In this document: piece after piece, positions 1-36,708 of the stretch
Layout of the letters: each line of letters starts with the position of its first letter
Numbering within the stretch: position 1 is the first letter of the stretch
Origin: a virus
Virus record (IMG/VR): IMGVR_UViG_3300028045_000006
Location: 1-36,708 of that record
Direction: 5' to 3' (one strand)
Length of the DNA: 36,708 nt
The notes under the pieces: generated by a model
Told to the model about the DNA's origin: nothing
Database searches by the model: none
What the model saw: the letters and a program-made list of their open reading frames with translations, nothing else
Program-made: the position numbers and the translations under genes

Positions 1-127
1 AATGGAAACACAAGAATTAAAACAATCAATAGAAGAAATGCGTCAAGAGGTCGTGATTAGTGATGTAACGGATAGGATTAGAATAATGTGTCTTGATGCT
101 TTGGATAGTGCGGATGAGTGTTTGGAT
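1..127. repeat. Terminal direct repeat, copy A (identical to 36582..36708); circular-contig overlap
   Basis: Aligned by eye base by base: aatggaaacacaagaatt...gagtgtttggat occurs at both ends, exactly 127 nt. Confidence 0.95.
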
Positions 128-205
128 GTGCCACAATGCAGAAGCTCAATACAGGCAGTGATAGCAACAGTAAGAACTTTTATAAGGAGGAATATTGAAA
201 AATAG
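2..205 (+). CDS. Hypothetical protein (67 aa), spans the circular junction
   Basis: ORF track. Its ATG overlaps the stop of 36395..36583 as TAATG when the ends are joined, so it belongs to the rightward operon. Confidence 0.6.
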   Translation: METQELKQSIEEMRQEVVISDVTDRIRIMCLDALDSADECLDVPQCRSSIQAVIATVRTFIRRNIEK

Positions 206-223
206 GTCAAAATAGTGTACTAT
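195..223 (+). promoter_or_regulatory. Candidate sigma70-like promoter TTGAAA-N17-TACTAT
   Basis: TTGAAA at 195..200, exact 17-nt spacer, TACTAT at 218..223. It lies at the start of one of the few gaps on this arm (206..291). Confidence 0.35.
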
Positions 224-291
224 ACATATGCAACAATTGAGAATCAAGTGTTTATAAGCCCCGCCTAACTCGTTGCTGTATACGGTAATCG

Positions 292-618
292 ATGGTGGGG
301 CTGAACCTTAAACCTATGAACAAAATAGCAGAAGACTACGACTATCTAATGGACGCAATGTCGTGTCATCACGAGACAATGCTTTTATTGCATAAAATAT
401 TCGATGAACCTGATGTAAACGGTTTAGAGCATGGTTGGCTACAATTAGAGGAAGGTTACAGAATTAACGTAGGTGTAGTTATTGAAGGAATAAGAGTGAG
501 TGTACAAAGAATCTTCAAACCAGGAGACAGTCCTAATAAGATAGCGATACAAATAAACGCAGAATTACTTTCTAATATAGATGAGTTGTATGAAGATGAG
601 TCCAAGCCGAATGGCTAA
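292..618 (+). CDS. Hypothetical protein (108 aa; the start is more likely ATG 316)
   Basis: ORF track. The in-frame ATG at 316 is preceded by aaccttaaacct, the leader type seen at other starts. Confidence 0.55.
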   Translation: MVGLNLKPMNKIAEDYDYLMDAMSCHHETMLLLHKIFDEPDVNGLEHGWLQLEEGYRINVGVVIEGIRVSVQRIFKPGDSPNKIAIQINAELLSNIDELYEDESKPNG

Positions 619-970
619 CATAATAGCAAAGAACGAATGGTCTAGTTTGGTTAGAGCTAAGGCAGGTGATGTTTGTGAAATATGTGGGAGAACAGGTAAG
701 TTAGACGCACATCACATCTTCAGAAAACAATCGAACTACATGAAGACACTCCTATCAAATGGCATCGCTCTTTGTTTTAACTGTCATCGTAACGGAATAC
801 ATTCTCCTGATTGGAAAGATCAACGAATAATGAGCGACAAAATACAAGCCTATAAAGGCGAAGAAGAAATGGAACGTCTAAACAGACTAAAACACAATCC
901 TCCTAAGCTTACTTTAGACGAACTTAAAGAAATCAGGAAAGACTACGCTCAAATGTTAAATGAGTATTGA
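581..970 (+). CDS. HNH endonuclease (start ambiguous: 581, 590, 596 or 611)
   Basis: CEICG...DAHHI...NGIALCFNCHRNGIHS is an HNH or His-Me finger motif with two Cys pairs. Confidence 0.75.
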   Translation: MSCMKMSPSRMANIIAKNEWSSLVRAKAGDVCEICGRTGKLDAHHIFRKQSNYMKTLLSNGIALCFNCHRNGIHSPDWKDQRIMSDKIQAYKGEEEMERLNRLKHNPPKLTLDELKEIRKDYAQMLNEY

Positions 971-995
971 CTTTTAGATTTGTATAGCGTATTGT
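967..995 (+). promoter_or_regulatory. Candidate sigma70-like promoter TTGACT-N17-TATTGT, giving a (near-)leaderless RHH transcript
   Basis: TTGACT at 967..972, 17-nt spacer, TATTGT at 990..995. The ATG of the next gene is at 1002, only 6 nt after the -10. Confidence 0.4.
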
Positions 996-1001
996 ACGGA
1001 C

Positions 1002-1238
1002 ATGAAGGATTGCAAGACAACAATTAGAATGTCTAAGGATGAGAAGGAACTTGGTGAGAGGTTGGCCAAAAGGCACAATGTTTCTTTTTCACAGTACGTT
1101 AGAAATTTGACAATGATTGACCGAATGGAGGAAGAGAGTGCAGAACGTATGAGGCTACTTGACGCAATGCCAGAGAAGGAGAGGATGAAGTATTTGAAGG
1201 AGTGTAAGTACGACCCTTTCCCAGATTTATCTATTTAA
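1002..1238 (+). CDS. Ribbon-helix-helix (CopG/Arc/MetJ-like) DNA-binding protein
   Basis: The N-terminal TIRMSKDEKELGERLAKRHNVSFSQYVRNL matches the RHH strand-helix-helix pattern. Confidence 0.5.
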   Translation: MKDCKTTIRMSKDEKELGERLAKRHNVSFSQYVRNLTMIDRMEEESAERMRLLDAMPEKERMKYLKECKYDPFPDLSI

Positions 1239-1247
1239 CCAAAAACC

Positions 1248-1481
1248 ATGAATAAATTAGTTATTAGTTACACGCTTGATGACGAGAAGATAGGACTTAT
1301 CTCAATGGAAGGATCAAAAGAGATGATTGGGGAAACTGAGGCTATGAACGTCCTTTCTGCGGCACTTAGCGAAGAAGCCCGAGCCTTTGTGAGAATGCAT
1401 GATCCTGAGTGTGTTTGTAAAGCACTTATGTTTGCCAAACAAATTGTTGCTTTCTTCGACTATCAGCATCCACCATTATAA
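1248..1481 (+). CDS. Hypothetical protein (77 aa)
   Basis: ORF track; tightly packed in the operon; leader ttaaccaaaaacc. Confidence 0.55.
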   Translation: MNKLVISYTLDDEKIGLISMEGSKEMIGETEAMNVLSAALSEEARAFVRMHDPECVCKALMFAKQIVAFFDYQHPPL

Positions 1482-1493
1482 ACCTTAACCAAA

Positions 1494-1748
1494 ATGAATA
1501 TGGAATTCAAAACAACTGATTTTGAAATCACTTGCGCTTTAAGAGCGGCAAAAGCAAAGTTGCTCGACATCAGACCTAAGTCGCACAACACGAAACAATG
1601 CGAGTTTATTTTTGAAGACACGCCTCGCCTTCGTGACATGGTGAGAAACTATGGGACTGGCGACCTTCAGGTTTCTGCCTTAGCGATGATCCACGCATTA
1701 GCTGACACAAAATCTTGGATGTATCTAAATATACAAAACGCTAGATGA
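1494..1748 (+). CDS. Small phage protein, DUF5659-like
   Basis: The pattern FKTTDFEITCAL...KLLDI...CEFIFEDTPRLRDMV...G.L.V...M resembles the DUF5659 family as I recall it. Confidence 0.4.
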   Translation: MNMEFKTTDFEITCALRAAKAKLLDIRPKSHNTKQCEFIFEDTPRLRDMVRNYGTGDLQVSALAMIHALADTKSWMYLNIQNAR

Positions 1749-1957
1749 ACAAATTTATCCCCCAGGGCGACCTAGCTGACGTATGGGAGAGCTGGGCTGA
1801 GTATGGTGAATATGAGCCAGAAACACCCCCCAACAAGCTTTTAGGCTATCACGTCAAGATTACTCCAAAGAAGGCGGTAGATTTCCAATACATGAAGACG
1901 GCTGGAATAATGCAAGGATTAGTAAAAAACTTCAAAGACAAACATTGTAATTTATAA
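1745..1957 (+). CDS. Hypothetical protein (70 aa), last gene of the rightward arm
   Basis: ORF track; ATGA overlap with the upstream gene. Confidence 0.5.
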   Translation: MNKFIPQGDLADVWESWAEYGEYEPETPPNKLLGYHVKITPKKAVDFQYMKTAGIMQGLVKNFKDKHCNL

Positions 1958-1988
1958 AAAACTGACCAACCGTTGAACCTACTTTAAC

Positions 1989-2120
1989 TCAATCTTTGAT
2001 CGAGCATATATTCGACTCTAACGCATCAGCCAGTAATTTGATTGGTTGTTTCATAGTATGCTGCTCTTGACCTAGTTGGTATGTATTATTACTTGTCCAG
2101 CTACTTATTGAAACTCTCAT
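1989..2120 (-). CDS. Possible 43-aa ORF downstream of the holin-like gene
   Basis: Hand translation: MRVSISSWTSNNTYQLGQEQHTMKQPIKLLADALESNICSIKD. No recognisable motif or TM segment. Confidence 0.2.
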   Translation of the reverse strand: MRVSISSWTSNNTYQLGQEQHTMKQPIKLLADALESNICSIKD

Positions 2121-2139
2121 AGTCTACCACATAATTGTC

Positions 2140-2325
2140 TTAAATTGCAAGCTTCTCACTTGTGATGAATCTAAGAAGAACATTTCCTACTCCGTTAATT
2201 AGAGCAAGAATGTCTGTTGGAATGTAGTATACATTGCTTACAACTTGCACTATTCCAAGAGCGATAGTGATTAAGTTGAAGTAAAGCGTTTTACTCTTCC
2301 AGATAGACTTTGTGTTTTTTGCCAT
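2140..2325 (-). CDS. Holin-like small membrane protein (2 predicted TM segments)
   Basis: 61 aa with hydrophobic stretches LYFNLITIALGIVQVV and ILALINGVGNVLLRFI. It lies 2 nt downstream of the putative endolysin. Confidence 0.55.
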   Translation of the reverse strand: MAKNTKSIWKSKTLYFNLITIALGIVQVVSNVYYIPTDILALINGVGNVLLRFITSEKLAI

Positions 2326-2327
2326 GC

Positions 2328-3164
2328 TTATTTTGTTAAGTATTTGCTGTAGTTATGTAAAATTTGCACCATTTCTGAGCGTGTAACAGCTTTTTCGGGT
2401 AAAAACGACCCATCACCGTACCCATGGACTATTTCGTTGTCTTTTGCCCATTGTATTGCTTCTGCGAATGGACTTTCTTCAGTTACATCTTTGAAGATAT
2501 ATTTTATGTCTTTGTGGTCGTATAAGACATAGCAAGAGCCAAGCCATTTAACATCTTCATTCTTTACTAAAAATGTACCGTCATCAAACTTTCCCCAGGT
2601 ACTTCCCCAAGAATTAGATACAATCTTATAAAAAGGTTTATACCCAGTTATACATACAGCGTGTCCTCCAACTCTATCTCCATCATTGCCTCCCCAAATA
2701 CCTTCGTGTTTAGCCTTCTTGAAGTTGGTTTTGGTAACATCCATCGAGGTTACTATTGCAAAGCCCTTAGAGAGCCAGTAATTGACCTCGCTTTTTGGTA
2801 TACGAGCGTACCCGTCTATTTTATAGATTCCATCCGAAGTATGTAGTCCGTTCTTTACAATTGATTTAAGTGCAGTTTGAACGTAGTCTCCCTCTTTTAC
2901 CCTTGTGCCAAACTTCCCTTGCAACTCCCATCCTTTGTCGAATAAAGGATCAAGTTCTTTGTTGTGTTCTGCTTCGTTTGCAACTTGAGCTGAATGGTAT
3001 GCAGAGAAACAGGTACACATTGAAGATTTACCTTGATCTCCTTCCGTTAGTTCTAGCCTTACGCTTTCTGGCAAAGGAGCGTCGTCCTTGCCTAAAATCT
3101 GTTCAGCTATGTAATCACGAGAATCTGGGGCATCTAAAGCCCCAACAGGTCTTTCGTCATTCAT
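2328..3164 (-). CDS. Putative endolysin: papain-like (C1) cysteine peptidase with a C-terminal SLH domain
   Basis: C1 signatures: QGKSSMCTCFSAYH (Cys), GGHAVCITGY (His), SNSWGSTWG (Asn/Trp). The C-terminal FKDVTEESPFAEAIQWAKDNEIVHGYGDGSFLPEKAVTRSEMVQIL matches the SLH consensus F.DV...A..I.W....I..GY.DG.F.P....TR.E. Confidence 0.7.
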   Translation of the reverse strand: MNDERPVGALDAPDSRDYIAEQILGKDDAPLPESVRLELTEGDQGKSSMCTCFSAYHSAQVANEAEHNKELDPLFDKGWELQGKFGTRVKEGDYVQTALKSIVKNGLHTSDGIYKIDGYARIPKSEVNYWLSKGFAIVTSMDVTKTNFKKAKHEGIWGGNDGDRVGGHAVCITGYKPFYKIVSNSWGSTWGKFDDGTFLVKNEDVKWLGSCYVLYDHKDIKYIFKDVTEESPFAEAIQWAKDNEIVHGYGDGSFLPEKAVTRSEMVQILHNYSKYLTK

Positions 3165-3180
3165 ACGAATTGATTAAGAA

Positions 3181-3411
3181 TTATTTCTTAGCTTTCTTTT
3201 TCTTAGGCTTCTTTTCTTCCTTGACCTTGTTTGCAGCTTTAATCTTAGCTGCTAGTTTAGATTGGTCAACCGTCTCCTCTTCCTTGAGAGACGTCTTCTC
3301 GAAAGAAACTGCTCCTTCAATCTTTTCGTGCAATTCAGGATTGAATCGGAAATCTTTTATACAAAGTTCCTTTCCAGTTTCCTTGCACTTTACTGTTAGT
3401 GGTTTCCACAT
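3181..3411 (-). CDS. Hypothetical protein with a poly-Lys tail (76 aa)
   Basis: ORF track; C-terminal KVKEEKKPKKKKAKK; leader taaccaatacact. Confidence 0.5.
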   Translation of the reverse strand: MWKPLTVKCKETGKELCIKDFRFNPELHEKIEGAVSFEKTSLKEEETVDQSKLAAKIKAANKVKEEKKPKKKKAKK

Positions 3412-3560
3412 AGTGTATTGGTTAATTGACTTATTAAGTTATATGTGTTAAGGTTTGAGTATGAGTTGTATCCTACCAATTATTTACATCTTGTTTATTA
3501 TCTTCGCTTTTTCCATTCATTGGGCGTTGGGCTTAATACTTATCGCTCTTTTGTTTGTTC

Positions 3561-5192
3561 CTAATCAGAATTAAGATCACTTTCTGTTAATCCTTGAAGC
3601 ATCAGGTAATCTCCAAATGTTTTTACTGGCTTGGCTGAATAAAATTCTAGGGCATTGCCAACTCTGTACAACGTTCTTCCTCCTATTGTTTTAATGGGCG
3701 TAGTTGCCATATCCCAAGCGCCAGACCAGAATGTTCCAAATCCTCCTTTGAATCTTCCTCCAGTTCTAGCCTTTACGCCTATTCCTTCTAATTGCTTAAG
3801 ATTAGCATAATCTCTATATTGAGCCTTTATGTTTGGATCTTTCAAAACTTCATAAATATCATTTCTTATCTCGTTAGCGAATTTATTTTTTACTTGTCTC
3901 CATCCACTTACTACATCTTTGCCTTTGAATATTTTCTGTGGTGTAAATTTATCTAATGAACTTTTTATACTTTGTGCATCTATGTAGGAAGCCGACGGGG
4001 TGTCTTTGTAATCTTCTTTTAAAACCTCTAATCCTTCTAGTAAATCAGCTCTTCTGGCAGGTTCTTTTTCTTTCATTATTTCCTTTTCTATCTTTTTGAA
4101 TTTAGAGGTGAAATCCATAGGTTTTTCTACAGACTTAAGTTCTGGTTCTATTTCCTTCTTCCATATTTCATTAGCCTGTTTCGCACTTTTAACGCCTATC
4201 CCTTTTTCTGTTCCGACTATGCCTTTTTTTAATGCCGATTCAGACGCGATATTAGGTTTTTCTTTAAGTATTCCAGCCTCATATTTTTGCATTAACTCAG
4301 CCTCTTTAGTACTAGGCTTGATTGCTGTCTCGTATAATTTCTCTCCAGCAGCTTTGATGCCTTGACCAACTGGTTCTACAACTGTTTCGGCAGCTTTTTT
4401 GCCTTTTTTTAATCCTAATCCCATAAGTCCAACGTCAACAGGAGCCATCCATTGAGCCTTGATGTCTTCATATTCTGGTGTGCCTTCAACGATACCAGCC
4501 TTTTCCAATCCATAATCAACTATATGACTATAAATTTCTCTAGGAACTGTTAATGGCAACCCGACCGTCCAAGCAGCAATCTCATTCCCGTAAGGCAAGT
4601 TGCTCAAAGTTCCACTAATCGGACTTAGAAGAGTTCCTATTGTTCCTTCTGCTATTTTCGACCAACCTGTGCCACTCTGCATAATCCCTTCTTCCGCATT
4701 TTCGTTTGTAGTTCCTTGATAAATGTCCTTAACGCCACTTCCTATAGTAGAAAGACCTTGTTTCGCTTGCCCAATAATATCTGGGCTTTCCTGGCTCATC
4801 ATCGTCTTTGCATCAGCTTCTGACAATCCTTTCGTTTCCATGATAAAATCAATCATCTGTTGTTTCTCTGGACTTGGTTTGGTCAGCGACTCTTGCGTAA
4901 TATCCATTACGGATTTCGTTACTTCTGGAGTGACTCCTGTTTGTGGAACATTTTGGATAGATTCCACTTGCGCTTGTTTTTCTTTCGCTGCATCTATTCC
5001 TGGTTGAAGCATTGGCATCAAAGAACTTGTGAAAGGAGCCTGCTCTTGCATATACGCCTTCTTGGTTTGTACCAAAGCAGCTTTAGCGTCTTCAAAGCTA
5101 GTTCCTTCAGCCTGCTTTGCCATCATAAAGTTATAATCTGACATGGACATATCGGCTGGTTTTTGCGGTTTTGTTTGTGTTGTAGGTATCAT
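3561..5192 (-). CDS. Large virion-associated protein (543 aa), possible internal or ejection protein
   Basis: Position next to the 917-aa CHAP protein at the distal end of the structural module. No diagnostic motif seen. Confidence 0.35.
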   Translation of the reverse strand: MIPTTQTKPQKPADMSMSDYNFMMAKQAEGTSFEDAKAALVQTKKAYMQEQAPFTSSLMPMLQPGIDAAKEKQAQVESIQNVPQTGVTPEVTKSVMDITQESLTKPSPEKQQMIDFIMETKGLSEADAKTMMSQESPDIIGQAKQGLSTIGSGVKDIYQGTTNENAEEGIMQSGTGWSKIAEGTIGTLLSPISGTLSNLPYGNEIAAWTVGLPLTVPREIYSHIVDYGLEKAGIVEGTPEYEDIKAQWMAPVDVGLMGLGLKKGKKAAETVVEPVGQGIKAAGEKLYETAIKPSTKEAELMQKYEAGILKEKPNIASESALKKGIVGTEKGIGVKSAKQANEIWKKEIEPELKSVEKPMDFTSKFKKIEKEIMKEKEPARRADLLEGLEVLKEDYKDTPSASYIDAQSIKSSLDKFTPQKIFKGKDVVSGWRQVKNKFANEIRNDIYEVLKDPNIKAQYRDYANLKQLEGIGVKARTGGRFKGGFGTFWSGAWDMATTPIKTIGGRTLYRVGNALEFYSAKPVKTFGDYLMLQGLTESDLNSD

Positions 5193-5202
5193 TATATTTT
5201 GG

Positions 5203-7956
5203 TTACCATTTAATTGAATCTATACTATCTGGAACATATTTACTGTCTTCCACCGACTTGTTGTAAAGGTCGAGGTCTGCTTGTTGTTGTTTTTCTTCGG
5301 GTGTCATAGGCACGTTCTCTTTAATTATTGAATCTGGGTCAATTCCTGCGTCTATTAAGGCTTGTTTCTTTTCTGGATCAATAATAGTTTGAGCATATTC
5401 CTTCCCCATTGTAGACTTGTAAGAATACCTGGCTGCCGTAATCTTAGAGGACAGGAATTCAGACGCTGTATTCAATATTCCTTCAAATTGTTGTTCTGAA
5501 AACTGTAATCCGAGTAGTCTCTTCTGATTCTCTATTTCAGATTCAGAAGGAGCAGCTCCAGTCCCTTTCCATACGGCTGCTATTTCGGTTGCAAGTTGTT
5601 CTAATCCGAATTGGAGATTAACAATCTCTGTATTACCACTTTCCGCACTCCACCAGTTGGACAGTTTATTCAGTTCTTGTATGTCGTCAGGAGTTAAATT
5701 TTGGGTCATCTTTTTAACGTCTGCCAAATGCCCCAAAGCAGTGTTGATAGATAACTTGTTTTTACCGACAGAACTCTCAGTTGAATCCCATTTCTTTCTA
5801 AACTCATACCTAATCTTGTTTGTGTTTTCACTAAAATCAGGATCGACACTCTGTGCTTGCTGTAGTATTTTCTGCCTAGCCTTAGAACCTTCCATTCCTC
5901 TACTTGCCATTAAGTCTGCTAACAGTACGTCACCGTTCAGTAGTTGTTTTATATTGCTTTGGTCGTCAGAGGACAAAGCCGAAAATGCCCCTTGTTCCTT
6001 TGGGGTTAAACCTTCCCAGAAATCTGGGTAAGCTTCTTCTGGGTTAGTGCCACCACTAGGTCTGCCGAACTTCATACCGTCTGTTGACATATCGTGTGTG
6101 CCTATTTTCCCAGATTCAACATAATTAGCATCTTTAACCGTAACCGTACCCCCATCATCACTAACTGAAACAACGAATCCTGCATGACCAACATTGTCTC
6201 CATAAGGTGAAACGAATATGTCTCCAGCCTGTGGGCTGTCTACTGAAATAGACTGTATTGCGTTTATTTTAGAGTCGTAATCATCACCCATCGTTAATCC
6301 AGTATACCTATTCACGAACTGCGCACATTGTATACTTCCAGTCTTACCATTCCATGAGTCTATAGCTGGTTCTCCTGTTGTTGGATCTATTGGCGTTCCA
6401 TCTGGAACAGACAATGCGTCATTTACAGTTCCCCACGCCCCCTGAAAGCCACCACCTTCGCCTTCAGGCGTATACACAACTTTTGGTGGAGTTTTCCCAG
6501 TAGGATCAGTTTGCAACCACCTACCATCGTCCATCTCCTGATATTGGAAATTAGGATTGGCCCTCTTGAGTTCTTTGAATTTCTCTTGGTCAGTATCAGA
6601 TAATGCGCTGTAGAACTCCCATTCTTGTACTTGAGAAGGCTTACCAATATATTTAATGTCCTCTCTTAACTTCTCCGCTTGTGCTAGTTTGTAATCACGT
6701 TCAGCTTCATCCTTGGTTGCTAAGGCTTCAGCCTCCAACTTAATAGCTGATTGCAATGCTAAAGCTTCAGGCATGCTTAAATTTGTGTTCTGAATCATGT
6801 TGCTTAAATCTGCCTCTGTAAGGTTGACTATTGATGCTCCCATAGCTTCCATGTTGGCAACTGTTGTTTCTGTTACCGTATTAACAGTCTCAGCCATCTT
6901 CATTGATTGCTCTGCAAATGCTGTTTCGGCATCTATTTGATCAATTGCTGCTTGTTGGATTTGTCCGTCTGCTTGAGCTATAGCTGCTTTGTATTTAGCA
7001 GCAGAGTCCCAGTCTTCCATCTCCTGCGCACGTTTCAAACTCTTTATTGCTTGGTTTCTTTGTCCTTCAGCTTTTTGTCGTTGTAATTTTATGATTCCTA
7101 ACTTCCTGTCTACGTTCTTTTTGAATACACTTATTACGCCCTTAGCTCCTCCTTTAATTTCTCCTGTTTCTGGATCCATAACGCCTTCACTCACAACACC
7201 TTCTCTTCCTGGAGACAATGCTGCTGTTACAGAAGCTACACTTGACTCTAGAGATTCACCTGCTTGTGATGCTTGTTCTGATTCTAATTTACCAGCCAAT
7301 TCGTTTTGTTTCTCCAAATAAGATAATTCTCCTGCCTGTTTATCTTGTAAATAACCTTGAAAATATTCTTCTAAAGTAGAAAAAGGAGCATCTCCGAATC
7401 CTAGGTCTTCAAATTGAGTAGCCGTTCCAGCCGTATCACCACTTGCCGTAGCTTTCACATAATCATCATAATTTTTATAAGGATACCACGGATTGTCTTC
7501 TGTTCCTGAACCTAGTCCAACTACATTCCCTTGATCATCATAAGCGAATCCTGCTTGTCCTTGGTAAGGAGTGTCTTTAACAGGAAGTCCTTGATCACCA
7601 GCTAACTCTTTTCCTTTAGGAGAATCTGGACTATAGAGCTTACCTGTAGACGGATCTTTTATTTGCCATCCTCCTCCTGGTTTCTCTTGAAAGACTCCAG
7701 TACCTTGTGATTGTGGTTGATCAGGAGCTACCTCGGGAACCTCTGGCGTGGCTTGTTGACTCTTCCACTCTTGGACTCCTTTGGCGTAATCCTTAGAACT
7801 ACCATAGTCAGTTTTCTTTGGTGGTGTTACAGCAGGCTTCACGCTTTCTGTGTCAATTTTGATTGGTTCCACCTTCGGAATGTCTTTTTTTTGAGCAGCT
7901 AAAGCGGCCTTGTATTCAGCCCTAGATTTAAACTGATCTCTGTATAGTTTTGCCAT
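5203..7956 (-). CDS. Large virion protein (917 aa) with an internal CHAP peptidoglycan-hydrolase domain
   Basis: The spacing of SIQCAQFVNRY (Cys codon 6325..6327) and NVGHAGFVVSV (His codon 6184..6186) is typical of CHAP. Long coiled or low-complexity flanks resemble ejection proteins. Confidence 0.6.
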   Translation of the reverse strand: MAKLYRDQFKSRAEYKAALAAQKKDIPKVEPIKIDTESVKPAVTPPKKTDYGSSKDYAKGVQEWKSQQATPEVPEVAPDQPQSQGTGVFQEKPGGGWQIKDPSTGKLYSPDSPKGKELAGDQGLPVKDTPYQGQAGFAYDDQGNVVGLGSGTEDNPWYPYKNYDDYVKATASGDTAGTATQFEDLGFGDAPFSTLEEYFQGYLQDKQAGELSYLEKQNELAGKLESEQASQAGESLESSVASVTAALSPGREGVVSEGVMDPETGEIKGGAKGVISVFKKNVDRKLGIIKLQRQKAEGQRNQAIKSLKRAQEMEDWDSAAKYKAAIAQADGQIQQAAIDQIDAETAFAEQSMKMAETVNTVTETTVANMEAMGASIVNLTEADLSNMIQNTNLSMPEALALQSAIKLEAEALATKDEAERDYKLAQAEKLREDIKYIGKPSQVQEWEFYSALSDTDQEKFKELKRANPNFQYQEMDDGRWLQTDPTGKTPPKVVYTPEGEGGGFQGAWGTVNDALSVPDGTPIDPTTGEPAIDSWNGKTGSIQCAQFVNRYTGLTMGDDYDSKINAIQSISVDSPQAGDIFVSPYGDNVGHAGFVVSVSDDGGTVTVKDANYVESGKIGTHDMSTDGMKFGRPSGGTNPEEAYPDFWEGLTPKEQGAFSALSSDDQSNIKQLLNGDVLLADLMASRGMEGSKARQKILQQAQSVDPDFSENTNKIRYEFRKKWDSTESSVGKNKLSINTALGHLADVKKMTQNLTPDDIQELNKLSNWWSAESGNTEIVNLQFGLEQLATEIAAVWKGTGAAPSESEIENQKRLLGLQFSEQQFEGILNTASEFLSSKITAARYSYKSTMGKEYAQTIIDPEKKQALIDAGIDPDSIIKENVPMTPEEKQQQADLDLYNKSVEDSKYVPDSIDSIKW

Positions 7957-7974
7957 ATATTTTTAGTTAATTGT

Positions 7975-10011
7975 TTATTGTCCTACTGCATTTACCACCA
8001 ACGTATTCATATCTCCTCCAGCCTGAGTAGCTATTGCGTAAAAACATCCTTGAGCCGCTGTGCCAATAGTTCCATTAGTAACGGTGGAGTTGTTTACCAA
8101 AGGAGTAAGTCCGCACGGTATAACCCAACTGTGAGTACCACCTGCTGCCCAAAAAGTTACGTCTATCTTGTCTGTCTCTGCGTTTCCGCTATAACTAAAG
8201 TTTCTTGAAGCACTATACTTCTTTAATGGCGATGTGTTTATCAACAATTCTCCATCTCCACCTTGTCCAACCTCAATAATTCCGTGACTGGTAGGTATCG
8301 TATCGGTAATTGCACCAGCCGTGGTATCAACCCAATAATGCGCACCCTCTGTTACTGTCATAGCAACCGTTCCGTTCGTTATAACATTCACAGTGTCGTC
8401 GGCTGTAACATTATCGGTTGTAAATCCTATAAAATTCATTCTAGCCCTATTATCAACATTAGAATCAGCTTTAAATATCTTGCCACCAGTTAATTGAAAT
8501 TCAATATACATATAAAACCAACCAGAGTTACCAGTTATGCCAGCAGACCAAACACCTGTTGAAGCGGTATAGGTACTATGATAATTACTTATATTGAAAG
8601 AATTACTATTGCGTTGTACTGCGTAATAATTAACAGCATCAATTACGCCTTCCCTTTCCAAGACTAAATGATATTTAGTACCTGATACTATCGTAGGAGG
8701 CGTAGCAAAAACAAATTCTTGTGGTTTAATGTCACTAGCAGCAGTAGTGAAGCCTGTCCCAGATACCCAAGTAGATTCACCATTCGCTATAGCACTTCCA
8801 GGTTTATTAGTATCATCATCATAAATTACTATTCTTACATTGTCTGTTGGCGCACCTTCTTTACGGATATTAACATTTGCGACTCTAACGGTTATGGTCG
8901 TACAGTCAGCGTTTGTATAAGTGAAACTCTGCGACCTTTTGAATGTAGCGTCAGCACTACCAAAAGTGAGTGATGCAAACGCACCCACACTATCTCCGTA
9001 ATCTCCATTTGAATAGGTAAGTGCATAACAATCTCTGCCCTCACCAGACATACAGACTGCTTGCGGAGTAACTGAACCATCTATCGTTTCTCCTGCTGTT
9101 AAAGCAACCACTGTTCCACCGTGTGTATGTAAAGCCGAGGCGTCACTTGCTGCCCCTGCTGTTAAAGTGTTTAAATTTGTATCAGTTACATTAGCACTTA
9201 TTCCATCTAACGACTGATTGATTTCGTCCATAGTAGCTGTTACATCAGAAACAACACCTGCTAAAGTTCCAGGCGTTACACCTGCTTCACTCAAGTCTAC
9301 AGTTAGGTTTAAAGTCTCATTTGCTCCTGCTCCTAGGATGTTGAAATCAATTCCTCCAGTAGCACTTACTAATTTAGCTCCTAAATAGCCAGGAGTCGTG
9401 TCTGCTGCACTTATATCTACTAGATTACTAGCTGTTACGTCGTTAATCGCTGTCCATGCTACTCCGTCATCTGAAAACTCTACTTCACTTCCCGTATTGT
9501 TGTATCTTAACCACGGAGCGTTAGTACCTGCTCCTGTTGATCTCGAAATAGTCACCGTACCTGCTGCGTCTGTTCCCATAATGAGTCCTGATCCACCAGT
9601 TGCTATTGTTCCTTGCATTGCTGCGAACTGAATAGCTTGCATTACTCCTGTTATGTTACAGAAGATAGGCGAGTCTTGTTGGTGTGTTGCTGCGTTATTA
9701 GAATCTCCTGCTGTCCAATCTAATCCTGAAAGTTCGATTCCTCTCACTACACCTGTTGCTGTTAATCCATCTCCACTCAAAGCTCCTGCTGGAACATAGA
9801 CCGTTTCAACATATCCTTCATCGTTACGGATTCCCATAAGGAATGCCTCCGTTACTACTGCCCCTGCTGTATCTAGCGGAGCCGAAGTGAAGGTTAAGGT
9901 TGTGTCTGATGGTCCGACTGGCGCACTTAGCTTTGGACTAGGCGCAGTTGGTGTTGCCCACTGAAAGAAAACTATTTGGGCTAAGGTTGGTAGAACTGTT
10001 GCATTTGCCAT
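7975..10011 (-). CDS. Tail fibre or spike protein (678 aa)
   Basis: Size, position and Thr/Gly/Ala/Asn-rich beta-type composition. No enzyme motif recognised. Confidence 0.45.
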   Translation of the reverse strand: MANATVLPTLAQIVFFQWATPTAPSPKLSAPVGPSDTTLTFTSAPLDTAGAVVTEAFLMGIRNDEGYVETVYVPAGALSGDGLTATGVVRGIELSGLDWTAGDSNNAATHQQDSPIFCNITGVMQAIQFAAMQGTIATGGSGLIMGTDAAGTVTISRSTGAGTNAPWLRYNNTGSEVEFSDDGVAWTAINDVTASNLVDISAADTTPGYLGAKLVSATGGIDFNILGAGANETLNLTVDLSEAGVTPGTLAGVVSDVTATMDEINQSLDGISANVTDTNLNTLTAGAASDASALHTHGGTVVALTAGETIDGSVTPQAVCMSGEGRDCYALTYSNGDYGDSVGAFASLTFGSADATFKRSQSFTYTNADCTTITVRVANVNIRKEGAPTDNVRIVIYDDDTNKPGSAIANGESTWVSGTGFTTAASDIKPQEFVFATPPTIVSGTKYHLVLEREGVIDAVNYYAVQRNSNSFNISNYHSTYTASTGVWSAGITGNSGWFYMYIEFQLTGGKIFKADSNVDNRARMNFIGFTTDNVTADDTVNVITNGTVAMTVTEGAHYWVDTTAGAITDTIPTSHGIIEVGQGGDGELLINTSPLKKYSASRNFSYSGNAETDKIDVTFWAAGGTHSWVIPCGLTPLVNNSTVTNGTIGTAAQGCFYAIATQAGGDMNTLVVNAVGQ

Positions 10012-10021
10012 TGTATATTGG

Positions 10022-11596
10022 TTATTGTTTAATCATTTTGCGTCTCCTGATTGGAGCTTTAACTTGTGACTCTAACGACACCCAATTCACAGCGTGTGGG
10101 AGCTTGTCACTACAAGTTATATGTAAAATTACTCTTTGGAAATTTCTTATAAAAGGTCTACATCCGTCGAAACTCTCTACTAGATTACTGTAGTCAATGT
10201 CACCTCCCCATCCAGAAGTCCCCCAAGCTGCTGTTCCCCATCCATCTTCTCCTAGTTTAGACCTTTGAGCTGTCCATAAAAACCTTAGTTTGTCATTAAC
10301 AGGCTTCCCCGTCACATCATATATGTCGAATCTTACACTAATTTCTGTGCTAGGACTCAAGTAACCTTGAACATAACATCCTTTTAAGAATTGTCTCGTG
10401 AACAAATCCCCTAGTTTTAGTTCTTGCCTAAACTCTGTTCCTATAAGTTGCCCGTCATCATCAAATCCTTGGAATAACTCGTAAACTTTAGTCGAAGTAC
10501 TACTACCTCCATAAACAACGCCATCGTCACTCATAAATCTGTTAATAGTCCATCCGCTAAACTCTACGAAACTCTTGTGGTCTACGTTATATGCAATCAC
10601 GTAATTGTTAGTCGAGGAATCCTTTGCACAAGTAATCAAAATAATCCTTCTTCTAGCATCGTAAACCATATCAGCATTAGAAAGATCAAGTCCATCAAAG
10701 AACTCTGCTCCTAGTAAAATACTCACATTAGCCTCTTGATCGCTTTGAGGAAGATCCATCGAACCTATTTGTACTAATTGCCATAATCCTGATTCGTTGA
10801 CATAGAAAATACCTTCTGTTGTACTCTCTGACGCTCTACTACCTCCAGAGTCTACTCTATACATTGTAGTTATATCTACCTTGCTAATCGTACCACTAGA
10901 GTCTATTTGATCTATTCTAAATGCCCATTTACCGTCATCAGCTAAAGCGAATATATCTGGACCGAAAGCGTGAATTGACCTGACTGTTTGACCATTTCTG
11001 TAAGAAACAATCCCTGCACCTGTAGCTGTAGTATCTACTGTCCAACCGTCAAAAGGTGGATCGCTTCCATCGTCTACTTCCGAATAGTATATTGAATCAT
11101 TTACCGCACAATACAACCTGTTTCCAACCACTCTTAAATAAGTAGCTACAGCAGGACTTGCCACTACATGAGCTTCTGTCAAGGTGTCGTCTATTCTCCA
11201 AATGCCGTTTATGCCGTTAGAAACAAAGAAGTAACTACCATATCTCGCTCCAAAGAATCCAAGATTTGCAGTAAAGTCAGTTTTAATCGGTGTAATTGTG
11301 TCTGTCGATTTAGTATAAGCCGAAACTGTAGTCGCATAACCAAAGATGTAAATATCATCTGTCCATTTCTCTAACATAGTCACAGGATCAGTACCTGCTA
11401 CCTCGAATATCTTCGACAAACCTCCTCTCTTTTCGAGTCTTCCTTCTGCTGTTACTAGGTAATTCTTAATAACCTGAGCGAACTCTGGATTTAATAATTG
11501 AGGTAAGTCTCTAATATTCTCTCCTTTAGAACCCATTAGAGTAGTCGCACTCACTGGCGAACCCTTATAACCTTTAACATTTATTGGCGTGTACAT
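10022..11596 (-). CDS. Tail structural protein (524 aa), nozzle or tubular-protein-B-like by position
   Basis: Gene order only: it follows a ~200-aa adaptor-sized gene, as in short-tailed phages. Confidence 0.3.
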   Translation of the reverse strand: MYTPINVKGYKGSPVSATTLMGSKGENIRDLPQLLNPEFAQVIKNYLVTAEGRLEKRGGLSKIFEVAGTDPVTMLEKWTDDIYIFGYATTVSAYTKSTDTITPIKTDFTANLGFFGARYGSYFFVSNGINGIWRIDDTLTEAHVVASPAVATYLRVVGNRLYCAVNDSIYYSEVDDGSDPPFDGWTVDTTATGAGIVSYRNGQTVRSIHAFGPDIFALADDGKWAFRIDQIDSSGTISKVDITTMYRVDSGGSRASESTTEGIFYVNESGLWQLVQIGSMDLPQSDQEANVSILLGAEFFDGLDLSNADMVYDARRRIILITCAKDSSTNNYVIAYNVDHKSFVEFSGWTINRFMSDDGVVYGGSSTSTKVYELFQGFDDDGQLIGTEFRQELKLGDLFTRQFLKGCYVQGYLSPSTEISVRFDIYDVTGKPVNDKLRFLWTAQRSKLGEDGWGTAAWGTSGWGGDIDYSNLVESFDGCRPFIRNFQRVILHITCSDKLPHAVNWVSLESQVKAPIRRRKMIKQ

Positions 11597-11599
11597 ATT

Positions 11600-12250
11600 T
11601 TAATATATTAGTGTTGAATCTGGTAAACTGTAAGCCATTGGCTCCTTTTTGAAATTCCTTGCTAGTTCGTCCATAATCCTCACAAACCTAGCGTCTGCGA
11701 AACTCTCTGCTCCTATGTCTTCATCCCATTGGTCATACAAAACGTCTACAGCCTTAACAATATACTCTAAGAAGTCGTCTGGGATGATTTCTGCACCACT
11801 CACGCTCGTATCTAGTGTAAAATAGTCCGTAGAGGCGTCTATCGTCGTTATTTCAGGAATATACCGTAGTCGGTACGTTTCTGAGCTTTCAATGCCTGTA
11901 AAGACGACATTTGTGCCTTGTATGTAATACCCTTTGCCTTTTGAGCCGAAAGGAAGTCTTGCCAATCTAACTTCGGTATTATCTCCTTCTGTATCTACAT
12001 AATAGAAACCACATTCTTTTTCTTCTATGTCTCTGAAGTCTGCTGGTAAAGCTTGTGTACTAGGATTAGTACTTACTGAATAAGTTGTATCCTGATCAAT
12101 GTACCTTTCTGGATCAATTCCTTTTAACTTCCTGTAGGCAGTCTTGTTGATGAAGTCTGTCCATTCCCAAAAAGTTGCTAAAGGAACGTCTGTAAGGTCA
12201 CGTTTTAGACGATTATATGCGTCGTATGCTGATTGTGCGGTGATTGCCAT
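11600..12250 (-). CDS. Virion protein (216 aa), adaptor or tubular-protein-A-like by position
   Basis: Gene order and size only. Confidence 0.3.
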   Translation of the reverse strand: MAITAQSAYDAYNRLKRDLTDVPLATFWEWTDFINKTAYRKLKGIDPERYIDQDTTYSVSTNPSTQALPADFRDIEEKECGFYYVDTEGDNTEVRLARLPFGSKGKGYYIQGTNVVFTGIESSETYRLRYIPEITTIDASTDYFTLDTSVSGAEIIPDDFLEYIVKAVDVLYDQWDEDIGAESFADARFVRIMDELARNFKKEPMAYSLPDSTLIY

Positions 12251-12537
12251 TATTTAATTGTTAAGTATGTATTTACTACTATCCCTATTAAGGTAGTGAA
12301 ACTAATTGTTAATAGAAACCATTGAATCTTTGTCAGCCATTTAATATCTCTTGAATTATCACTAGCCACTATCTTTAGACCAGTTATCTCTTCGTGGATA
12401 TGATTGAGATGATTGTCTTTTATTATAACTATATCCGCTTTCAGTCCTTTTATGTCACCTAATATCATTGCCTGAAATTGCTTGTCTTCCTTGTAATGGG
12501 ATTTTAGTTTTTCTTCAAGTATTTGTATTCCAGGCAT
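12250..12537 (-). CDS. Tail-anchored small membrane protein (95 aa) embedded in the tail module
   Basis: N-terminal helical or coiled region plus a single C-terminal TM segment IQWFLLTISFTTLIGIVVNTYL. TAATG overlap with the next gene. Confidence 0.5.
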   Translation of the reverse strand: MPGIQILEEKLKSHYKEDKQFQAMILGDIKGLKADIVIIKDNHLNHIHEEITGLKIVASDNSRDIKWLTKIQWFLLTISFTTLIGIVVNTYLTIK

Positions 12538-12539
12538 AG

Positions 12540-14243
12540 TTATTGGATTATTGGGCTAAATTTGAAGTCACGGTACTTACCCCCTGCTGCTGTTGACCAA
12601 GCGAACGACACACTAGAATCAGTATGAGGAGCGGCATCTGCTACTGCGTACCCTAGTGGTGTTTGAGTGTAAGTCTGCCCACCATCTGTTGAGTGGTACA
12701 TTACCCAAGTTGAACCATTACGGGTCATCTTAATTCTATACCAAGTGTTTAAAGAGAAAGTCCCACTAGATTGTTGCAAAAGTGTTGTGCCAGAAGTGTC
12801 TCTATATAATTCAAACTTCTCCGTACTAGCAAAGTTGAAGTAATACGAATTAGTGTCAGTTCCCAAAGTCCCAACAATATCAGACATTAACACGAAAACA
12901 GCCGAACCTGCGTCTGCTGTCTTATATACGTCAAATTCCCAAGTCCCATAGGCTTGTTGCATCGGTATTGATACTATTCCAGCACTTACGCAAGTTATTT
13001 GCTTCGTTCCATCTCCATTACCCGTATCATCTACCTGCCAAGTCCCACTCTCTATATCCCAACCCGTATTCTCCAAGAAGTTTGACGTGACGTTGCCTAC
13101 AGATTCGTTCCACCCTTTACCATCAGCTATGTAAACTGGGTCGGAATTAGGTATTTCTTGTACAGTTATGTCATCCCAAGCCGTATATCCTGATGTTTGT
13201 CCAGAATGATATAATAAAAAATCTTTAGCAGAATTATCCCAAGTCTTAACAAAATCAAAATACTGCCAGTCAGTCGATAATGTTCCAGTCCACAAAGTTG
13301 TTGTGAAGTCATTTATCTGTGGTGTCCATGTACCATCACTTTTCGCCCAACCTCTAAATCTGTAGGTCTTGCCAACCTCTACTGTATCATTCACTCTTGC
13401 CCCTGGTCCAGCCGTACCATTATAAGATACCTTCAAATACTGACTACCTGAATGTGGTGTATCTGTTTCCTTTGCTAAACTAGCATTGTTGAACACAACA
13501 TAGTCCGCCACGCCTACAGCTTCCATATCACCATCAGGCATTAGGTTTCTTGCTGGGTCGCTTAACTGTTTAATATCAACTCTGTCGTAATGTGCTTCTT
13601 GTAACCCTTCTTCGTATAATTGAGAGGCTTCTGCACCTGTAAACTCTACCCCTTTCCAAACAATAACATCTTGAACACTTCCATTAAGCCATTGTGAGCC
13701 TCCATCATTTTCTACTCCTAATCCAATTTTTGCATTAGCATAATCGTCATAAGTGTTATTTGCTGTTGCTACGAATATCCCATCCACATATAAATTAAAA
13801 TCAGCCGTAGCTCTAGCATAGGTGAGTGTCACAAACACCCAGTTTTTAGCTGATAATACCGATGTCCCTGTAGCAGTAGCGGTTCCTCCTCCATCTCCTA
13901 TCCTAACACTTATATTCCCACTACTGGTGTAAAACCACCACCCCTCGTTTACTGACAATCTTCCGACCAGCGTTCTTATGGTTGCATCGTTTTCCTCTTG
14001 ATAACACCAGAAGCTTATAGAAAAGTCAAAGCCAGACGTATCAAAAACAGCATTATAAGGTACTTGAATTTCTGTGTCTGTCCCGTTAAGCTTTGGCACC
14101 CTTCCTCTTTTAGTATTCTCCCAATATGTTGAACCTGCATTTAAAGCTGCATCATTCCCATTCCCCGAAAGGTCGGCTAAACTACCATCTTTTAACCAGT
14201 TACCAACTATATTCGCTAGGTATTTGTCCTTAATTTTTGTCAT
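12540..14243 (-). CDS. Receptor-binding protein with LamG/ConA-like, CBM4_9-like and a further jelly-roll domain (567 aa)
   Basis: LSGNGNDAAL...LNGTDTEIQVP...FSISFWCY...LYVDG has the LamG_3 pattern. The middle segment NLMPDGDMEA...GKTYRFRGWAKSDG is CBM4_9-like. Confidence 0.55.
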   Translation of the reverse strand: MTKIKDKYLANIVGNWLKDGSLADLSGNGNDAALNAGSTYWENTKRGRVPKLNGTDTEIQVPYNAVFDTSGFDFSISFWCYQEENDATIRTLVGRLSVNEGWWFYTSSGNISVRIGDGGGTATATGTSVLSAKNWVFVTLTYARATADFNLYVDGIFVATANNTYDDYANAKIGLGVENDGGSQWLNGSVQDVIVWKGVEFTGAEASQLYEEGLQEAHYDRVDIKQLSDPARNLMPDGDMEAVGVADYVVFNNASLAKETDTPHSGSQYLKVSYNGTAGPGARVNDTVEVGKTYRFRGWAKSDGTWTPQINDFTTTLWTGTLSTDWQYFDFVKTWDNSAKDFLLYHSGQTSGYTAWDDITVQEIPNSDPVYIADGKGWNESVGNVTSNFLENTGWDIESGTWQVDDTGNGDGTKQITCVSAGIVSIPMQQAYGTWEFDVYKTADAGSAVFVLMSDIVGTLGTDTNSYYFNFASTEKFELYRDTSGTTLLQQSSGTFSLNTWYRIKMTRNGSTWVMYHSTDGGQTYTQTPLGYAVADAAPHTDSSVSFAWSTAAGGKYRDFKFSPIIQ

Positions 14244-14245
14244 AT

Positions 14246-15625
14246 TTATAAGTTAAAATTTCTAAACATTAAATCGTGCAACCATTTAGCTTGTGTTTCA
14301 GTTACCTCATAAGGGAACACAGTCGGAAACTTCAATCCTCCACCAAAATTCAATCCACCATAAGAAGCTTCCCCTATCCACATGCCTGATGTATTCACTA
14401 TGCTTCCAGTAAACCCAGATAATCCATCGTTTGTCTGTGCTTGCTTCTCTCTATCCACATAAAAACTGATACCTGCTTCTGTCTCGCTTCCGTCATAAGC
14501 AACAGTCGCACTATGCCACATACCATCATTCCATGCAGTATCAGTATGTGCTCTTAAACCTGTCACAGTTCCATTCTCGTAAGCCCTATACTCAATCAAG
14601 CCACTGGCACTAAAATTAACAGCCACACCTTTATAAGTAGCCGCTGGGTCAGATTTACTAAACAATACCGAAACAGCTGTCTTGGTTGTTCTGAATAAGA
14701 AAGAAAAACTGTGAGGAGAATCTTTCTCAAAGACATCATTGAATTGTGCACTCTGTTGTATCTCAAGGTGGTCATTTGTACCGTCTAACTCTATTCCGTT
14801 ATTAGGTAATAAGGTAGGTTCATCAACTCCTGCACCCGTTCCCCAAAAGCACTGGTCAGTAGCTACGTGTCCTAAATTTGGAGTAACCTCATTAGCTCCG
14901 TCATCATAATGGGTTCTCAAAGGTAGCCATATCTCTGCACTTTCAGGCTTAACTTCTTTGAAAGTCAGCTGTGTGTATTTGTCTAAAACCTCACCCTCGG
15001 TAAGCTCTTTATCATAAATACTAACTCCTCTAAATTGTCCATCCGCATAACTACCAGAGTATCTCCCAAACCAAACATCATGCCCCTGTTTCTCCATTGC
15101 GACATAACCTCCTTGACTATTACCTCCACTCACATCATCAACTCGGCTTCCATTAAGATATATTTTCAATCCTGCCTCCGTTGACGAACCGTCGTAAGTT
15201 GCCACAAGGTGAATCATCTGCCCCTCATAAGAAGTCAACGCTGTGTTATAAGCCCGTCCTATACGACAATCTGCCACACTCTCATCATGGCATTGGACAA
15301 AGGCTTTATCCGTACCAGCCACGTAAAACAACCATTCTGCATCGACATTATTCACACCTTTTGACGCAATTATAAAAGACGTAGCGTCAGTCATAATCCC
15401 GAAAAACTCTATTGAAAACGGACTGTCAGTAGCCCCATCTCCAAAGCTATATTTGTATTCATCCGCTGGTGTCGCATATTGAGAAGTGCCATTCAACGTC
15501 ATTCCATTATTAACAACAGGGGCATCTGTTAAAACAACTCCATTGTCAGCAACATACTGGTTGTTTATGAACTGTTCTCGAAAAACCGCGTCTTCTGCTG
15601 GTATGTTTGGGTATGTTATTCCCAT
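14246..15625 (-). CDS. Receptor-binding protein with two tandem LamG/ConA-like domains (459 aa)
   Basis: Two copies of the pattern LNGTSQYA...FSIEFF...HLVATYDG...LKIYLNG and LDGTNDHLEI...FSFLF...HSATVAYDG...ISFYVD. Confidence 0.55.
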   Translation of the reverse strand: MGITYPNIPAEDAVFREQFINNQYVADNGVVLTDAPVVNNGMTLNGTSQYATPADEYKYSFGDGATDSPFSIEFFGIMTDATSFIIASKGVNNVDAEWLFYVAGTDKAFVQCHDESVADCRIGRAYNTALTSYEGQMIHLVATYDGSSTEAGLKIYLNGSRVDDVSGGNSQGGYVAMEKQGHDVWFGRYSGSYADGQFRGVSIYDKELTEGEVLDKYTQLTFKEVKPESAEIWLPLRTHYDDGANEVTPNLGHVATDQCFWGTGAGVDEPTLLPNNGIELDGTNDHLEIQQSAQFNDVFEKDSPHSFSFLFRTTKTAVSVLFSKSDPAATYKGVAVNFSASGLIEYRAYENGTVTGLRAHTDTAWNDGMWHSATVAYDGSETEAGISFYVDREKQAQTNDGLSGFTGSIVNTSGMWIGEASYGGLNFGGGLKFPTVFPYEVTETQAKWLHDLMFRNFNL

Positions 15626-15637
15626 AATATAATTAGG

Positions 15638-15946
15638 TTATTTAGTTGCTTCAACTGGCTCTGTCCAACTTGCGTAAGCTTGGAATTCTTTCTTCAATTC
15701 CTGCACTTGCCCTTCGGTCAAACCTACAAGGCTCGCAATCTGTCCATCACCTTTCCCAACATAAGCTTCGTCACCTTCGGCCTTTCCTCCTTGTTGGGAT
15801 TTAATGTACTTGTAAGCTTCTTCTACTTTGCCTTTCGTCATTATAGGCTTTGTAGCCTCGGTACTTTCAGGTTTAGTAGTATCTTCCTGAATAGTTTCTT
15901 CAGGTATGTGTTTGCTTAGTTTCGGACATACTTTTGTGTAATCCAT
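15638..15946 (-). CDS. Hypothetical protein (102 aa)
   Basis: ORF track; leader taataatttaaccaatttaaa. Confidence 0.5.
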   Translation of the reverse strand: MDYTKVCPKLSKHIPEETIQEDTTKPESTEATKPIMTKGKVEEAYKYIKSQQGGKAEGDEAYVGKGDGQIASLVGLTEGQVQELKKEFQAYASWTEPVEATK

Positions 15947-15964
15947 TTTAAATTGGTTAAATTA

Positions 15965-16756
15965 TTATACTGCTGTCACTCCACCATCAGCACTCAACGC
16001 TCTGTAAACCACAATCACCATCGTATCTACGTCAGTATTTGCGTCACCAGTGAAGTTGAACCTGATATAGTTGGTAGCTCCCCCTTTTGCAACAAGTGTC
16101 AATCCAGCTCTAGCATCATTTATGGCTCTAACTTGAGCACTTGTGTTCAACGACAAGGCAACTGTGTTGTCCCCATTCTTAAGTGCTAGAGAACCAGGTG
16201 TAACACCCGACAAATCTGTACCTCCTGCTGCGGTAATATCAACGCTGTTAGCTCCGTCCCAAGCATCGAAATAACAAGTAGTAACGGTTGTTGCGTCCGT
16301 AACGTTAGTTGGAACTAATACTATATTCAAAATCTCTATAAATCCTGTAAAGGTAAACAGATTATCGTTCTGCGCTCCATTACCATCAAGCGTGTTCGTT
16401 GTTGACACTGACCCGCCCCAATTAGCTGCGATGTTAGACATTACGGAATTACCTGAGATTGAGTCTGTTTTGTTCCCAAGAACATCTCTCATTTGGTTAT
16501 TATCAGCCGTGTCCTTAGTAGGAACATCGTGATACCCATCAAGAGTAGTGATTGTTGCTGGGATCGTCGTGTCGGTATCAAGCAAGATTGCTTCCGAGTT
16601 AGTCACATTCTGTTTGGCGTAAGCCATCAATGATTCCGTTGCACTCACCGCCCCTGCTGCTGCTGCGTCTGTTTTGTTGCCGACTACATCACGTTCCTGA
16701 ATGTTAGACGTTGCGTCTGCCGAAGGAACATAATCTTTTGAACTTCTATCAGTCAT
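15965..16756 (-). CDS. Thr/Ala/Asp/Asn-rich virion surface protein (263 aa) with an internal duplicated RDV(V/L)GNKTD module
   Basis: ERDVVGNKTD (16667..16693) and MRDVLGNKTD (16463..16489) share the DNA string gtctgttttgtt. Confidence 0.5.
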   Translation of the reverse strand: MTDRSSKDYVPSADATSNIQERDVVGNKTDAAAAGAVSATESLMAYAKQNVTNSEAILLDTDTTIPATITTLDGYHDVPTKDTADNNQMRDVLGNKTDSISGNSVMSNIAANWGGSVSTTNTLDGNGAQNDNLFTFTGFIEILNIVLVPTNVTDATTVTTCYFDAWDGANSVDITAAGGTDLSGVTPGSLALKNGDNTVALSLNTSAQVRAINDARAGLTLVAKGGATNYIRFNFTGDANTDVDTMVIVVYRALSADGGVTAV

Positions 16757-16774
16757 AATTTATTTGGTTAATTA

Positions 16775-18184
16775 TTAGTAAAGTTTCTTCAAGAATATTT
16801 CCCAAGCTCCGTCTGTTCCACCACCATCATTCGCACGAACAACTTTCACCCTGACATACTTGTAAGCTACGCCGTCGTCTTCTTGGATGATTGCGTTCAA
16901 ATTACCTGCTGCCGTACTCCAAGAACCTCCTCCTGTATAATCAGTAGAAATATCTATATAATCACAACTTGCCGCCACTGTGCCGTTATCTTCCAATGTT
17001 CCTTCCAAGGTATAGGTATTATCTCCAGCACCTCCGTCAGTATTCATTATCTGAAGTCCGAATTTGGTATACCCGTCCATATCGAAGTAGTAGTAAGTTG
17101 TAGCATTGCCTTGACCTGTAGCAGTAGCTAATGTTTCCTCAACGTGCGCAGTATTTAATGGCGCTACCTCATAAACTTTCTGCGAATCTGTACCTGAATC
17201 ATACCCGTCAGCTTGTACCATCATGTGTCTGTCGATTGTCATTGCTAGAATACCTGTTTGTCTGTCAGCTACATTATCTCCTGCTGCTATATATTGACCG
17301 AATACTGCGTTACCTATACTTGTACCAGGAGTGAAAGCATCCTTATCTGCGTATTGTCCTGAAGCCGAATCTACTGTTACATACAATGCTCCTTTTGCAT
17401 CAACCTGCAAAGGCGCTATTTCGTTGTCCGTGTCTGCTAATGCTGCCAAAGTGTCGTTCCTAACCGCACCAACTGTAAGACCTTTAGAAGTTGTCTCTGT
17501 ATAAGTAGTTGTTCCTAATACTGCGACGGTATCGTCTATAAGCTCTGTAGCTGTCTTAATTGCTGTTAGGTCTGTAGCTACTGTATCATCAGTTGCTACT
17601 GTTACTCTTAATGTTCCTCCTGTTAAAACGCCTGAACCTGCTGCTGTTGCTACTCCTGCCACTTTAGTCAAATTCACATCACTAGCTGGTCCTGCTCCCC
17701 CTGAAACTGTTGTTTCAACCTTATAGCCTACTGTATCAGTTACATTCGCATCCCCTTTGAGACCGTAAACTGTACCTGTCCTGTGGTCGATACAATACTC
17801 TCCTTCTGTAAACTTATTCACGATAGCTGCAGCTTTAGCCGCTAAAGTAAATTCGTTTCTTTCTGCGTCCTCAGCAATAAGTGCTGGAAACTCTCTCAAT
17901 GTCACTAGAGTCGTTCCACCCGTCAAAGTGACTGAAGTATCGTTATAGTGTCCTACAACGTCTCCTAGGCTACTCTTAACGTTCCTGTAGAGCAATTTAC
18001 CTACGATTGTTGTTCCTGCTGCCTCACCTGCGTCAATTGTTAAGACTCCTGCGTTGAAATAGTAAAATTGTAATGTTTCACCCACAACGTCAAAGATTGC
18101 ATCAGCTCCTATATTGTCTACAGGCATACGTCTTTGTTCTGACACATCTAGTTGTTGCAAGTTGTTTAGTAATCCTCCTGCCAT
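16775..18184 (-). CDS. Thr/Gly/Ala/Asp-rich virion protein (469 aa from ATG 18184; the longest ORF starts at 18256)
   Basis: ORF track. The 18256 start would make the GC-rich hairpin at 18222..18251 coding. ATG 18184 (MAGGLLNNLQ) has an A-rich leader. Confidence 0.5.
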   Translation of the reverse strand: MAGGLLNNLQQLDVSEQRRMPVDNIGADAIFDVVGETLQFYYFNAGVLTIDAGEAAGTTIVGKLLYRNVKSSLGDVVGHYNDTSVTLTGGTTLVTLREFPALIAEDAERNEFTLAAKAAAIVNKFTEGEYCIDHRTGTVYGLKGDANVTDTVGYKVETTVSGGAGPASDVNLTKVAGVATAAGSGVLTGGTLRVTVATDDTVATDLTAIKTATELIDDTVAVLGTTTYTETTSKGLTVGAVRNDTLAALADTDNEIAPLQVDAKGALYVTVDSASGQYADKDAFTPGTSIGNAVFGQYIAAGDNVADRQTGILAMTIDRHMMVQADGYDSGTDSQKVYEVAPLNTAHVEETLATATGQGNATTYYYFDMDGYTKFGLQIMNTDGGAGDNTYTLEGTLEDNGTVAASCDYIDISTDYTGGGSWSTAAGNLNAIIQEDDGVAYKYVRVKVVRANDGGGTDGAWEIFLKKLY

Positions 18185-18221
18185 AATAAGTTTTGTTAGA
18201 TTGTAGTTTTTAATCTCTCTT

Positions 18222-18251
18222 GGGGAGAGCCGATTGCTCGGCCCCCTCCCC
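18222..18251 (-). other. GC-rich stem-loop (6 bp + 5 bp stems; GCAA loop on the minus-strand RNA)
   Basis: The plus strand reads GGGGAG-A-GCCGA-TTGC-TCGGC-CCC-CTCCCC. It is the only strongly GC-rich element I noticed in this AT-rich genome, and it sits in the gap between the 547-aa and next gene. No U-tract follows. Confidence 0.5.
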
Positions 18252-18271
18252 TTCAAGAAAGATCAAATTGA

Positions 18272-19915
18272 TTATGCAAGCGTCGCAGTTCCTCCTGTCA
18301 TATACCATCCACCTGTTGCAGAATAAGTAAGGTCACAAGAGTCACCGAGTGCATTAAATGTGATTGTAGTGCCTCCAGCCAATGTAGTTGGTGTCATCAC
18401 TGCGGTATCAGCTCCAGCTCCTTCAGCGACATAAAGCACTGTTAAGCGTTGTCCAGCCGTACCGTTCGCTAGAGTCATTGCGTCTCCAGCACCTGTTGTT
18501 GTGATTTCGTGGATTCTTCCAGTTACCGCTACTGCACCTGGTCCAGAAGTAGCAGTGATACCTGTTCCAGTATGGAACACAGCACCAATGATTCCTCCAG
18601 TCACCGCAGTAGTACCAGTAACTCCAAGAGTTGTACCTACTGTACAAGCAGCTCCGATGTCACAATCTTCGTCGAATAGAACATTACCAGCGTCTACTCT
18701 CAAAGCTTCTCCAGTTGCTGCACTAATATATGCAGCATAAGAAGTAGCAGTACCACCAGTATCTACGATTCTAAGTGAAGTACCGAGACCAGTCGCAGCA
18801 CCAGTACCTGAATACTCAATGAGCATACAAGAAGCGTTTGCGTGAGCCAAATTACCGTCACAAGTTATTTGTGCGATACCTACTCCGTCTGCGCCAAGCC
18901 ATCCAGTTGCACCAGTACCTGTATCTGTAAGAGTTAATGCAGAGACAGTAGCACTAGCAGCAGAAATACCTTCAAGGATTGTACCTGTAGCAGCTTCACC
19001 AGTCGCTTTGATAAGACTAGCTCCTGCAGCTAAAGAAGTTAAGGTAATAGCGTCCGCTGTACCTTCGTGGTCGATTACAACAGATCCAACTGCTCCAGTA
19101 CCGTTAGAATCAATCAATAACGTTTCGTTATCAGCTGAAGCGTTAGTGTCTTCAAGCTCAAGCAATGGACCTGTAGTAGCAGCCACGTTACGTTTGATGT
19201 AACTTTGGTCGTCTGCGGTAGAATCTAGTGTGATCTTACCTTCAGCACTTACGAAGTCACCATCAGTAAGAGTTGCACTTCCTGCTGTGATGCCGAAAGC
19301 ACCATTTACTATAGTGAAGTTCTTGCCTGTTGCAAGAGTTGTGTCGTCACCTAGAGTGATTCCACCAGTTGAAGTTGAACAAATGTTCACTCCACCTGAA
19401 GTTGTCCCGTCTAGTGTAAGTGTTGTCGCCGCAGTTGCAGCAACCACAGCATCAGTAGCGAATCCTCCAACAGTAAGCGTGCCATCTACGTCAAGGTCTC
19501 CACCACAAGCAACGTTACCTGTAAGTGTAGATCCAAGATCAACCGTTAAAGCACCACTAACATCTGCAGCTCCTACGATGCTAAATGTTCCAGCAGTTCC
19601 ACCGTCAACATAAGATGTAGCATTCACATACATTCTGTCGACATAAGAATTAGCCCAGTAAATCAAGCTTGAACCTAGGTCGTCAGTTGAATCTGCGTCT
19701 GAAACTAAGCTAGTGTTGATAGCTACTCCAACCAGATTGTCTAGTGCTAGACTAGCGCCACCCGAAGATGACGTTTGGAAAGTATAAATTGAACCTTCCT
19801 GACCAAACCTAAAACCTGTACCGTCTACATAACGGATTTCTCCGTCTGCAATAGGTTGCTGGGTTTCGTCATCGCTCCAATTCACTTGTTCCACATATAA
19901 TGGATTTTTTGCCAT
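18272..19915 (-). CDS. Thr/Gly/Ala-rich fibre or decoration-like protein (547 aa) directly after the capsid gene
   Basis: Degenerate G-T-x-A/T-L-T-type beta-helix-like composition throughout. Position immediately downstream of the major capsid protein. Confidence 0.45.
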   Translation of the reverse strand: MAKNPLYVEQVNWSDDETQQPIADGEIRYVDGTGFRFGQEGSIYTFQTSSSGGASLALDNLVGVAINTSLVSDADSTDDLGSSLIYWANSYVDRMYVNATSYVDGGTAGTFSIVGAADVSGALTVDLGSTLTGNVACGGDLDVDGTLTVGGFATDAVVAATAATTLTLDGTTSGGVNICSTSTGGITLGDDTTLATGKNFTIVNGAFGITAGSATLTDGDFVSAEGKITLDSTADDQSYIKRNVAATTGPLLELEDTNASADNETLLIDSNGTGAVGSVVIDHEGTADAITLTSLAAGASLIKATGEAATGTILEGISAASATVSALTLTDTGTGATGWLGADGVGIAQITCDGNLAHANASCMLIEYSGTGAATGLGTSLRIVDTGGTATSYAAYISAATGEALRVDAGNVLFDEDCDIGAACTVGTTLGVTGTTAVTGGIIGAVFHTGTGITATSGPGAVAVTGRIHEITTTGAGDAMTLANGTAGQRLTVLYVAEGAGADTAVMTPTTLAGGTTITFNALGDSCDLTYSATGGWYMTGGTATLA

Positions 19916-19985
19916 AAAATAGTTTGTTATGAGTCCAGGATAGTATGAGTGGCCATGTTCCCCACTCTAGTAACTCGAAATAATA

Positions 19986-21152
19986 TTATTGTACGTTGTG
20001 TGTGATGTTCACAAGTCTGTAAGCGTCTCTGAAGAATACCGCATCACCGAATAGAACGTGAGTTAGGTAGTTCTTAGCGAGCTGTTTAGGTTCTTCACGG
20101 ATGTACAGTTCAGGCATCATTTGGATTGCCAAAGAGATTGCTCCTTGTCTTCCAGTTAGCATTGTCCCTGTTTCTGTAGCGAATACATTTGTGCCAGTTG
20201 TGAATGTCTCAGCTGGAGCCATCTTTCCGTAACAAGTCAAAGTACAGTCGTGTGTAGACCATGCACCTGCAGTAAGCTGTGCATTCTGATACTTACGTCG
20301 TCCTTCTGCGGCTAAATCGATATAATCGTTAGCTGAAGGTGGAGTCGTTCCGTTAATAGCTGTTAAGAAAATTGCCTTGAAGTCAGCCAAACCGTCACCG
20401 ATATTGATTTCACCTGCTGCCGCAGCAGTACCATCAGTTACACATGTCCAAGTTTCACCCAGAAGCGTGAATGTATCTGTGTTGCTAGGTTGTGTGTCAA
20501 CTGTCAACACTACACTTGTTGGTAGGTTGTTTGAAACATAACAGTTGAATCCAGCAGCTTTACCACGGAATTGGTTTCTTAGTTGTGTGTCTGCTTCTTG
20601 GAATCCGTTAGCTACGAATGTCTCTGTTAGGAGTGTAGCTGTGTGAGCATCGATTACAGCGAACAAAGGCGCATCAGTTGCGTTTTGTCTGTAAAGTTCT
20701 GCGTAAGATTCATTAAGTCTAGAAAGGACTGTTGAGGTAGTCAAAGAACCACCTGCAACCGTGTTGTTAGCACCTGCTACACCTGTAGCGAATACTGTTT
20801 GGTCGATGTTGTTTCTTAGTTGGAATGCTGATTGGTAAGCCAATTCTGCACCGTAGTCAGCCAAAGCTTGTTTCTCTTGTACTGGATCAAGGATGAAGTT
20901 AGCAATTTTAGATTGATCAACAGTCAAAGAACTCTGTACTGCTGAAAGATCGTCCATTGTAACGTCTGTACCTTGCGTGTAGTCTTGTACACGAACATCA
21001 CTTACATACGGAAAGTTTACTTGGTCTCCACTTGAAAGGTATGCTTCACATTTAGTGTTACATATCTCTTTCGCTACAAGCATCTTGTTCAGATAATCTT
21101 GTACCATAGGTTTCCATACCTCTGGATTTAAAGCTGTAATAGCGTTTGCCAT
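19986..21152 (-). CDS. Major capsid protein (HK97 fold, P22-coat-like family)
   Basis: 388 aa. The N-terminal A.T.LNPEVWKP.V..YL......A..I.N......SGD.V.FPY...V.V.DY pattern is typical of this capsid family. It follows the scaffold gene. Confidence 0.75.
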   Translation of the reverse strand: MANAITALNPEVWKPMVQDYLNKMLVAKEICNTKCEAYLSSGDQVNFPYVSDVRVQDYTQGTDVTMDDLSAVQSSLTVDQSKIANFILDPVQEKQALADYGAELAYQSAFQLRNNIDQTVFATGVAGANNTVAGGSLTTSTVLSRLNESYAELYRQNATDAPLFAVIDAHTATLLTETFVANGFQEADTQLRNQFRGKAAGFNCYVSNNLPTSVVLTVDTQPSNTDTFTLLGETWTCVTDGTAAAAGEINIGDGLADFKAIFLTAINGTTPPSANDYIDLAAEGRRKYQNAQLTAGAWSTHDCTLTCYGKMAPAETFTTGTNVFATETGTMLTGRQGAISLAIQMMPELYIREEPKQLAKNYLTHVLFGDAVFFRDAYRLVNITHNVQ

Positions 21153-21161
21153 AGTAGAAAT

Positions 21162-21185
21162 ACGTTAAATTATAATTTTTAACGT
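21162..21185. promoter_or_regulatory. Perfect 8-bp inverted repeat ACGTTAAA-N8-TTTAACGT upstream of the capsid gene
   Basis: Arms at 21162..21169 and 21178..21185, loop ttataatt. A TATAAT reads leftward at 21169..21174. It lies in the 53-nt scaffold-capsid gap. Confidence 0.4.
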
Positions 21186-21205
21186 CCTTTTCTACCTTAT
21201 TAAGT

Positions 21206-21886
21206 CTATCGATTGGTTCGTAACCTTTCTAAGACTTTGACCCGCTCTTCTGGTTTTAGTTTCTTGAAAGCATCACTACCTGGCGCAGGTACTTTCTCTC
21301 CAGTAAGCCCAACAGAGTAATAGGATTCCTTTGGCATAGACATTTTAGCTTTTAAAGCGTCCATCTTCCTGCCATCAGGATCGACTCCAGCAAGTTTCAT
21401 AGCTTTTTCTAAAGCTTTCGATTGCGTTAGTCCACTAGAACGTAAGTCTTTGAACTCAACTTCTAGTTCCTTTTTCTGAGCATTGGTCAGATTCAATTCA
21501 GACAGTCCAGCCTTCATTTGCATAAACTTCCCTAACTCTTCTCGCTCGGCAATGGCTTCATTAACCAGTCGAGTGATGTCAGCTTCAGGCTTCTTGGCAG
21601 TAGGCTCTGTGAGGTGAGGGGCTAACCACCGTAGATTTGCTGGAAGATCAGTGATCGTTGCCTTACCTTCATCAAGCTTACTTTGCCAAGCATTGATCTG
21701 CTTCTGCTTAGCTTCCTCTGCTTTTGAGGTCGTACTCTTGTCATCGAGATCAAGAGTGTCTTGCTCCTGTTCACTAGCTTCACTCTCTTCAGTGGAGTCA
21801 GTGTCATTTGCTGCGTCTGTGGCAGCATCATCGTCAACGGTGTCAAAGAGCTGTTCACCGTCTTCGTGTGTCTTGTCTTCAGACAT
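21206..21886 (-). CDS. Scaffolding protein
   Basis: 226 aa with a very acidic N-terminus and helical, Lys/Glu-rich remainder. Located between the portal and capsid genes. Confidence 0.55.
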   Translation of the reverse strand: MSEDKTHEDGEQLFDTVDDDAATDAANDTDSTEESEASEQEQDTLDLDDKSTTSKAEEAKQKQINAWQSKLDEGKATITDLPANLRWLAPHLTEPTAKKPEADITRLVNEAIAEREELGKFMQMKAGLSELNLTNAQKKELEVEFKDLRSSGLTQSKALEKAMKLAGVDPDGRKMDALKAKMSMPKESYYSVGLTGEKVPAPGSDAFKKLKPEERVKVLERLRTNR

Positions 21887-21934
21887 AGATCTTGGGTTTT
21901 AAAGAACATTTAGGACAAGTGTCCCAGTCAATAC

Positions 21935-22219
21935 CTAATCTTTAGGCACTGGCTGCGACCTTTGTTCTCGTTCCTCTAAACACTTCTGCATAAACTTCCC
22001 AACCTCTCCTAATCCGAATCTATAAGCAACCATCTCATCCTTTGTGTATTCGTTCTCCATTGCGTAATCTAGTAAACAATCGGCTGTTATTAAATGGAAT
22101 AGCGCTGCATTCTTCTCAAAGAAGTTAGCAAGTTTAGTGACATTCGCTTCGTTACCTACGACCTTCTCGCACTCTCGTACATCAAGTCCTGTATTTTTAA
22201 TGTTCTGTTGTATGTCCAT
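21935..22219 (-). CDS. Hypothetical protein (94 aa) between portal and scaffold
   Basis: ORF track; start abuts the portal stop. Confidence 0.5.
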   Translation of the reverse strand: MDIQQNIKNTGLDVRECEKVVGNEANVTKLANFFEKNAALFHLITADCLLDYAMENEYTKDEMVAYRFGLGEVGKFMQKCLEEREQRSQPVPKD

Positions 22220-24004
22220 TTATAGTGCTGGTTCAGATTGTGGTTGCCTAACATTTATCTTTGCTCTGTCTGTTCCTGTCACACCTCCTTCCTCTGGCGC
22301 AGCTCCTGGCGCTCCTTGTGGCATCTCTGGTGCTGGTGGATTGAATTCTTCCATCGTTACATCCCTATCGTTTAGTTGTGCTAGTTGGTATGTAAGTTTA
22401 GCGTGTGCTGGTGTTCCTGGCCTTGTGAACTGTAGTGTTTTTGAAATCTGTGCTTGTTGTACGATGTTTGAAGGTATAGCTCCTGTTCTTGCGTTTACCT
22501 TTACAAAGTAGTTGTGTTTGCTGATCTCATCCTTCACCATCCCTAAAGTAACTCCATCTGGTCTGATCATATCCCCTTCACCTAAATCAATCTTAGTTGT
22601 TAGATTCAAAGCAGTCTTGTCCTTCTTGCCTACAAACTTCTTAATACAATCCAATGTAACCTCTACCAAGTGTTTAGTCTCACTAGCGTTGTATTCCATA
22701 ATCTGTTTAACGAATCCGTTAGCACTCTCCTCTTCCGCTAGTACCTGAGTTGCTGTTACGTTAGCTCCTCTTTCTGCTTCGTCTAAGAAAATTCCCATAC
22801 GTTTAATCTCTCTATCTAGTATGTCGTATATAGCTTGCCATTCGTTGTATAAATTCTGTGTTAATAGACTCTGGGCGTTTGCTTGACTTGCGTTAGGATT
22901 GTTAGGATCGTACTCCATTGCAACGTATCCTTTCTTTCCTGCTGCTCTCATTTCGTGTGCTAGTTGAAGTTTGTTAAAGAATTTACTAGCTTCACCTTGT
23001 GGTACGTTCATCAAAGTAACTGGGTAAACGTTATCTTCTATGTGTCCTACTTCCATGTTCATCAACCTCTGAGAAACTAAAGCTAAATCATAAAGCATTG
23101 AACCAATACCGTGATTATAGAATCCTTTAGCTGAAGGCATACATATAAACTGACTAATAGGAATGTAAGGCTCACCTCCTTTAGTAAACGGATATTCATC
23201 ACCATTGTACTCCTCCAATACTGTACAAGATGTTCCTGCGAATACTGTGTAGTTCTTATTGTTGATGTCGTAGAAGTATGCAATCTCTGTCTTTGTCTCT
23301 AACTCATGTTCTTGTTCGTATTGTCTTTCAAGTTCCTTCTCTGAATACAGACTTCGGGGAATCTCTCCTGCTCCTCCTTTCTTCTTAAGCTCTGGGAATA
23401 ATTGAACAGCCTCAGCCCATGGATAACTAAAGATTACACAACACTTATTGACTTCTCCTGATCCAGTAGGGCTTCTCATCATGGTTGCATAAGCATCAAC
23501 GTATACATTTGAATTACTTACACTTCTATACTTCAAAGGACTATTAGTGTCTTTCTCTGGATTAGAACCTATTTGAATGAATCCATCCCCGTACATCAAT
23601 AGTTTAAAGAAAGCACCATTCTTATCTCTCAAAGACGCTGCGTAACCTCCTCTGTCCATTACTGTTGATACTCCCATTGTTGTGATCTTCTCCATTACTT
23701 CAGGTCTTCCTGTTCCATGAATACTAAAGTCTAAAGGCTTCATTCTACCTGCTGTACGCCACATTGCTTGGTATAACTTCTTTGAAGCGATCTTCTTCGG
23801 CCCGACTGGACTCTTAACTTCAAAACCTTTCTCGAACATCTCCTGAATCAATTCGTTCTTAGAGTCTTGTTCGTTCTTTAGAGTGTAGTTAGTTGAAAGA
23901 AGCTTAAGTGCAGTCTGCACAGCTTTGTTGTCTCTTCCATCTTCTACGTTAAGATTAACTTCAGGGTCGAGACCTGGATTTGATCCAGTATATTGATTAG
24001 CCAT
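22220..24004 (-). CDS. Portal protein
   Basis: 594 aa, located downstream of terL and upstream of scaffold and capsid. Call rests on size and synteny; Pro/Gly/Ala-rich C-terminal tail. Confidence 0.65.
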   Translation of the reverse strand: MANQYTGSNPGLDPEVNLNVEDGRDNKAVQTALKLLSTNYTLKNEQDSKNELIQEMFEKGFEVKSPVGPKKIASKKLYQAMWRTAGRMKPLDFSIHGTGRPEVMEKITTMGVSTVMDRGGYAASLRDKNGAFFKLLMYGDGFIQIGSNPEKDTNSPLKYRSVSNSNVYVDAYATMMRSPTGSGEVNKCCVIFSYPWAEAVQLFPELKKKGGAGEIPRSLYSEKELERQYEQEHELETKTEIAYFYDINNKNYTVFAGTSCTVLEEYNGDEYPFTKGGEPYIPISQFICMPSAKGFYNHGIGSMLYDLALVSQRLMNMEVGHIEDNVYPVTLMNVPQGEASKFFNKLQLAHEMRAAGKKGYVAMEYDPNNPNASQANAQSLLTQNLYNEWQAIYDILDREIKRMGIFLDEAERGANVTATQVLAEEESANGFVKQIMEYNASETKHLVEVTLDCIKKFVGKKDKTALNLTTKIDLGEGDMIRPDGVTLGMVKDEISKHNYFVKVNARTGAIPSNIVQQAQISKTLQFTRPGTPAHAKLTYQLAQLNDRDVTMEEFNPPAPEMPQGAPGAAPEEGGVTGTDRAKINVRQPQSEPAL

Positions 24005-24067
24005 TAAAACAGGTTAGAGGAACCACGTTTAGTAGTTTGTGAATACATTATACACTATATATTGTGT

Positions 24068-24439
24068 TTAATCTAGTTTATTTAATTCTAGCCATAAGTT
24101 AGCTACTGCTTCTTCAGGTGTTGAGCCTTGTCCTAGTTCACCACAACAGTCCACTACACAACCAATGTTTGGGTCTATTCCGTCAGCTCTCCAATCCCCA
24201 TCACAAAGAGTTAAGCTATCAAACGATTCCCCACACGCCTCTATGAGTTCGGAGAGAGTTGGAGAATACAATTGAAATCCTGAAGTGCGAAGTGTTTGAA
24301 CGTTATCGTGTTCGTCTATCACTGTTCCGTTGCCTTTTTGTTCAAACCCAGCTTCCTTCAACTTCTTTGCTAATTTGTAATCAATCATATTGTTTGTGTT
24401 ATAATCTGCTTTTAGTTTTATACCTGTAAAGTTTAACAT
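24068..24439 (-). CDS. Hypothetical protein (123 aa) between terL and portal
   Basis: ORF track. The LAKKLKEAGF...YSPTLSELIEA motif recalls a recurrent small phage protein family that I cannot name. Confidence 0.5.
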   Translation of the reverse strand: MLNFTGIKLKADYNTNNMIDYKLAKKLKEAGFEQKGNGTVIDEHDNVQTLRTSGFQLYSPTLSELIEACGESFDSLTLCDGDWRADGIDPNIGCVVDCCGELGQGSTPEEAVANLWLELNKLD

Positions 24440-24483
24440 CTCTCACCGCTGGGATCAACTTTGTTGGAAAGGTTGTCAAGTAC

Positions 24484-25785
24484 CTATTTCTTAAGGATTA
24501 AGTCTTTAGCTGCTTTAGCGTATTCTTTGTATTCTTTGGCTGGAATTCCTATCTCGTGCTTTCTTATACCTGCTTCGTGGTCAGCAAAACCCATAGCTTT
24601 GTTCTCATAGTCACTGAACGGTGTTGAGTCTTTGACAGAGATTGTAGTCAATGCGTACCTAACTGCATCCATTGCATGATCGAAGCCTGGTTCTGGTACA
24701 TTTAACACCTTCCCATTCTTGTCTGTTAGCCACAAGTAGTTCCTATACTCTTTAATCACGTTAATTGACCTCTTAGTCATGAATATCCTTTGGTCTTGTA
24801 CTAACTGTATTCCTTGATTAACTGAGTCTCTACCTTTCTTACATCCGATTATGTTAGCTCCATAGGCTCTTATCTCATCAATAGACTTAGGCTCTGCTGA
24901 GTCAGCTACTGTTAGAGTGTTGTTCTCGTCGATCAATAGAATGTCAGCTATCTGCTTATTACTCAATCCTTTCCTAAATGTTATCTCGTCTATGATGTAA
25001 GCTCCGTTCCACTTGTAGATGTCTACTATAGATGTTGGGTCGTTACTGTATCCGAAATCCATACCTTTCCTAATCAACTTAGCTTCATCTGGTATCTTAT
25101 CAAGTATCTTCCAATCCTTATATATCTTACCTTCTACCTCACCCAGCATTCCTAGTCCATACACTTGCCACCATCCTTTCCTGTTCCTACGCTGTTCAAT
25201 TGATTCCACAATCTTCTCGTCTAATGCTTCGTTGTCCTTATAAGTAAGCGTACATTCTTCTACATCATCTCTATCATCTCTAACATCAGAGTAATACCAA
25301 AACTCATTAGTCGGATTCCAATCTAAGTACACAAACTCCTTAGTCCTTACCTCAAGCTGCTCAAATGCGTCAAAAGGCACGTTGTTAGCCTCGTTGATGA
25401 ACAAACGATCTCTACGTGCTCCTCTGAGCTTATCGGGGCTGTCAGCTGAAAAGAATTCGATTCTACTTCCTGTCTCAAATGTGTACGTGTGATTGGTCTT
25501 GTCCCATAGTTTGTCTTTGTAATAGCCTTGCTTCTGCATTATGTTTAAGAAATCTCTCTCAGCTCCTCTACGGAGATGTGGGAAAGACTCTGATACAACA
25601 CTTGTTAAAGTTATAGCCTTATCACTCTGTGCTCTAGCTATTAAATAAATAAGAATAGAGATTGTTTTAGAAGCTGAAGTACCACCAGGCACTGCTCTAA
25701 TCCTTTGCTCCATCTTCATTATCTTGTCCGTCGCTGTTGTTATTACAAACATGAGGTAGTATTGGTGATGGTAACTTCTCTCCAT
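24484..25785 (-). CDS. terL: Terminase large subunit (Terminase_3 / PBSX-like); true start probably at internal Met 25752, 25719 or 25713
   Basis: Walker A VPGGTSASKT and Walker B DRLFINEA. Nuclease motifs GMDFGYSNDPTSIV, DSAEPKSIDEIR and HAMDAVRYAL. Confidence 0.9.
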   Translation of the reverse strand: MERSYHHQYYLMFVITTATDKIMKMEQRIRAVPGGTSASKTISILIYLIARAQSDKAITLTSVVSESFPHLRRGAERDFLNIMQKQGYYKDKLWDKTNHTYTFETGSRIEFFSADSPDKLRGARRDRLFINEANNVPFDAFEQLEVRTKEFVYLDWNPTNEFWYYSDVRDDRDDVEECTLTYKDNEALDEKIVESIEQRRNRKGWWQVYGLGMLGEVEGKIYKDWKILDKIPDEAKLIRKGMDFGYSNDPTSIVDIYKWNGAYIIDEITFRKGLSNKQIADILLIDENNTLTVADSAEPKSIDEIRAYGANIIGCKKGRDSVNQGIQLVQDQRIFMTKRSINVIKEYRNYLWLTDKNGKVLNVPEPGFDHAMDAVRYALTTISVKDSTPFSDYENKAMGFADHEAGIRKHEIGIPAKEYKEYAKAAKDLILKK

Positions 25786-26020
25786 CCGTAGTTACGTCAG
25801 TCTTCCTAGCTTTAACGAAAGGAAATAACTTCTCAGTACGATCCATTGCTTCTTGCTCTGGCTTTGTTAGCTCAACTCCTTCGTATTGCTTTTGTAGCCT
25901 ATCTTGGTACAACTGTATTCCACCACTAGCAATAAACTCCCAAAGGTTTTCTTTATATTCCTTCTTAGCTGCATGAGCTTTCTTACTTTCTATCTTTGCT
26001 GTTTCTGATGTGAACGGCAT
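25697..26020 (-). CDS. Putative terminase small subunit (107 aa)
   Basis: Position immediately upstream of and overlapping terL; Lys-rich helical N-terminus. No diagnostic motif. Confidence 0.35.
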   Translation of the reverse strand: MPFTSETAKIESKKAHAAKKEYKENLWEFIASGGIQLYQDRLQKQYEGVELTKPEQEAMDRTEKLFPFVKARKTDVTTDGEKLPSPILPHVCNNNSDGQDNEDGAKD

Positions 26021-26045
26021 ACCATTTACAATTTAAAGTACTTAT

Positions 26046-26074
26046 ATTATACCACAGATGTTAGTTAGTTACAA
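26046..26074 (-). promoter_or_regulatory. Candidate sigma70-like promoter with extended -10 (TTGTAA-N17-TATAAT, preceded by TGg) in front of terS
   Basis: Read on the minus strand: TTGTAA at 26074..26069, 17-nt spacer, TG at 26054..26053, TATAAT at 26051..26046. The terS ATG is at 26020. Confidence 0.45.
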
Positions 26075-26209
26075 ATCCTCGTCTATCGGCTTTATTACGT
26101 AAGCACGTTCTCCTGCCTTTATTCTTATCTCTTCTACGTAGCCTGCTTGTTCTAAAGAAGCTCCATCACGACGGTACAGAATATCTCCAAGTCTAAGTCC
26201 TTCCTTCAT
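26069..26209 (-). CDS. Small ORF (46 aa)
   Basis: Hand translation: MKEGLRLGDILYRRDGASLEQAGYVEEIRIKAGERAYVIKPIDEDL. It fills an otherwise empty gap and ends in the conserved gatttgtaactaac linker. Confidence 0.45.
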   Translation of the reverse strand: MKEGLRLGDILYRRDGASLEQAGYVEEIRIKAGERAYVIKPIDEDL

Positions 26210-26223
26210 AGTTATTTGTTTAG

Positions 26224-26481
26224 TTACAAATCCTTAAACATCTTCGCCACTCTTCCTAAGTGTGAACTCATGTCCTTTACAAACTCTTTCAACGTAAGCA
26301 TTTGTAGTGAGGCTACGTGGTTGTTCTTAGTGAATGTGAAGAAGAATGTTCTATAAGCACTTTTAGGAATCTCTTCTATGTAAGCAAGGCTATCTCCTCT
26401 TTGTATAGTACACTCTATATTCTCTTTCTCTAAGAAAGGTCTCATAGCTTCTATCACTCTTCGTTTAGTGCATCTCATCAT
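26224..26481 (-). CDS. Hypothetical protein (85 aa)
   Basis: ORF track; preceded by TAACCAAATAGA and ending in gatttgtaa. Confidence 0.55.
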   Translation of the reverse strand: MMRCTKRRVIEAMRPFLEKENIECTIQRGDSLAYIEEIPKSAYRTFFFTFTKNNHVASLQMLTLKEFVKDMSSHLGRVAKMFKDL

Positions 26482-26489
26482 CTATTTGG

Positions 26490-26618
26490 TTAAACTGGTA
26501 TAGGTGCATCATCTGGCACAATCGCATATGGCATCTCCGCTGGTTTCGGCTCCTTCTCGTCAACAATCTGACAAGGCATTTCTGCTGGATGACACTCCTC
26601 CAACTTCTTCTTCCCCAT
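26490..26618 (-). CDS. Small ORF (42 aa), Pro/Glu-rich
   Basis: Hand translation: MGKKKLEECHPAEMPCQIVDEKEPKPAEMPYAIVPDDAPIPV. Preceded by CTAACCAAATAGAAC. Confidence 0.4.
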   Translation of the reverse strand: MGKKKLEECHPAEMPCQIVDEKEPKPAEMPYAIVPDDAPIPV

Positions 26619-26641
26619 GTTCTATTTGGTTAGTTAGTTAG

Positions 26642-26821
26642 TTACAAATTAGATGGAAAGTCTATAGTGTCTCCTTGCTCTAAGTTAAACTTCTTTATCT
26701 TACTGCTTAATAACTTTGCATTTACATACTCTTGTATCTTTGGAGACCATACTTCTGGATTCAAAGGCTTACACCTCCATCTATTCCATAGCCAGTATTT
26801 TAAAAATCTTCTTATCTTCAT
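26642..26821 (-). CDS. Small ORF (59 aa), Trp/Lys-rich
   Basis: Hand translation: MKIRRFLKYWLWNRWRCKPLNPEVWSPKIQEYVNAKLLSSKIKKFNLEQGDTIDFPSNL. Preceded by TAACCAAATAG and ending in aatttgtaactaactaactaac. Confidence 0.45.
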   Translation of the reverse strand: MKIRRFLKYWLWNRWRCKPLNPEVWSPKIQEYVNAKLLSSKIKKFNLEQGDTIDFPSNL

Positions 26822-26829
26822 CTATTTGG

Positions 26830-27198
26830 TTAATCTAATGCTGGTACATCAGGCTCTTCCATCGTGCTTTTCATTATCTCCTGACTAACTACCTCTCTAT
26901 CTATTCTTACTACCTTCATCGAATCGAAGTCTTCCACCACGATAACGTTACATTTCATCGCCTTCGTCATCTTCTCAATCTCTGAATGAGTGAAAGCATC
27001 TCTCAGAACTGCAAGCGTGTCTCCTTCCTTAATATCAATCTTTCTCTTCTTCTCTAACTCTTCTACCTTCTCTGCTAGGTCATTCAACATCCTACCTTGC
27101 ATTACAGCCATCACTTTTAGTCCAGACCACCACCAAGGCAGCTTCATTCCTTCTTTGTAATAATCTTCTAATCTTTTCATTATGCTTTTGTTAAACAA
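26830..27198 (-). CDS. Hypothetical protein (122 aa)
   Basis: ORF track. Confidence 0.55.
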   Translation of the reverse strand: MFNKSIMKRLEDYYKEGMKLPWWWSGLKVMAVMQGRMLNDLAEKVEELEKKRKIDIKEGDTLAVLRDAFTHSEIEKMTKAMKCNVIVVEDFDSMKVVRIDREVVSQEIMKSTMEEPDVPALD

Positions 27199-27395
27199 CC
27201 ATGCGCTGTTTCTGCTGGATACATATTGCTGTCCTTTAATCCCGAAGACAAAGTGTAAAAGTATACAATCTTTCCCTCATCTTCTTCATCCTTCTTTTCT
27301 ACTTGTTCTATTAGTCTTGCCATTACACACTCTTCTCCAGTTATGACATGCTTTAGTCTGTCTCCTACTTTGAATAGTAAATCTTTCTCTTCCAT
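27180..27395 (-). CDS. Hypothetical protein (71 aa)
   Basis: ORF track. Confidence 0.5.
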   Translation of the reverse strand: MEEKDLLFKVGDRLKHVITGEECVMARLIEQVEKKDEEDEGKIVYFYTLSSGLKDSNMYPAETAHGCLTKA

Positions 27396-27398
27396 GGT

Positions 27399-27596
27399 TT
27401 ATTTTTTAGTAAATATGTTTTTGATCTTTTGTATTAGTCCTGGCTTTGGCTCTAAAGGATTCCAATAAGGATTCTGTTTCATAAACTCTCTTATAGCCAC
27501 TCCTCTGTATTGAGGGAATTCCTTTATAAACTCTTTAATTCTTTGCTGTGGACTATTCTTCCTTAGCATTAGCTTTAGAATTGTCTTTGGATTCAT
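27399..27596 (-). CDS. Hypothetical protein (65 aa)
   Basis: ORF track. Confidence 0.5.
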   Translation of the reverse strand: MNPKTILKLMLRKNSPQQRIKEFIKEFPQYRGVAIREFMKQNPYWNPLEPKPGLIQKIKNIFTKK

Positions 27597-27843
27597 TTAA
27601 ATCAGTTAATTGTTCTTCTATTTCTAAACACTGCAGTACAAGACTGTCTACTGGTTCTCTCGCTCCACACTCCCTACACACTAAGTCTATTATCCACTCA
27701 GTTTGCCCTGGGTCTATGATTTGATTGTCCCTTGAGAACTTAGACTGGTCTTTGTTCTTACACTCATCACAATAGTGAGTGATCTCTTTATTTCTTACCT
27801 TTAGGCGTATCCTTCTCCCCTTCGCCTTCTTTGATTGGATCAT
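27553..27843 (-). CDS. Zinc-ribbon protein (96 aa)
   Basis: Two CxxC pairs: CDEC...CREC. Confidence 0.5.
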   Translation of the reverse strand: MIQSKKAKGRRIRLKVRNKEITHYCDECKNKDQSKFSRDNQIIDPGQTEWIIDLVCRECGAREPVDSLVLQCLEIEEQLTDLNESKDNSKANAKEE

Positions 27844-27961
27844 TTTCTGGTAGTTTAGCTAAATGAATTTCATAACGTGGGACAACTCTTGTCACCCATC
27901 CTTCTTCTTTTAGTTCCTCCATCACTACCTTTAGTTTTTCCTGAGCGTCTTTTGACTCCAT
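27788..27961 (-). CDS. Possible small ORF (57 aa)
   Basis: Hand translation: MESKDAQEKLKVVMEELKEEGWVTRVVPRYEIHLAKLPENDPIKEGEGEKDTPKGKK. It overlaps the next gene by 56 nt and otherwise fills the 27844..27971 gap. Confidence 0.35.
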   Translation of the reverse strand: MESKDAQEKLKVVMEELKEEGWVTRVVPRYEIHLAKLPENDPIKEGEGEKDTPKGKK

Positions 27962-27971
27962 AGTTTTATTG

Positions 27972-28163
27972 TTAAGAATTTAGTGGAATTTGTTTAGTTT
28001 GCTTGTTTGTCACGAATCCGTTTGTCGCTCCGTCCTGCTTCATCGCTTTGTATATAAGTTCGTCTAACGCTGTTTGCGCCTCCTGTGCTTCCTGTACTGT
28101 GAGTGGCTTGGTCTTTTTTAGGCTCGACTCCCCACCCACTATTAAAGTGAATACTGTTGTCAT
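27972..28163 (-). CDS. Hypothetical protein (63 aa)
   Basis: ORF track. Preferred over the overlapping alternative frame 27994..28227 because it starts 12 nt after the upstream stop. Confidence 0.4.
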   Translation of the reverse strand: MTTVFTLIVGGESSLKKTKPLTVQEAQEAQTALDELIYKAMKQDGATNGFVTNKQTKQIPLNS

Positions 28164-28174
28164 TGAAAAATTCT

Positions 28175-28426
28175 TTAAAGTTGTTGTAAACTCTGTCGCT
28201 CATGTTTTGTTTTTTTATACTTCTCATAAGACCTCATATCTCCTTCCATTCTCTCGGGGCTAATATTAGTAAGCTCGTGCTTTGCGTCCCTACTGTCTAC
28301 TGCTTTTAAATATGATTCAGGATTATAAACCTTGCAACCTTCATCACACATCTCCTGCCAAAATTCAAAAAGCCTTACGCTGTCCGTAGACTCCCTGACT
28401 CCAAATTTATCTATAAGGTAGTACAT
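28175..28426 (-). CDS. Hypothetical protein (83 aa), first gene of the leftward arm
   Basis: ORF track. Confidence 0.55.
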   Translation of the reverse strand: MYYLIDKFGVRESTDSVRLFEFWQEMCDEGCKVYNPESYLKAVDSRDAKHELTNISPERMEGDMRSYEKYKKTKHERQSLQQL

Positions 28427-28447
28427 TTTAGTTTAGTTAGAGCTGTC

Positions 28448-28484
28448 GTGGTGAAGTTTCCCTCACCACTTCAACTTTCCCTCA
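28448..28484 (-). promoter_or_regulatory. Leader element of the leftward arm: two mutually exclusive hairpins and a TTTCCCTCA direct repeat
   Basis: GTGGTGA (28448..28454) pairs with TCACCAC (28463..28469). TGAAGT (28452..28457) pairs with ACTTCA (28468..28473). TTTCCCTCA occurs at 28457..28465 and 28476..28484. Confidence 0.35.
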
Positions 28485-28614
28485 TCCTATGAAAACTTAA
28501 ATCGTAATGATAAAAGCAAAACCATTATTACACACTTTAACCAAGAAATCAATAGAACTTGGGAACAGAAAGCCACCTGTCAACATTAGTTAGTAATTAA
28601 GTATTGAATAAGTA

Positions 28615-28643
28615 TTGACACTATATAGCACATTTGCTATACT
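28615..28643 (+). promoter_or_regulatory. Candidate early rightward promoter TTGACA-N17-TATACT
   Basis: Consensus -35 at 28615..28620, 17-nt spacer, TATACT at 28638..28643. The first rightward ATG is at 28674. The -35 overlaps a tandem AAGTATTGA repeat (28599..28607 and 28610..28618, 11-bp period). Confidence 0.6.
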
Positions 28644-28673
28644 AAGTGTGTAGTATTCATTAACCCTCAAAAT

Positions 28674-28838
28674 ATGAAAACCTACGATCCTGCTGAAGTT
28701 CTAATGACACACTTCGGCTACAGTAAGGAAGAGCTTGAACTTCTAATTGTTTCAGGCAAAAGTCTTGGTGAAGAGATTGACGAGTGTCAGTCTTGGGACG
28801 AAGCGTGTATAGAAAAGGAACTAACCCTATGCTCATGA
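28674..28838 (+). CDS. Small ORF (54 aa), first rightward gene
   Basis: Hand translation: MKTYDPAEVLMTHFGYSKEELELLIVSGKSLGEEIDECQSWDEACIEKELTLCS. ATGA overlap with the next ORF. Confidence 0.5.
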   Translation: MKTYDPAEVLMTHFGYSKEELELLIVSGKSLGEEIDECQSWDEACIEKELTLCS

Positions 28839-28903
28839 AAGACTATTTAATTCTAATTGTTTTACTTTTATTTTTATTCGCTATAATCAAAACCTATGCT
28901 TAA
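28835..28903 (+). CDS. Micro-ORF (22 aa), single hydrophobic helix
   Basis: MKDYLILIVLLLFLFAIIKTYA; translationally coupled on both sides. Confidence 0.35.
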   Translation: MKDYLILIVLLLFLFAIIKTYA

Positions 28904-28997
28904 AGATTCTTTAATTCTCCAAGTCCTCCTAATGTCTGCTGTTATATTCGTAGGAGGATTCGTAGCTGTTATATTTCTATTAACCTTCCCACTATGA
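28896..28997 (+). CDS. Micro-ORF (33 aa), single hydrophobic helix
   Basis: MLKDSLILQVLLMSAVIFVGGFVAVIFLLTFPL; ATGA overlap with the next ORF. Confidence 0.35.
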   Translation: MLKDSLILQVLLMSAVIFVGGFVAVIFLLTFPL

Positions 28998-29125
28998 ACA
29001 GAGAACAACTACAACTACTTAAAAAAATTGCTGAAAAAGCCAAGAAACTAGAAGAAGCCTGTGAAGATAACGCTGAAGCTTTGAGAGAAACTAGAAACGC
29101 ATTAGAATCCTTAAAACACTTATAA
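28994..29125 (+). CDS. Small helical ORF (43 aa)
   Basis: MNREQLQLLKKIAEKAKKLEEACEDNAEALRETRNALESLKHL. Confidence 0.4.
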   Translation: MNREQLQLLKKIAEKAKKLEEACEDNAEALRETRNALESLKHL

Positions 29126-29127
29126 AA

Positions 29128-29403
29128 ATGACAACCCCAATAGAGCTATTAAAGGAATCCATAGAAATTACAAAAAAAGCCAACAAGTTTGAAGAGAGTT
29201 TGGTTGACTCTGGAAACTTACATTCCATTCGGGAACTTGACCTTTCCGACAGGACCGACTGGCTTCTAAGTAGTCTTAATATTTGTAGCGTGGAGAAATT
29301 GTTGTTAATGAAAGATTATGAATTGGCGAACCTGCCAGGAATAGGAAGGAAGACCCTTGAAGAGATTGAAAGCGCCCTTCATCACCACAAATTATTTAAC
29401 TAA
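29128..29403 (+). CDS. RNA polymerase alpha-subunit C-terminal-domain (alpha-CTD)-like helix-hairpin-helix protein
   Basis: SIRELDLSDRTDWLLSSLNICSVEKLLLMKDYELANLPGIGRKTLEEIESAL follows the alpha-CTD pattern I.EL.LS.R..N.L....I.....L.....EL....N.G.KSL.EI...L. Confidence 0.6.
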   Translation: MTTPIELLKESIEITKKANKFEESLVDSGNLHSIRELDLSDRTDWLLSSLNICSVEKLLLMKDYELANLPGIGRKTLEEIESALHHHKLFN

Positions 29404-29409
29404 TAAGAA

Positions 29410-29619
29410 ATGAAAAGACGACACGCTAGATTCCTATATGCCTTGATGGACAAGATCTATGTCTCTAAGGTTGAAGGTAAGAACGACTTAGGAATGAAAA
29501 GACCTATTGCCGCCCACAAGATCAGACTCAAAGATATTAAAGAGATAGAGAAAGAACTTTGGGAACATATTAAAGACGACTTGCCTTTTTCAGACTTAGA
29601 TGATACATTAGACGCGTAA
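29410..29619 (+). CDS. Hypothetical protein (69 aa)
   Basis: ORF track. Confidence 0.5.
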   Translation: MKRRHARFLYALMDKIYVSKVEGKNDLGMKRPIAAHKIRLKDIKEIEKELWEHIKDDLPFSDLDDTLDA

Positions 29620-29648
29620 TTTATATACCTTCAACCACCTTACTACCT

Positions 29649-29804
29649 ATGTCTAAAACAACAAAAGAACAAATCATGGCCGCAGTTGTGAACGACTATT
29701 TCAACGACCTCGAGTTTATTGAGGCATTGAATAATTTAACCTACGGTAGAAAGGTTCAGTTGAAAGCTAACCTTAAAACCAACTATGAACCAAGGATGGA
29801 TTAA
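29649..29804 (+). CDS. Small ORF (51 aa)
   Basis: Hand translation: MSKTTKEQIMAAVVNDYFNDLEFIEALNNLTYGRKVQLKANLKTNYEPRMD. It fills the gap before the replication gene. Confidence 0.4.
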   Translation: MSKTTKEQIMAAVVNDYFNDLEFIEALNNLTYGRKVQLKANLKTNYEPRMD

Positions 29805-30531
29805 ACTACATAGGAAGATTACCGAATGGGAGTGGTACACAGAAACCAACACCTTCGCTGTTTTTATGCACCTTATCCTTACTTGTAACTTCAAACCAAC
29901 GAAGTGGAGAGGCATTGAATTACAGCCAGGTGAAACCGTTAAAGCCATAACAACGCTAGCTGAAGAAACTAACTTGTCAGTGCAAACGATTCGCACAGCG
30001 ATTAAAAGGCTAAAATCAACACGGGAACTAACACAAAGACAACACGGAAAACACCGCATCCTTAAGCTAAAAAGCTACGATGCCTATCAACTTGCTAACA
30101 CGGACTCTAACAATGAACTAACATCGAAACAACATCGTTTTAACATCGAATCAACACTAGATAAAGAATGTAAAGAAAGAAAGAATGAAAAGAATGAAAA
30201 GAAATACACGTCGGATTCTGACGAATACCGACTAGCTGCATTACTAATAGGAAAAATAATAGAGAATAATCCAACACACAAATTTACTTCCTTATCAGAA
30301 AAAGACCTAGAAACCCAAACACATAAATATTCCGCGGAGGTTGACAGAATGATAAGATTAGATTCTCGCACTCCAGGTCAGATAGAGTTTCTAATAGATT
30401 GGTGTCAGCAGGACGACTTCTGGCAAGGCAATATACTGTCTATGAAGAAGCTTAGACAAAAGTTTGATACCTTGGTAGCACAATGTAAGCGTAAGGCAGG
30501 AGGTGGGAACACAACAGCAATTATTTCTTAA
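29785..30531 (+). CDS. Replisome organiser / replication initiator (N-terminal wHTH, DnaD-like C-terminal domain)
   Basis: The N-terminal WIKLHRKITEWEWY...LAEETNLSVQTIRTAIKRL is typical of phage replisome organisers. The C-terminal IEFLIDWCQQDDFWQGNILSMKKLRQKFDTL is typical of the DnaD/phage C-terminal domain. Confidence 0.65.
   Translation: MNQGWIKLHRKITEWEWYTETNTFAVFMHLILTCNFKPTKWRGIELQPGETVKAITTLAEETNLSVQTIRTAIKRLKSTRELTQRQHGKHRILKLKSYDAYQLANTDSNNELTSKQHRFNIESTLDKECKERKNEKNEKKYTSDSDEYRLAALLIGKIIENNPTHKFTSLSEKDLETQTHKYSAEVDRMIRLDSRTPGQIEFLIDWCQQDDFWQGNILSMKKLRQKFDTLVAQCKRKAGGGNTTAIIS
30120..30205. repeat. Candidate replication origin: in-phase AACATCG iterons plus an A-rich tract inside the organiser gene
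   Basis: AACATCG at 30120, 30131 and 30142, with degenerate AACACT at 30153 (exact 11-bp period). It is followed by ataaagaatgtaaagaaagaaagaatgaaaagaatgaaaagaaa, which includes a tandem AAGAATGAA x2 at 30181..30198. Confidence 0.5.
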
Positions 30532-30541
30532 ATATAAAGAT

Positions 30542-31048
30542 ATGCAAAAATATGTAATGACCACGACAGATAAAACCAAGTTTATTTTGAGTGAAGAAGA
30601 GAAGGAGGCTGTATTCAAAGCGGTTCTCAATGGGAAACAAAAACAAATAGTAGTGCAAGGTCAGATGATTCCTATAAACATCGCACCGACAATAATAACC
30701 ATGGAACGTTGGTGGTCGCAAGAAAACGAAAGACTAGCACTCACACACCACCGGCTTTGTAAGAACTGCTTAAGTATCATGCACATACAGGACAAGTGTC
30801 CTTGTTGGAAAACAATGGGTAAAGGAGAACTTAAAAGTGGAATAGAAGCGCCACTACTACCACAAGGAGTTGCAGACACGATCCAACAACTAGCAGATAA
30901 AAAAGCCTTTCCTCAGCTAGATAGGTTCGACCGGGCAAAGCTTGAAGACGAAGAAAAACAGGCCAGGTTGGCGAATGCCAACAGAGCCATCTCTACCCAA
31001 GAAGGAGCTTACATTGATCCAGAAACAGGAGAAACATTTTATTCTTAA
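30542..31048 (+). CDS. Hypothetical protein (168 aa from ATG 30542; the longest ORF starts at 30503)
   Basis: ORF track. The 30503 start would overlap the organiser gene by 29 nt, whereas 30542 follows its stop. Contains CKNC...CPC. Confidence 0.5.
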   Translation: MQKYVMTTTDKTKFILSEEEKEAVFKAVLNGKQKQIVVQGQMIPINIAPTIITMERWWSQENERLALTHHRLCKNCLSIMHIQDKCPCWKTMGKGELKSGIEAPLLPQGVADTIQQLADKKAFPQLDRFDRAKLEDEEKQARLANANRAISTQEGAYIDPETGETFYS

Positions 31049-31060
31049 CCCAAACCCCCT

Positions 31061-31498
31061 ATGAAATTCACCTACGATTGCGAATGTTGCGGACACAAAC
31101 TGGTCGCATACACTCACAAGCTAAACAAGATGATGGTATCGTCGCTAGAACAGCTTGTAGAGTTTTACGATCAAAACCACAGGAGGGCTAATCTACAAAA
31201 AGATTTACACCTCACGAAGAACCAATACGCTAACTTCCAAAAGCTACAATACTTTGAACTTGTACATAGAGATTCAAACGGTTGGCTACCTACTCAAAAA
31301 GGATCAGACTTTATAGCTGGCAAGGTGTGGGTTCCAAACACAGTAGGAACTCTCGGCAAGAAGATTCTAGAACCAGACCATCCAGCTTGGGAAACTCACC
31401 AGAGAAGAATCGACTGGGTAAAGGTTGGAGACTATATTCCAACAACCTACAAACAGAGAGAAGAATACCAAGATGAGAAATCTTTAACTTTATTTTAA
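31061..31498 (+). CDS. Hypothetical zinc-ribbon plus putative winged-helix protein (145 aa)
   Basis: N-terminal CECCGH, then QKLQYFELVHRDSNGWLPTQKGSDFIAGK, which resembles a wHTH recognition region. Confidence 0.4.
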   Translation: MKFTYDCECCGHKLVAYTHKLNKMMVSSLEQLVEFYDQNHRRANLQKDLHLTKNQYANFQKLQYFELVHRDSNGWLPTQKGSDFIAGKVWVPNTVGTLGKKILEPDHPAWETHQRRIDWVKVGDYIPTTYKQREEYQDEKSLTLF

Positions 31499-31508
31499 CC
31501 TAAACACT

Positions 31509-31715
31509 ATGAGTCAACCAAACATTACAGCAGAAAGAATGGAAGCTACCTACAAAGCTATATGCTGGGAATGTAGCGAAGAATTCTTTGAAGGAAATGT
31601 AAAAGAAATTGAAGAATGGGCAAAGAAAAACGATCATGACCTTAACTGGGACGAAATGGAAGAAGGCTTCGCAAGCGTCCACTGTTACGACTGTTCTTAT
31701 ATTTACCACTTATAA
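31509..31715 (+). CDS. Small zinc-ribbon protein (68 aa)
   Basis: CWEC...CYDC. Confidence 0.5.
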   Translation: MSQPNITAERMEATYKAICWECSEEFFEGNVKEIEEWAKKNDHDLNWDEMEEGFASVHCYDCSYIYHL

Positions 31716-31724
31716 TCCAACCAA

Positions 31725-31931
31725 ATGAAATACTACCAGCTCGATACGGACAAGCTAATGGCAGAGGAGAGCCTAGACTCAAGCGCAATTGTTTCCTGCT
31801 TTAAACAGCTGTACAATTCGGTTAGAGCAATTTTCTATTTAATCAAAGTTATGCAAATAGAAATTGACGAAGGGCGTTATGACAGGATTTCAGAAGATGG
31901 CAAAAAGTTTTTTAAAGAATCACATAAATAA
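31725..31931 (+). CDS. Hypothetical protein (68 aa)
   Basis: ORF track. Confidence 0.5.
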   Translation: MKYYQLDTDKLMAEESLDSSAIVSCFKQLYNSVRAIFYLIKVMQIEIDEGRYDRISEDGKKFFKESHK

Positions 31932-31932
31932 C

Positions 31933-32637
31933 ATGAAACACCTAAAAGAAATTAAAAACTACATATACGATTCTCAAACAACTTTCTTTGGAGAAGGAAA
32001 CGTGGTTGGGTTTGGTGACGACAGTTTCTATCTAAAGGAACTGGACAAAAATGAAGCAAATAGAATCATTAGAGAAAATCACTATTCTAAAAAGATCTAC
32101 AACGGAAGTTATATACATCTTGGGGTTTGGATGAACGGGGACCTAGTAGGGGCGTTACAGTATGGGTACGCAATGAATCCAGCCAGCCAAAACGGTGTTG
32201 TGTCCGACACCAAAATTGATGAATACCTTGAGCTAAACAGGATGTGGTTAGACGACATAGCCCCAAAGAACAGCGAAAGCAAGGCTATTAGTTATAGTAT
32301 AAAATATATAAAACGGAAATATCCAAAAATAAAATGGATTCAGAGTTTCGCAGACGAAAGGTGTGAGTGTTTTGGCGTGGTATATCAAGCGTGTAGCTTT
32401 GATTACTACGGAGAACACACAAGTAGCTTCTGGGAATTAGATGGTGAAACATTCCACAACTCAATAAAAACAAGCGAGAAAGCAGGACCGAGGGGGTATA
32501 AACTACTGAACGATCCTAAAAACAAAGACAGGGTTATAAAACACAAATTAAGACAATTCCGATACATAAAGTTTTTAGACAGAAGGTGTAGAAAGAAATG
32601 CCTACTAAAAAAACAACAATATCCCAAACGGAGCTAA
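31933..32637 (+). CDS. Mom-like GNAT-fold protein (candidate DNA base-modification enzyme), 234 aa from ATG 31933
   Basis: EANRIIRENHYSKK...HLGVWMNGDLVGALQYG...ELNRMW...WIQSFADERCECFGVVYQACSFDYYGE...FRYIKFL...YPK parallels the conserved blocks I recall for the Mom family (HHY.., G....L.GV..FG, ELNRL, SYAD...GH.G.IYQA.N..Y.G, HRY.YFL). Confidence 0.55.
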   Translation: MKHLKEIKNYIYDSQTTFFGEGNVVGFGDDSFYLKELDKNEANRIIRENHYSKKIYNGSYIHLGVWMNGDLVGALQYGYAMNPASQNGVVSDTKIDEYLELNRMWLDDIAPKNSESKAISYSIKYIKRKYPKIKWIQSFADERCECFGVVYQACSFDYYGEHTSSFWELDGETFHNSIKTSEKAGPRGYKLLNDPKNKDRVIKHKLRQFRYIKFLDRRCRKKCLLKKQQYPKRS

Positions 32638-32644
32638 TTTCCTA

Positions 32645-32673
32645 TTGCATTTATATAGCACCTGTGCTAGATT
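32645..32673 (+). promoter_or_regulatory. Candidate promoter TTGCAT-N17-TAGATT with a spacer nearly identical to that of the 28615 promoter
   Basis: Spacers ttaTATAGCACctgtgc and ctaTATAGCACatttgc match at 14 of 17 positions. It lies in the 60-nt gap after the Mom-like gene. Confidence 0.5.
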
Positions 32674-32697
32674 TAAACCAATCAATAACCAATCAAT

Positions 32698-32859
32698 ATG
32701 ACAATAGTAGGATTCGCAAGATACAAAAGCAAAGAACAAAGAGCAAGACTTCACCAGACCGTTAAAGACAAGAAGTGGAAGAACACCAATCAGATGATGT
32801 TAGAAATGGCTGATGTGCCAGAACTTGTACCAAAGAAGCCACTCAAAACTATCAATTAA
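32698..32859 (+). CDS. Small basic ORF (53 aa)
   Basis: Hand translation: MTIVGFARYKSKEQRARLHQTVKDKKWKNTNQMMLEMADVPELVPKKPLKTIN. Confidence 0.4.
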   Translation: MTIVGFARYKSKEQRARLHQTVKDKKWKNTNQMMLEMADVPELVPKKPLKTIN

Positions 32860-32870
32860 CCCATATCAAA

Positions 32871-33041
32871 ATGGAAGACCTGTTTGAAGACTTTCTCAAA
32901 GACAAACACGCCAAAGACTATCACGGAACAGATGATGACATGTATGAAGATTTTGAAGCGTGGCTTATGAACTTAGACGTTCAGGAGCTACTAGACTACG
33001 GAAACGAACTTGCAAAGAAATTAACTAACCCAACTAAGTAA
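32871..33041 (+). CDS. Small acidic ORF (56 aa)
   Basis: Hand translation: MEDLFEDFLKDKHAKDYHGTDDDMYEDFEAWLMNLDVQELLDYGNELAKKLTNPTK. TAATG overlap with erf. Confidence 0.45.
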   Translation: MEDLFEDFLKDKHAKDYHGTDDDMYEDFEAWLMNLDVQELLDYGNELAKKLTNPTK

Positions 33042-33532
33042 TGCAAAAATTATTCAACCTACAGAACAAACTAAAAGCAGTTAAGAAAGACGCTGAGAAT
33101 CCTTTCTTCAAGTCAAAGTATTTCGACATAAACGGATTACTCTCGGCTCTTAAGCCACTCTTGAACGAAGAAGGACTTGTAGTGATCCAACCACTAACTA
33201 CTTTAGAAGGAGGTGTAAATGCTCTTAAAACGGTCGTTATAGACGCTGAAACAGGAAAAGCATTGGTTGAGTCGGTTGTAGCACTTCCGAGCAACGTAGA
33301 CCCACAGAAGATGGGATCAGCTATTACTTACTTCCGAAGGTATGCCTTGCAATCACTATTCCTACTAGAAGCTGAAGATGATGACGCAAACTCAGTGTCA
33401 GGCAAGCAACCACCAGAAGCTAAGAATTACAATCATGGAGGAACAGGCAAGTGCGAGAGTTGTGGAGCGAATATGAAGATGAGTGCAGCAGGTAAAATTT
33501 ACTGTTCAGCCCTATGCTGGAAGAAAGACTAA
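33041..33532 (+). CDS. erf: ERF-family single-strand annealing recombinase with a C-terminal zinc ribbon
   Basis: NPFFKSKYFDINGLLSALKP and MGSAITYFRRYALQSLF are the ERF hallmark blocks. The C-terminus carries CESCG...CSALC. Confidence 0.75.
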   Translation: MQKLFNLQNKLKAVKKDAENPFFKSKYFDINGLLSALKPLLNEEGLVVIQPLTTLEGGVNALKTVVIDAETGKALVESVVALPSNVDPQKMGSAITYFRRYALQSLFLLEAEDDDANSVSGKQPPEAKNYNHGGTGKCESCGANMKMSAAGKIYCSALCWKKD

Positions 33533-33533
33533 T

Positions 33534-33692
33534 ATGAAATACATAATACCAATCAAGGAATACGAACAAATAATTAACCGAGGTAAAGAAATAGCCTCTA
33601 GAAAACCAACCACACCTAAAGAGCAATACTATGCAGACAAACATATCAGACAGCTTTCATCCAACAAAAGCGATCCAGACGTTAAAAAATAA
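33534..33692 (+). CDS. Small ORF (52 aa from ATG 33534; the longest ORF starts at 33483)
   Basis: ORF track. The 33483 start lies inside erf, and 33534 follows the erf stop. Confidence 0.4.
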   Translation: MKYIIPIKEYEQIINRGKEIASRKPTTPKEQYYADKHIRQLSSNKSDPDVKK

Positions 33693-33999
33693 CGCCAATG
33701 GAATAATTAAACTTGGAAACGAGCTACACCGATTAAGAATTGGATTCATAACAGCTAAGGCAAGACTAATAGACGCAGAGAATCTGTCACGCAGACTAGC
33801 ACTAAGCGATCCAGACCTAAAGGTTTCACTCATAAGAGATGTAATCAAAGACGGATGCGCTGAAGAACAGAAGATTCACGACCTACTCCTAGAAGAAATC
33901 CGAGACTTAAAAGAGCAAATGGAAGTGTTAGTAGAAGTAAATAACTCGCTGAAGGCTTCACACCGAATCCTTGAGCTTGAAATAAAGAACCAACTTTAA
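33631..33999 (+). CDS. Hypothetical coiled-coil protein (122 aa)
   Basis: ORF track; start uncertain (62-nt overlap with the previous ORF). Confidence 0.45.
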   Translation: MQTNISDSFHPTKAIQTLKNNANGIIKLGNELHRLRIGFITAKARLIDAENLSRRLALSDPDLKVSLIRDVIKDGCAEEQKIHDLLLEEIRDLKEQMEVLVEVNNSLKASHRILELEIKNQL

Positions 34000-34009
34000 C
34001 CAAAAAAAC

Positions 34010-34174
34010 ATGGCAAAACAAACTGAACTAGAAGAGTTCGTCTCTCGAGCGCCTTGGCTTAGAGGCGATAGTCTACTCAAAAGAGCCTTCGCTATTTGGG
34101 GATACGCATTCCTGGCTGGCGTAATGGTCTGGGCTGGACTCATGTTGTTGTTCCTCGTTCTTGGTGCATTTTAA
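34010..34174 (+). CDS. Small membrane protein (54 aa, 1 to 2 TM)
   Basis: MAKQTELEEFVSRAPWLRGDSLLKRAFAIWGYAFLAGVMVWAGLMLLFLVLGAF. Confidence 0.45.
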   Translation: MAKQTELEEFVSRAPWLRGDSLLKRAFAIWGYAFLAGVMVWAGLMLLFLVLGAF

Positions 34175-34192
34175 TCCTTAACCCAAACAACT

Positions 34193-34273
34193 ATGTTTGA
34201 AACAATTGTAATCGCAACTCTAATCGGATACGGAGTTGCACTCGTTGTTCTCTACAAAGAGAACTTAAAGTAA
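34193..34273 (+). CDS. Micro-ORF (26 aa), single TM
   Basis: MFETIVIATLIGYGVALVVLYKENLK. Confidence 0.35.
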   Translation: MFETIVIATLIGYGVALVVLYKENLK

Positions 34274-34289
34274 CCTATAACCTCATTCT

Positions 34290-34397
34290 ATGGAAATTGT
34301 AATCACATTAGCAGTAGGTATCTGGCTCGGTACTTATCTGAAAAAACACTGGAACGACCCAAACAATGCTTTAAATATTAAAAACAAAAAACAATAA
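34290..34397 (+). CDS. Micro-ORF (35 aa), single TM plus basic tail
   Basis: MEIVITLAVGIWLGTYLKKHWNDPNNALNIKNKKQ. Confidence 0.35.
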   Translation: MEIVITLAVGIWLGTYLKKHWNDPNNALNIKNKKQ

Positions 34398-34412
34398 ATA
34401 ACAAAAACCCTC

Positions 34413-35153
34413 ATGAAATATCTAAGAAAAGAACTCGCAATCGTAATGATTGGCGCAATAGTCGGGATGTTCCTATACATCACGTTTGAACCAGTTTCAA
34501 AAGCAGACGCACTGCAAGCAATCTACAACACAACCCTGGAAGAATTTAACTATGTGAACGGAATCTACAAAGAAAAGGAAGCTGAGATACAAACATACGA
34601 AGCTCGCTTAGAATCACTCAAAAATGAGCTAGAATCGCTGTCTAAACTACTTGCAAACTTAAAAGCAGACGTAGACGCAGAAAAAGACGAACTCTTTTCT
34701 AAGGGCGAAATAACGCCAAAAACAACAGAGCTTGAAAGGTGGCAGTATGTAGCTGATTTAAGAGAACCTTTGGCTAAGTATTGGAAAGGTACTGTTTTGG
34801 AAGGAAAGGAAGACGATCTTCTGTTGTGGTGCAAAGCTAGTACAGTTGCCAGAGTTTGCGTGAAGGTTATTGCAGCTCAGACGCAGATTGAAACTTCGTT
34901 TGGCACTACTGGAGTTGGTAAGACGCACAAGAATCTAACTGGTATCAGAGATTCAGGAAAGTGGAGAACTTACGAACAGTATCATTACAGCTTAAAGGAT
35001 AGTGTTGAACTGTTTATAGCTGGAAACTATCAAGATTACTTCACAATACATGGTTGGGAAAAAGGGCTTAGGTTATATTTAAACAGATGGGGGACACTAC
35101 ATGTAATTGATATAAAACATATATGCGAAAATGTATTAACAAAACAACCATGA
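34413..35153 (+). CDS. Signal-anchored coiled-coil protein with a C-terminal GH73-like (glucosaminidase/FlgJ-type) domain
   Basis: N-terminal TM segment LAIVMIGAIVGMFLYITF. IAAQTQIETSFGTTG...KNLTGIRD...WRTYEQYHYSLKDSVELF parallels the GH73 blocks AQA.lESgwG, nNlFGik and f..Y.s...S..dy. The candidate catalytic Glu codon is at 34890..34892. Confidence 0.55.
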   Translation: MKYLRKELAIVMIGAIVGMFLYITFEPVSKADALQAIYNTTLEEFNYVNGIYKEKEAEIQTYEARLESLKNELESLSKLLANLKADVDAEKDELFSKGEITPKTTELERWQYVADLREPLAKYWKGTVLEGKEDDLLLWCKASTVARVCVKVIAAQTQIETSFGTTGVGKTHKNLTGIRDSGKWRTYEQYHYSLKDSVELFIAGNYQDYFTIHGWEKGLRLYLNRWGTLHVIDIKHICENVLTKQP

Positions 35154-35509
35154 GAGAATTAAAATTCAAAACTTGGGACAGAAAAGAAAAAGAAATGTAC
35201 CCAGCAGAAAGATTGGCTGACTGGACGCTGATAATAGAAGAAGAAAGGTACGACATCCTTCAATTCACAGGTCTACTAGATAAAAACGGCAAGGAAATAT
35301 ATGAAGGCGATGTAGTGAAAACTGTAATCAGAACCATCGATGGGCATGACCACAAGGAAAGCGGAGAGGTGAAGTGGAATTATAACGACCTGGCGTACGA
35401 CATAGTGAGGTCTAGAGAAAAAGGTGATTTCCAACACCTGTTCAAGTCATCAGGCCGCACTGTTGAAGTCATAGGTAACATATACGAGAATCCTGACCTG
35501 CTTAAATGA
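35150..35509 (+). CDS. YopX-family protein
   Basis: MRELKFKTWD...LQFTGLLDKNGKEIYEGDVV...VIGNIYENPDLL is the classic YopX pattern. ATGA overlap with the upstream gene. Confidence 0.75.
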   Translation: MRELKFKTWDRKEKEMYPAERLADWTLIIEEERYDILQFTGLLDKNGKEIYEGDVVKTVIRTIDGHDHKESGEVKWNYNDLAYDIVRSREKGDFQHLFKSSGRTVEVIGNIYENPDLLK

Positions 35510-35661
35510 AACCAACCAAATTCTTAACAATTTTTATTCTATGTCTATTCGTAATTTTATTCTTAATAGGTTTTCTAAAGTGGATAGTGATGGTGTTCGT
35601 AATTCCAGCCGTAGAATTCCTGTTCGCAGGATTAGTTCTAATAGCAAGTGGAAGCCTGTAG
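35506..35661 (+). CDS. Small membrane protein (51 aa, 2 TM)
   Basis: MKPTKFLTIFILCLFVILFLIGFLKWIVMVFVIPAVEFLFAGLVLIASGSL; ATGA overlap with yopX. Confidence 0.45.
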   Translation: MKPTKFLTIFILCLFVILFLIGFLKWIVMVFVIPAVEFLFAGLVLIASGSL

Positions 35662-35761
35662 TGGAGCTTCAAGTTTGCAATGACATCTTGGAAGGCACGC
35701 AGAAAATGAAAGTCATTCCGTATGAGAAGTCTTATAACGAATCTCGTAGCCATCAATCACT

Positions 35762-35917
35762 ATGAGAAGACCAGCACCAAAATACAAACAGATGAAAAAA
35801 GCAAAATCGTACAAAGATTATTTAAAAGAAGACCAAGAGAAAGGTAATCCAGCAGCAATAGAAGCTAAAATACCTAACAAGTATTATAAAAATAACGTAA
35901 GTAAATACGACCTATGA
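35762..35917 (+). CDS. Small basic ORF (51 aa)
   Basis: MRRPAPKYKQMKKAKSYKDYLKEDQEKGNPAAIEAKIPNKYYKNNVSKYDL. Confidence 0.4.
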   Translation: MRRPAPKYKQMKKAKSYKDYLKEDQEKGNPAAIEAKIPNKYYKNNVSKYDL

Positions 35918-36024
35918 AAATCACAATCGAATACAAACCAGTAAGCAACAAAGCAAGGGAAGAGTTTTTAGAAGACATAAGATTAGTAACAGACGATTAC
36001 GAAGCTGAAATGGAAATAGAATAA
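35914..36024 (+). CDS. Micro-ORF (36 aa)
   Basis: MKITIEYKPVSNKAREEFLEDIRLVTDDYEAEMEIE; ATGA overlap. Confidence 0.35.
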   Translation: MKITIEYKPVSNKAREEFLEDIRLVTDDYEAEMEIE

Positions 36025-36148
36025 TTTAACAACAACCCCATGACTAAAAACAAGGGAGAGAAAAAGAGCTTCCTGCATAATATATTTAATCAAAGAAGCC
36101 CTAAAGAATCATCTTAAGTAAACCCACTATCAATTAACAATAAATAAT

Positions 36149-36358
36149 ATGAAAGATAAAGGAGAAACTGAGTGCGAAGGTTGTGAAAACGCTATTGCCA
36201 CTTATAAATGTGTTGATTGCGGGAGAAAGCTTTGCGAAGATTGTGCTGAAGGTGGATATGCAGGATGCGATTGTGGTTTGCCACAGTTTGAGCTTATTAA
36301 CTCCCAACACCCCATGAATACAGAAAGGAAAGAAATTATAGAGGAAAGAGTTTCTTAA
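36149..36358 (+). CDS. Cys-rich B-box-like zinc-finger protein (69 aa)
   Basis: CEGCENAIATYKCVDCGRKLCEDCAEGGYAGCDCG has at least four CxxC or CxC pairs with B-box-like spacing. Confidence 0.5.
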   Translation: MKDKGETECEGCENAIATYKCVDCGRKLCEDCAEGGYAGCDCGLPQFELINSQHPMNTERKEIIEERVS

Positions 36359-36394
36359 TAACCTAAAAGAACTTAACTTATAACCTATGAAAAG

Positions 36395-36583
36395 ATGAAA
36401 ACAGAAAAAACAGGTTACGAAGTAAAACTAATAGTGTCGCTTATATTTAATTGTAAAAGCCTACAGGAGGCTGAAGGAGAACAAGAGAATCTTAAAAATG
36501 CACTCAAGAACCAACTTGACGAGCATTACCCATTTAGAGTTGAGAAAGTGGAAGTCCAACCACCCGAACTTAATCAAGAATAA
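36395..36583 (+). CDS. Hypothetical protein (62 aa)
   Basis: ORF track; TAATG overlap with the junction-spanning ORF. Confidence 0.5.
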   Translation: MKTEKTGYEVKLIVSLIFNCKSLQEAEGEQENLKNALKNQLDEHYPFRVEKVEVQPPELNQE

Positions 36584-36708
36584 TGGAAACACAAGAATTA
36601 AAACAATCAATAGAAGAAATGCGTCAAGAGGTCGTGATTAGTGATGTAACGGATAGGATTAGAATAATGTGTCTTGATGCTTTGGATAGTGCGGATGAGT
36701 GTTTGGAT
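36582..36708. repeat. Terminal direct repeat, copy B (identical to 1..127)
   Basis: Same 127-nt string as 1..127. It contains the 5' part of the ORF annotated at 2..205. Confidence 0.95.

Follow-up and report, generated by a model that had tools for sequence, protein, structure and literature searches.

Most genes of this phage are preceded by a G-free leader that carries a TTAAC(C/T/A) box, and this combination is proposed to be a Shine-Dalgarno (SD)-independent initiation signal matched to the ribosomes of its host, likely a SD-less member of the Patescibacteria; we put the probability of this reading at about 0.7. The box is a previously undescribed sequence variant within the known class of non-SD start signals ("group B", Kozak-like), no description of a TTAAC(C/T) box, of its spacing or of a phage counterpart having been found in the searchable literature.

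The window analysed here, i.e. the whole stretch of 36,708 nt (positions 1..36708), corresponds to a complete, circularly assembled marine phage genome of about 36,581 bp, the circular assembly being based on a terminal overlap of 127 nt (1-127 = 36582-36708). Packaging, structural and lysis genes occupy a minus-strand arm (~1976-28599) while early, replication and recombination genes lie on a plus-strand arm (28600 to the end plus 1-1975). Domains found in the genome are those of TerL, a CHAP tail protein, a SLH lysin, ERF and Mom. The lysin (2328..3164, minus strand), whose leader contains a variant box TAATCAA, combines a papain-like C1 peptidase domain with one SLH cell-wall-binding domain, the latter having been noted for the endolysin in the first-pass annotation. 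The large terminase gene (24484..25785, minus strand) was used as query for relatives; for this gene, database gene callers choose internal ATGs that yield products of 422, 411 or 409 aa.

The first-pass annotation had described starts devoid of SD sequences, located behind G-poor leaders, and had proposed SD-independent initiation, all of which holds when counted over the genome. A SD-like 4-mer is present at only one (32598) of 63 refined starts and, between -18 and -2, most positions have a G content of 0-12%, on a coding strand that is not G-poor overall. There is active avoidance of SD-like words ahead of starts: the upstream windows contain only 2 of their 692 sense-strand occurrences vs about 19 expected (ca. 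10-fold depletion). The depletion of G spans about 25 nt and is accompanied by an A at -3, and start regions are predicted to be unstructured (-2.7 vs -6.2 kcal/mol, p≈4e-16).

The 4-mer TAAC is the most enriched in the leaders and occurs 10-17 nt upstream of the start in 38 of the 63 genes (about 60%), compared to 5.5±2.2 in composition-matched shuffles (2000 leader shuffles, with a highest count of 13). The distance from TAAC to the start is 13 nt in 17 genes, which is the mode, 14 nt in 8, 12 and 15 nt in 4 each, 11 and 17 nt in 2 each and 16 nt in one. A comparison with shuffled controls and an analysis of the positional distribution had both been recommended in the first-pass annotation, and the box proved to be enriched, with a preferred distance of 13 nt. 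An annotation-free test gave the same picture, with ATG found at +12, +13 and +14 after sense-strand TAAC in 12, 21 and 17 cases, respectively, vs a background of about 4±2, and no such peak on the antisense strand. The box is thus a sequence-specific and strand-specific element at a fixed distance from the ATG. The ten examples initially quoted are all present at their coordinates, and TAACCAA occurs 16 times in the genome vs 7.0±2.2 in shuffles. What was first described as TAACC(A/T)A stands as an enriched box but not as an exact word: its core is TTAAC and the next base is C, T or A, with positions 5-7 variable between C, T and A.

On the plus strand, TAACCAA boxes are located at 1236..1242 (12 nt before ATG 1248) and 33997..34003 (13 nt before ATG 34010), TAACCTA boxes at 31496..31502 (13 nt before ATG 31509) and 36381..36387 (14 nt before ATG 36395), and TAACCCA boxes at 31046..31052 (15 nt before ATG 31061), 32857..32863 (14 nt before ATG 32871), 33026..33032 (15 nt before ATG 33041 of the ERF recombinase) and 34179..34185 (14 nt before ATG 34193); in those before 1248, 31061, 31509 and 34010, the TAA is the stop codon of the upstream ORF. 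TAACCCT is found at 28661..28667 (13 nt before ATG 28674, the first gene after the promoter), TAACCTT at 28981..28987 (13 nt before ATG 28994) and 29768..29774 (17 nt before ATG 29785), TAACTAA at 29397..29403 (13 nt before ATG 29410), TAACAAA at 34399..34405 (14 nt before ATG 34413, with an upstream gap of 139 nt) and 35137..35143 (13 nt before the internal ATG 35150), and TAACAAT at 35525..35531 (16 nt before ATG 35541) and 36135..36141 (14 nt before ATG 36149, with an upstream gap of 231 nt).

On the minus strand, TAACCAA occurs 13 nt before ATG 3411 (3418..3424), ATG 5192 (5199..5205, the TAA being the stop of the gene encoding a 917-aa CHAP protein), ATG 10011 (10018..10024, upstream stop) and ATG 15946 (15953..15959, no stop codon), as well as 14 nt before ATG 16756 (16764..16770, no stop codon), the key example of the first-pass annotation. 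Two more copies (26486..26492, before ATG 26481/26478, and 26826..26832, before ATG 26821) are each embedded in a TTAACCAAATAGATG unit. TAACTAA is found at 7963..7969 (13 nt before ATG 7956 of the CHAP tail protein), 26220..26226 (17 nt before ATG 26209, within a GATTTGTAACTAA repeat) and 28433..28439 (13 nt before ATG 28426, the first minus-arm gene), TAACAAA at 2332..2338 (13 nt before ATG 2325), 18192..18198 (14 nt before the internal ATG 18184, the longest form of this ORF starting from TTG 18256), 19923..19929 (14 nt before ATG 19915, with an upstream gap of 70 nt) and 27187..27193 (13 nt before the internal ATG 27180), and TAACAAT at 12257..12263 and 27968..27974 (13 nt before ATG 12250 and ATG 27961, respectively). 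The remaining boxes are TAACTTA at 14249..14255 (12 nt before ATG 14243), TAACCTA at 15634..15640 (15 nt before ATG 15625, upstream stop), TAACGTA at 21161..21167 (15 nt before ATG 21152 of the major-capsid-like gene), TAACCTG at 24010..24016 (12 nt before ATG 24004 of a 594-aa gene in portal position), TAACACA at 24395..24401 (13 nt before the internal ATG 24388) and TAACTGA at 27602..27608 (12 nt before ATG 27596). In several ORFs, the box marks what are likely the true, internal starts (18184, 24388, 27180 and 35150).

The box had been regarded as more than a stop-codon artefact, and the counts agree, since its TAA serves as the stop codon of an upstream ORF (40 codons or more) in only 12 of 38 cases and since it precedes 13 of the 17 genes with gaps over 40 nt, i.e. 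with no adjacent upstream ORF, vs 22 of 40 tightly packed genes. The box at 3418..3424, for instance, is not a stop because the upstream gap is 149 nt. The box is found ahead of genes inside operons as well as of those that directly follow a promoter, which points to a translation-level signal. At abutting genes its TAA would double as the upstream stop, an economy by the phage. These double-duty boxes, together with several control-region repeats (TAACTAACTAA) that carry stops in all three frames, could suggest that the box is private to a phage lineage and serves a phage-encoded factor or termination-reinitiation coupling, independently of host gene signals; some CTAACC leaders in L008, a TerL relative of 56% GC from a non-CPR bin, would also fit. 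This is nonetheless very unlikely, as the box is at least as frequent without an adjacent upstream ORF, its most frequent distance (13 nt) does not put it in frame with the start, and it also occurs at 28674, the gene directly behind the promoter, where upstream translation is impossible. Moreover, the box occurs before housekeeping genes of cellular contigs (see below), and a common dedicated factor is not evident because phages sharing the box differ in most early genes.

Promoters had been described as canonical sigma70, which is too strong. Two well-placed extended -10 sites are present: the best one (TTGACA, 17 nt, TATACT, upstream TG; 28615..28643, plus strand) is found within the divergent control region, some 30 nt ahead of the first gene of the plus arm, and the second (TTGTAA, 17 nt, TATAAT, upstream TG; 26046..26074, minus strand) is located ahead of a small ORF at 26020 and of the terminase gene. 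Loose -35/-10 pairs are also about 2-fold enriched in intergenic DNA, but no perfect TTGACA-N17-TATAAT occurs in the whole window and sigma70-like matches are not enriched overall (23 vs 26 expected). That the box would itself be a DNA or RNA signal apart from ribosome loading, either a -10-like element of leaderless transcripts or an endoribonuclease site before each gene, is highly improbable. Promoters of leaderless genes in GeneMarkS-2 group C do sit about 10-13 nt upstream (PMC6028130), yet the invariant T that closes a -10 hexamer is missing from the box (at position -8, 61% of genes have A and 16% have T), almost all genes of a co-oriented structural block of 25 kb have the box in front of them, and G depletion over about 25 nt with A-3 are translation-type features.

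The box is not private to this phage. In four relatives (L023, L026, L013 and L015) it precedes 38 of 88 genes at distances of 12-15 nt, with A-3 in 70%, and in two others (L075/L076) 17 of 26 database-called genes. It is common to diverged relatives that share the SLH lysin or carry a related terminase, and across relatives it is kept ahead of orthologous genes while the flanking leader sequence drifts. Leader type follows the host: the TerL relatives L005/L006, from SD-using hosts, have strong SD sequences, and a Flavobacterium phage has TTAAAAA leaders (see below). A point against the proposed reading is that G-poor TerL relatives of Patescibacteria bins (L001, L002, L003 and L010) have A/T-rich leaders with no TAAC peak. 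The cyanobacterial affinity first suggested is unsupported, the box not being found in cyanophage controls, which use SD.

A metagenome scan further detected cellular contigs in which the box precedes rpmB, rpsL, rpsG and fusA; they lack SD and have a CPR-type insertion in uS12, an internal region found in almost all CPR (PMC9297842). In loci with this insertion, TAAC precedes 14 of 80 genes vs 4.5±2.1 in shuffles (rpsL removed and duplicates collapsed), most of the enrichment coming from one organism that was recovered in 8 metagenome loci; non-insertion loci chosen by the same pattern gave 3 of 90 vs 4.4, and other insertion-type loci display weaker or variant boxes, such as TTAATC. The box-rich organism has a GC content of 33% vs 40% in the phage, and its occurrence does not imply that it is the host or a close relative of it. 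Since the box is shared by related phages and CPR-like ribosomal-protein genes, it is probably the host's own mark for starts. Among the two options first raised, an unusual host thus gains support from diverged phages, CPR-like housekeeping genes and the SD of L005/L006, while a phage-specific signal is disfavoured.

The host is most likely a SD-less member of the Patescibacteria/CPR using the standard genetic code. Seven of 12 TerL relatives from genome collections fall into Saccharibacteria or Patescibacteria bins, although MAG binning is weak host evidence for phage contigs, and SD-less CPR lineages without CCUCC are on record (PMC10783764, PMC9297842), as are SLH proteins in CPR (PMC13059738). 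The CRISPR-spacer and prophage searches that had been proposed returned no match, nor was a prophage copy with host flanks or a named organism found as a direct link.

A Bacteroidota affinity had also been put forward; on such a reading, the box would be a local flavour of the A-rich non-SD motif of Bacteroidia and the host a member of the Bacteroidota/FCB group. The closest terminases from cultured phages are indeed those of Flavobacterium phages (46% identity), and leaders are nearly superimposable on those of Flavobacterium phage FpV9 (T-T then A-A at about -14 to -11, A-3, no G), which carry TTAAAAA, i.e. T-T then an A-run, at -16 to -10 with A-3 in 76%. However, TAnnTTTG promoters are not enriched in intergenic DNA of this phage (7 vs 5.3 expected) or of its relatives but are strongly enriched in FpV9 (18 vs 3.9 expected), and the conflict between host signals therefore resolves to a SD-less host outside the Bacteroidia; a Bacteroidota-like layout with other signals that do not fit had been rightly noted. 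The best promoters have sigma70-like sequences and an extended -10, a SLH-domain lysin is atypical for Bacteroidota, closer terminase relatives (60-69%) occur mainly in Patescibacteria bins, and the uS12 encoded by the box-bearing cellular contigs does not resemble that of F. johnsoniae, the one of the box-rich organism being nearer to the Firmicutes type. Even with group B accounting for 90% of FCB genomes in GeneMarkS-2 (PMC6028130), a host in this group is quite unlikely, and Bacteroidia are disfavoured.

The resemblance to Bacteroidia may nevertheless indicate how the proposed signal operates. Both share starts without SD that are G-poor and unstructured, an enriched A-3 and key adenines at about -12 (PMC6847099, PMC6028130), with a motif at about -9 to -15 ahead of first and internal operon genes. 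In F. johnsoniae, A at -3, -6, -12 and -13 enhances initiation and changing -14 to -11 to UCCC reduces expression by 90% (PMC6847099). The phage differs in that C rather than A follows A-A (C is 31-37% at -11 to -9 vs 5-7% in FpV9), in the exact 4-mer found in 60% of genes, in its unenriched TAnnTTTG promoters, and in its host, which is probably outside the Bacteroidota. Removal of G would keep the start region single-stranded, so that 30S subunits could load directly. The centre of the box lies about 11-12 nt ahead of the start codon, and the A-A of the box at -12/-11 together with A-3 would match the stimulatory adenines of SD-less Bacteroidia, which would make the box most likely a contact point or enhancer located where a SD helix would otherwise sit, in the region of the platform and the mRNA exit channel. 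Its reader would be a component of the ribosome (bS1 or the platform, for example) rather than a canonical CCUCC tail.

Alternatively, the box could pair as another kind of SD with a host 16S 3' tail that lacks CCUCC and carries a …GGUUAA… complementary to UUAACC. The 3' end of the box lies 6-8 nt from the ATG as in SD geometry, a prevalence of 60% is what SD-using genomes typically show for SD, the sequence is specific beyond mere A-richness, and 16S 3' termini of CPR are highly diverse and often without CCUCC (PMC10783764 supplement; PMC9297842). Such pairing is unlikely, since GGUUAA is in none of the SD-less CPR termini listed (PMC10783764 supplement), the predicted helix is weak because conservation is limited to an A/U-rich core of 4-5 nt, and positions 5-7 vary.

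Some reports on CPR are in line with an initiation signal matched to SD-less ribosomes. In a Roizmanbacteria genome, Prodigal assigned a 'TAA' RBS to 353 of 946 ORFs (PMC6509639), i.e. many genes there are preceded by a motif containing TAA, and SD/anti-SD has been lost in parts of CPR (PMC9297842, PMC10783764), which parallels the box-bearing contigs with a CPR-type uS12 insertion. These reports differ in that they go no further than noting that SD is absent or giving a gene-finder label of 3 nt, and a CPR host is here what we infer. The box resembles a canonical SD in position, in its spacing from the start codon and in how many genes have it, but is pyrimidine/A-rich and G-free and is unable to pair with CCUCC. 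The 'epsilon' enhancer of T7 gene 10 (UUAACUUUA) is a phage leader element with a UUAAC core that boosts initiation and which, in an extended form, was reported to be active without SD. It belongs to a system whose host uses SD and is located at about -25, with a normal SD downstream of it, and pairing with nt 458-466 of E. coli 16S has been proposed. The UUAAC core is thus common to epsilon and the box, but the latter occurs at the SD position, without SD and without a known rRNA complement.

The putative start signal of the phage genes, TTAAC(C/T/A), counted here by its 4-mer TAAC, stands out from the composition of the leaders that carry it. When 57-63 starts were aligned, G was reduced to 0-12% across most of the stretch between -18 and -2, and a T-T-A-A-C-C profile appeared at -14 to -9, in agreement with the G-poor leaders described in the first-pass annotation, whose ten example starts were all recovered. 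The absence of Shine-Dalgarno (SD) sequences that it had noted was also borne out: an SD-like 4-mer precedes one of the 63 refined starts, and SD-like words are avoided in the windows 5-22 nt upstream of starts (2.8% of the sequence), which hold 2 of their 692 sense-strand occurrences against ca. 19 expected. The hallmark of SD-led initiation, a GGAGG-like motif 5-10 nt upstream and complementary to 16S CCUCC, is not a feature of the window. TAAC occurs 10-17 nt before 38 of the 63 starts versus 5.5±2.2 (maximum 13 in 2000 trials) when the bases of each leader are permuted, which rules out a simple composition effect as the origin of the box; no 4-mers are more enriched in the leaders than TAAC, AACC and TTAA. 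The longer TAACCAA, proposed earlier as a recurrent box, is found 16 times, whereas dinucleotide shuffles give 7.0±2.2. The positional preference of TAAC is marked, with distances to the start of 11 (2 cases), 12 (4), 13 (17), 14 (8), 15 (4), 16 (1) and 17 nt (2). Counting without any annotation gave 12, 21 and 17 ATG at +12, +13 and +14 after TAAC on the sense strand, versus ca. 4±2 at other distances, and no such peak on the antisense strand; the signal is therefore independent of our own choice of starts. Start regions (-30 to +20) are also weakly structured, with a minimum free energy of -2.7 versus -6.2 kcal/mol for internal sense windows (p≈4e-16), and 53% of the genes have A at -3. Counts of AUG near starts are small (upstream, 6 ATG versus 4 GAT; downstream, 12 versus 23).

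Since many boxes contain TAA, they could be a by-product of upstream stop codons, a view that the first-pass annotation had already doubted. In only 12 of the 38 boxes does the TAA end an upstream ORF (40 codons or longer), and the box is no rarer behind wide gaps than in packed stretches, so that this explanation was rejected: it precedes 13/17 genes that have an upstream spacer of more than 40 nt or come first in their arm, and 22/40 tightly packed genes. The modal distance of 13 places it out of frame with the start. The first gene after the best promoter is box-led as well (TTAACCCTCAAAATATG at 28660-28676). The -10 box of leaderless genes (TAnnnT ca. 10 nt before first genes only, GeneMarkS-2 group C) was likewise discarded as a candidate, A occupying -8 in 61% of genes and T in 16%, and the box occurring on internal operon genes too. 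As for promoters, the canonical sigma70 type announced previously was overstated: perfect TTGACA-N16-18-TATAAT is absent from the window and sigma70-like matches are not enriched overall. Loose TTGnnn-N16-18-TAnnnT pairs are ca. 2-fold enriched in intergenic regions (27 versus 13.4), and the two best promoter-like sites, both well placed and with an extended -10, were located, one at 28615-28643 (plus strand) in the divergent control region and one at 26074-26046 (minus strand) ahead of the packaging genes.

The suggestion that the box is specific to this phage did not survive comparison with diverged phage contigs. Those selected by lysins 56-73% identical (L023, L026/L028) or by portals 47-50% identical (L013-L015) carry the same G-free, SD-less leaders, with TAAC at distances 12-15 in 38/88 genes; position -3 is A in 70% and position -1 is T in 57%. 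A relative whose terminase is 67% identical has the box in 17/26 genes according to the database's own gene calls, and in orthologous genes of the relatives the box is kept while the surrounding leader diverges. Two contigs from Saccharibacteria bins (L005 and L006), with large terminases (TerL) 62-63% identical, have strong GGAGG sites in 19/31 and 17/29 genes, respectively. In this terminase clade, start signals thus go with the host and not with the phage lineage. Overall, strand specificity, a fixed distance to ATG, independence from operon position, G depletion, low structure, the A at -3 and the tracking of the host all argue that the box is a translation-initiation signal.

A separate situation was found in a 161-kb contig of 56% GC from a Dongia bin (L008; TerL 60% identical), in which no SD precedes the structural genes, whose C/A-rich leaders contain CTAACC or CAACCAC (e.g. 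actaaccgcgccctATG and cactaaccccagaagcATG). Either L008 is a prophage, or a mis-binned phage, from a different SD-poor host, or it hints that the motif partly travels with the phage lineage.

Non-SD start motifs are already known as a kind (GeneMarkS-2 group B; the 'TAA' label of Prodigal). With group B, or the Kozak-like class of Bacteroidia, the window shares a non-SD motif at a short and fixed distance on both first and internal operon genes, as well as an enriched A at -3 and weakly folded start regions. It differs in having no run of A at -14 to -10: A peaks only at -12/-11 and is followed by 31-37% C at -11 to -9. The Flavobacterium phage FpV9, our Bacteroidota control, has leaders built on the same plan with another word: T-T at -16/-15 precedes an A run from -14 to -10 (60-69% A), TAAA peaks at distances 14-15, A-3 reaches 76% and C at -11 to -9 is limited to 5-7%. 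Judged by its sequence, the window signal is thus closest to the Bacteroidia type, yet a separate variant of it. The epsilon element of T7, UUAACUUUA, lies upstream of an SD and is complementary to helix 17 of the host 16S; the window shares its UUAAC core only and has no SD. In the literature searched, no description was found of a TTAAC(C/T/A) box with SD-like spacing and prevalence, nor of CPR-like bacteria having such a box in common with a group of marine phages.

The same controls bear on the host. The Bacteroidia -7 motif TAnnTTTG is strongly enriched in the intergenic regions of FpV9 (18 versus 3.9 expected) but neither in the window (7 versus 5.3) nor in its relatives, which disfavours the Bacteroidia host that had been considered at first. 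The cyanobacterial host also evoked then is not supported either, Prochlorococcus phage P-SSP7 and Anabaena phage A-4L having SD-type G peaks and no TAAC peak; a SAR11-type signature was ruled out on the same grounds with HTVC103P. The search for integrated copies recommended in the first-pass annotation found none, the terminase relatives all lying on contigs of ca. 30-40 kb. With the SLH domain of the lysin alone, a word-indexed search returned no matches, and an exhaustive HMMER search returned mostly multi-repeat SLH proteins; the contigs that it provided (L033-L039) are SD-using and Firmicutes-like and were rejected as host. Among 12 TerL relatives drawn from genome collections, 7 occur in Saccharibacteria, Nanosynbacter or Patescibacteria bins. 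Members of the candidate phyla radiation (CPR, or Patescibacteria) are in part devoid of anti-SD and SD-scarce (PMC9297842; PMC10783764), and in a Roizmanbacteria genome Prodigal assigned a 'TAA' RBS to 353 of 946 ORFs (PMC6509639). SLH proteins are common in some CPR, in SLH-rich lineages that read UGA as glycine (PMC13059738). Window genes have no sense TGA, eight of them end in TGA (five in ATGA start/stop overlaps) and translation with code 25 does not improve coding density, all of which makes a code-25 host (SR1/Gracilibacteria) unlikely. Altogether, the indirect evidence points to a host within Patescibacteria.

A cellular counterpart of the box was sought by scanning JGI metagenomes for TAACYAA-N5-7-ATG joined to the N-terminus of ribosomal protein S12, MPTI(N/Q)QL, which yielded 35 loci. 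Eight of these belong to one organism of ca. 33% GC with contigs of up to 86 kb and no SD in its loci. In this organism the box precedes rpmB and rpsL (TTAACTAATTAACTAAT…ATG), rpsG (TTAATAACCAACTTATG), fusA (TTTAACTTAAATATAGATATG) and further genes; per locus, 30-46% of genes carry it. Its GC content differs from that of the phage, its taxonomy is inferred, and its uS12 is nearer to the Firmicutes type than to that of F. johnsoniae. In SD-less loci whose uS12 has the CPR-type insertion, TAAC lies 10-17 nt before 14/80 genes (4.5±2.1 in shuffles) and TTAA[CT] before 18 (6.2±2.4), counts from which the selected rpsL was excluded and duplicates collapsed and to which one organism contributes much of the signal; loci from the same scan without the insertion show no TAAC enrichment (3/90 versus 4.4). 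The CPR-like loci contain no rRNA genes.

Gene order in some of these loci is unusual. In three insertion-bearing lineages of 35-59% GC (L043, L064 and L068), the order rpoB, an ssb-like gene (MRSVNKVIL[IV]GNLTR…), rpoC, rpsL and rpsG is conserved; bacteria do not usually have a gene for a single-stranded-DNA-binding protein between rpoB and rpoC. Four other loci from a single organism (L044, L065, L072 and L073) have rpsL-rpsG-fusA followed by a tmRNA gene and infC-rpmI-rplT in place of tuf and the S10 operon, and a 226-aa ORF past rplT that resembles a homing-endonuclease-type insert. Their IF3 ORF has no box at its annotated length; its start may be a codon other than ATG, which is frequent for infC.

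Regarding the mechanism, the box would act like the upstream adenines A-12/A-13 of Bacteroidia (PMC6847099), within the mRNA stretch that otherwise forms the SD helix. bS1 has been suggested as the reader of the Bacteroidia adenines; that reader has not been seen structurally (PMC13000457). On the boldest reading, to which we give a probability of about one in five, UUAAC(C/U) would be an element dedicated to ribosome recruitment, sequence-specific and belonging to a lineage without SD, probably within CPR/Patescibacteria; its reader would be either a 16S 3' tail that has been re-written or a ribosomal protein surface peculiar to the lineage. True SD-like pairing of the box with such a re-written tail is in itself improbable. 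Among CPR lineages without SD, the published 16S tails vary widely, and GGUUAA is found in none of them (PMC10783764 supplement). The same source lists GATTAATTAAATATT as the 16S 3' end of Wolfebacteria, which includes a self-complementary stretch, UUAAUUAA; this would pair with leaders of the UUAAUUAA/UUAAUC type in L043 and L044, so that the lineage might use another SD-like pairing.

CPR represent a large share of bacterial diversity, with reduced ribosomes and an anti-SD that is often missing. A box of defined sequence and spacing on ca. 60% of genes offers a concrete, mutable handle on how bacteria without SD, possibly CPR, initiate translation. If the dedicated-element reading is true, UUAAC(C/U) would be a second, independently evolved 'Shine-Dalgarno-like' code copied gene by gene by the phages of the lineage. 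In practice, the box improves start-codon calling in such phages and, because the type of signal goes with the host also where phages have related terminases, offers a feature for host prediction in uncultured phages.

Start calling already matters in the window, where the longest-ORF starts of seven genes are probably wrong: their alternative internal ATG have G-free leaders, with the box in most. For the ORFs at 16775-18256, 24068-24439 and 26830-27198 (minus strand) and at 35123-35509 (plus strand), the likelier starts are ATG 18184, 24388, 27180 and 35150, respectively, each with a box and G-free leader where the longest-ORF start has no box. Two further plus-strand ORFs, at 30503-31048 and 31864-32637, would begin at ATG 30542 and 31933. 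For the terminase gene (24484-25785, minus strand), the internal candidates are ATG 25752 or 25713, database callers giving 422, 411 or 409 aa; an exact look-up of its product returned no record because gene callers place the start at internal ATG.

The 36,708-nt window represents an entire phage genome, assembled as a circle, in which bases 1-127 are repeated at 36582-36708 as an assembler overlap. Genes form two arms, the minus strand from ca. 1976 to 28599 and the plus strand for the remainder; no tRNA gene was found. Products include the large terminase, a CHAP-domain tail protein, lectin-like fibres, an ERF recombinase, a Mom-family protein (31864-32637; PF25680, E=1e-68) and the lysin, in which the SLH domain reported earlier was confirmed as a single copy next to a C1-peptidase domain. 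A nucleotide search with the structural block matched no cultured phage, and searches with the lysin and capsid proteins gave no informative cultured relatives. Contigs nearly identical or related to it originate from oxygen-poor seawater and marine sediments (e.g. 200 m in Saanich Inlet, and marine sediment metagenomes). One near-identical relative (L017) has, in its early region, two N6/N4 DNA methyltransferases, an HNH gene and a Sigma70_r4-domain protein in place of Mom; its lysin is 99% identical to that of the window despite this difference in content, and the early/DNA-modification modules are therefore mosaic.

Finally, the minus strand at 26040-26660 contains three copies of GATTTGTAACTAAC(TAAC), at ca. 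26654-26630, 26232-26215 and 26077-26060, in which TAACTAACTAA provides a stop codon in all three frames. Three copies of TTAACCAAATAGATG each head a small ORF, and the last copy of GATTTGTAA is also the -35 of the promoter-like site at 26074-26046. These repeats may constitute a regulatory or packaging-proximal region upstream of the terminase genes.

Follow-up and report, generated by a model that had tools for sequence, protein, structure and literature searches.

A papain-family (C1) peptidase carrying a single S-layer homology motif, a candidate lysin in a two-gene cassette of a marine phage

The window analyzed in this work is the whole stretch of 36,708 nucleotides of the record IMGVR_UViG_3300028045_000006, which comes from a marine phage. 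The genome (~40 kb) appears to be that of a tailed, podovirus-like phage, as judged from an SU10-type adaptor encoded in its late arm. The late arm lies on the minus strand and, near its end, the genes for a 917 aa protein bearing a CHAP domain and for a 543 aa protein precede its final large gene, whose 278 aa product combines a C1 peptidase domain with an S-layer homology (SLH) motif (the C1-SLH protein; Table 1). A gene of 61 aa, encoding a holin-like protein with two transmembrane (TM) helices, follows downstream after a spacer of 2 nt, and the open reading frames agree in these respects with the first-pass annotation of the locus. Scans for promoters and terminators near these two genes gave matches at chance level only, and no tRNA genes were found in the genome. 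The gene for the 917 aa CHAP protein is also carried by close relatives of the phage, and its product, which would serve in entry and not in the lysis cassette, is probably a wall hydrolase associated with the virion or with ejection.

Table 1. Features of the window discussed in the text, with their positions and supporting characteristics.
Feature	Position	Strand	Characteristics
Holin-like gene, 61 aa	2140..2325	-	Two hydrophobic helices, aa 13-35 and 38-55; Lys-rich N-terminus
Spacer between the 278 aa and 61 aa genes	2326-2327		2 nt
C1-peptidase/SLH protein gene, 278 aa	2328..3164 (stop codon included)	-	ORF; TAA stop at 2328-2330
Single SLH motif, aa 224-265	2370..2495	-	Pfam PF00395; TRSE variant of TRAE motif; Arg262
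Papain-fold (C1A-like) catalytic domain, ~aa 31-215	2520..3074	-	Pfam PF00112, AF2, Foldseek, hhalign
Codon of Asn184	2613-2615	-
Codon of His168	2661-2663	-
Codon of Cys50	3015-3017	-
Codon of Gln44	3033-3035	-
N-terminal extension, ~aa 1-30	3075..3164	-	Conserved P-D-x-R-D-Y/F motif
CHAP-bearing protein, 917 aa	5203..7956	-	Pfam CHAP at aa 538-611, E 4e-10; late arm
594 aa protein, taken as portal	22220..24004
GH73-like protein, 246 aa	34413..35153	+	TM helix aa 4-29, coiled coil aa 30-96, C-terminal glucosaminidase-like domain

The three motifs from which a C1 peptidase had initially been recognized (KSSMCTCFSAYH at aa 46–57, GGHAVCITGY at aa 166–175, and SNSWGSTWG at aa 183–191) are all present in the translation, and the membership of the 278 aa protein in peptidase family C1 is confirmed in terms of HMM matches, catalytic residues, and modeled fold. 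Both Peptidase_C1 (PF00112; E 5.5e-6, 27.1 bits vs. a cut-off of 20.7) and SLH (PF00395; E 5.5e-13, 49.1 bits vs. 20.8) are matched above the curated Pfam cut-offs, and Pfam shows no other domain in the protein. Since the C1 match spans only the C-terminal half of the model (aa 107–202), the full-length homology to papain rests on an hhalign alignment (96% probability), in which Gln44, Cys50, His168, Asn184, and Trp186 correspond to Q19, C25, H159, N175, and W177 of papain; the spacings between Gln44 and Cys50 (6 residues) and between His168 and Asn184 (16 residues) are identical to those in papain. In an alignment of 54 relatives, with identities down to 26%, which underlies all conservation counts given here, the Gln is retained in 54/54, the Cys in 53/54, the His in 54/54, and the Asn in 52/54 of the sequences. 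A sequence search of the PDB recovered ervatamin, procerain, papain, and ficin (E down to 2e-6). The AF2 model (pLDDT 93.8) has the two-lobed papain fold, with a helix (aa 50–67) that begins at Cys50, and every one of the best 50 Foldseek matches in the PDB is to a C1A enzyme (E 1e-12 to 8e-10; TM 0.65–0.74, normalized to target length), with xylellain, Der f 1, papain, and cathepsins at E 1e-12 to 1e-10; matches in BFVD are to the cathepsins of giant viruses and insect viruses. The computations thus gave none of the results that the first-pass annotation had named as refuting it, since both HMM matches are significant and the modeled fold has its Cys-His dyad aligned with that of papain.

The C1A enzymes are typically, but not universally, secreted zymogens that carry an I29-type prodomain and have conserved disulfides, and none of these traits is found in the 278 aa protein. 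It has neither a signal peptide nor a hydrophobic segment by hydropathy, an I29-type prodomain is absent in the Pfam search, and the papain disulfide cysteines are missing; among its four cysteines (C50, C52, C171, and C211) the catalytic C50 is the only one listed among the columns that are 90% conserved in the relatives. In the position of the papain prodomain there is, by alignment, a conserved extension of 30 aa, which is modeled with a pLDDT of ~90 over aa 11–30. Its motif is well retained (P13 in 44/54, R16 in 44/54, D17 in 51/54, and Y/F18 in 52/54 of the sequences) and also occurs in distant phage C1 proteins.

The SLH motif had been described as single, clear, and C-terminal, and Pfam indeed finds one copy, covering positions 2–43 of the 44 in the model. 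In the AF2 model it follows the last strand of the catalytic domain directly and consists of two helices (aa 234–242 and 262–277) with a connecting loop, the last helix ending at aa 277. SLH domains bind their ligands through a conserved Trp, a Gly, and an Arg within the TRAE motif (PMC10628300). The Gly (G248) is retained in 47/54 and the Arg (Arg262) in 51/54 of the relatives, whose family consensus is TRAE; the position of the Trp is occupied by Pro232 in a pairwise alignment to OmpM1, and a few relatives (e.g., P0016 and L012) have a Trp just after the serine of FKDVTxxS. A three-pronged SLH binding unit is formed either by three tandem copies or by a homotrimer, a lone motif being insufficient. 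Homotrimers of single-SLH chains are documented for SlpA and OmpM1 (PMC10628300) and for LysBT1 (PMC12285257), and the solved structure closest in sequence to the motif described here is the SLH region of Veillonella parvula OmpM1 (entries 8BZ2 and 8BYM; PMC10628300). One relative (P0130) combines C1 with three SLH copies.

The 61 aa protein matches no holin family and has no Pfam, PHROG, or NCBIfam match, NCBIfam likewise giving no meaningful match for the C1-SLH protein. In the relatives, too, the enzyme is paired with a small membrane protein. The partners are non-homologous (75, 66, or 80 aa when downstream, or 106 aa when upstream), all have at least one hydrophobic segment, and both gene order and genome position vary; in L012 and L013 the pair adjoins the terminase genes, between these and the early genes, and does not follow the tail genes. 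Such a change of place favors a mobile lysis cassette over a structural gene. Next to the cassette there is no visible spanin-like gene. The gene had been placed in an endolysin slot at first. Its position beside a holin-like gene and its lack of an export signal, two features by which endolysins are recognized, agree with this, but the term endolysin itself is drawn solely from gene position. In the literature searched, C1 is not among the catalytic families with demonstrated peptidoglycan cleavage.

The same C1-SLH architecture is present in 35 metagenomic homologues. Most of the close relatives list SLH only in precomputed Pfam annotation, and some have a weak C39_2 match; CHAP and NlpC/P60 are unmatched in the 278 aa protein. 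The earlier remark that a C1 domain is unusual for an endolysin agrees with the finding that papain-like wall-directed enzymes fall in the NlpC/P60-CHAP cluster (PMC10318531) and with the literature searched, in which we found no characterized C1 endolysin and no demonstration of peptidoglycan cleavage by an enzyme of the C1 family, only annotated examples. Because C1 domains are already present in lysis genes of phages, an annotated endolysin of a cultured phage among these, their use as judged from annotation is rare rather than unprecedented. This endolysin, from Alicyclobacillus phage MMB025, has 753 aa and joins a C1 domain to an Rv2525c-type glycoside hydrolase and PG_binding_1, and its C1 domain is related to that of the C1-SLH family (hhalign 96%, E 1.5e-9). 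Among more distant phage C1 peptidases, L023 has C1 with a weak SH3_3 match adjoining a protein with M15 and PG_binding_1 and a TM protein, and in L021 and L027 a C1 protein stands beside a canonical endolysin (Peptidase_M15_4 or Phage_lysozyme), a holin-like gene, and lipoprotein genes, so that the C1 enzyme of these two may have a task other than that of endolysin. The mycobacteriophage LysA proteins were considered as a C1 precedent and rejected, the N-terminal domain of the D29 enzyme being C40 (NlpC/P60) according to a crystal structure preprint.

A second candidate wall hydrolase, which could be a partner or a rival of the C1-SLH protein, is encoded in the early arm. This GH73-like protein matches PF01832 with E 3e-6 and 28.3 bits, under the cut-off of 30.2, and has a PHROG endolysin match (E 1e-4) and no meaningful NCBIfam match; its top Foldseek matches are all GH73 enzymes, with E values of only 0.025–0.2, and Glu160 is invariant in the alignment. 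The gene accompanies C1-SLH in L001, L002, and L034; in L007-type relatives no copy was found up to 10 kb from the cassette. Its presence in the genome means that the C1-SLH protein need not be the only or the main wall hydrolase.

We consider it probable, on balance, that the 278 aa protein is a holin-released, SLH-anchored cysteine peptidase lysin of a two-gene cassette. The peptidase, which has neither a prodomain nor the papain disulfide cysteines, would be made in the cytoplasm, and late in infection the 61 aa protein would open the inner membrane and let it reach the wall. There the single SLH motif, probably trimerized, would dock on pyruvylated secondary cell-wall polysaccharide or on modified peptidoglycan, and the Cys50/His168 dyad would cleave wall peptide bonds, most likely those of peptidoglycan stem peptides or cross-links, possibly in cooperation with the GH73-like enzyme, which is membrane-anchored and would hydrolyze the glycan strands.

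The foremost alternative, which we regard as unlikely, is that the C1-SLH protein is an accessory lysis protease that cuts wall-anchored proteins (OmpM/SlpA-type tethers, the S-layer, or another wall-bound protein) and not peptidoglycan, the GH73-like protein being the true peptidoglycan hydrolase. Its own SLH motif would then take the enzyme to the wall polymer of its targets, or let both co-assemble, and it would deal with the envelope layer beyond the wall, a step of lysis that spanins or disruptin perform in other phages. That characterized C1 enzymes act on proteins, the known wall hydrolases falling in the other cluster noted above, is in keeping with such a substrate; the nearest solved SLH belongs to OmpM1, an outer-membrane tether with likewise one SLH per chain, and the cassette has no visible spanin-like gene that would do this work. 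The phage lineage does retain a separate GH73-like enzyme, but its gene is distant from the holin-like gene, its matches are weak (Pfam under the cut-off; Foldseek E of at least 0.025), and L007-type relatives do not show it near the cassette. Similarly, the distant C1 homologues in L021 and L027, whose cassettes already hold a canonical endolysin and spanin-like genes, speak for a protease of this kind, but MMB025 fuses C1 to muramidase-like and PG-binding domains, the usual layout when both act on peptidoglycan. Rather doubtful, in our estimate, is the proposal that C1-SLH proteins represent a new kind of lysis effector, namely an SLH-delivered protease that frees the outermost layer by cutting wall-anchored envelope proteins, with the GH73-like enzyme digesting the wall. 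A role outside lysis, either as a virion-associated entry enzyme or as a protease that acts in the cytoplasm in host takeover or in the processing of phage proteins, with SLH as a leftover or an oligomerization module, would fit the place of the gene after those for the 917 aa CHAP and 543 aa proteins, at the end of the tail/ejection block, and the existence of viral C1 proteases with other functions (the giant-virus and insect-virus cathepsins in BFVD), but it is very improbable given that the gene in L012 and L013 lies away from the tail genes and still beside a TM protein, that the ligand-binding Arg of SLH is so widely kept, that a CHAP domain fit for entry is already present in the late arm, and that the context of a maturation protease (an adjacent portal or scaffold gene) is absent.

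The signals of the host speak against the lysin reading. A Shine-Dalgarno site is absent from every gene of the genome and the large terminase has its best match in Flavobacterium phages, so that both gene leaders and terminase suggest a host of the Bacteroidota type. SLH ligands are unexpected in such a host because SLH and CsaB are reported to be practically absent in Gracilicutes (preprint 10.1101/2021.05.31.446380), and the tension between these signals and an SLH anchor, which the first-pass annotation had pointed out, is thus real. Flavobacterium phage FpV9 has the terminase in common and a tail assembly chaperone, and no lysis homologue of the phage described here is visible in it. The capsid gene has only remote matches among cultured phages, with mixed hosts, the 594 aa protein has none, and a tblastn search of cultured phages with the C1-SLH protein gave a single weak, unannotated match. 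Searching with only the SLH segment returned no host candidates, and the literature searched held nothing useful on SLH in Bacteroidota. An uncultured gammaproteobacterium was indicated by a single 3.3-kb contig in a scan of genome collections and was set aside, this contig being too short for trust.

Among known systems, LysBT1 from the Brevibacillus thermoruber prophage PBT1 (PMC12285257) is similar: in this phage lysin, too, a single SLH with a TRAE-type motif stands C-terminal to the catalytic domain, and LysBT1 trimerizes and binds cells through its SLH. It differs in carrying a zinc N-acetylmuramoyl-L-alanine amidase in place of the papain-fold cysteine peptidase, in a flexible linker that separates its domains where the modeled C1-SLH protein has a direct junction, and in its host, which is a known S-layer-bearing Firmicute. 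The MMB025 protein (ORF0095, PV686781.1; preprint 10.1101/2025.06.28.662109) shares a homologous C1-like domain and a wall-binding module in a lysis gene, but is much longer and has an Ig-like region and the glycoside hydrolase, with PG_binding_1 in place of SLH. The single SLH per chain, the TRxE Arg, and the Gly that binds sugar are also shared with the OmpM/SlpA tethers of diderm Terrabacteria; these are porins that the cell exports and that form trimers, and their coiled-coil stalk and beta-barrel have no counterpart in the C1-SLH protein, which is cytoplasmically made.

With the C1A enzymes (viz. papain, cathepsins K and S, Der p 1, and xylellain) the protein shares the fold, the Gln/Cys/His/Asn set with its spacing, and the NSWG motif, xylellain (3OIS) ranking first among the structural matches, over 270 columns. 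It differs from them in having no signal peptide or I29 prodomain, in conserving only the catalytic Cys among its relatives, in a Thr for the Trp that follows this Cys, and in the addition of the 30 aa PDxRDY extension, the C-terminal SLH, and the setting in a phage lysis cassette. Baculovirus V-CATH is a virus-encoded C1A protease that acts late in infection, degrading host structures alongside a glycan-cutting chitinase; as the secreted proenzyme, with a prodomain, of a eukaryotic virus, directed at host tissue proteins and not at a bacterial wall, it offers a parallel of function only. The CHAP and NlpC/P60 endolysins of clan CA, which phages use on peptidoglycan peptides or on the amide bond, have a papain-like Cys-His core, often with a wall-binding domain (PMC10318531), but the C1-SLH protein belongs to another family and another superfamily cluster, and a true CHAP is present in the 917 aa protein of the same genome. 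The pairing of a C1 peptidase with a single SLH appears to be absent from all of the phage lysis enzymes tested.

Should the C1-SLH protein act on walls, the papain family C1, previously known for protein degradation, would join the catalytic domains of phage lysis and engineers would gain a module with a different bond preference. Its single-SLH anchor is only the second case after LysBT1 (2025) and could be used to detect pyruvylated polymers in the walls of marine bacteria that have not been cultured. The clash of SLH with the Bacteroidota-like signals would mean either that there is a host lineage without Shine-Dalgarno sites but with SLH ligands, or that the SLH ligand differs in envelopes of the Gracilicutes type. 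The effector proposal, if true, would provide a protease-based counterpart of the spanin/disruptin step and would explain the occurrence of C1 beside canonical endolysins. The recurrence of C1 domains in phage lysis cassettes, sometimes with a complete endolysin-holin-spanin set, suggests a lysis function that has yet to be studied.

Our analyses have identified, at the end of the late gene arm, a two-gene cassette encoding a 278 amino acid (aa) papain-type (C1) peptidase with one S-layer-homology (SLH) motif, referred to here as the C1-SLH protein, and a small membrane protein. In the DNA, the TAA stop codon of the first gene and the ATG start codon of the second are separated by two bases. 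As the first-pass annotation had proposed, the peptidase gene is the final large gene of the late arm, which lies on the minus strand, and the three motifs that it quoted are present in the translation at aa 46–57, 166–175, and 183–191. The best-supported reading of this arrangement is that the C1-SLH protein is probably a cysteine peptidase lysin, which would be released in a holin-dependent manner and anchored by its SLH motif.

The assignment of the catalytic domain to the C1 peptidases was borne out at the levels of both sequence and predicted structure. The Pfam model Peptidase_C1 matches aa 107–202 of the 278 aa protein (27.1 bits against a cut-off of 20.7, E 5.5e-6) and plant papain-like enzymes are matched down to E 2e-6 in a PDB sequence search, while the PHROGs match is to a "peptidase" family only. 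The AlphaFold2 model, built from a 54-sequence alignment, has a mean pLDDT of 93.8 and a pTM of 0.84, and its best solved structural matches are all C1A peptidases (viz. bacterial xylellain, with E 1e-12 over 270 columns, followed by mite allergens, papain, procerain, and cathepsins K and S). In a profile alignment with papain (96% probability), Gln44, Cys50, His168, and Asn184 correspond to Q19, C25, H159, and N175 with identical spacing, and the NSWG motifs of the two proteins are also aligned. These four residues are retained in 54, 53, 54, and 52, respectively, of 54 relatives down to 26% identity. The C1-SLH protein differs from classical C1A proteases in having no signal peptide or hydrophobic segment, no prodomain match in Pfam, and four cysteines (C50, C52, C171, and C211), of which the catalytic C50 alone falls in a 90%-conserved column. 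A further difference is the N-terminal extension, 30 residues long and conserved, whose PDxRDY/F motif recurs in very distant phage C1 proteins.

The SLH motif was likewise recovered, as one copy at aa 224–265 (Pfam, 49.1 bits against a cut-off of 20.8, E 5.5e-13), and the C-terminus of the protein matches an SLH protein in the PDB sequence search. It is predicted in the AlphaFold2 model as two helices with a connecting loop, which follow the catalytic domain with no flexible linker in between. One SLH motif cannot by itself build a three-pronged unit; trimer formation is seen in single-SLH proteins such as SlpA and OmpM1, and also in LysBT1, the only characterized endolysin with SLH (PMC12285257). 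The best solved sequence match to this motif is the SLH region of OmpM1 of Veillonella parvula (8BZ2, 8BYM, 8BYS), in which the ligand-binding residues are a Trp and a Gly, both in contact with the sugar, and the Arg of TRAE, which pairs with the ketal-pyruvate (PMC10628300). Of these residues, the Gly and the Arg occur in the C1-SLH protein, which has TRSE where the family consensus has TRAE (51 of 54 relatives retain Arg262), and the position of the OmpM1 Trp is occupied by Pro232 in the pairwise alignment; a few relatives carry a Trp at the equivalent site, following FKDVTxxS.

Among the weaker matches in viral contigs, Pfam-confirmed C1 domains lie within recognizable lysis neighborhoods (contigs L021, L023, L027, and P0130 in the table). 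The N-terminal-TM protein and lipobox lipoprotein of L021 resemble a spanin pair, and in both L021 and L027 the C1 peptidase is an extra component inside a full Gram-negative-type lysis cassette with holin-like TM and spanin-like genes. A tblastn search of cultured phages with the L021 C1 protein matched a gene annotated as hypothetical in Burkholderia phage FLC9 and a 753 aa annotated endolysin of Alicyclobacillus phage MMB025, which combines Peptidase_C1, an Ig-like region, an Rv2525c-type glycoside hydrolase, and PG_binding_1; its C1 domain matches the C1 family of the window (hhalign 96%, E 1.5e-9). The BFVD matches include uncultured-phage C1 proteins named as peptidoglycan-binding or muramidase. 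Hence, the C1 domain is a recurrent, uncharacterized component of phage lysis genes.

The main rival explanation, which we regard as rather unlikely, is that the C1-SLH protein serves as an accessory protease with wall-anchored envelope proteins as its targets and that peptidoglycan is hydrolyzed by a GH73-like protein encoded in the early arm. C1 enzymes are known as protein degraders, a canonical endolysin is already present within cassettes such as those of L021 and L027, and no spanin-like gene lies beside the cassette of the window; however, the C1 domain of MMB025 is fused to muramidase-like and peptidoglycan-binding domains, and the evidence for the GH73-like protein is weak and distant. 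This protein, a second wall-hydrolase candidate in the genome, has a strongly hydrophobic N-terminal TM helix (aa 4–29), a long coiled coil of ~65 residues, and a C-terminal domain with a below-cut-off match to Pfam Glucosaminidase (E 3e-6) and a match to an endolysin family of PHROG (E 1e-4). Its relatives share an invariant Glu (Glu160) in an IETxFG motif. The C-terminal domain is modeled with pLDDT ~90, and the top solved matches of the model are GH73 enzymes only (viz. LytB, the Clostridioides difficile endolysin glucosaminidase domain, AtlA, FlgJ, and Auto), but with E 0.025–0.2, so that the glucosaminidase assignment is weak but consistent. The protein is conserved in close relatives, and a local profile search located its gene alongside C1-SLH in three related contigs (L001, L002, and L034); in the L007 type, no copy was located within 10 kb of the cassette. 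In layout, the protein resembles a wall hydrolase mounted on the stalk of an inner-membrane spanin.

A word-indexed search identified 35 homologs of the C1-SLH protein, all metagenomic and nearly all ~280 aa with the identical two domains, and an exhaustive search yielded 27 clusters at E <= 1e-30, followed by a very large tail of weaker matches that is due to the SLH motif. Among the places of origin are Saanich Inlet (200 m) and marine sediment, and one homolog lies on a contig of assembly GCA_011053035.1 (DRHV01000182.1). Several homolog contigs are 39–42 kb in length and are therefore probably near-complete genomes. The order large tail/ejection protein, C1-SLH, small ORF (61, 75, or 66 aa), and convergent early arm is shared by the close relatives of the window and by relatives that are 56% and 73% identical. 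The small partner proteins are unlike one another in sequence and all have hydrophobic segments. In contig L014 the partner is a downstream 80 aa protein with several such segments, and in L012 and L013 it is an upstream 106 aa TM protein, the pair being placed between the early genes and the terminase genes, not after the tail genes. A moving unit in which the enzyme stays beside a small membrane protein and the membrane protein is swapped behaves like a lysis cassette, not a structural gene. A structural or other non-lysis role for the C1-SLH protein is very unlikely. In L012, L013, and L016, all bearing C1-SLH, the large terminase is 956–1010 aa and, judged by eye from the translation, looks to be split by an intein-like insert, which includes an endonuclease segment of the HNH type, starts with a Cys, and has HN and then Ser at its end.

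Features of the window and of related contigs
Sequence	Feature	Position	Strand	Remarks
Window	Small membrane protein, 61 aa	2140..2325	-	ORF with ATG start; holin-like, two TM
Window	C1-SLH peptidase, 278 aa	2328..3164	-	ORF; TAA stop at 2328-2330
Window	76 aa protein	3181-3411	-	Just upstream of lysin gene
Window	917 aa protein	5203..7956	-	End of late arm; internal CHAP domain (aa 538-611)
Window	524 aa protein	10022-11596		Weak PHROG "amidase" match
Window	SU10-type adaptor	11600..12250	-	Late arm
Window	Laminin_G_3 proteins	12540-14243, 14246-15625	-	Adjoining late proteins
Window	Major head protein	19986..21152	-	Late arm
Window	Large terminase	24484..25785	-	Start of late arm
Window	Mom-family protein	31864-32637	+	Pfam E 1e-68
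Window	GH73-like protein, 246 aa	34413..35153	+	Early arm; TM helix, coiled coil, weak glucosaminidase matches
Window	Leader sites, TTAACCAA or near variant (examples)	1235-1242, 1485-1492, 3418-3425, 15953-15960, 16764-16771, 33996-34003
L012	Large terminase	2081-4951
L013	Large terminase	7458-10328
L016	Large terminase	2916-5948
L021	Lysis neighborhood	4471-7383		High G+C; Peptidase_M15_4 protein and TM proteins, C1 without binding domain, N-terminal-TM protein and lipobox lipoprotein
L023	Lysis neighborhood			C1 with weak SH3_3 match, M15 + PG_binding_1 protein, TM protein
L027	Lysis neighborhood	4590-6183		High G+C; Phage_lysozyme protein, 80 aa TM protein, small lipoprotein, C1 without binding domain
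P0130	C1-SLH homolog			C1 with three SLH copies; phage-like contig

Elsewhere in the window (G+C ~40%, no tRNAs), early-type genes (ERF, Mom, YopX, and HNH) lie on the plus strand at both ends. The CHAP-bearing late protein probably acts as a wall hydrolase that is ejected or carried in the virion, and its CHAP domain is best interpreted as an entry enzyme. The late arm also includes two lectin-type fiber proteins with Laminin_G_3 (concanavalin-like lectin) domains, one with an additional CBM_4_9 carbohydrate-binding domain, which are likely glycan-recognizing receptor-binding fibers. The 76 aa protein lacks hydrophobic segments and is Lys-rich at its tail (KKPKKKKAKK), and its position is held by an 82 aa gene in close relatives. 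The Mom-family protein shares ~47% identity with the DNA-modification protein Mom of phage Mu, a strong match that is unexpected for a marine phage of this type.

The translation signals, described in the first-pass annotation as Bacteroidota-like, support that description. When the 25 nt before each of 35 start codons were examined, no Shine-Dalgarno-like tetramer was found at Shine-Dalgarno distance (0/35), the sole tetramer match lying 22 nt upstream of the large-terminase gene. The leaders are A/T-rich and G-poor, and many genes have TTAACCAA or a close variant 8–15 nt ahead of the ATG. For the exact octamer, 9 occurrences were counted where 2.6 are expected, all of them on the coding strand. 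The large terminase shares 45.7% identity (E 4e-94) with those of Flavobacterium psychrophilum phages, one of which, FpV9, has similar leaders of the TTAA/TAAAA type lacking Shine-Dalgarno sequences; terminase similarity by itself is weak evidence of host. A survey covering 1093 genomes reported that most diderm Terrabacteria have SLH and the pyruvyl transferase CsaB, both of which were "practically absent in the Gracilicutes" (10.1101/2021.05.31.446380, preprint). Searches aimed at assigning a host to the phage yielded no name. The tension between the SLH anchor and the Bacteroidota-like signals of the window stands.

A modular lysin adjoining a holin-type gene is already known, and the overall logic of the cassette is conventional. 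A single SLH anchor in a lysin has one characterized precedent, from 2025. What appears to be new, as judged from sequence and modeling, is the joining of such an anchor to a predicted C1A-fold catalytic domain without biochemical precedent in lysis, and this finding raises testable questions regarding the substrate of the enzyme, the ligand of its SLH motif, and the host of the phage.

Follow-up and report, generated by a model that had tools for sequence, protein, structure and literature searches.

Why would a phage carry a gene for the C-terminal domain (CTD) of the alpha subunit from RNA polymerase (RNAP) as a protein of its own? The window, that is, the whole stretch of 36,708 nucleotides analysed here, holds such a gene (Table 1). 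Its product, of 91 aa and 10.4 kDa, consists of an N-terminal extension of ~30 residues followed by one alpha-CTD-type domain. The same product was independently predicted by the gene callers of the JGI, ENA and Logan assemblies, and it stands unchanged on 12 public contigs that derive from several samples of marine origin, among them Saanich Inlet at a depth of 200 m. The neighbours of the gene were conserved, together with the gene order, in contigs L001-L006. In the strain variants L002-L007 the operon was nearly identical, with one synonymous change in the alpha-CTD gene, a variation that is uninformative on selection; the variant contigs, picked by exact protein identity, moreover form a biased set.

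The window has a G+C content of 40% and carries a 127-bp terminal direct repeat, which identifies it as a complete, circularly assembled genome of ~36.6 kb. As read from its sequence, it is the complete genome of a podovirus-like tailed phage. Its genes form two divergent arms, with the largest non-coding gap between them. On the leftward arm, small ORFs come before the packaging and structural genes; on the rightward arm, to which the alpha-CTD gene belongs, they come before the genes for replication, recombination and DNA modification. Inside the gap, a candidate rightward promoter precedes the first rightward ORF by 31 nt and the alpha-CTD gene by 485 nt. It is the sole 11/12 sigma70-type match in the 36.7-kb genome, although the total number of matches was not above that of shuffled sequences and it should be read as a consensus match only. 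Counting downstream from this candidate promoter, the alpha-CTD gene comes third or fourth among the ORFs, and a position in an early operon can reasonably be inferred for it. Shine-Dalgarno (SD) motifs were nearly absent, and for this reason a Bacteroidota-type promoter motif (TTTG...TAnnTTTG) was also sought; none was found in the control region. As to a possible frameshift fusion of orf43 with the alpha-CTD gene, the two frames differ by -1 and overlap across 31 nt, but this overlap is devoid of a canonical slippery heptamer.

Table 1. Positions of the predicted genes, domains and sites in the window
Feature	Position	Strand	Remarks
NinG/HNH nuclease	581..970	+	
SU10-type adaptor	11600..12250	-	
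Major head protein	19986..21152	-	
Large terminase	24484..25785	-	
Tail proteins			CHAP, lectin and CBM domains
Largest non-coding gap	28427..28673		
Candidate rightward promoter	28615..28643	+	TTGACA-17-TATACT, extended -10 TG; sigma70-type consensus match
orf54	28674..28838	+	small ORF upstream of the alpha-CTD gene, no family; predicted in several assemblies
orf43	28994..29125	+	charged helical peptide, no family; predicted in several assemblies; stop 2 nt before the start of the alpha-CTD gene
Alpha-CTD-domain protein gene	29128..29403	+	ATG start, TAA stop (stop included), 91 aa
N-terminal extension, residues 1-30	29128..29217	+	predicted helical, acidic, pI 4.7, no family match
Alpha-CTD-type (HhH)2 domain, residues 31-88	29218..29391	+	pLDDT >90, Foldseek, Pfam and PDB sequence matches
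Helix-1 DNA-contact segment D41-R42-T43-D44-W45	29248..29262	+	equivalent to E. coli V264-R265-S266-A267-N268
Second helix-hairpin-helix hairpin L69-P70-G71-I72-G73-R74-K75-T76	29332..29355	+	equivalent to E. coli T292...S299
Downstream genes orf69, orf51 and DnaD-like loader	29410..30531	+	same arm as the alpha-CTD gene
DnaD-like helicase loader/replication initiator	29785..30531	+	PHROG 2514, E=2.3e-48
Mom-like protein	31864..32637	+	
Erf	33041..33532	+	
YopX-like protein	35123..35509	+	

Pfam and PHROGs scans of all ORFs of at least 77 aa, and of several smaller ones, recognised no RNAP, sigma factor or integrase, in agreement with the original prediction, which had seen neither an RNAP nor a sigma factor. 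The further claim, that host RNAP has to be reprogrammed by the phage in some way, carries little weight: many small phages get by with the RNAP of the host, for them having no RNAP or sigma factor of their own is the normal state, and a near-consensus sigma70-type promoter is present here.

Residues 32-85 of the protein matched positions 13-66 of the 67 positions of the Pfam profile PF03118 (RNA_pol_A_CTD) with 38.0 bits (E=1.3e-9), 14 bits over the gathering cut-off of 23.8 bits, which makes the protein a member of this family. When the PDB was searched with phmmer, the top match was the T. thermophilus alpha-CTD 1doq (E=3.5e-5), and almost all other matches were RpoA as well. The NCBIfam rpoA models paired residues 12-89 with their last ~80 positions, at scores below the equivalog cut-offs (35.1 vs 227.8 bits for TIGR02027 and 37.9 vs 277 for NF003519). 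AlphaFold run on the single sequence gave a poor model (pLDDT 64.5), which was superseded by an MSA-based model. For the latter, the query was aligned with 44 alpha-CTD-like domain segments (alignment A1), and pLDDT was >90 across residues 31-88. Foldseek comparison with the PDB returned RpoA alpha-CTDs for all 50 of the 50 best matches; against target chains that are isolated CTDs, the rmsd was 0.9-1.5 A over 50-59 residues and the target-normalised TM score was 0.65-0.89. Likewise, the A1 profile matched RpoA CTDs in the PDB at 1e-26 to 1e-17, while Hel308, ComEA, ligase, Hef and XPF came out at 5e-6 at best. Altogether, the profile and model comparisons indicate that residues 31-88 are a true alpha-CTD-type domain, not a generic helix-hairpin-helix (HhH), and they bear out the original prediction of a free-standing alpha-CTD homologue. 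The motif string given in that prediction matched the sequence, except that it has one spacer position too many from R42 to I52, an immaterial difference.

The alpha N-terminal domain (NTD) had been said to be missing, and indeed the Pfam scan of the 91-aa protein gave no match to any NTD family. Lacking an alpha-NTD, the protein is unable to assemble into RNAP as an alpha subunit. One source (JGI) labels it 'DNA-directed RNA polymerase alpha subunit'; as the protein cannot be an RNAP subunit, this label is misleading. In place of the NTD it carries the N-terminal extension, residues 4-28 of which form a helix in the single-sequence AlphaFold model, whereas residues 1-30 have a pLDDT of 53-57 in the MSA-based model. 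This helix may serve oligomerisation or partner binding, the former being a guess because the helix is modelled at low confidence.

Relatives of the protein turned out to be distant. A word-indexed search for close homologues returned only the 91-aa protein itself, PHROGs contained no significant family for it, and an IMG/VR pattern scan and tblastn search gave no relative. When 1.84 billion representatives were searched exhaustively with HMMER, 111 proteins, the query among them, passed E<=0.001, a count that says nothing on stand-alone homologues since single-domain relatives (~25-35 bits) fall below significance among so many sequences. The matches other than the query measured 166-1402 aa and held 2-9 alpha-CTD-like stretches, with the exception of P0099 (222 aa, one domain, 35 bits). 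None of the 111 carried an alpha-NTD, no true RpoA was found at E<=0.001, and the nearest homologue reached ~35 bits, with nothing closer. Per domain, the similarity was ~27 bits to Thermus RpoA versus 27-35 bits to non-RpoA paralogues. Because no true RpoA occurs among the significant matches, the gene is evidently not a recent capture of the 3' end of a sampled host's rpoA, and any capture would have to be ancient. A GTDB scan gave one match, in Herbivorax sp. (L091), which was rejected: the word ELLKESIE had matched by chance within a 425-aa ORF of the radical-SAM KamA-like type.

With the alpha-CTDs of RpoA from T. thermophilus (1DOQ), E. coli (1LB2/3K4G) and B. subtilis (1Z3E), the protein shares the Pfam family and the fold, at ~1 A rmsd over 55-59 residues. 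Its identity to the Thermus CTD is ~44% over 52 residues and that to the E. coli CTD 25%. Unlike RpoA, it has no alpha-NTD or linker tether and has its own N-terminal helix of ~30 residues. The closest domain sequences outside the cluster of the query belong to cellular non-RpoA proteins (such as P0057, P0085, P0109, P0081 and P0035), which either are tandem arrays of 2-9 domains or have a sigma70 region-4 domain fused to a pair of alpha-CTD-like domains. A pre-domain motif, F-x-E-E-x-L...H-S-I-x-E-L-x-L-S-x-R, is common to the query and these nearest relatives, and the motif-sharing domains most like the query sit in the proteins of the second kind. The cellular relatives are multi-domain proteins of 170-1400 aa that are not known to be viral, whereas the query has a single domain. 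Alpha-CTD-like domains are evidently abundant in cellular proteins outside RNAP. On the viral side, none of 80 loci with a related DnaD-like gene had an alpha-CTD-like ORF nearby within the stored flanks, and the alpha-CTD gene is to all appearances a lineage-specific addition within a wider phage group.

Counterparts exist in other phages. Foldseek against BFVD retrieved small proteins that bear the name 'RNA polymerase, alpha subunit, C-terminal': several of 105-139 aa from uncultured Caudovirales, one of 240 aa from Rhodococcus phage Finch and one of 149 aa from Mycobacterium phage Mithril. GenBank phages were searched with a consensus alpha-CTD query, and unannotated fragment records were regarded as host rpoA contamination. 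Further examples were gp5 of Bacillus phage vB_BmeM-Goe8 (210 aa, 'RNA polymerase subunit alpha', encoded in the terminal early region), the 141-aa 'DNA binding protein' of the Mazun group of Microbacterium phages (Mazun gp26), gp9 of Roseobacter phage CRP-701 (197 aa, located between two PD-(D/E)XK nucleases and adjoining SSB and primase/helicase), gp23 of Ruegeria phage V16 and ORF34 of Morganella phage Mecenats66, in which the domain is fused to DUF2591. When the 91-aa protein itself was used in tblastn against GenBank phages, only weak matches (E>=0.08) appeared in unannotated fragments and were discarded, as they resemble host rpoA contamination. A single PF03118 domain was detected by Pfam in all three proteins tested: at the C-terminal end of Goe8 gp5 and Mazun gp26, and at residues 89-147 of the 197 of CRP-701 gp9, the N-terminus of which is coiled-coil-like. 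Like the query, the annotated phage proteins are small, have one PF03118 domain and no alpha-NTD, and are encoded among early, replication or recombination genes. However, they share 24-28% identity with it in the domain only, their N-terminal parts are unrelated, and the full-length relatedness of one orthologous family was not found. They also keep R-x-x-N on helix 1, where the query has R-T-D-W, and the query is the shortest of them. The 91-aa protein is not unique; it is a new, minimal member of an already catalogued set of phage free-standing alpha-CTD-domain proteins. No functional study of any protein of this kind was found in the literature searched.

We then compared the DNA- and partner-contact surfaces by means of an ungapped alignment (offset 223) to the E. 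coli RpoA sequence, on which the numbering was checked, using the 265, 261 and 287 determinants known from established E. coli alpha-CTD genetics and structures. In the '265 determinant', R265 (R42), G296 (G73) and K298 (K75) were retained, S299 was conservatively replaced (T76), and N294 corresponded to G71, a common alternative. On the other hand, V264 was changed to D41, A267 to D44, N268 to W45 and C269 to L46; thus N268, which in E. coli is important for UP-element binding, and C269 were lost, and so was the uncharged helix-1 face (V264 and A267). Among 177 related domains, the R42 column held arginine in 151 and the G73 column glycine in 166 (G73 was invariant in alignments A1 and A2), while lysine occurred at the K75 column in 112 of 176 and serine or threonine at the T76 column in 123 of 175. 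At position 268 the consensus was asparagine (99 domains); D41 (n=6), D44 (n=3) and W45 (n=4) were rare. The '261 determinant' (D258, D259 and E261) corresponded to R35, E36 and D38, two of the three being acidic, as is the generic consensus (E/D) of the family, non-RpoA domains included; in E. coli, D259 and E261 face sigma region 4. In the '287 determinant', T285, E286, V287, E288 and L289 corresponded to K62, D63, Y64, E65 and L66, and the surface was incomplete, since the protein stops at the equivalent of E. coli residue 314 and G315, R317 and L318 are absent. The domain was net acidic, with a pI of 5.7 (5.1 for the E. coli alpha-CTD). By this alignment, the DNA-binding hairpin retains its core, helix 1 is out of the ordinary and more acidic, and the surface for contacts with activators is not retained. 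The unusual D41, D44 and W45 of helix 1 suggest that the DNA or partner specificity is other than that of a true alpha-CTD.

The reading that we favour, tentatively, is that of a small accessory factor associated with DNA or promoters, an assignment that is quite possible but stays short of probable. In such a mechanism, host sigma70-type RNAP would start at the rightward promoter and transcribe the alpha-CTD gene early, along with the genes for replication and recombination. Arg42 (R265) and the G73-R74-K75-T76 hairpin (G296-K298-S299) would sit on the DNA backbone and the minor groove, and an oligomer would probably be held by the N-terminal helix. The bound protein would then tune phage early transcription and/or origin function, occupation of host alpha-CTD sites being one possible consequence. 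Several observations are consistent with an accessory factor. The domain is of the alpha-CTD type by the Pfam, PDB sequence, model and Foldseek comparisons, the equivalents of the DNA contacts R265, G296, K298 and S299 are retained, and the tandem arrays and sigma70 region-4 fusions of the nearest relatives fit the domain as a portable DNA-binding unit. The counterparts in cultured phages lie in early, replication or recombination modules, with Mazun gp26 annotated as a DNA binding protein and CRP-701 gp9, flanked by nucleases, having its coiled-coil-like N-terminus; the gene itself follows the best sigma70-type match and precedes the DnaD-like loader, the Mom-like protein and Erf; and the exact protein recurs on the 12 contigs with conserved neighbours. 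Against this assignment stand the two acidic residues beside the key arginine, the tryptophan in place of the UP-important asparagine and the net acidic character of the domain. The literature searched contained no evidence of DNA binding for the 91-aa protein or its phage homologues. As no homologue exceeds ~35 bits and none occurs in the 80 related viral loci, conservation cannot map the functional surface.

An alternative that we consider somewhat unlikely is a decoy or competitor, as proposed in the original prediction, in which the free domain would titrate factors that dock on the alpha-CTD (activators, sigma region 4 or NusA-type partners) or compete for UP elements, with the effect that UP- or activator-dependent host promoters would be shut down or RNAP redirected. 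The ~1 A agreement with the alpha-CTD fold, the acidic E36 and D38 at the D259 and E261 equivalents, the early gene position and the lack of a recognisable phage RNAP or sigma factor all speak for it. However, E36 and D38 follow a family-wide consensus that is also present in non-RpoA domains, and they are not specific evidence. The '287 determinant' is incomplete: the equivalents of G315, R317 and L318 are absent, and T285, E286 and V287 are replaced by K, D and Y. The equivalents of N268 and C269 are also changed, and the rare D41, D44 and W45 lie on the DNA-contact surface of helix 1. A host-tracking mimic would moreover be expected to be closer to RpoA (~27 bits) than to non-RpoA paralogues (up to 35 bits). 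Since alpha-CTD-like domains occur widely beyond RNAP, both as tandem arrays and fused to sigma region 4, the fold does not by itself imply RNAP mimicry. A true mimic of the host alpha-CTD in the full sense is unlikely: made early and in excess, it would dock by sigma region 4 and/or on regulators and UP-like DNA, and it would either uncouple RNAP from UP- and activator-dependent host promoters or act as a surrogate 'third alpha-CTD' at phage promoters.

Distinctly unlikely is a role confined to replication or recombination, in which the HhH domain would work with the DnaD-like loader, Erf or nucleases on origin or recombination-intermediate DNA and have no part in transcription. The gene is co-oriented with the DnaD-like loader and lies 380 nt upstream of it, Erf and NinG/HNH belong to the same arm, CRP-701 gp9 has nuclease, SSB and primase/helicase neighbours, and HhH modules are common in replication and repair proteins in general. 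Nevertheless, the profile and fold comparisons place the domain with the alpha-CTD and not with repair-type HhH, the absence of an alpha-CTD-like ORF from all 80 viral DnaD-like loci indicates no conserved linkage, and the neighbours in Goe8, Mazun, V16 and Mecenats66 are not replication genes.

It is very improbable that the gene is a piece of the 3' end of a host rpoA that was captured and is now decaying or without function. The protein does comprise only the C-terminal domain and linker-like residues, and the rpoA models pair it with their C-terminal positions; but the ORF is intact and begins with an ATG of its own, it lies in a tightly packed operon, 12 contigs from different samples carry it unchanged, the core fold residues are conserved with a confident model, and the 1.84 billion representatives yielded neither an RpoA at E<=0.001 nor an alpha-NTD among the 111 matches. 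Finally, a generic DNA-repair HhH (RuvA/XPF/ComEA-like) that only superficially resembles the alpha-CTD, the outcome named in the original prediction as the one that would speak against it, deserves hardly any credence and was rejected by the Pfam, profile and Foldseek comparisons, given that the weak matches to HHH_5 (20.7 bits, cut-off 27), HHH (17.6 bits, cut-off 24), HHH_8, IMS_HHH and RecR_HhH all stayed below their Pfam cut-offs while PF03118 exceeded its own; XPF, too, was matched weakly in the phmmer search of the PDB.

Phages control host RNAP by modifying the alpha-CTD, by binding sigma, beta or beta', or with a polymerase of their own. T4 Alt and ModA, for instance, ADP-ribosylate R265 of host alpha. 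In phiKMV, Rac is a phage factor that acts on host alpha by mediating its cleavage (PMC7552054). The presumed target process, the control of alpha-CTD-dependent host transcription soon after infection, would be the same for the 91-aa protein, but Alt/ModA and Rac are alpha-modifying enzymes, whereas the 91-aa protein is a non-enzymatic domain copy. No alpha-CTD decoy mechanism was found described for phages in the literature searched, and supplying the alpha-CTD as a free domain would be a strategy unlike the known controls of RNAP. If the protein did act as a decoy or surrogate, it would add subunit-domain mimicry to the mechanisms of host takeover and would give a function to scattered phage proteins that go by the label 'RNA polymerase alpha subunit' or that of 'DNA binding protein'. 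Whereas the marine phage is uncultured, three counterparts come from cultured phages and are tractable systems for this kind of protein: Goe8 gp5 (Bacillus megaterium), Mazun gp26 (Microbacterium foliorum) and CRP-701 gp9 (Roseobacter).

The alpha-CTD-like domains closest to that of the phage protein were found by HMMER search (1.84 billion representatives, E ≤ 0.001) in seven cellular or metagenomic proteins, each of which combines two PF03118 domains with a Sigma70 region 4 (PF04545). Five of them are about 390-910 aa long (P0057, P0085, P0109, P0081 and P0056) and the other two about 370-440 aa (P0035 and P0077); the remainder of the ~900-aa fusion proteins was without Pfam match. Alpha-CTD and sigma region 4 are the RNAP modules that lie adjacent on UP/-35 DNA and, as judged from the domain assignments, one chain joins both neighbours in these proteins. 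To our knowledge, no function has been described for a fusion of alpha-CTD-like domains with Sigma70 region 4. The query also weakly matched (E=5e-4) an internal segment, profile positions 796-851, of the BREX PglW kinase family (NCBIfam NF033442), a hint that an alpha-CTD-like HhH module is present within PglW. Sequences 59-66% identical to the consensus alpha-CTD were located within unannotated GenBank records labelled as phage (OR848276, OR847224, PQ520304, OR846589, OR849874, OR844994, OR851339 and several MT83xxxx); they are apparently host rpoA, which would make them bacterial DNA among phage entries.

In the phage genome, the ATG of the alpha-CTD gene lies 2 nt after the stop codon of orf43, the small ORF directly upstream, and because of this spacing the two genes are likely to be translationally coupled. 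The alpha-CTD frame runs without a stop codon through the 33 nt that precede its ATG, and no canonical slippery site for an orf43/alpha-CTD fusion was seen. Within the control region, the largest non-coding gap between the two diverging gene arms, an inverted repeat flanks two candidate divergent promoters, with either arm at or beside a -10 element, and a direct repeat is also present. Both could be operator sites; two-copy repeats this long are near chance expectation, with roughly 0.1 inverted pairs expected by our own estimate. Two small proteins, of 78 and 96 aa, are candidates for further regulators of the phage.

Features of the phage genome, with positions in the window except where L002 is named
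Feature	Position	Strand	Description
78-aa protein	1002..1238	+	ribbon-helix-helix type; DUF6290/NikA-like, E=1e-7
278-aa protein	2328..3164	-	papain-like cysteine peptidase and S-layer-homology (SLH) domain
917-aa tail protein	5203..7956	-	CHAP domain
96-aa protein	27553..27843	-	two CxxC pairs; RPB9-type zinc ribbon, weak match at E=0.0065
Direct repeat	28454-28465, 28473-28484		AAsTTTCCCTCA, two copies 19 nt apart
Inverted repeat	28526-28537, 28644-28655		12-nt arms TATTACACACTT / AAGTGTGTAGTA, 11/12 complementary
orf43	28994..29125	+	43-aa peptide, highly charged, probably helical
Mom-like gene	31864..32637	+	DNA modification
Methyltransferase gene	2986..3708 (L002)		N6_N4 DNA methyltransferase
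Terminal direct repeat	1..127, 36582..36708		exact, 127 bp

Regarding the host, a Shine-Dalgarno-like motif preceded the start codon in only 2 of the 54 window ORFs and the upstream sequences were A/T-rich, and translation in the host apparently starts independently of SD. Neither a Bacteroidota-type promoter (TTTG...TAnnTTTG) in the control region nor tRNA genes in the window were found when sought. Since the phage encodes both the SLH-domain peptidase and the CHAP tail protein, its gene content suggests a host envelope bearing SLH-anchoring polymers.

The terminal direct repeat indicates that the assembly is circular or complete, and the ORFs at the window ends therefore continue across the junction. 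The variant contig L002, which carries the identical 91-aa protein, has the methyltransferase gene in place of the Mom-like gene and is ~99% identical to the window elsewhere; DNA-modification cassettes appear to have been exchanged between strains at this position.

Follow-up and report, generated by a model that had tools for sequence, protein, structure and literature searches.

A Mom-family gene, a candidate for DNA hypermodification, in the early operon of an uncultured phage

Introduction

Does the open reading frame (ORF) at positions 31933-32637 (+) of an uncultured phage genome encode an enzyme that hypermodifies phage DNA, and does an unusual sequence in one of its loops point to a chemistry or target unlike that of phage Mu Mom? 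Both questions were raised by an original prediction, made from the sequence alone, that described the product as a Mom-like GNAT protein with a candidate role in DNA hypermodification and anti-restriction. Reconstitution in vitro has settled how Mu Mom works (Silva et al., Nat Commun 2026; PMC13219725). Once DNA has been replicated, the enzyme moves glycine from charged tRNA(Gly) onto the N6 of adenine in the double strand, and an on-base rearrangement converts the glycyl-adenine into N6-carbamoylmethyl-adenine (6-NcmdA). This modification reaches 15-25% of adenines in Mu, in a loose SASNY context, and many restriction enzymes are blocked (PMC13219725). In this work, we examined the gene, its relatives, its predicted structure, and its surroundings in the whole stretch of DNA available, 36,708 nucleotides of an IMG/VR record (IMGVR_UViG_3300028045_000006), hereafter the window.

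The open reading frame and its start codon

The ORF at 31933-32637 (+) opens with an ATG at 31933, has a stop codon that ends at 32637, and encodes a protein of 234 aa; on the reverse strand of the same interval, many stop codons interrupt reading. The ORF and every sequence block quoted for it in the original prediction were confirmed in the translation, namely, ENHYSKK, GVWMNGDLVGALQYG, ELNRMW, SFADERCECFGVVYQACSFDYYGE, and FRYIKFL...YPK. In public assemblies, gene callers placed the start further upstream, at the ATG at 31879, for a product of 252 aa (P0001). We prefer the start at 31933 because close homologs are mostly about 230-240 aa long and have N-termini that align at about residues 2-8 of the 234-aa version, and because a start at 31879 would create an overlap with the preceding ORF.

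Family membership and homologs

The reading of this protein as Mom-like is borne out by profile, sequence, and fold comparisons. The Pfam Mom family (PF25680) matched it with an E-value of 9.8e-69 and 231.5 bits (curated cut-off: 27.1 bits) over profile positions 2-202 of 202, and PHROG 1384, "Mom-like DNA modification protein," matched with an E-value of 3.6e-57. A profile search against Mom models had been proposed with the original prediction, and both models matched. The crystal structure of phage Mu Mom (PDB 8bv8, "Methylcarbamoylase mom") was matched over residues 6-232 (E 1.9e-63). The similarity to Mom in these searches greatly exceeds what chance would produce. Full-length pairwise alignment gave 48% identity to Mu Mom. 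Searches of GenBank phages by tblastn returned the Mom proteins of Mu, D108, SfMu, and Mu-like phages of Yersinia and Pseudomonas at 46-51% identity, and more distant Mom proteins (33-37%) in phages of Aeromonas, Arthrobacter, Enterococcus, Lactococcus, and Porphyromonas. In NCBIfam, no model matched Mom or the neighboring genes. A scan of genome contigs for Mom found a single locus, a Pseudomonas prophage with 51% identity, which gave no clue to the host. There is strong support for reading the product of 31933-32637 as a GNAT-fold enzyme of the Mom family that is a candidate for hypermodifying phage DNA and countering restriction.

This family is very large. Among the candidates screened, 2,505 Mom homologs were found at E-values up to 1e-10, and at E-values up to 0.001 the family falls into 1,393 clusters (50% identity). 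The authors of the mechanism report over 8,000 Mom homologs in metaviromes, some of them proven active (PMC13219725), and exactly the protein studied here already carries the JGI label "adenine modification enzyme." The gene is clearly a relative of phage Mu Mom within a large, described family and no new kind of system; it is one more uncharacterized member of a family whose chemistry was solved in 2026. Its mildly unusual points are limited to a glycine-to-glutamate variant at position 145 and a regulatory setting unlike that of Mu, and its annotation is otherwise routine.

The nearest relatives form a marine-type clade of Mom proteins from uncultured viruses (IMG/VR, ENA, Logan, and Tara contigs; P0002-P0120). 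These share 65-75% identity with the 234-aa protein, a length of about 230 aa, the common loop pattern "SFADERC..FG.VYQA," and a location among phage early genes. They differ from it at position 145, which is glycine nearly throughout the clade and glutamate in the 234-aa protein.

Predicted structure

An AlphaFold2 model of the 234-aa protein, built from 54 sequences, has a mean pLDDT of 86.6 and a pTM of 0.81. Foldseek comparison of the model with PDB placed Mu Mom (8bv8_A) at the top (E 1.2e-28, TM 0.80/0.84, rmsd 2.7 Å over 216 columns, 49% identity). The next matches were ordinary GNAT acetyltransferases, with TM scores of 0.4-0.5, about 10% identity, and E-values of 1e-6 to 1e-4.

According to the model, the protein has a GNAT core that carries the Mom-specific helix-turn-helix (HTH)-like insertion. 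The counterpart of this insertion spans residues about 167-203 (32431-32541, +), which align to Mu residues about 175-209 with one 1-residue gap and one 3-residue gap, and the model places helices at 176-180 and 186-193 in this region. In Mu Mom, the insertion is proposed to bind DNA, and its deletion (about 175-209) abolishes activity (PMC13219725). The basic C-terminal tail of Mom is present as well in the alignment to Mu Mom. The likeness to Mu Mom (gp55; 8bv8; PF25680) thus extends over the GNAT core, the HTH-like insertion, and the basic tail. Mu Mom is likewise a single-gene system that needs no phage-encoded partner.

The GNAT fold, with the many acetyltransferases found by Foldseek, and an earlier report that Mu Mom binds acetyl-CoA (PMC7261163) would be compatible with a conventional acetyl-CoA-dependent acetyltransferase whose substrate is a protein or small molecule and not DNA. 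We regard this reading as hardly credible. Mom was the sole Pfam family to match the protein at E-values up to 1, with no acetyltransferase family found, and the structural resemblance to ordinary GNATs is far below the TM of 0.8 and 49% identity seen with Mom. Furthermore, the segment that links the strand at 98-106 to the helix at 114-129, residues 107-113 (DIAPKNS), lacks the Q/R-x-x-G-x-G/A motif of the pyrophosphate-binding loop that classical acetyl-CoA GNATs have between strand 4 and helix 3. Finally, Mom used Gly-tRNA(Gly) in the reconstitution (PMC13219725). The earlier work had found the same Mu Mom residues to be important, with numbering shifted by 10, and had put forward acetyl-CoA and iron (PMC7261163). 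The later reconstitution replaces this view, the acyl donor being Gly-tRNA(Gly) and not acetyl-CoA (PMC13219725).

Conservation of active-site residues

Mutational data for Mu Mom define the residues that matter for activity. R111, S124, and R151 are essential, with S124A catalytically dead; D149A greatly reduces activity; and H58A, Y59A, Y159A, W48A, and W181A reduce it drastically (PMC13219725). Seven of these positions are kept in the 234-aa protein. Mu H58-Y59 correspond to H50-Y51 (codons at 32080-32085, +), which the pairwise alignment identifies and which are invariant in 120/120 close and 93/98 diverse relatives. Alignment and conservation in relatives likewise identify R103 (32239-32241, +; Mu R111), S116 (32278-32280, +; Mu S124), and Y151 (32383-32385, +; Mu Y159), and alignment and close-relative conservation identify D141-E142-R143 (32353-32361, +; Mu D149-E150-R151). 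All seven Mu-equivalent residues, H50, Y51, R103, S116, D141, R143, and Y151, vary little or not at all among the 120 nearest relatives and 70 IMG/VR loci. Only some members of the wider family have arginine at position 143 (59 of the 98 diverse Mom representatives). R143 marks a Mu-like "SFADERC" subfamily, in which the 234-aa protein is placed.

The protein differs from Mu Mom at both of these tryptophans and at one loop glycine. In the pairwise alignment, Mu W48, at the dimer interface, is replaced by N40, and Mu W181 is replaced by T173; Mu G153 corresponds to E145. Tryptophan is rare in the W48 and W181 columns among both close and diverse relatives. Since neither residue is kept by the clade or across the wider family, these tryptophans are peculiarities of Mu and not family-defining features.

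The loop at residues 144-148 and the E145 variant

The original prediction had pointed to a loop that reads CECFG, which is indeed present at residues 144-148 (C144-E145-C146-F147-G148; 32362-32376, +; Mu C152-G-R-A-G156), with the E145 codon, GAG, at 32365-32367. However, the pattern GH.G that was taken as the usual one is not the family norm. The loop is CGRAG in Mu and CG[G/C]FG in the nearest clade, histidine occupies the second position in only 4 of 98 diverse representatives, and the last glycine alone is invariant among these representatives. The idea that the loop holds differing catalytic residues was not sustained, as the mutationally essential residues sit elsewhere and are all conserved. 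We therefore rejected CECFG as a changed catalytic motif. An assignment of residues 144-148 to the GNAT P-loop was also rejected, as the counterpart of Mu S124, S116, lies in the helix that follows the P-loop; residues 144-148 therefore belong to the loop after that one, which follows the D141-bearing strand.

What sets the protein apart from its clade is the glutamate itself. Glycine occupies position 145 in 115 of the 119 nearest relatives and in 69 of 70 IMG/VR loci. An ENA contig that carries the same E145-bearing sequence is identical over 4,143 bases, and thus E145 does not appear to be an assembly error within this record, although the two assemblies possibly derive from related samples. 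In other lineages of the same subfamily, and in other 50%-identity clusters of the family, the position is occupied by K, S, N, R, or E, which argues that a side chain is tolerated there.

The near-invariance of the glycine within the clade, and a dip in model confidence over residues 141-150 (pLDDT 77), could be taken to mean that the change to glutamate disturbs the active-site loop, leaving a weakened or inactive copy and phage DNA that is unmodified or poorly modified. We find this improbable, given that the ORF is intact and full length with each essential residue present, that the same sequence recurs in the independent ENA assembly, and that residues other than glycine, including glutamate, occur at this position in other clusters of the family.

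A second possibility is that the enzyme is active with an altered specificity, using another aminoacyl-tRNA donor or DNA sequence context and producing an adenine hypermodification or a modification pattern unlike that of Mu. The rare, acidic E145 lies two residues after the essential R143, in a loop by R143, D141, and Y151 and near the expected position of the acyl group. Furthermore, identity to Mu Mom is just 48%, the HTH-like insertion that is the proposed DNA reader is among the less conserved parts, and the authors of the mechanism hold that donor and substrate are not predictable from structure alone (PMC13219725). Against this, the catalytically important Mu residues are all kept, the variety of residues at position 145 in sister lineages is unlike what a specificity switch would show, and no accessory modification genes were recognized among the surrounding ORFs scanned. 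On balance, altered specificity seems unlikely. The more specific proposal, that E145 beside R143, D141, and Y151 in the acyl-donor pocket acts together with the divergent HTH-like insertion to change the aminoacyl-tRNA or DNA context, seems a long shot; if true, the phage would have an adenine hypermodification or a modification pattern so far undescribed. The expectation in the original prediction that chemistry or target could differ because of the loop is not indicated by these data, with the essential residues kept and position 145 variable in the family. The natural G145E variant may nonetheless offer a cheap probe of the importance of the loop next to Mu R151.

Proposed chemistry

Based on the family, the fold, the conservation of the essential residues, and the R143 subfamily, the gene is probably an active Mom-family member of the "SFADERC" subfamily with the chemistry of Mu Mom. 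By analogy, the enzyme would act on replicated double-stranded DNA, binding it and flipping target adenines out, and would then transfer the glycyl group of Gly-tRNA(Gly) to the adenine N6 amine. The resulting N6-glycyl-adenine would rearrange on the base to 6-NcmdA, and modification of a sizeable fraction of adenines would make the DNA resistant to many host restriction endonucleases. A search for a phage-encoded tRNA(Gly) donor found no tRNA genes and no Rfam matches in the phage, and the glycyl donor would thus be that of the host.

In taking its acyl group from an aminoacyl-tRNA on a GNAT scaffold, the Mom-family enzyme would resemble the tRNA-dependent aminoacyl-transferases FemX, L/F-transferase, and PacB. 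The acceptor in those enzymes is a peptide, protein, or lipid, whereas that of the Mom-family enzyme would be adenine in DNA. None of the three has significant sequence similarity to the 234-aa protein in the Pfam and PDB searches.

Phage genome and gene neighborhood

Bases 1-127 of the window are identical to bases 36582-36708. From these identical ends, the window probably represents an entire phage genome of about 36.6 kb, circular or terminally redundant and assembled end to end. A megablast search of positions 28000-36708 against GenBank phages found no match, which indicates that the phage backbone is not that of a known isolate. The structural genes are on the minus strand and include those for TerL (24484-25785) and the major head protein (19986-21152). 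Among 14 ORFs scanned in 2328-24004 (-), the major head protein alone had a solid PHROG match; three others had weak partial matches to peptidase, endolysin, and amidase families, and the remainder had none. The virion module is very divergent.

The plus-strand block from about 28.6 kb carries genes for a small RNA-polymerase-alpha-CTD-like protein and a DnaD-like helicase loader (29785-30531), four ORFs of unknown function, and mom. After mom come two small ORFs, the recombinase Erf (33041-33532), a glucosaminidase-like protein, and YopX. The ten ORFs from 28994 to 32637 (+) are separated by gaps of at most 29 bases, and the first larger gap is one of 60 bases after mom. The mom gene is ORF number ten in this closely packed early operon of the plus strand, to which the DnaD-like replisome organizer also belongs. 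The earlier description of mom as closing the replication block holds in that it ends this ten-ORF run with the DnaD-like loader, but Erf lies 400 bases further downstream. The phage is not a Mu-like transposable phage. In Mu, mom is located at the right end of the genome, whereas here it lies inside an early replication and recombination operon with the DnaD-like loader and Erf.

Related contigs also have mom amid early or replication genes (RusA, DnaB-like helicase). Synteny over 72 related mom loci showed that neighbors are not conserved, with only Erf recurring (3/72); these unconserved neighbors fit a mobile single-gene module. In two related phage contigs (L075, 5369-6064; L077, 6772-7578), mom is immediately upstream of a gene for an N6/N4 DNA methyltransferase (PF01555), which suggests stacked DNA-modification modules. 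In the window, no DNA methyltransferase gene adjoins mom.

Several small ORFs on the plus strand also deserve mention. The 91-aa product of 29128-29403 (+) matches the C-terminal domain of RNA polymerase alpha (PF03118; E 1.3e-9, 38 bits, cut-off 23.8) and could act on host transcription as a decoy or a modulator. Two others are rich in cysteine, one of 68 aa at 31509-31715 (+) with a CxxC...CxxC arrangement and one of 69 aa at 36149-36358 (+) with several CxxC pairs, and from their sequences both look like zinc-ribbon or zinc-finger proteins.

Regulation of mom and a repeated promoter-like element

The ORF directly upstream of mom (31725-31931, +; 68 aa), which had no family match in profile searches, ends with a TAA one base before the mom ATG. 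This spacing suggests that mom is translationally coupled to it. The Mu-type com-mom operon has a gene for the zinc-finger protein Com that overlaps the mom start, and an mRNA hairpin that occludes the start, whereas neither is found here. Neither of the two upstream 68-aa ORFs, at 31509-31715 and 31725-31931, resembles Mu Com (E 0.24 and 17, the BLASTP value of 17 being that of 31725-31931), and the predicted fold of 31880-31980 (-4.9 kcal/mol, z 0.48) leaves the start unpaired. Given the lack of both a Com homolog and a hairpin over the start codon, the control circuit of Mu is absent.

The best sigma-70-like promoter site in the region is at 28613-28643 (+; TTGACA-17-TATACT, 11/12). The early transcription unit of the plus strand, with which mom would be transcribed, probably starts at this site, and the scan found no terminator-like site on the plus strand between this site and mom.

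The original prediction had a promoter directly after mom. The 60-base gap that follows the gene gave no hit in a sigma-70 and terminator scan, the totals of which were not above those of shuffled sequences. However, the gap contains a promoter/operator-like element at 32643-32673 (+; TTGCAT-17-TAGATT), the hexamers of which fall under the sigma-70 scan threshold. In register, this element is identical to the site at 28613-28643 at 23 of 31 bases. It contains the perfect inverted repeat TAGCAC-NN-GTGCTA (32656-32669), which is common to both copies, and the exact 10-mer TATATAGCAC occurs in the window only in these two elements. A promoter after mom is therefore plausible, and the site is better termed a second copy of a putative promoter/operator element. 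The twin 31-base element may be bound by a regulator of the phage at two early promoters. About 20 bases beyond each copy lies a gene start of the form TAACC-N8-9-ATG.

Translation-start signals

Across the window, a Shine-Dalgarno-like motif was found at only one of 40 likely genes. TAACC was found at -12 to -17 of 14 of these 40 starts, compared with 0.84 expected from random coding-strand positions and a maximum of six in 2,000 draws. Examples include the starts at 28994, 31061, 31509, 32698, 32871, 33041, and 34010 on the plus strand and at 5192, 10011, 15946, 16756, and 24004 on the minus strand. In many cases, the TAA of the motif doubles as the stop codon of the gene before it. The mom gene itself is without the motif. 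The constant spacing between TAACC and the start suggests a signal for initiating or re-initiating translation in a host that makes no use of Shine-Dalgarno sites. No enrichment was seen for the Bacteroidota -7 motif, TAnnTTTG (45 found vs. 36.6 expected). Taken with the regulatory setting of mom, the locus would be a case of Mom-type adenine hypermodification used by non-Mu-like phages, apparently without Shine-Dalgarno sites and without the Com control circuit.

The same motif recurs in a 238-base gap (34175-34412, +) before the glucosaminidase-like gene, which contains ATG codons that each follow a TAACC-type motif. One of these, at 34291, opens a 35-aa ORF annotated by gene callers in identical contigs. 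From their position, the ORFs in this gap may encode small membrane or holin-like proteins.
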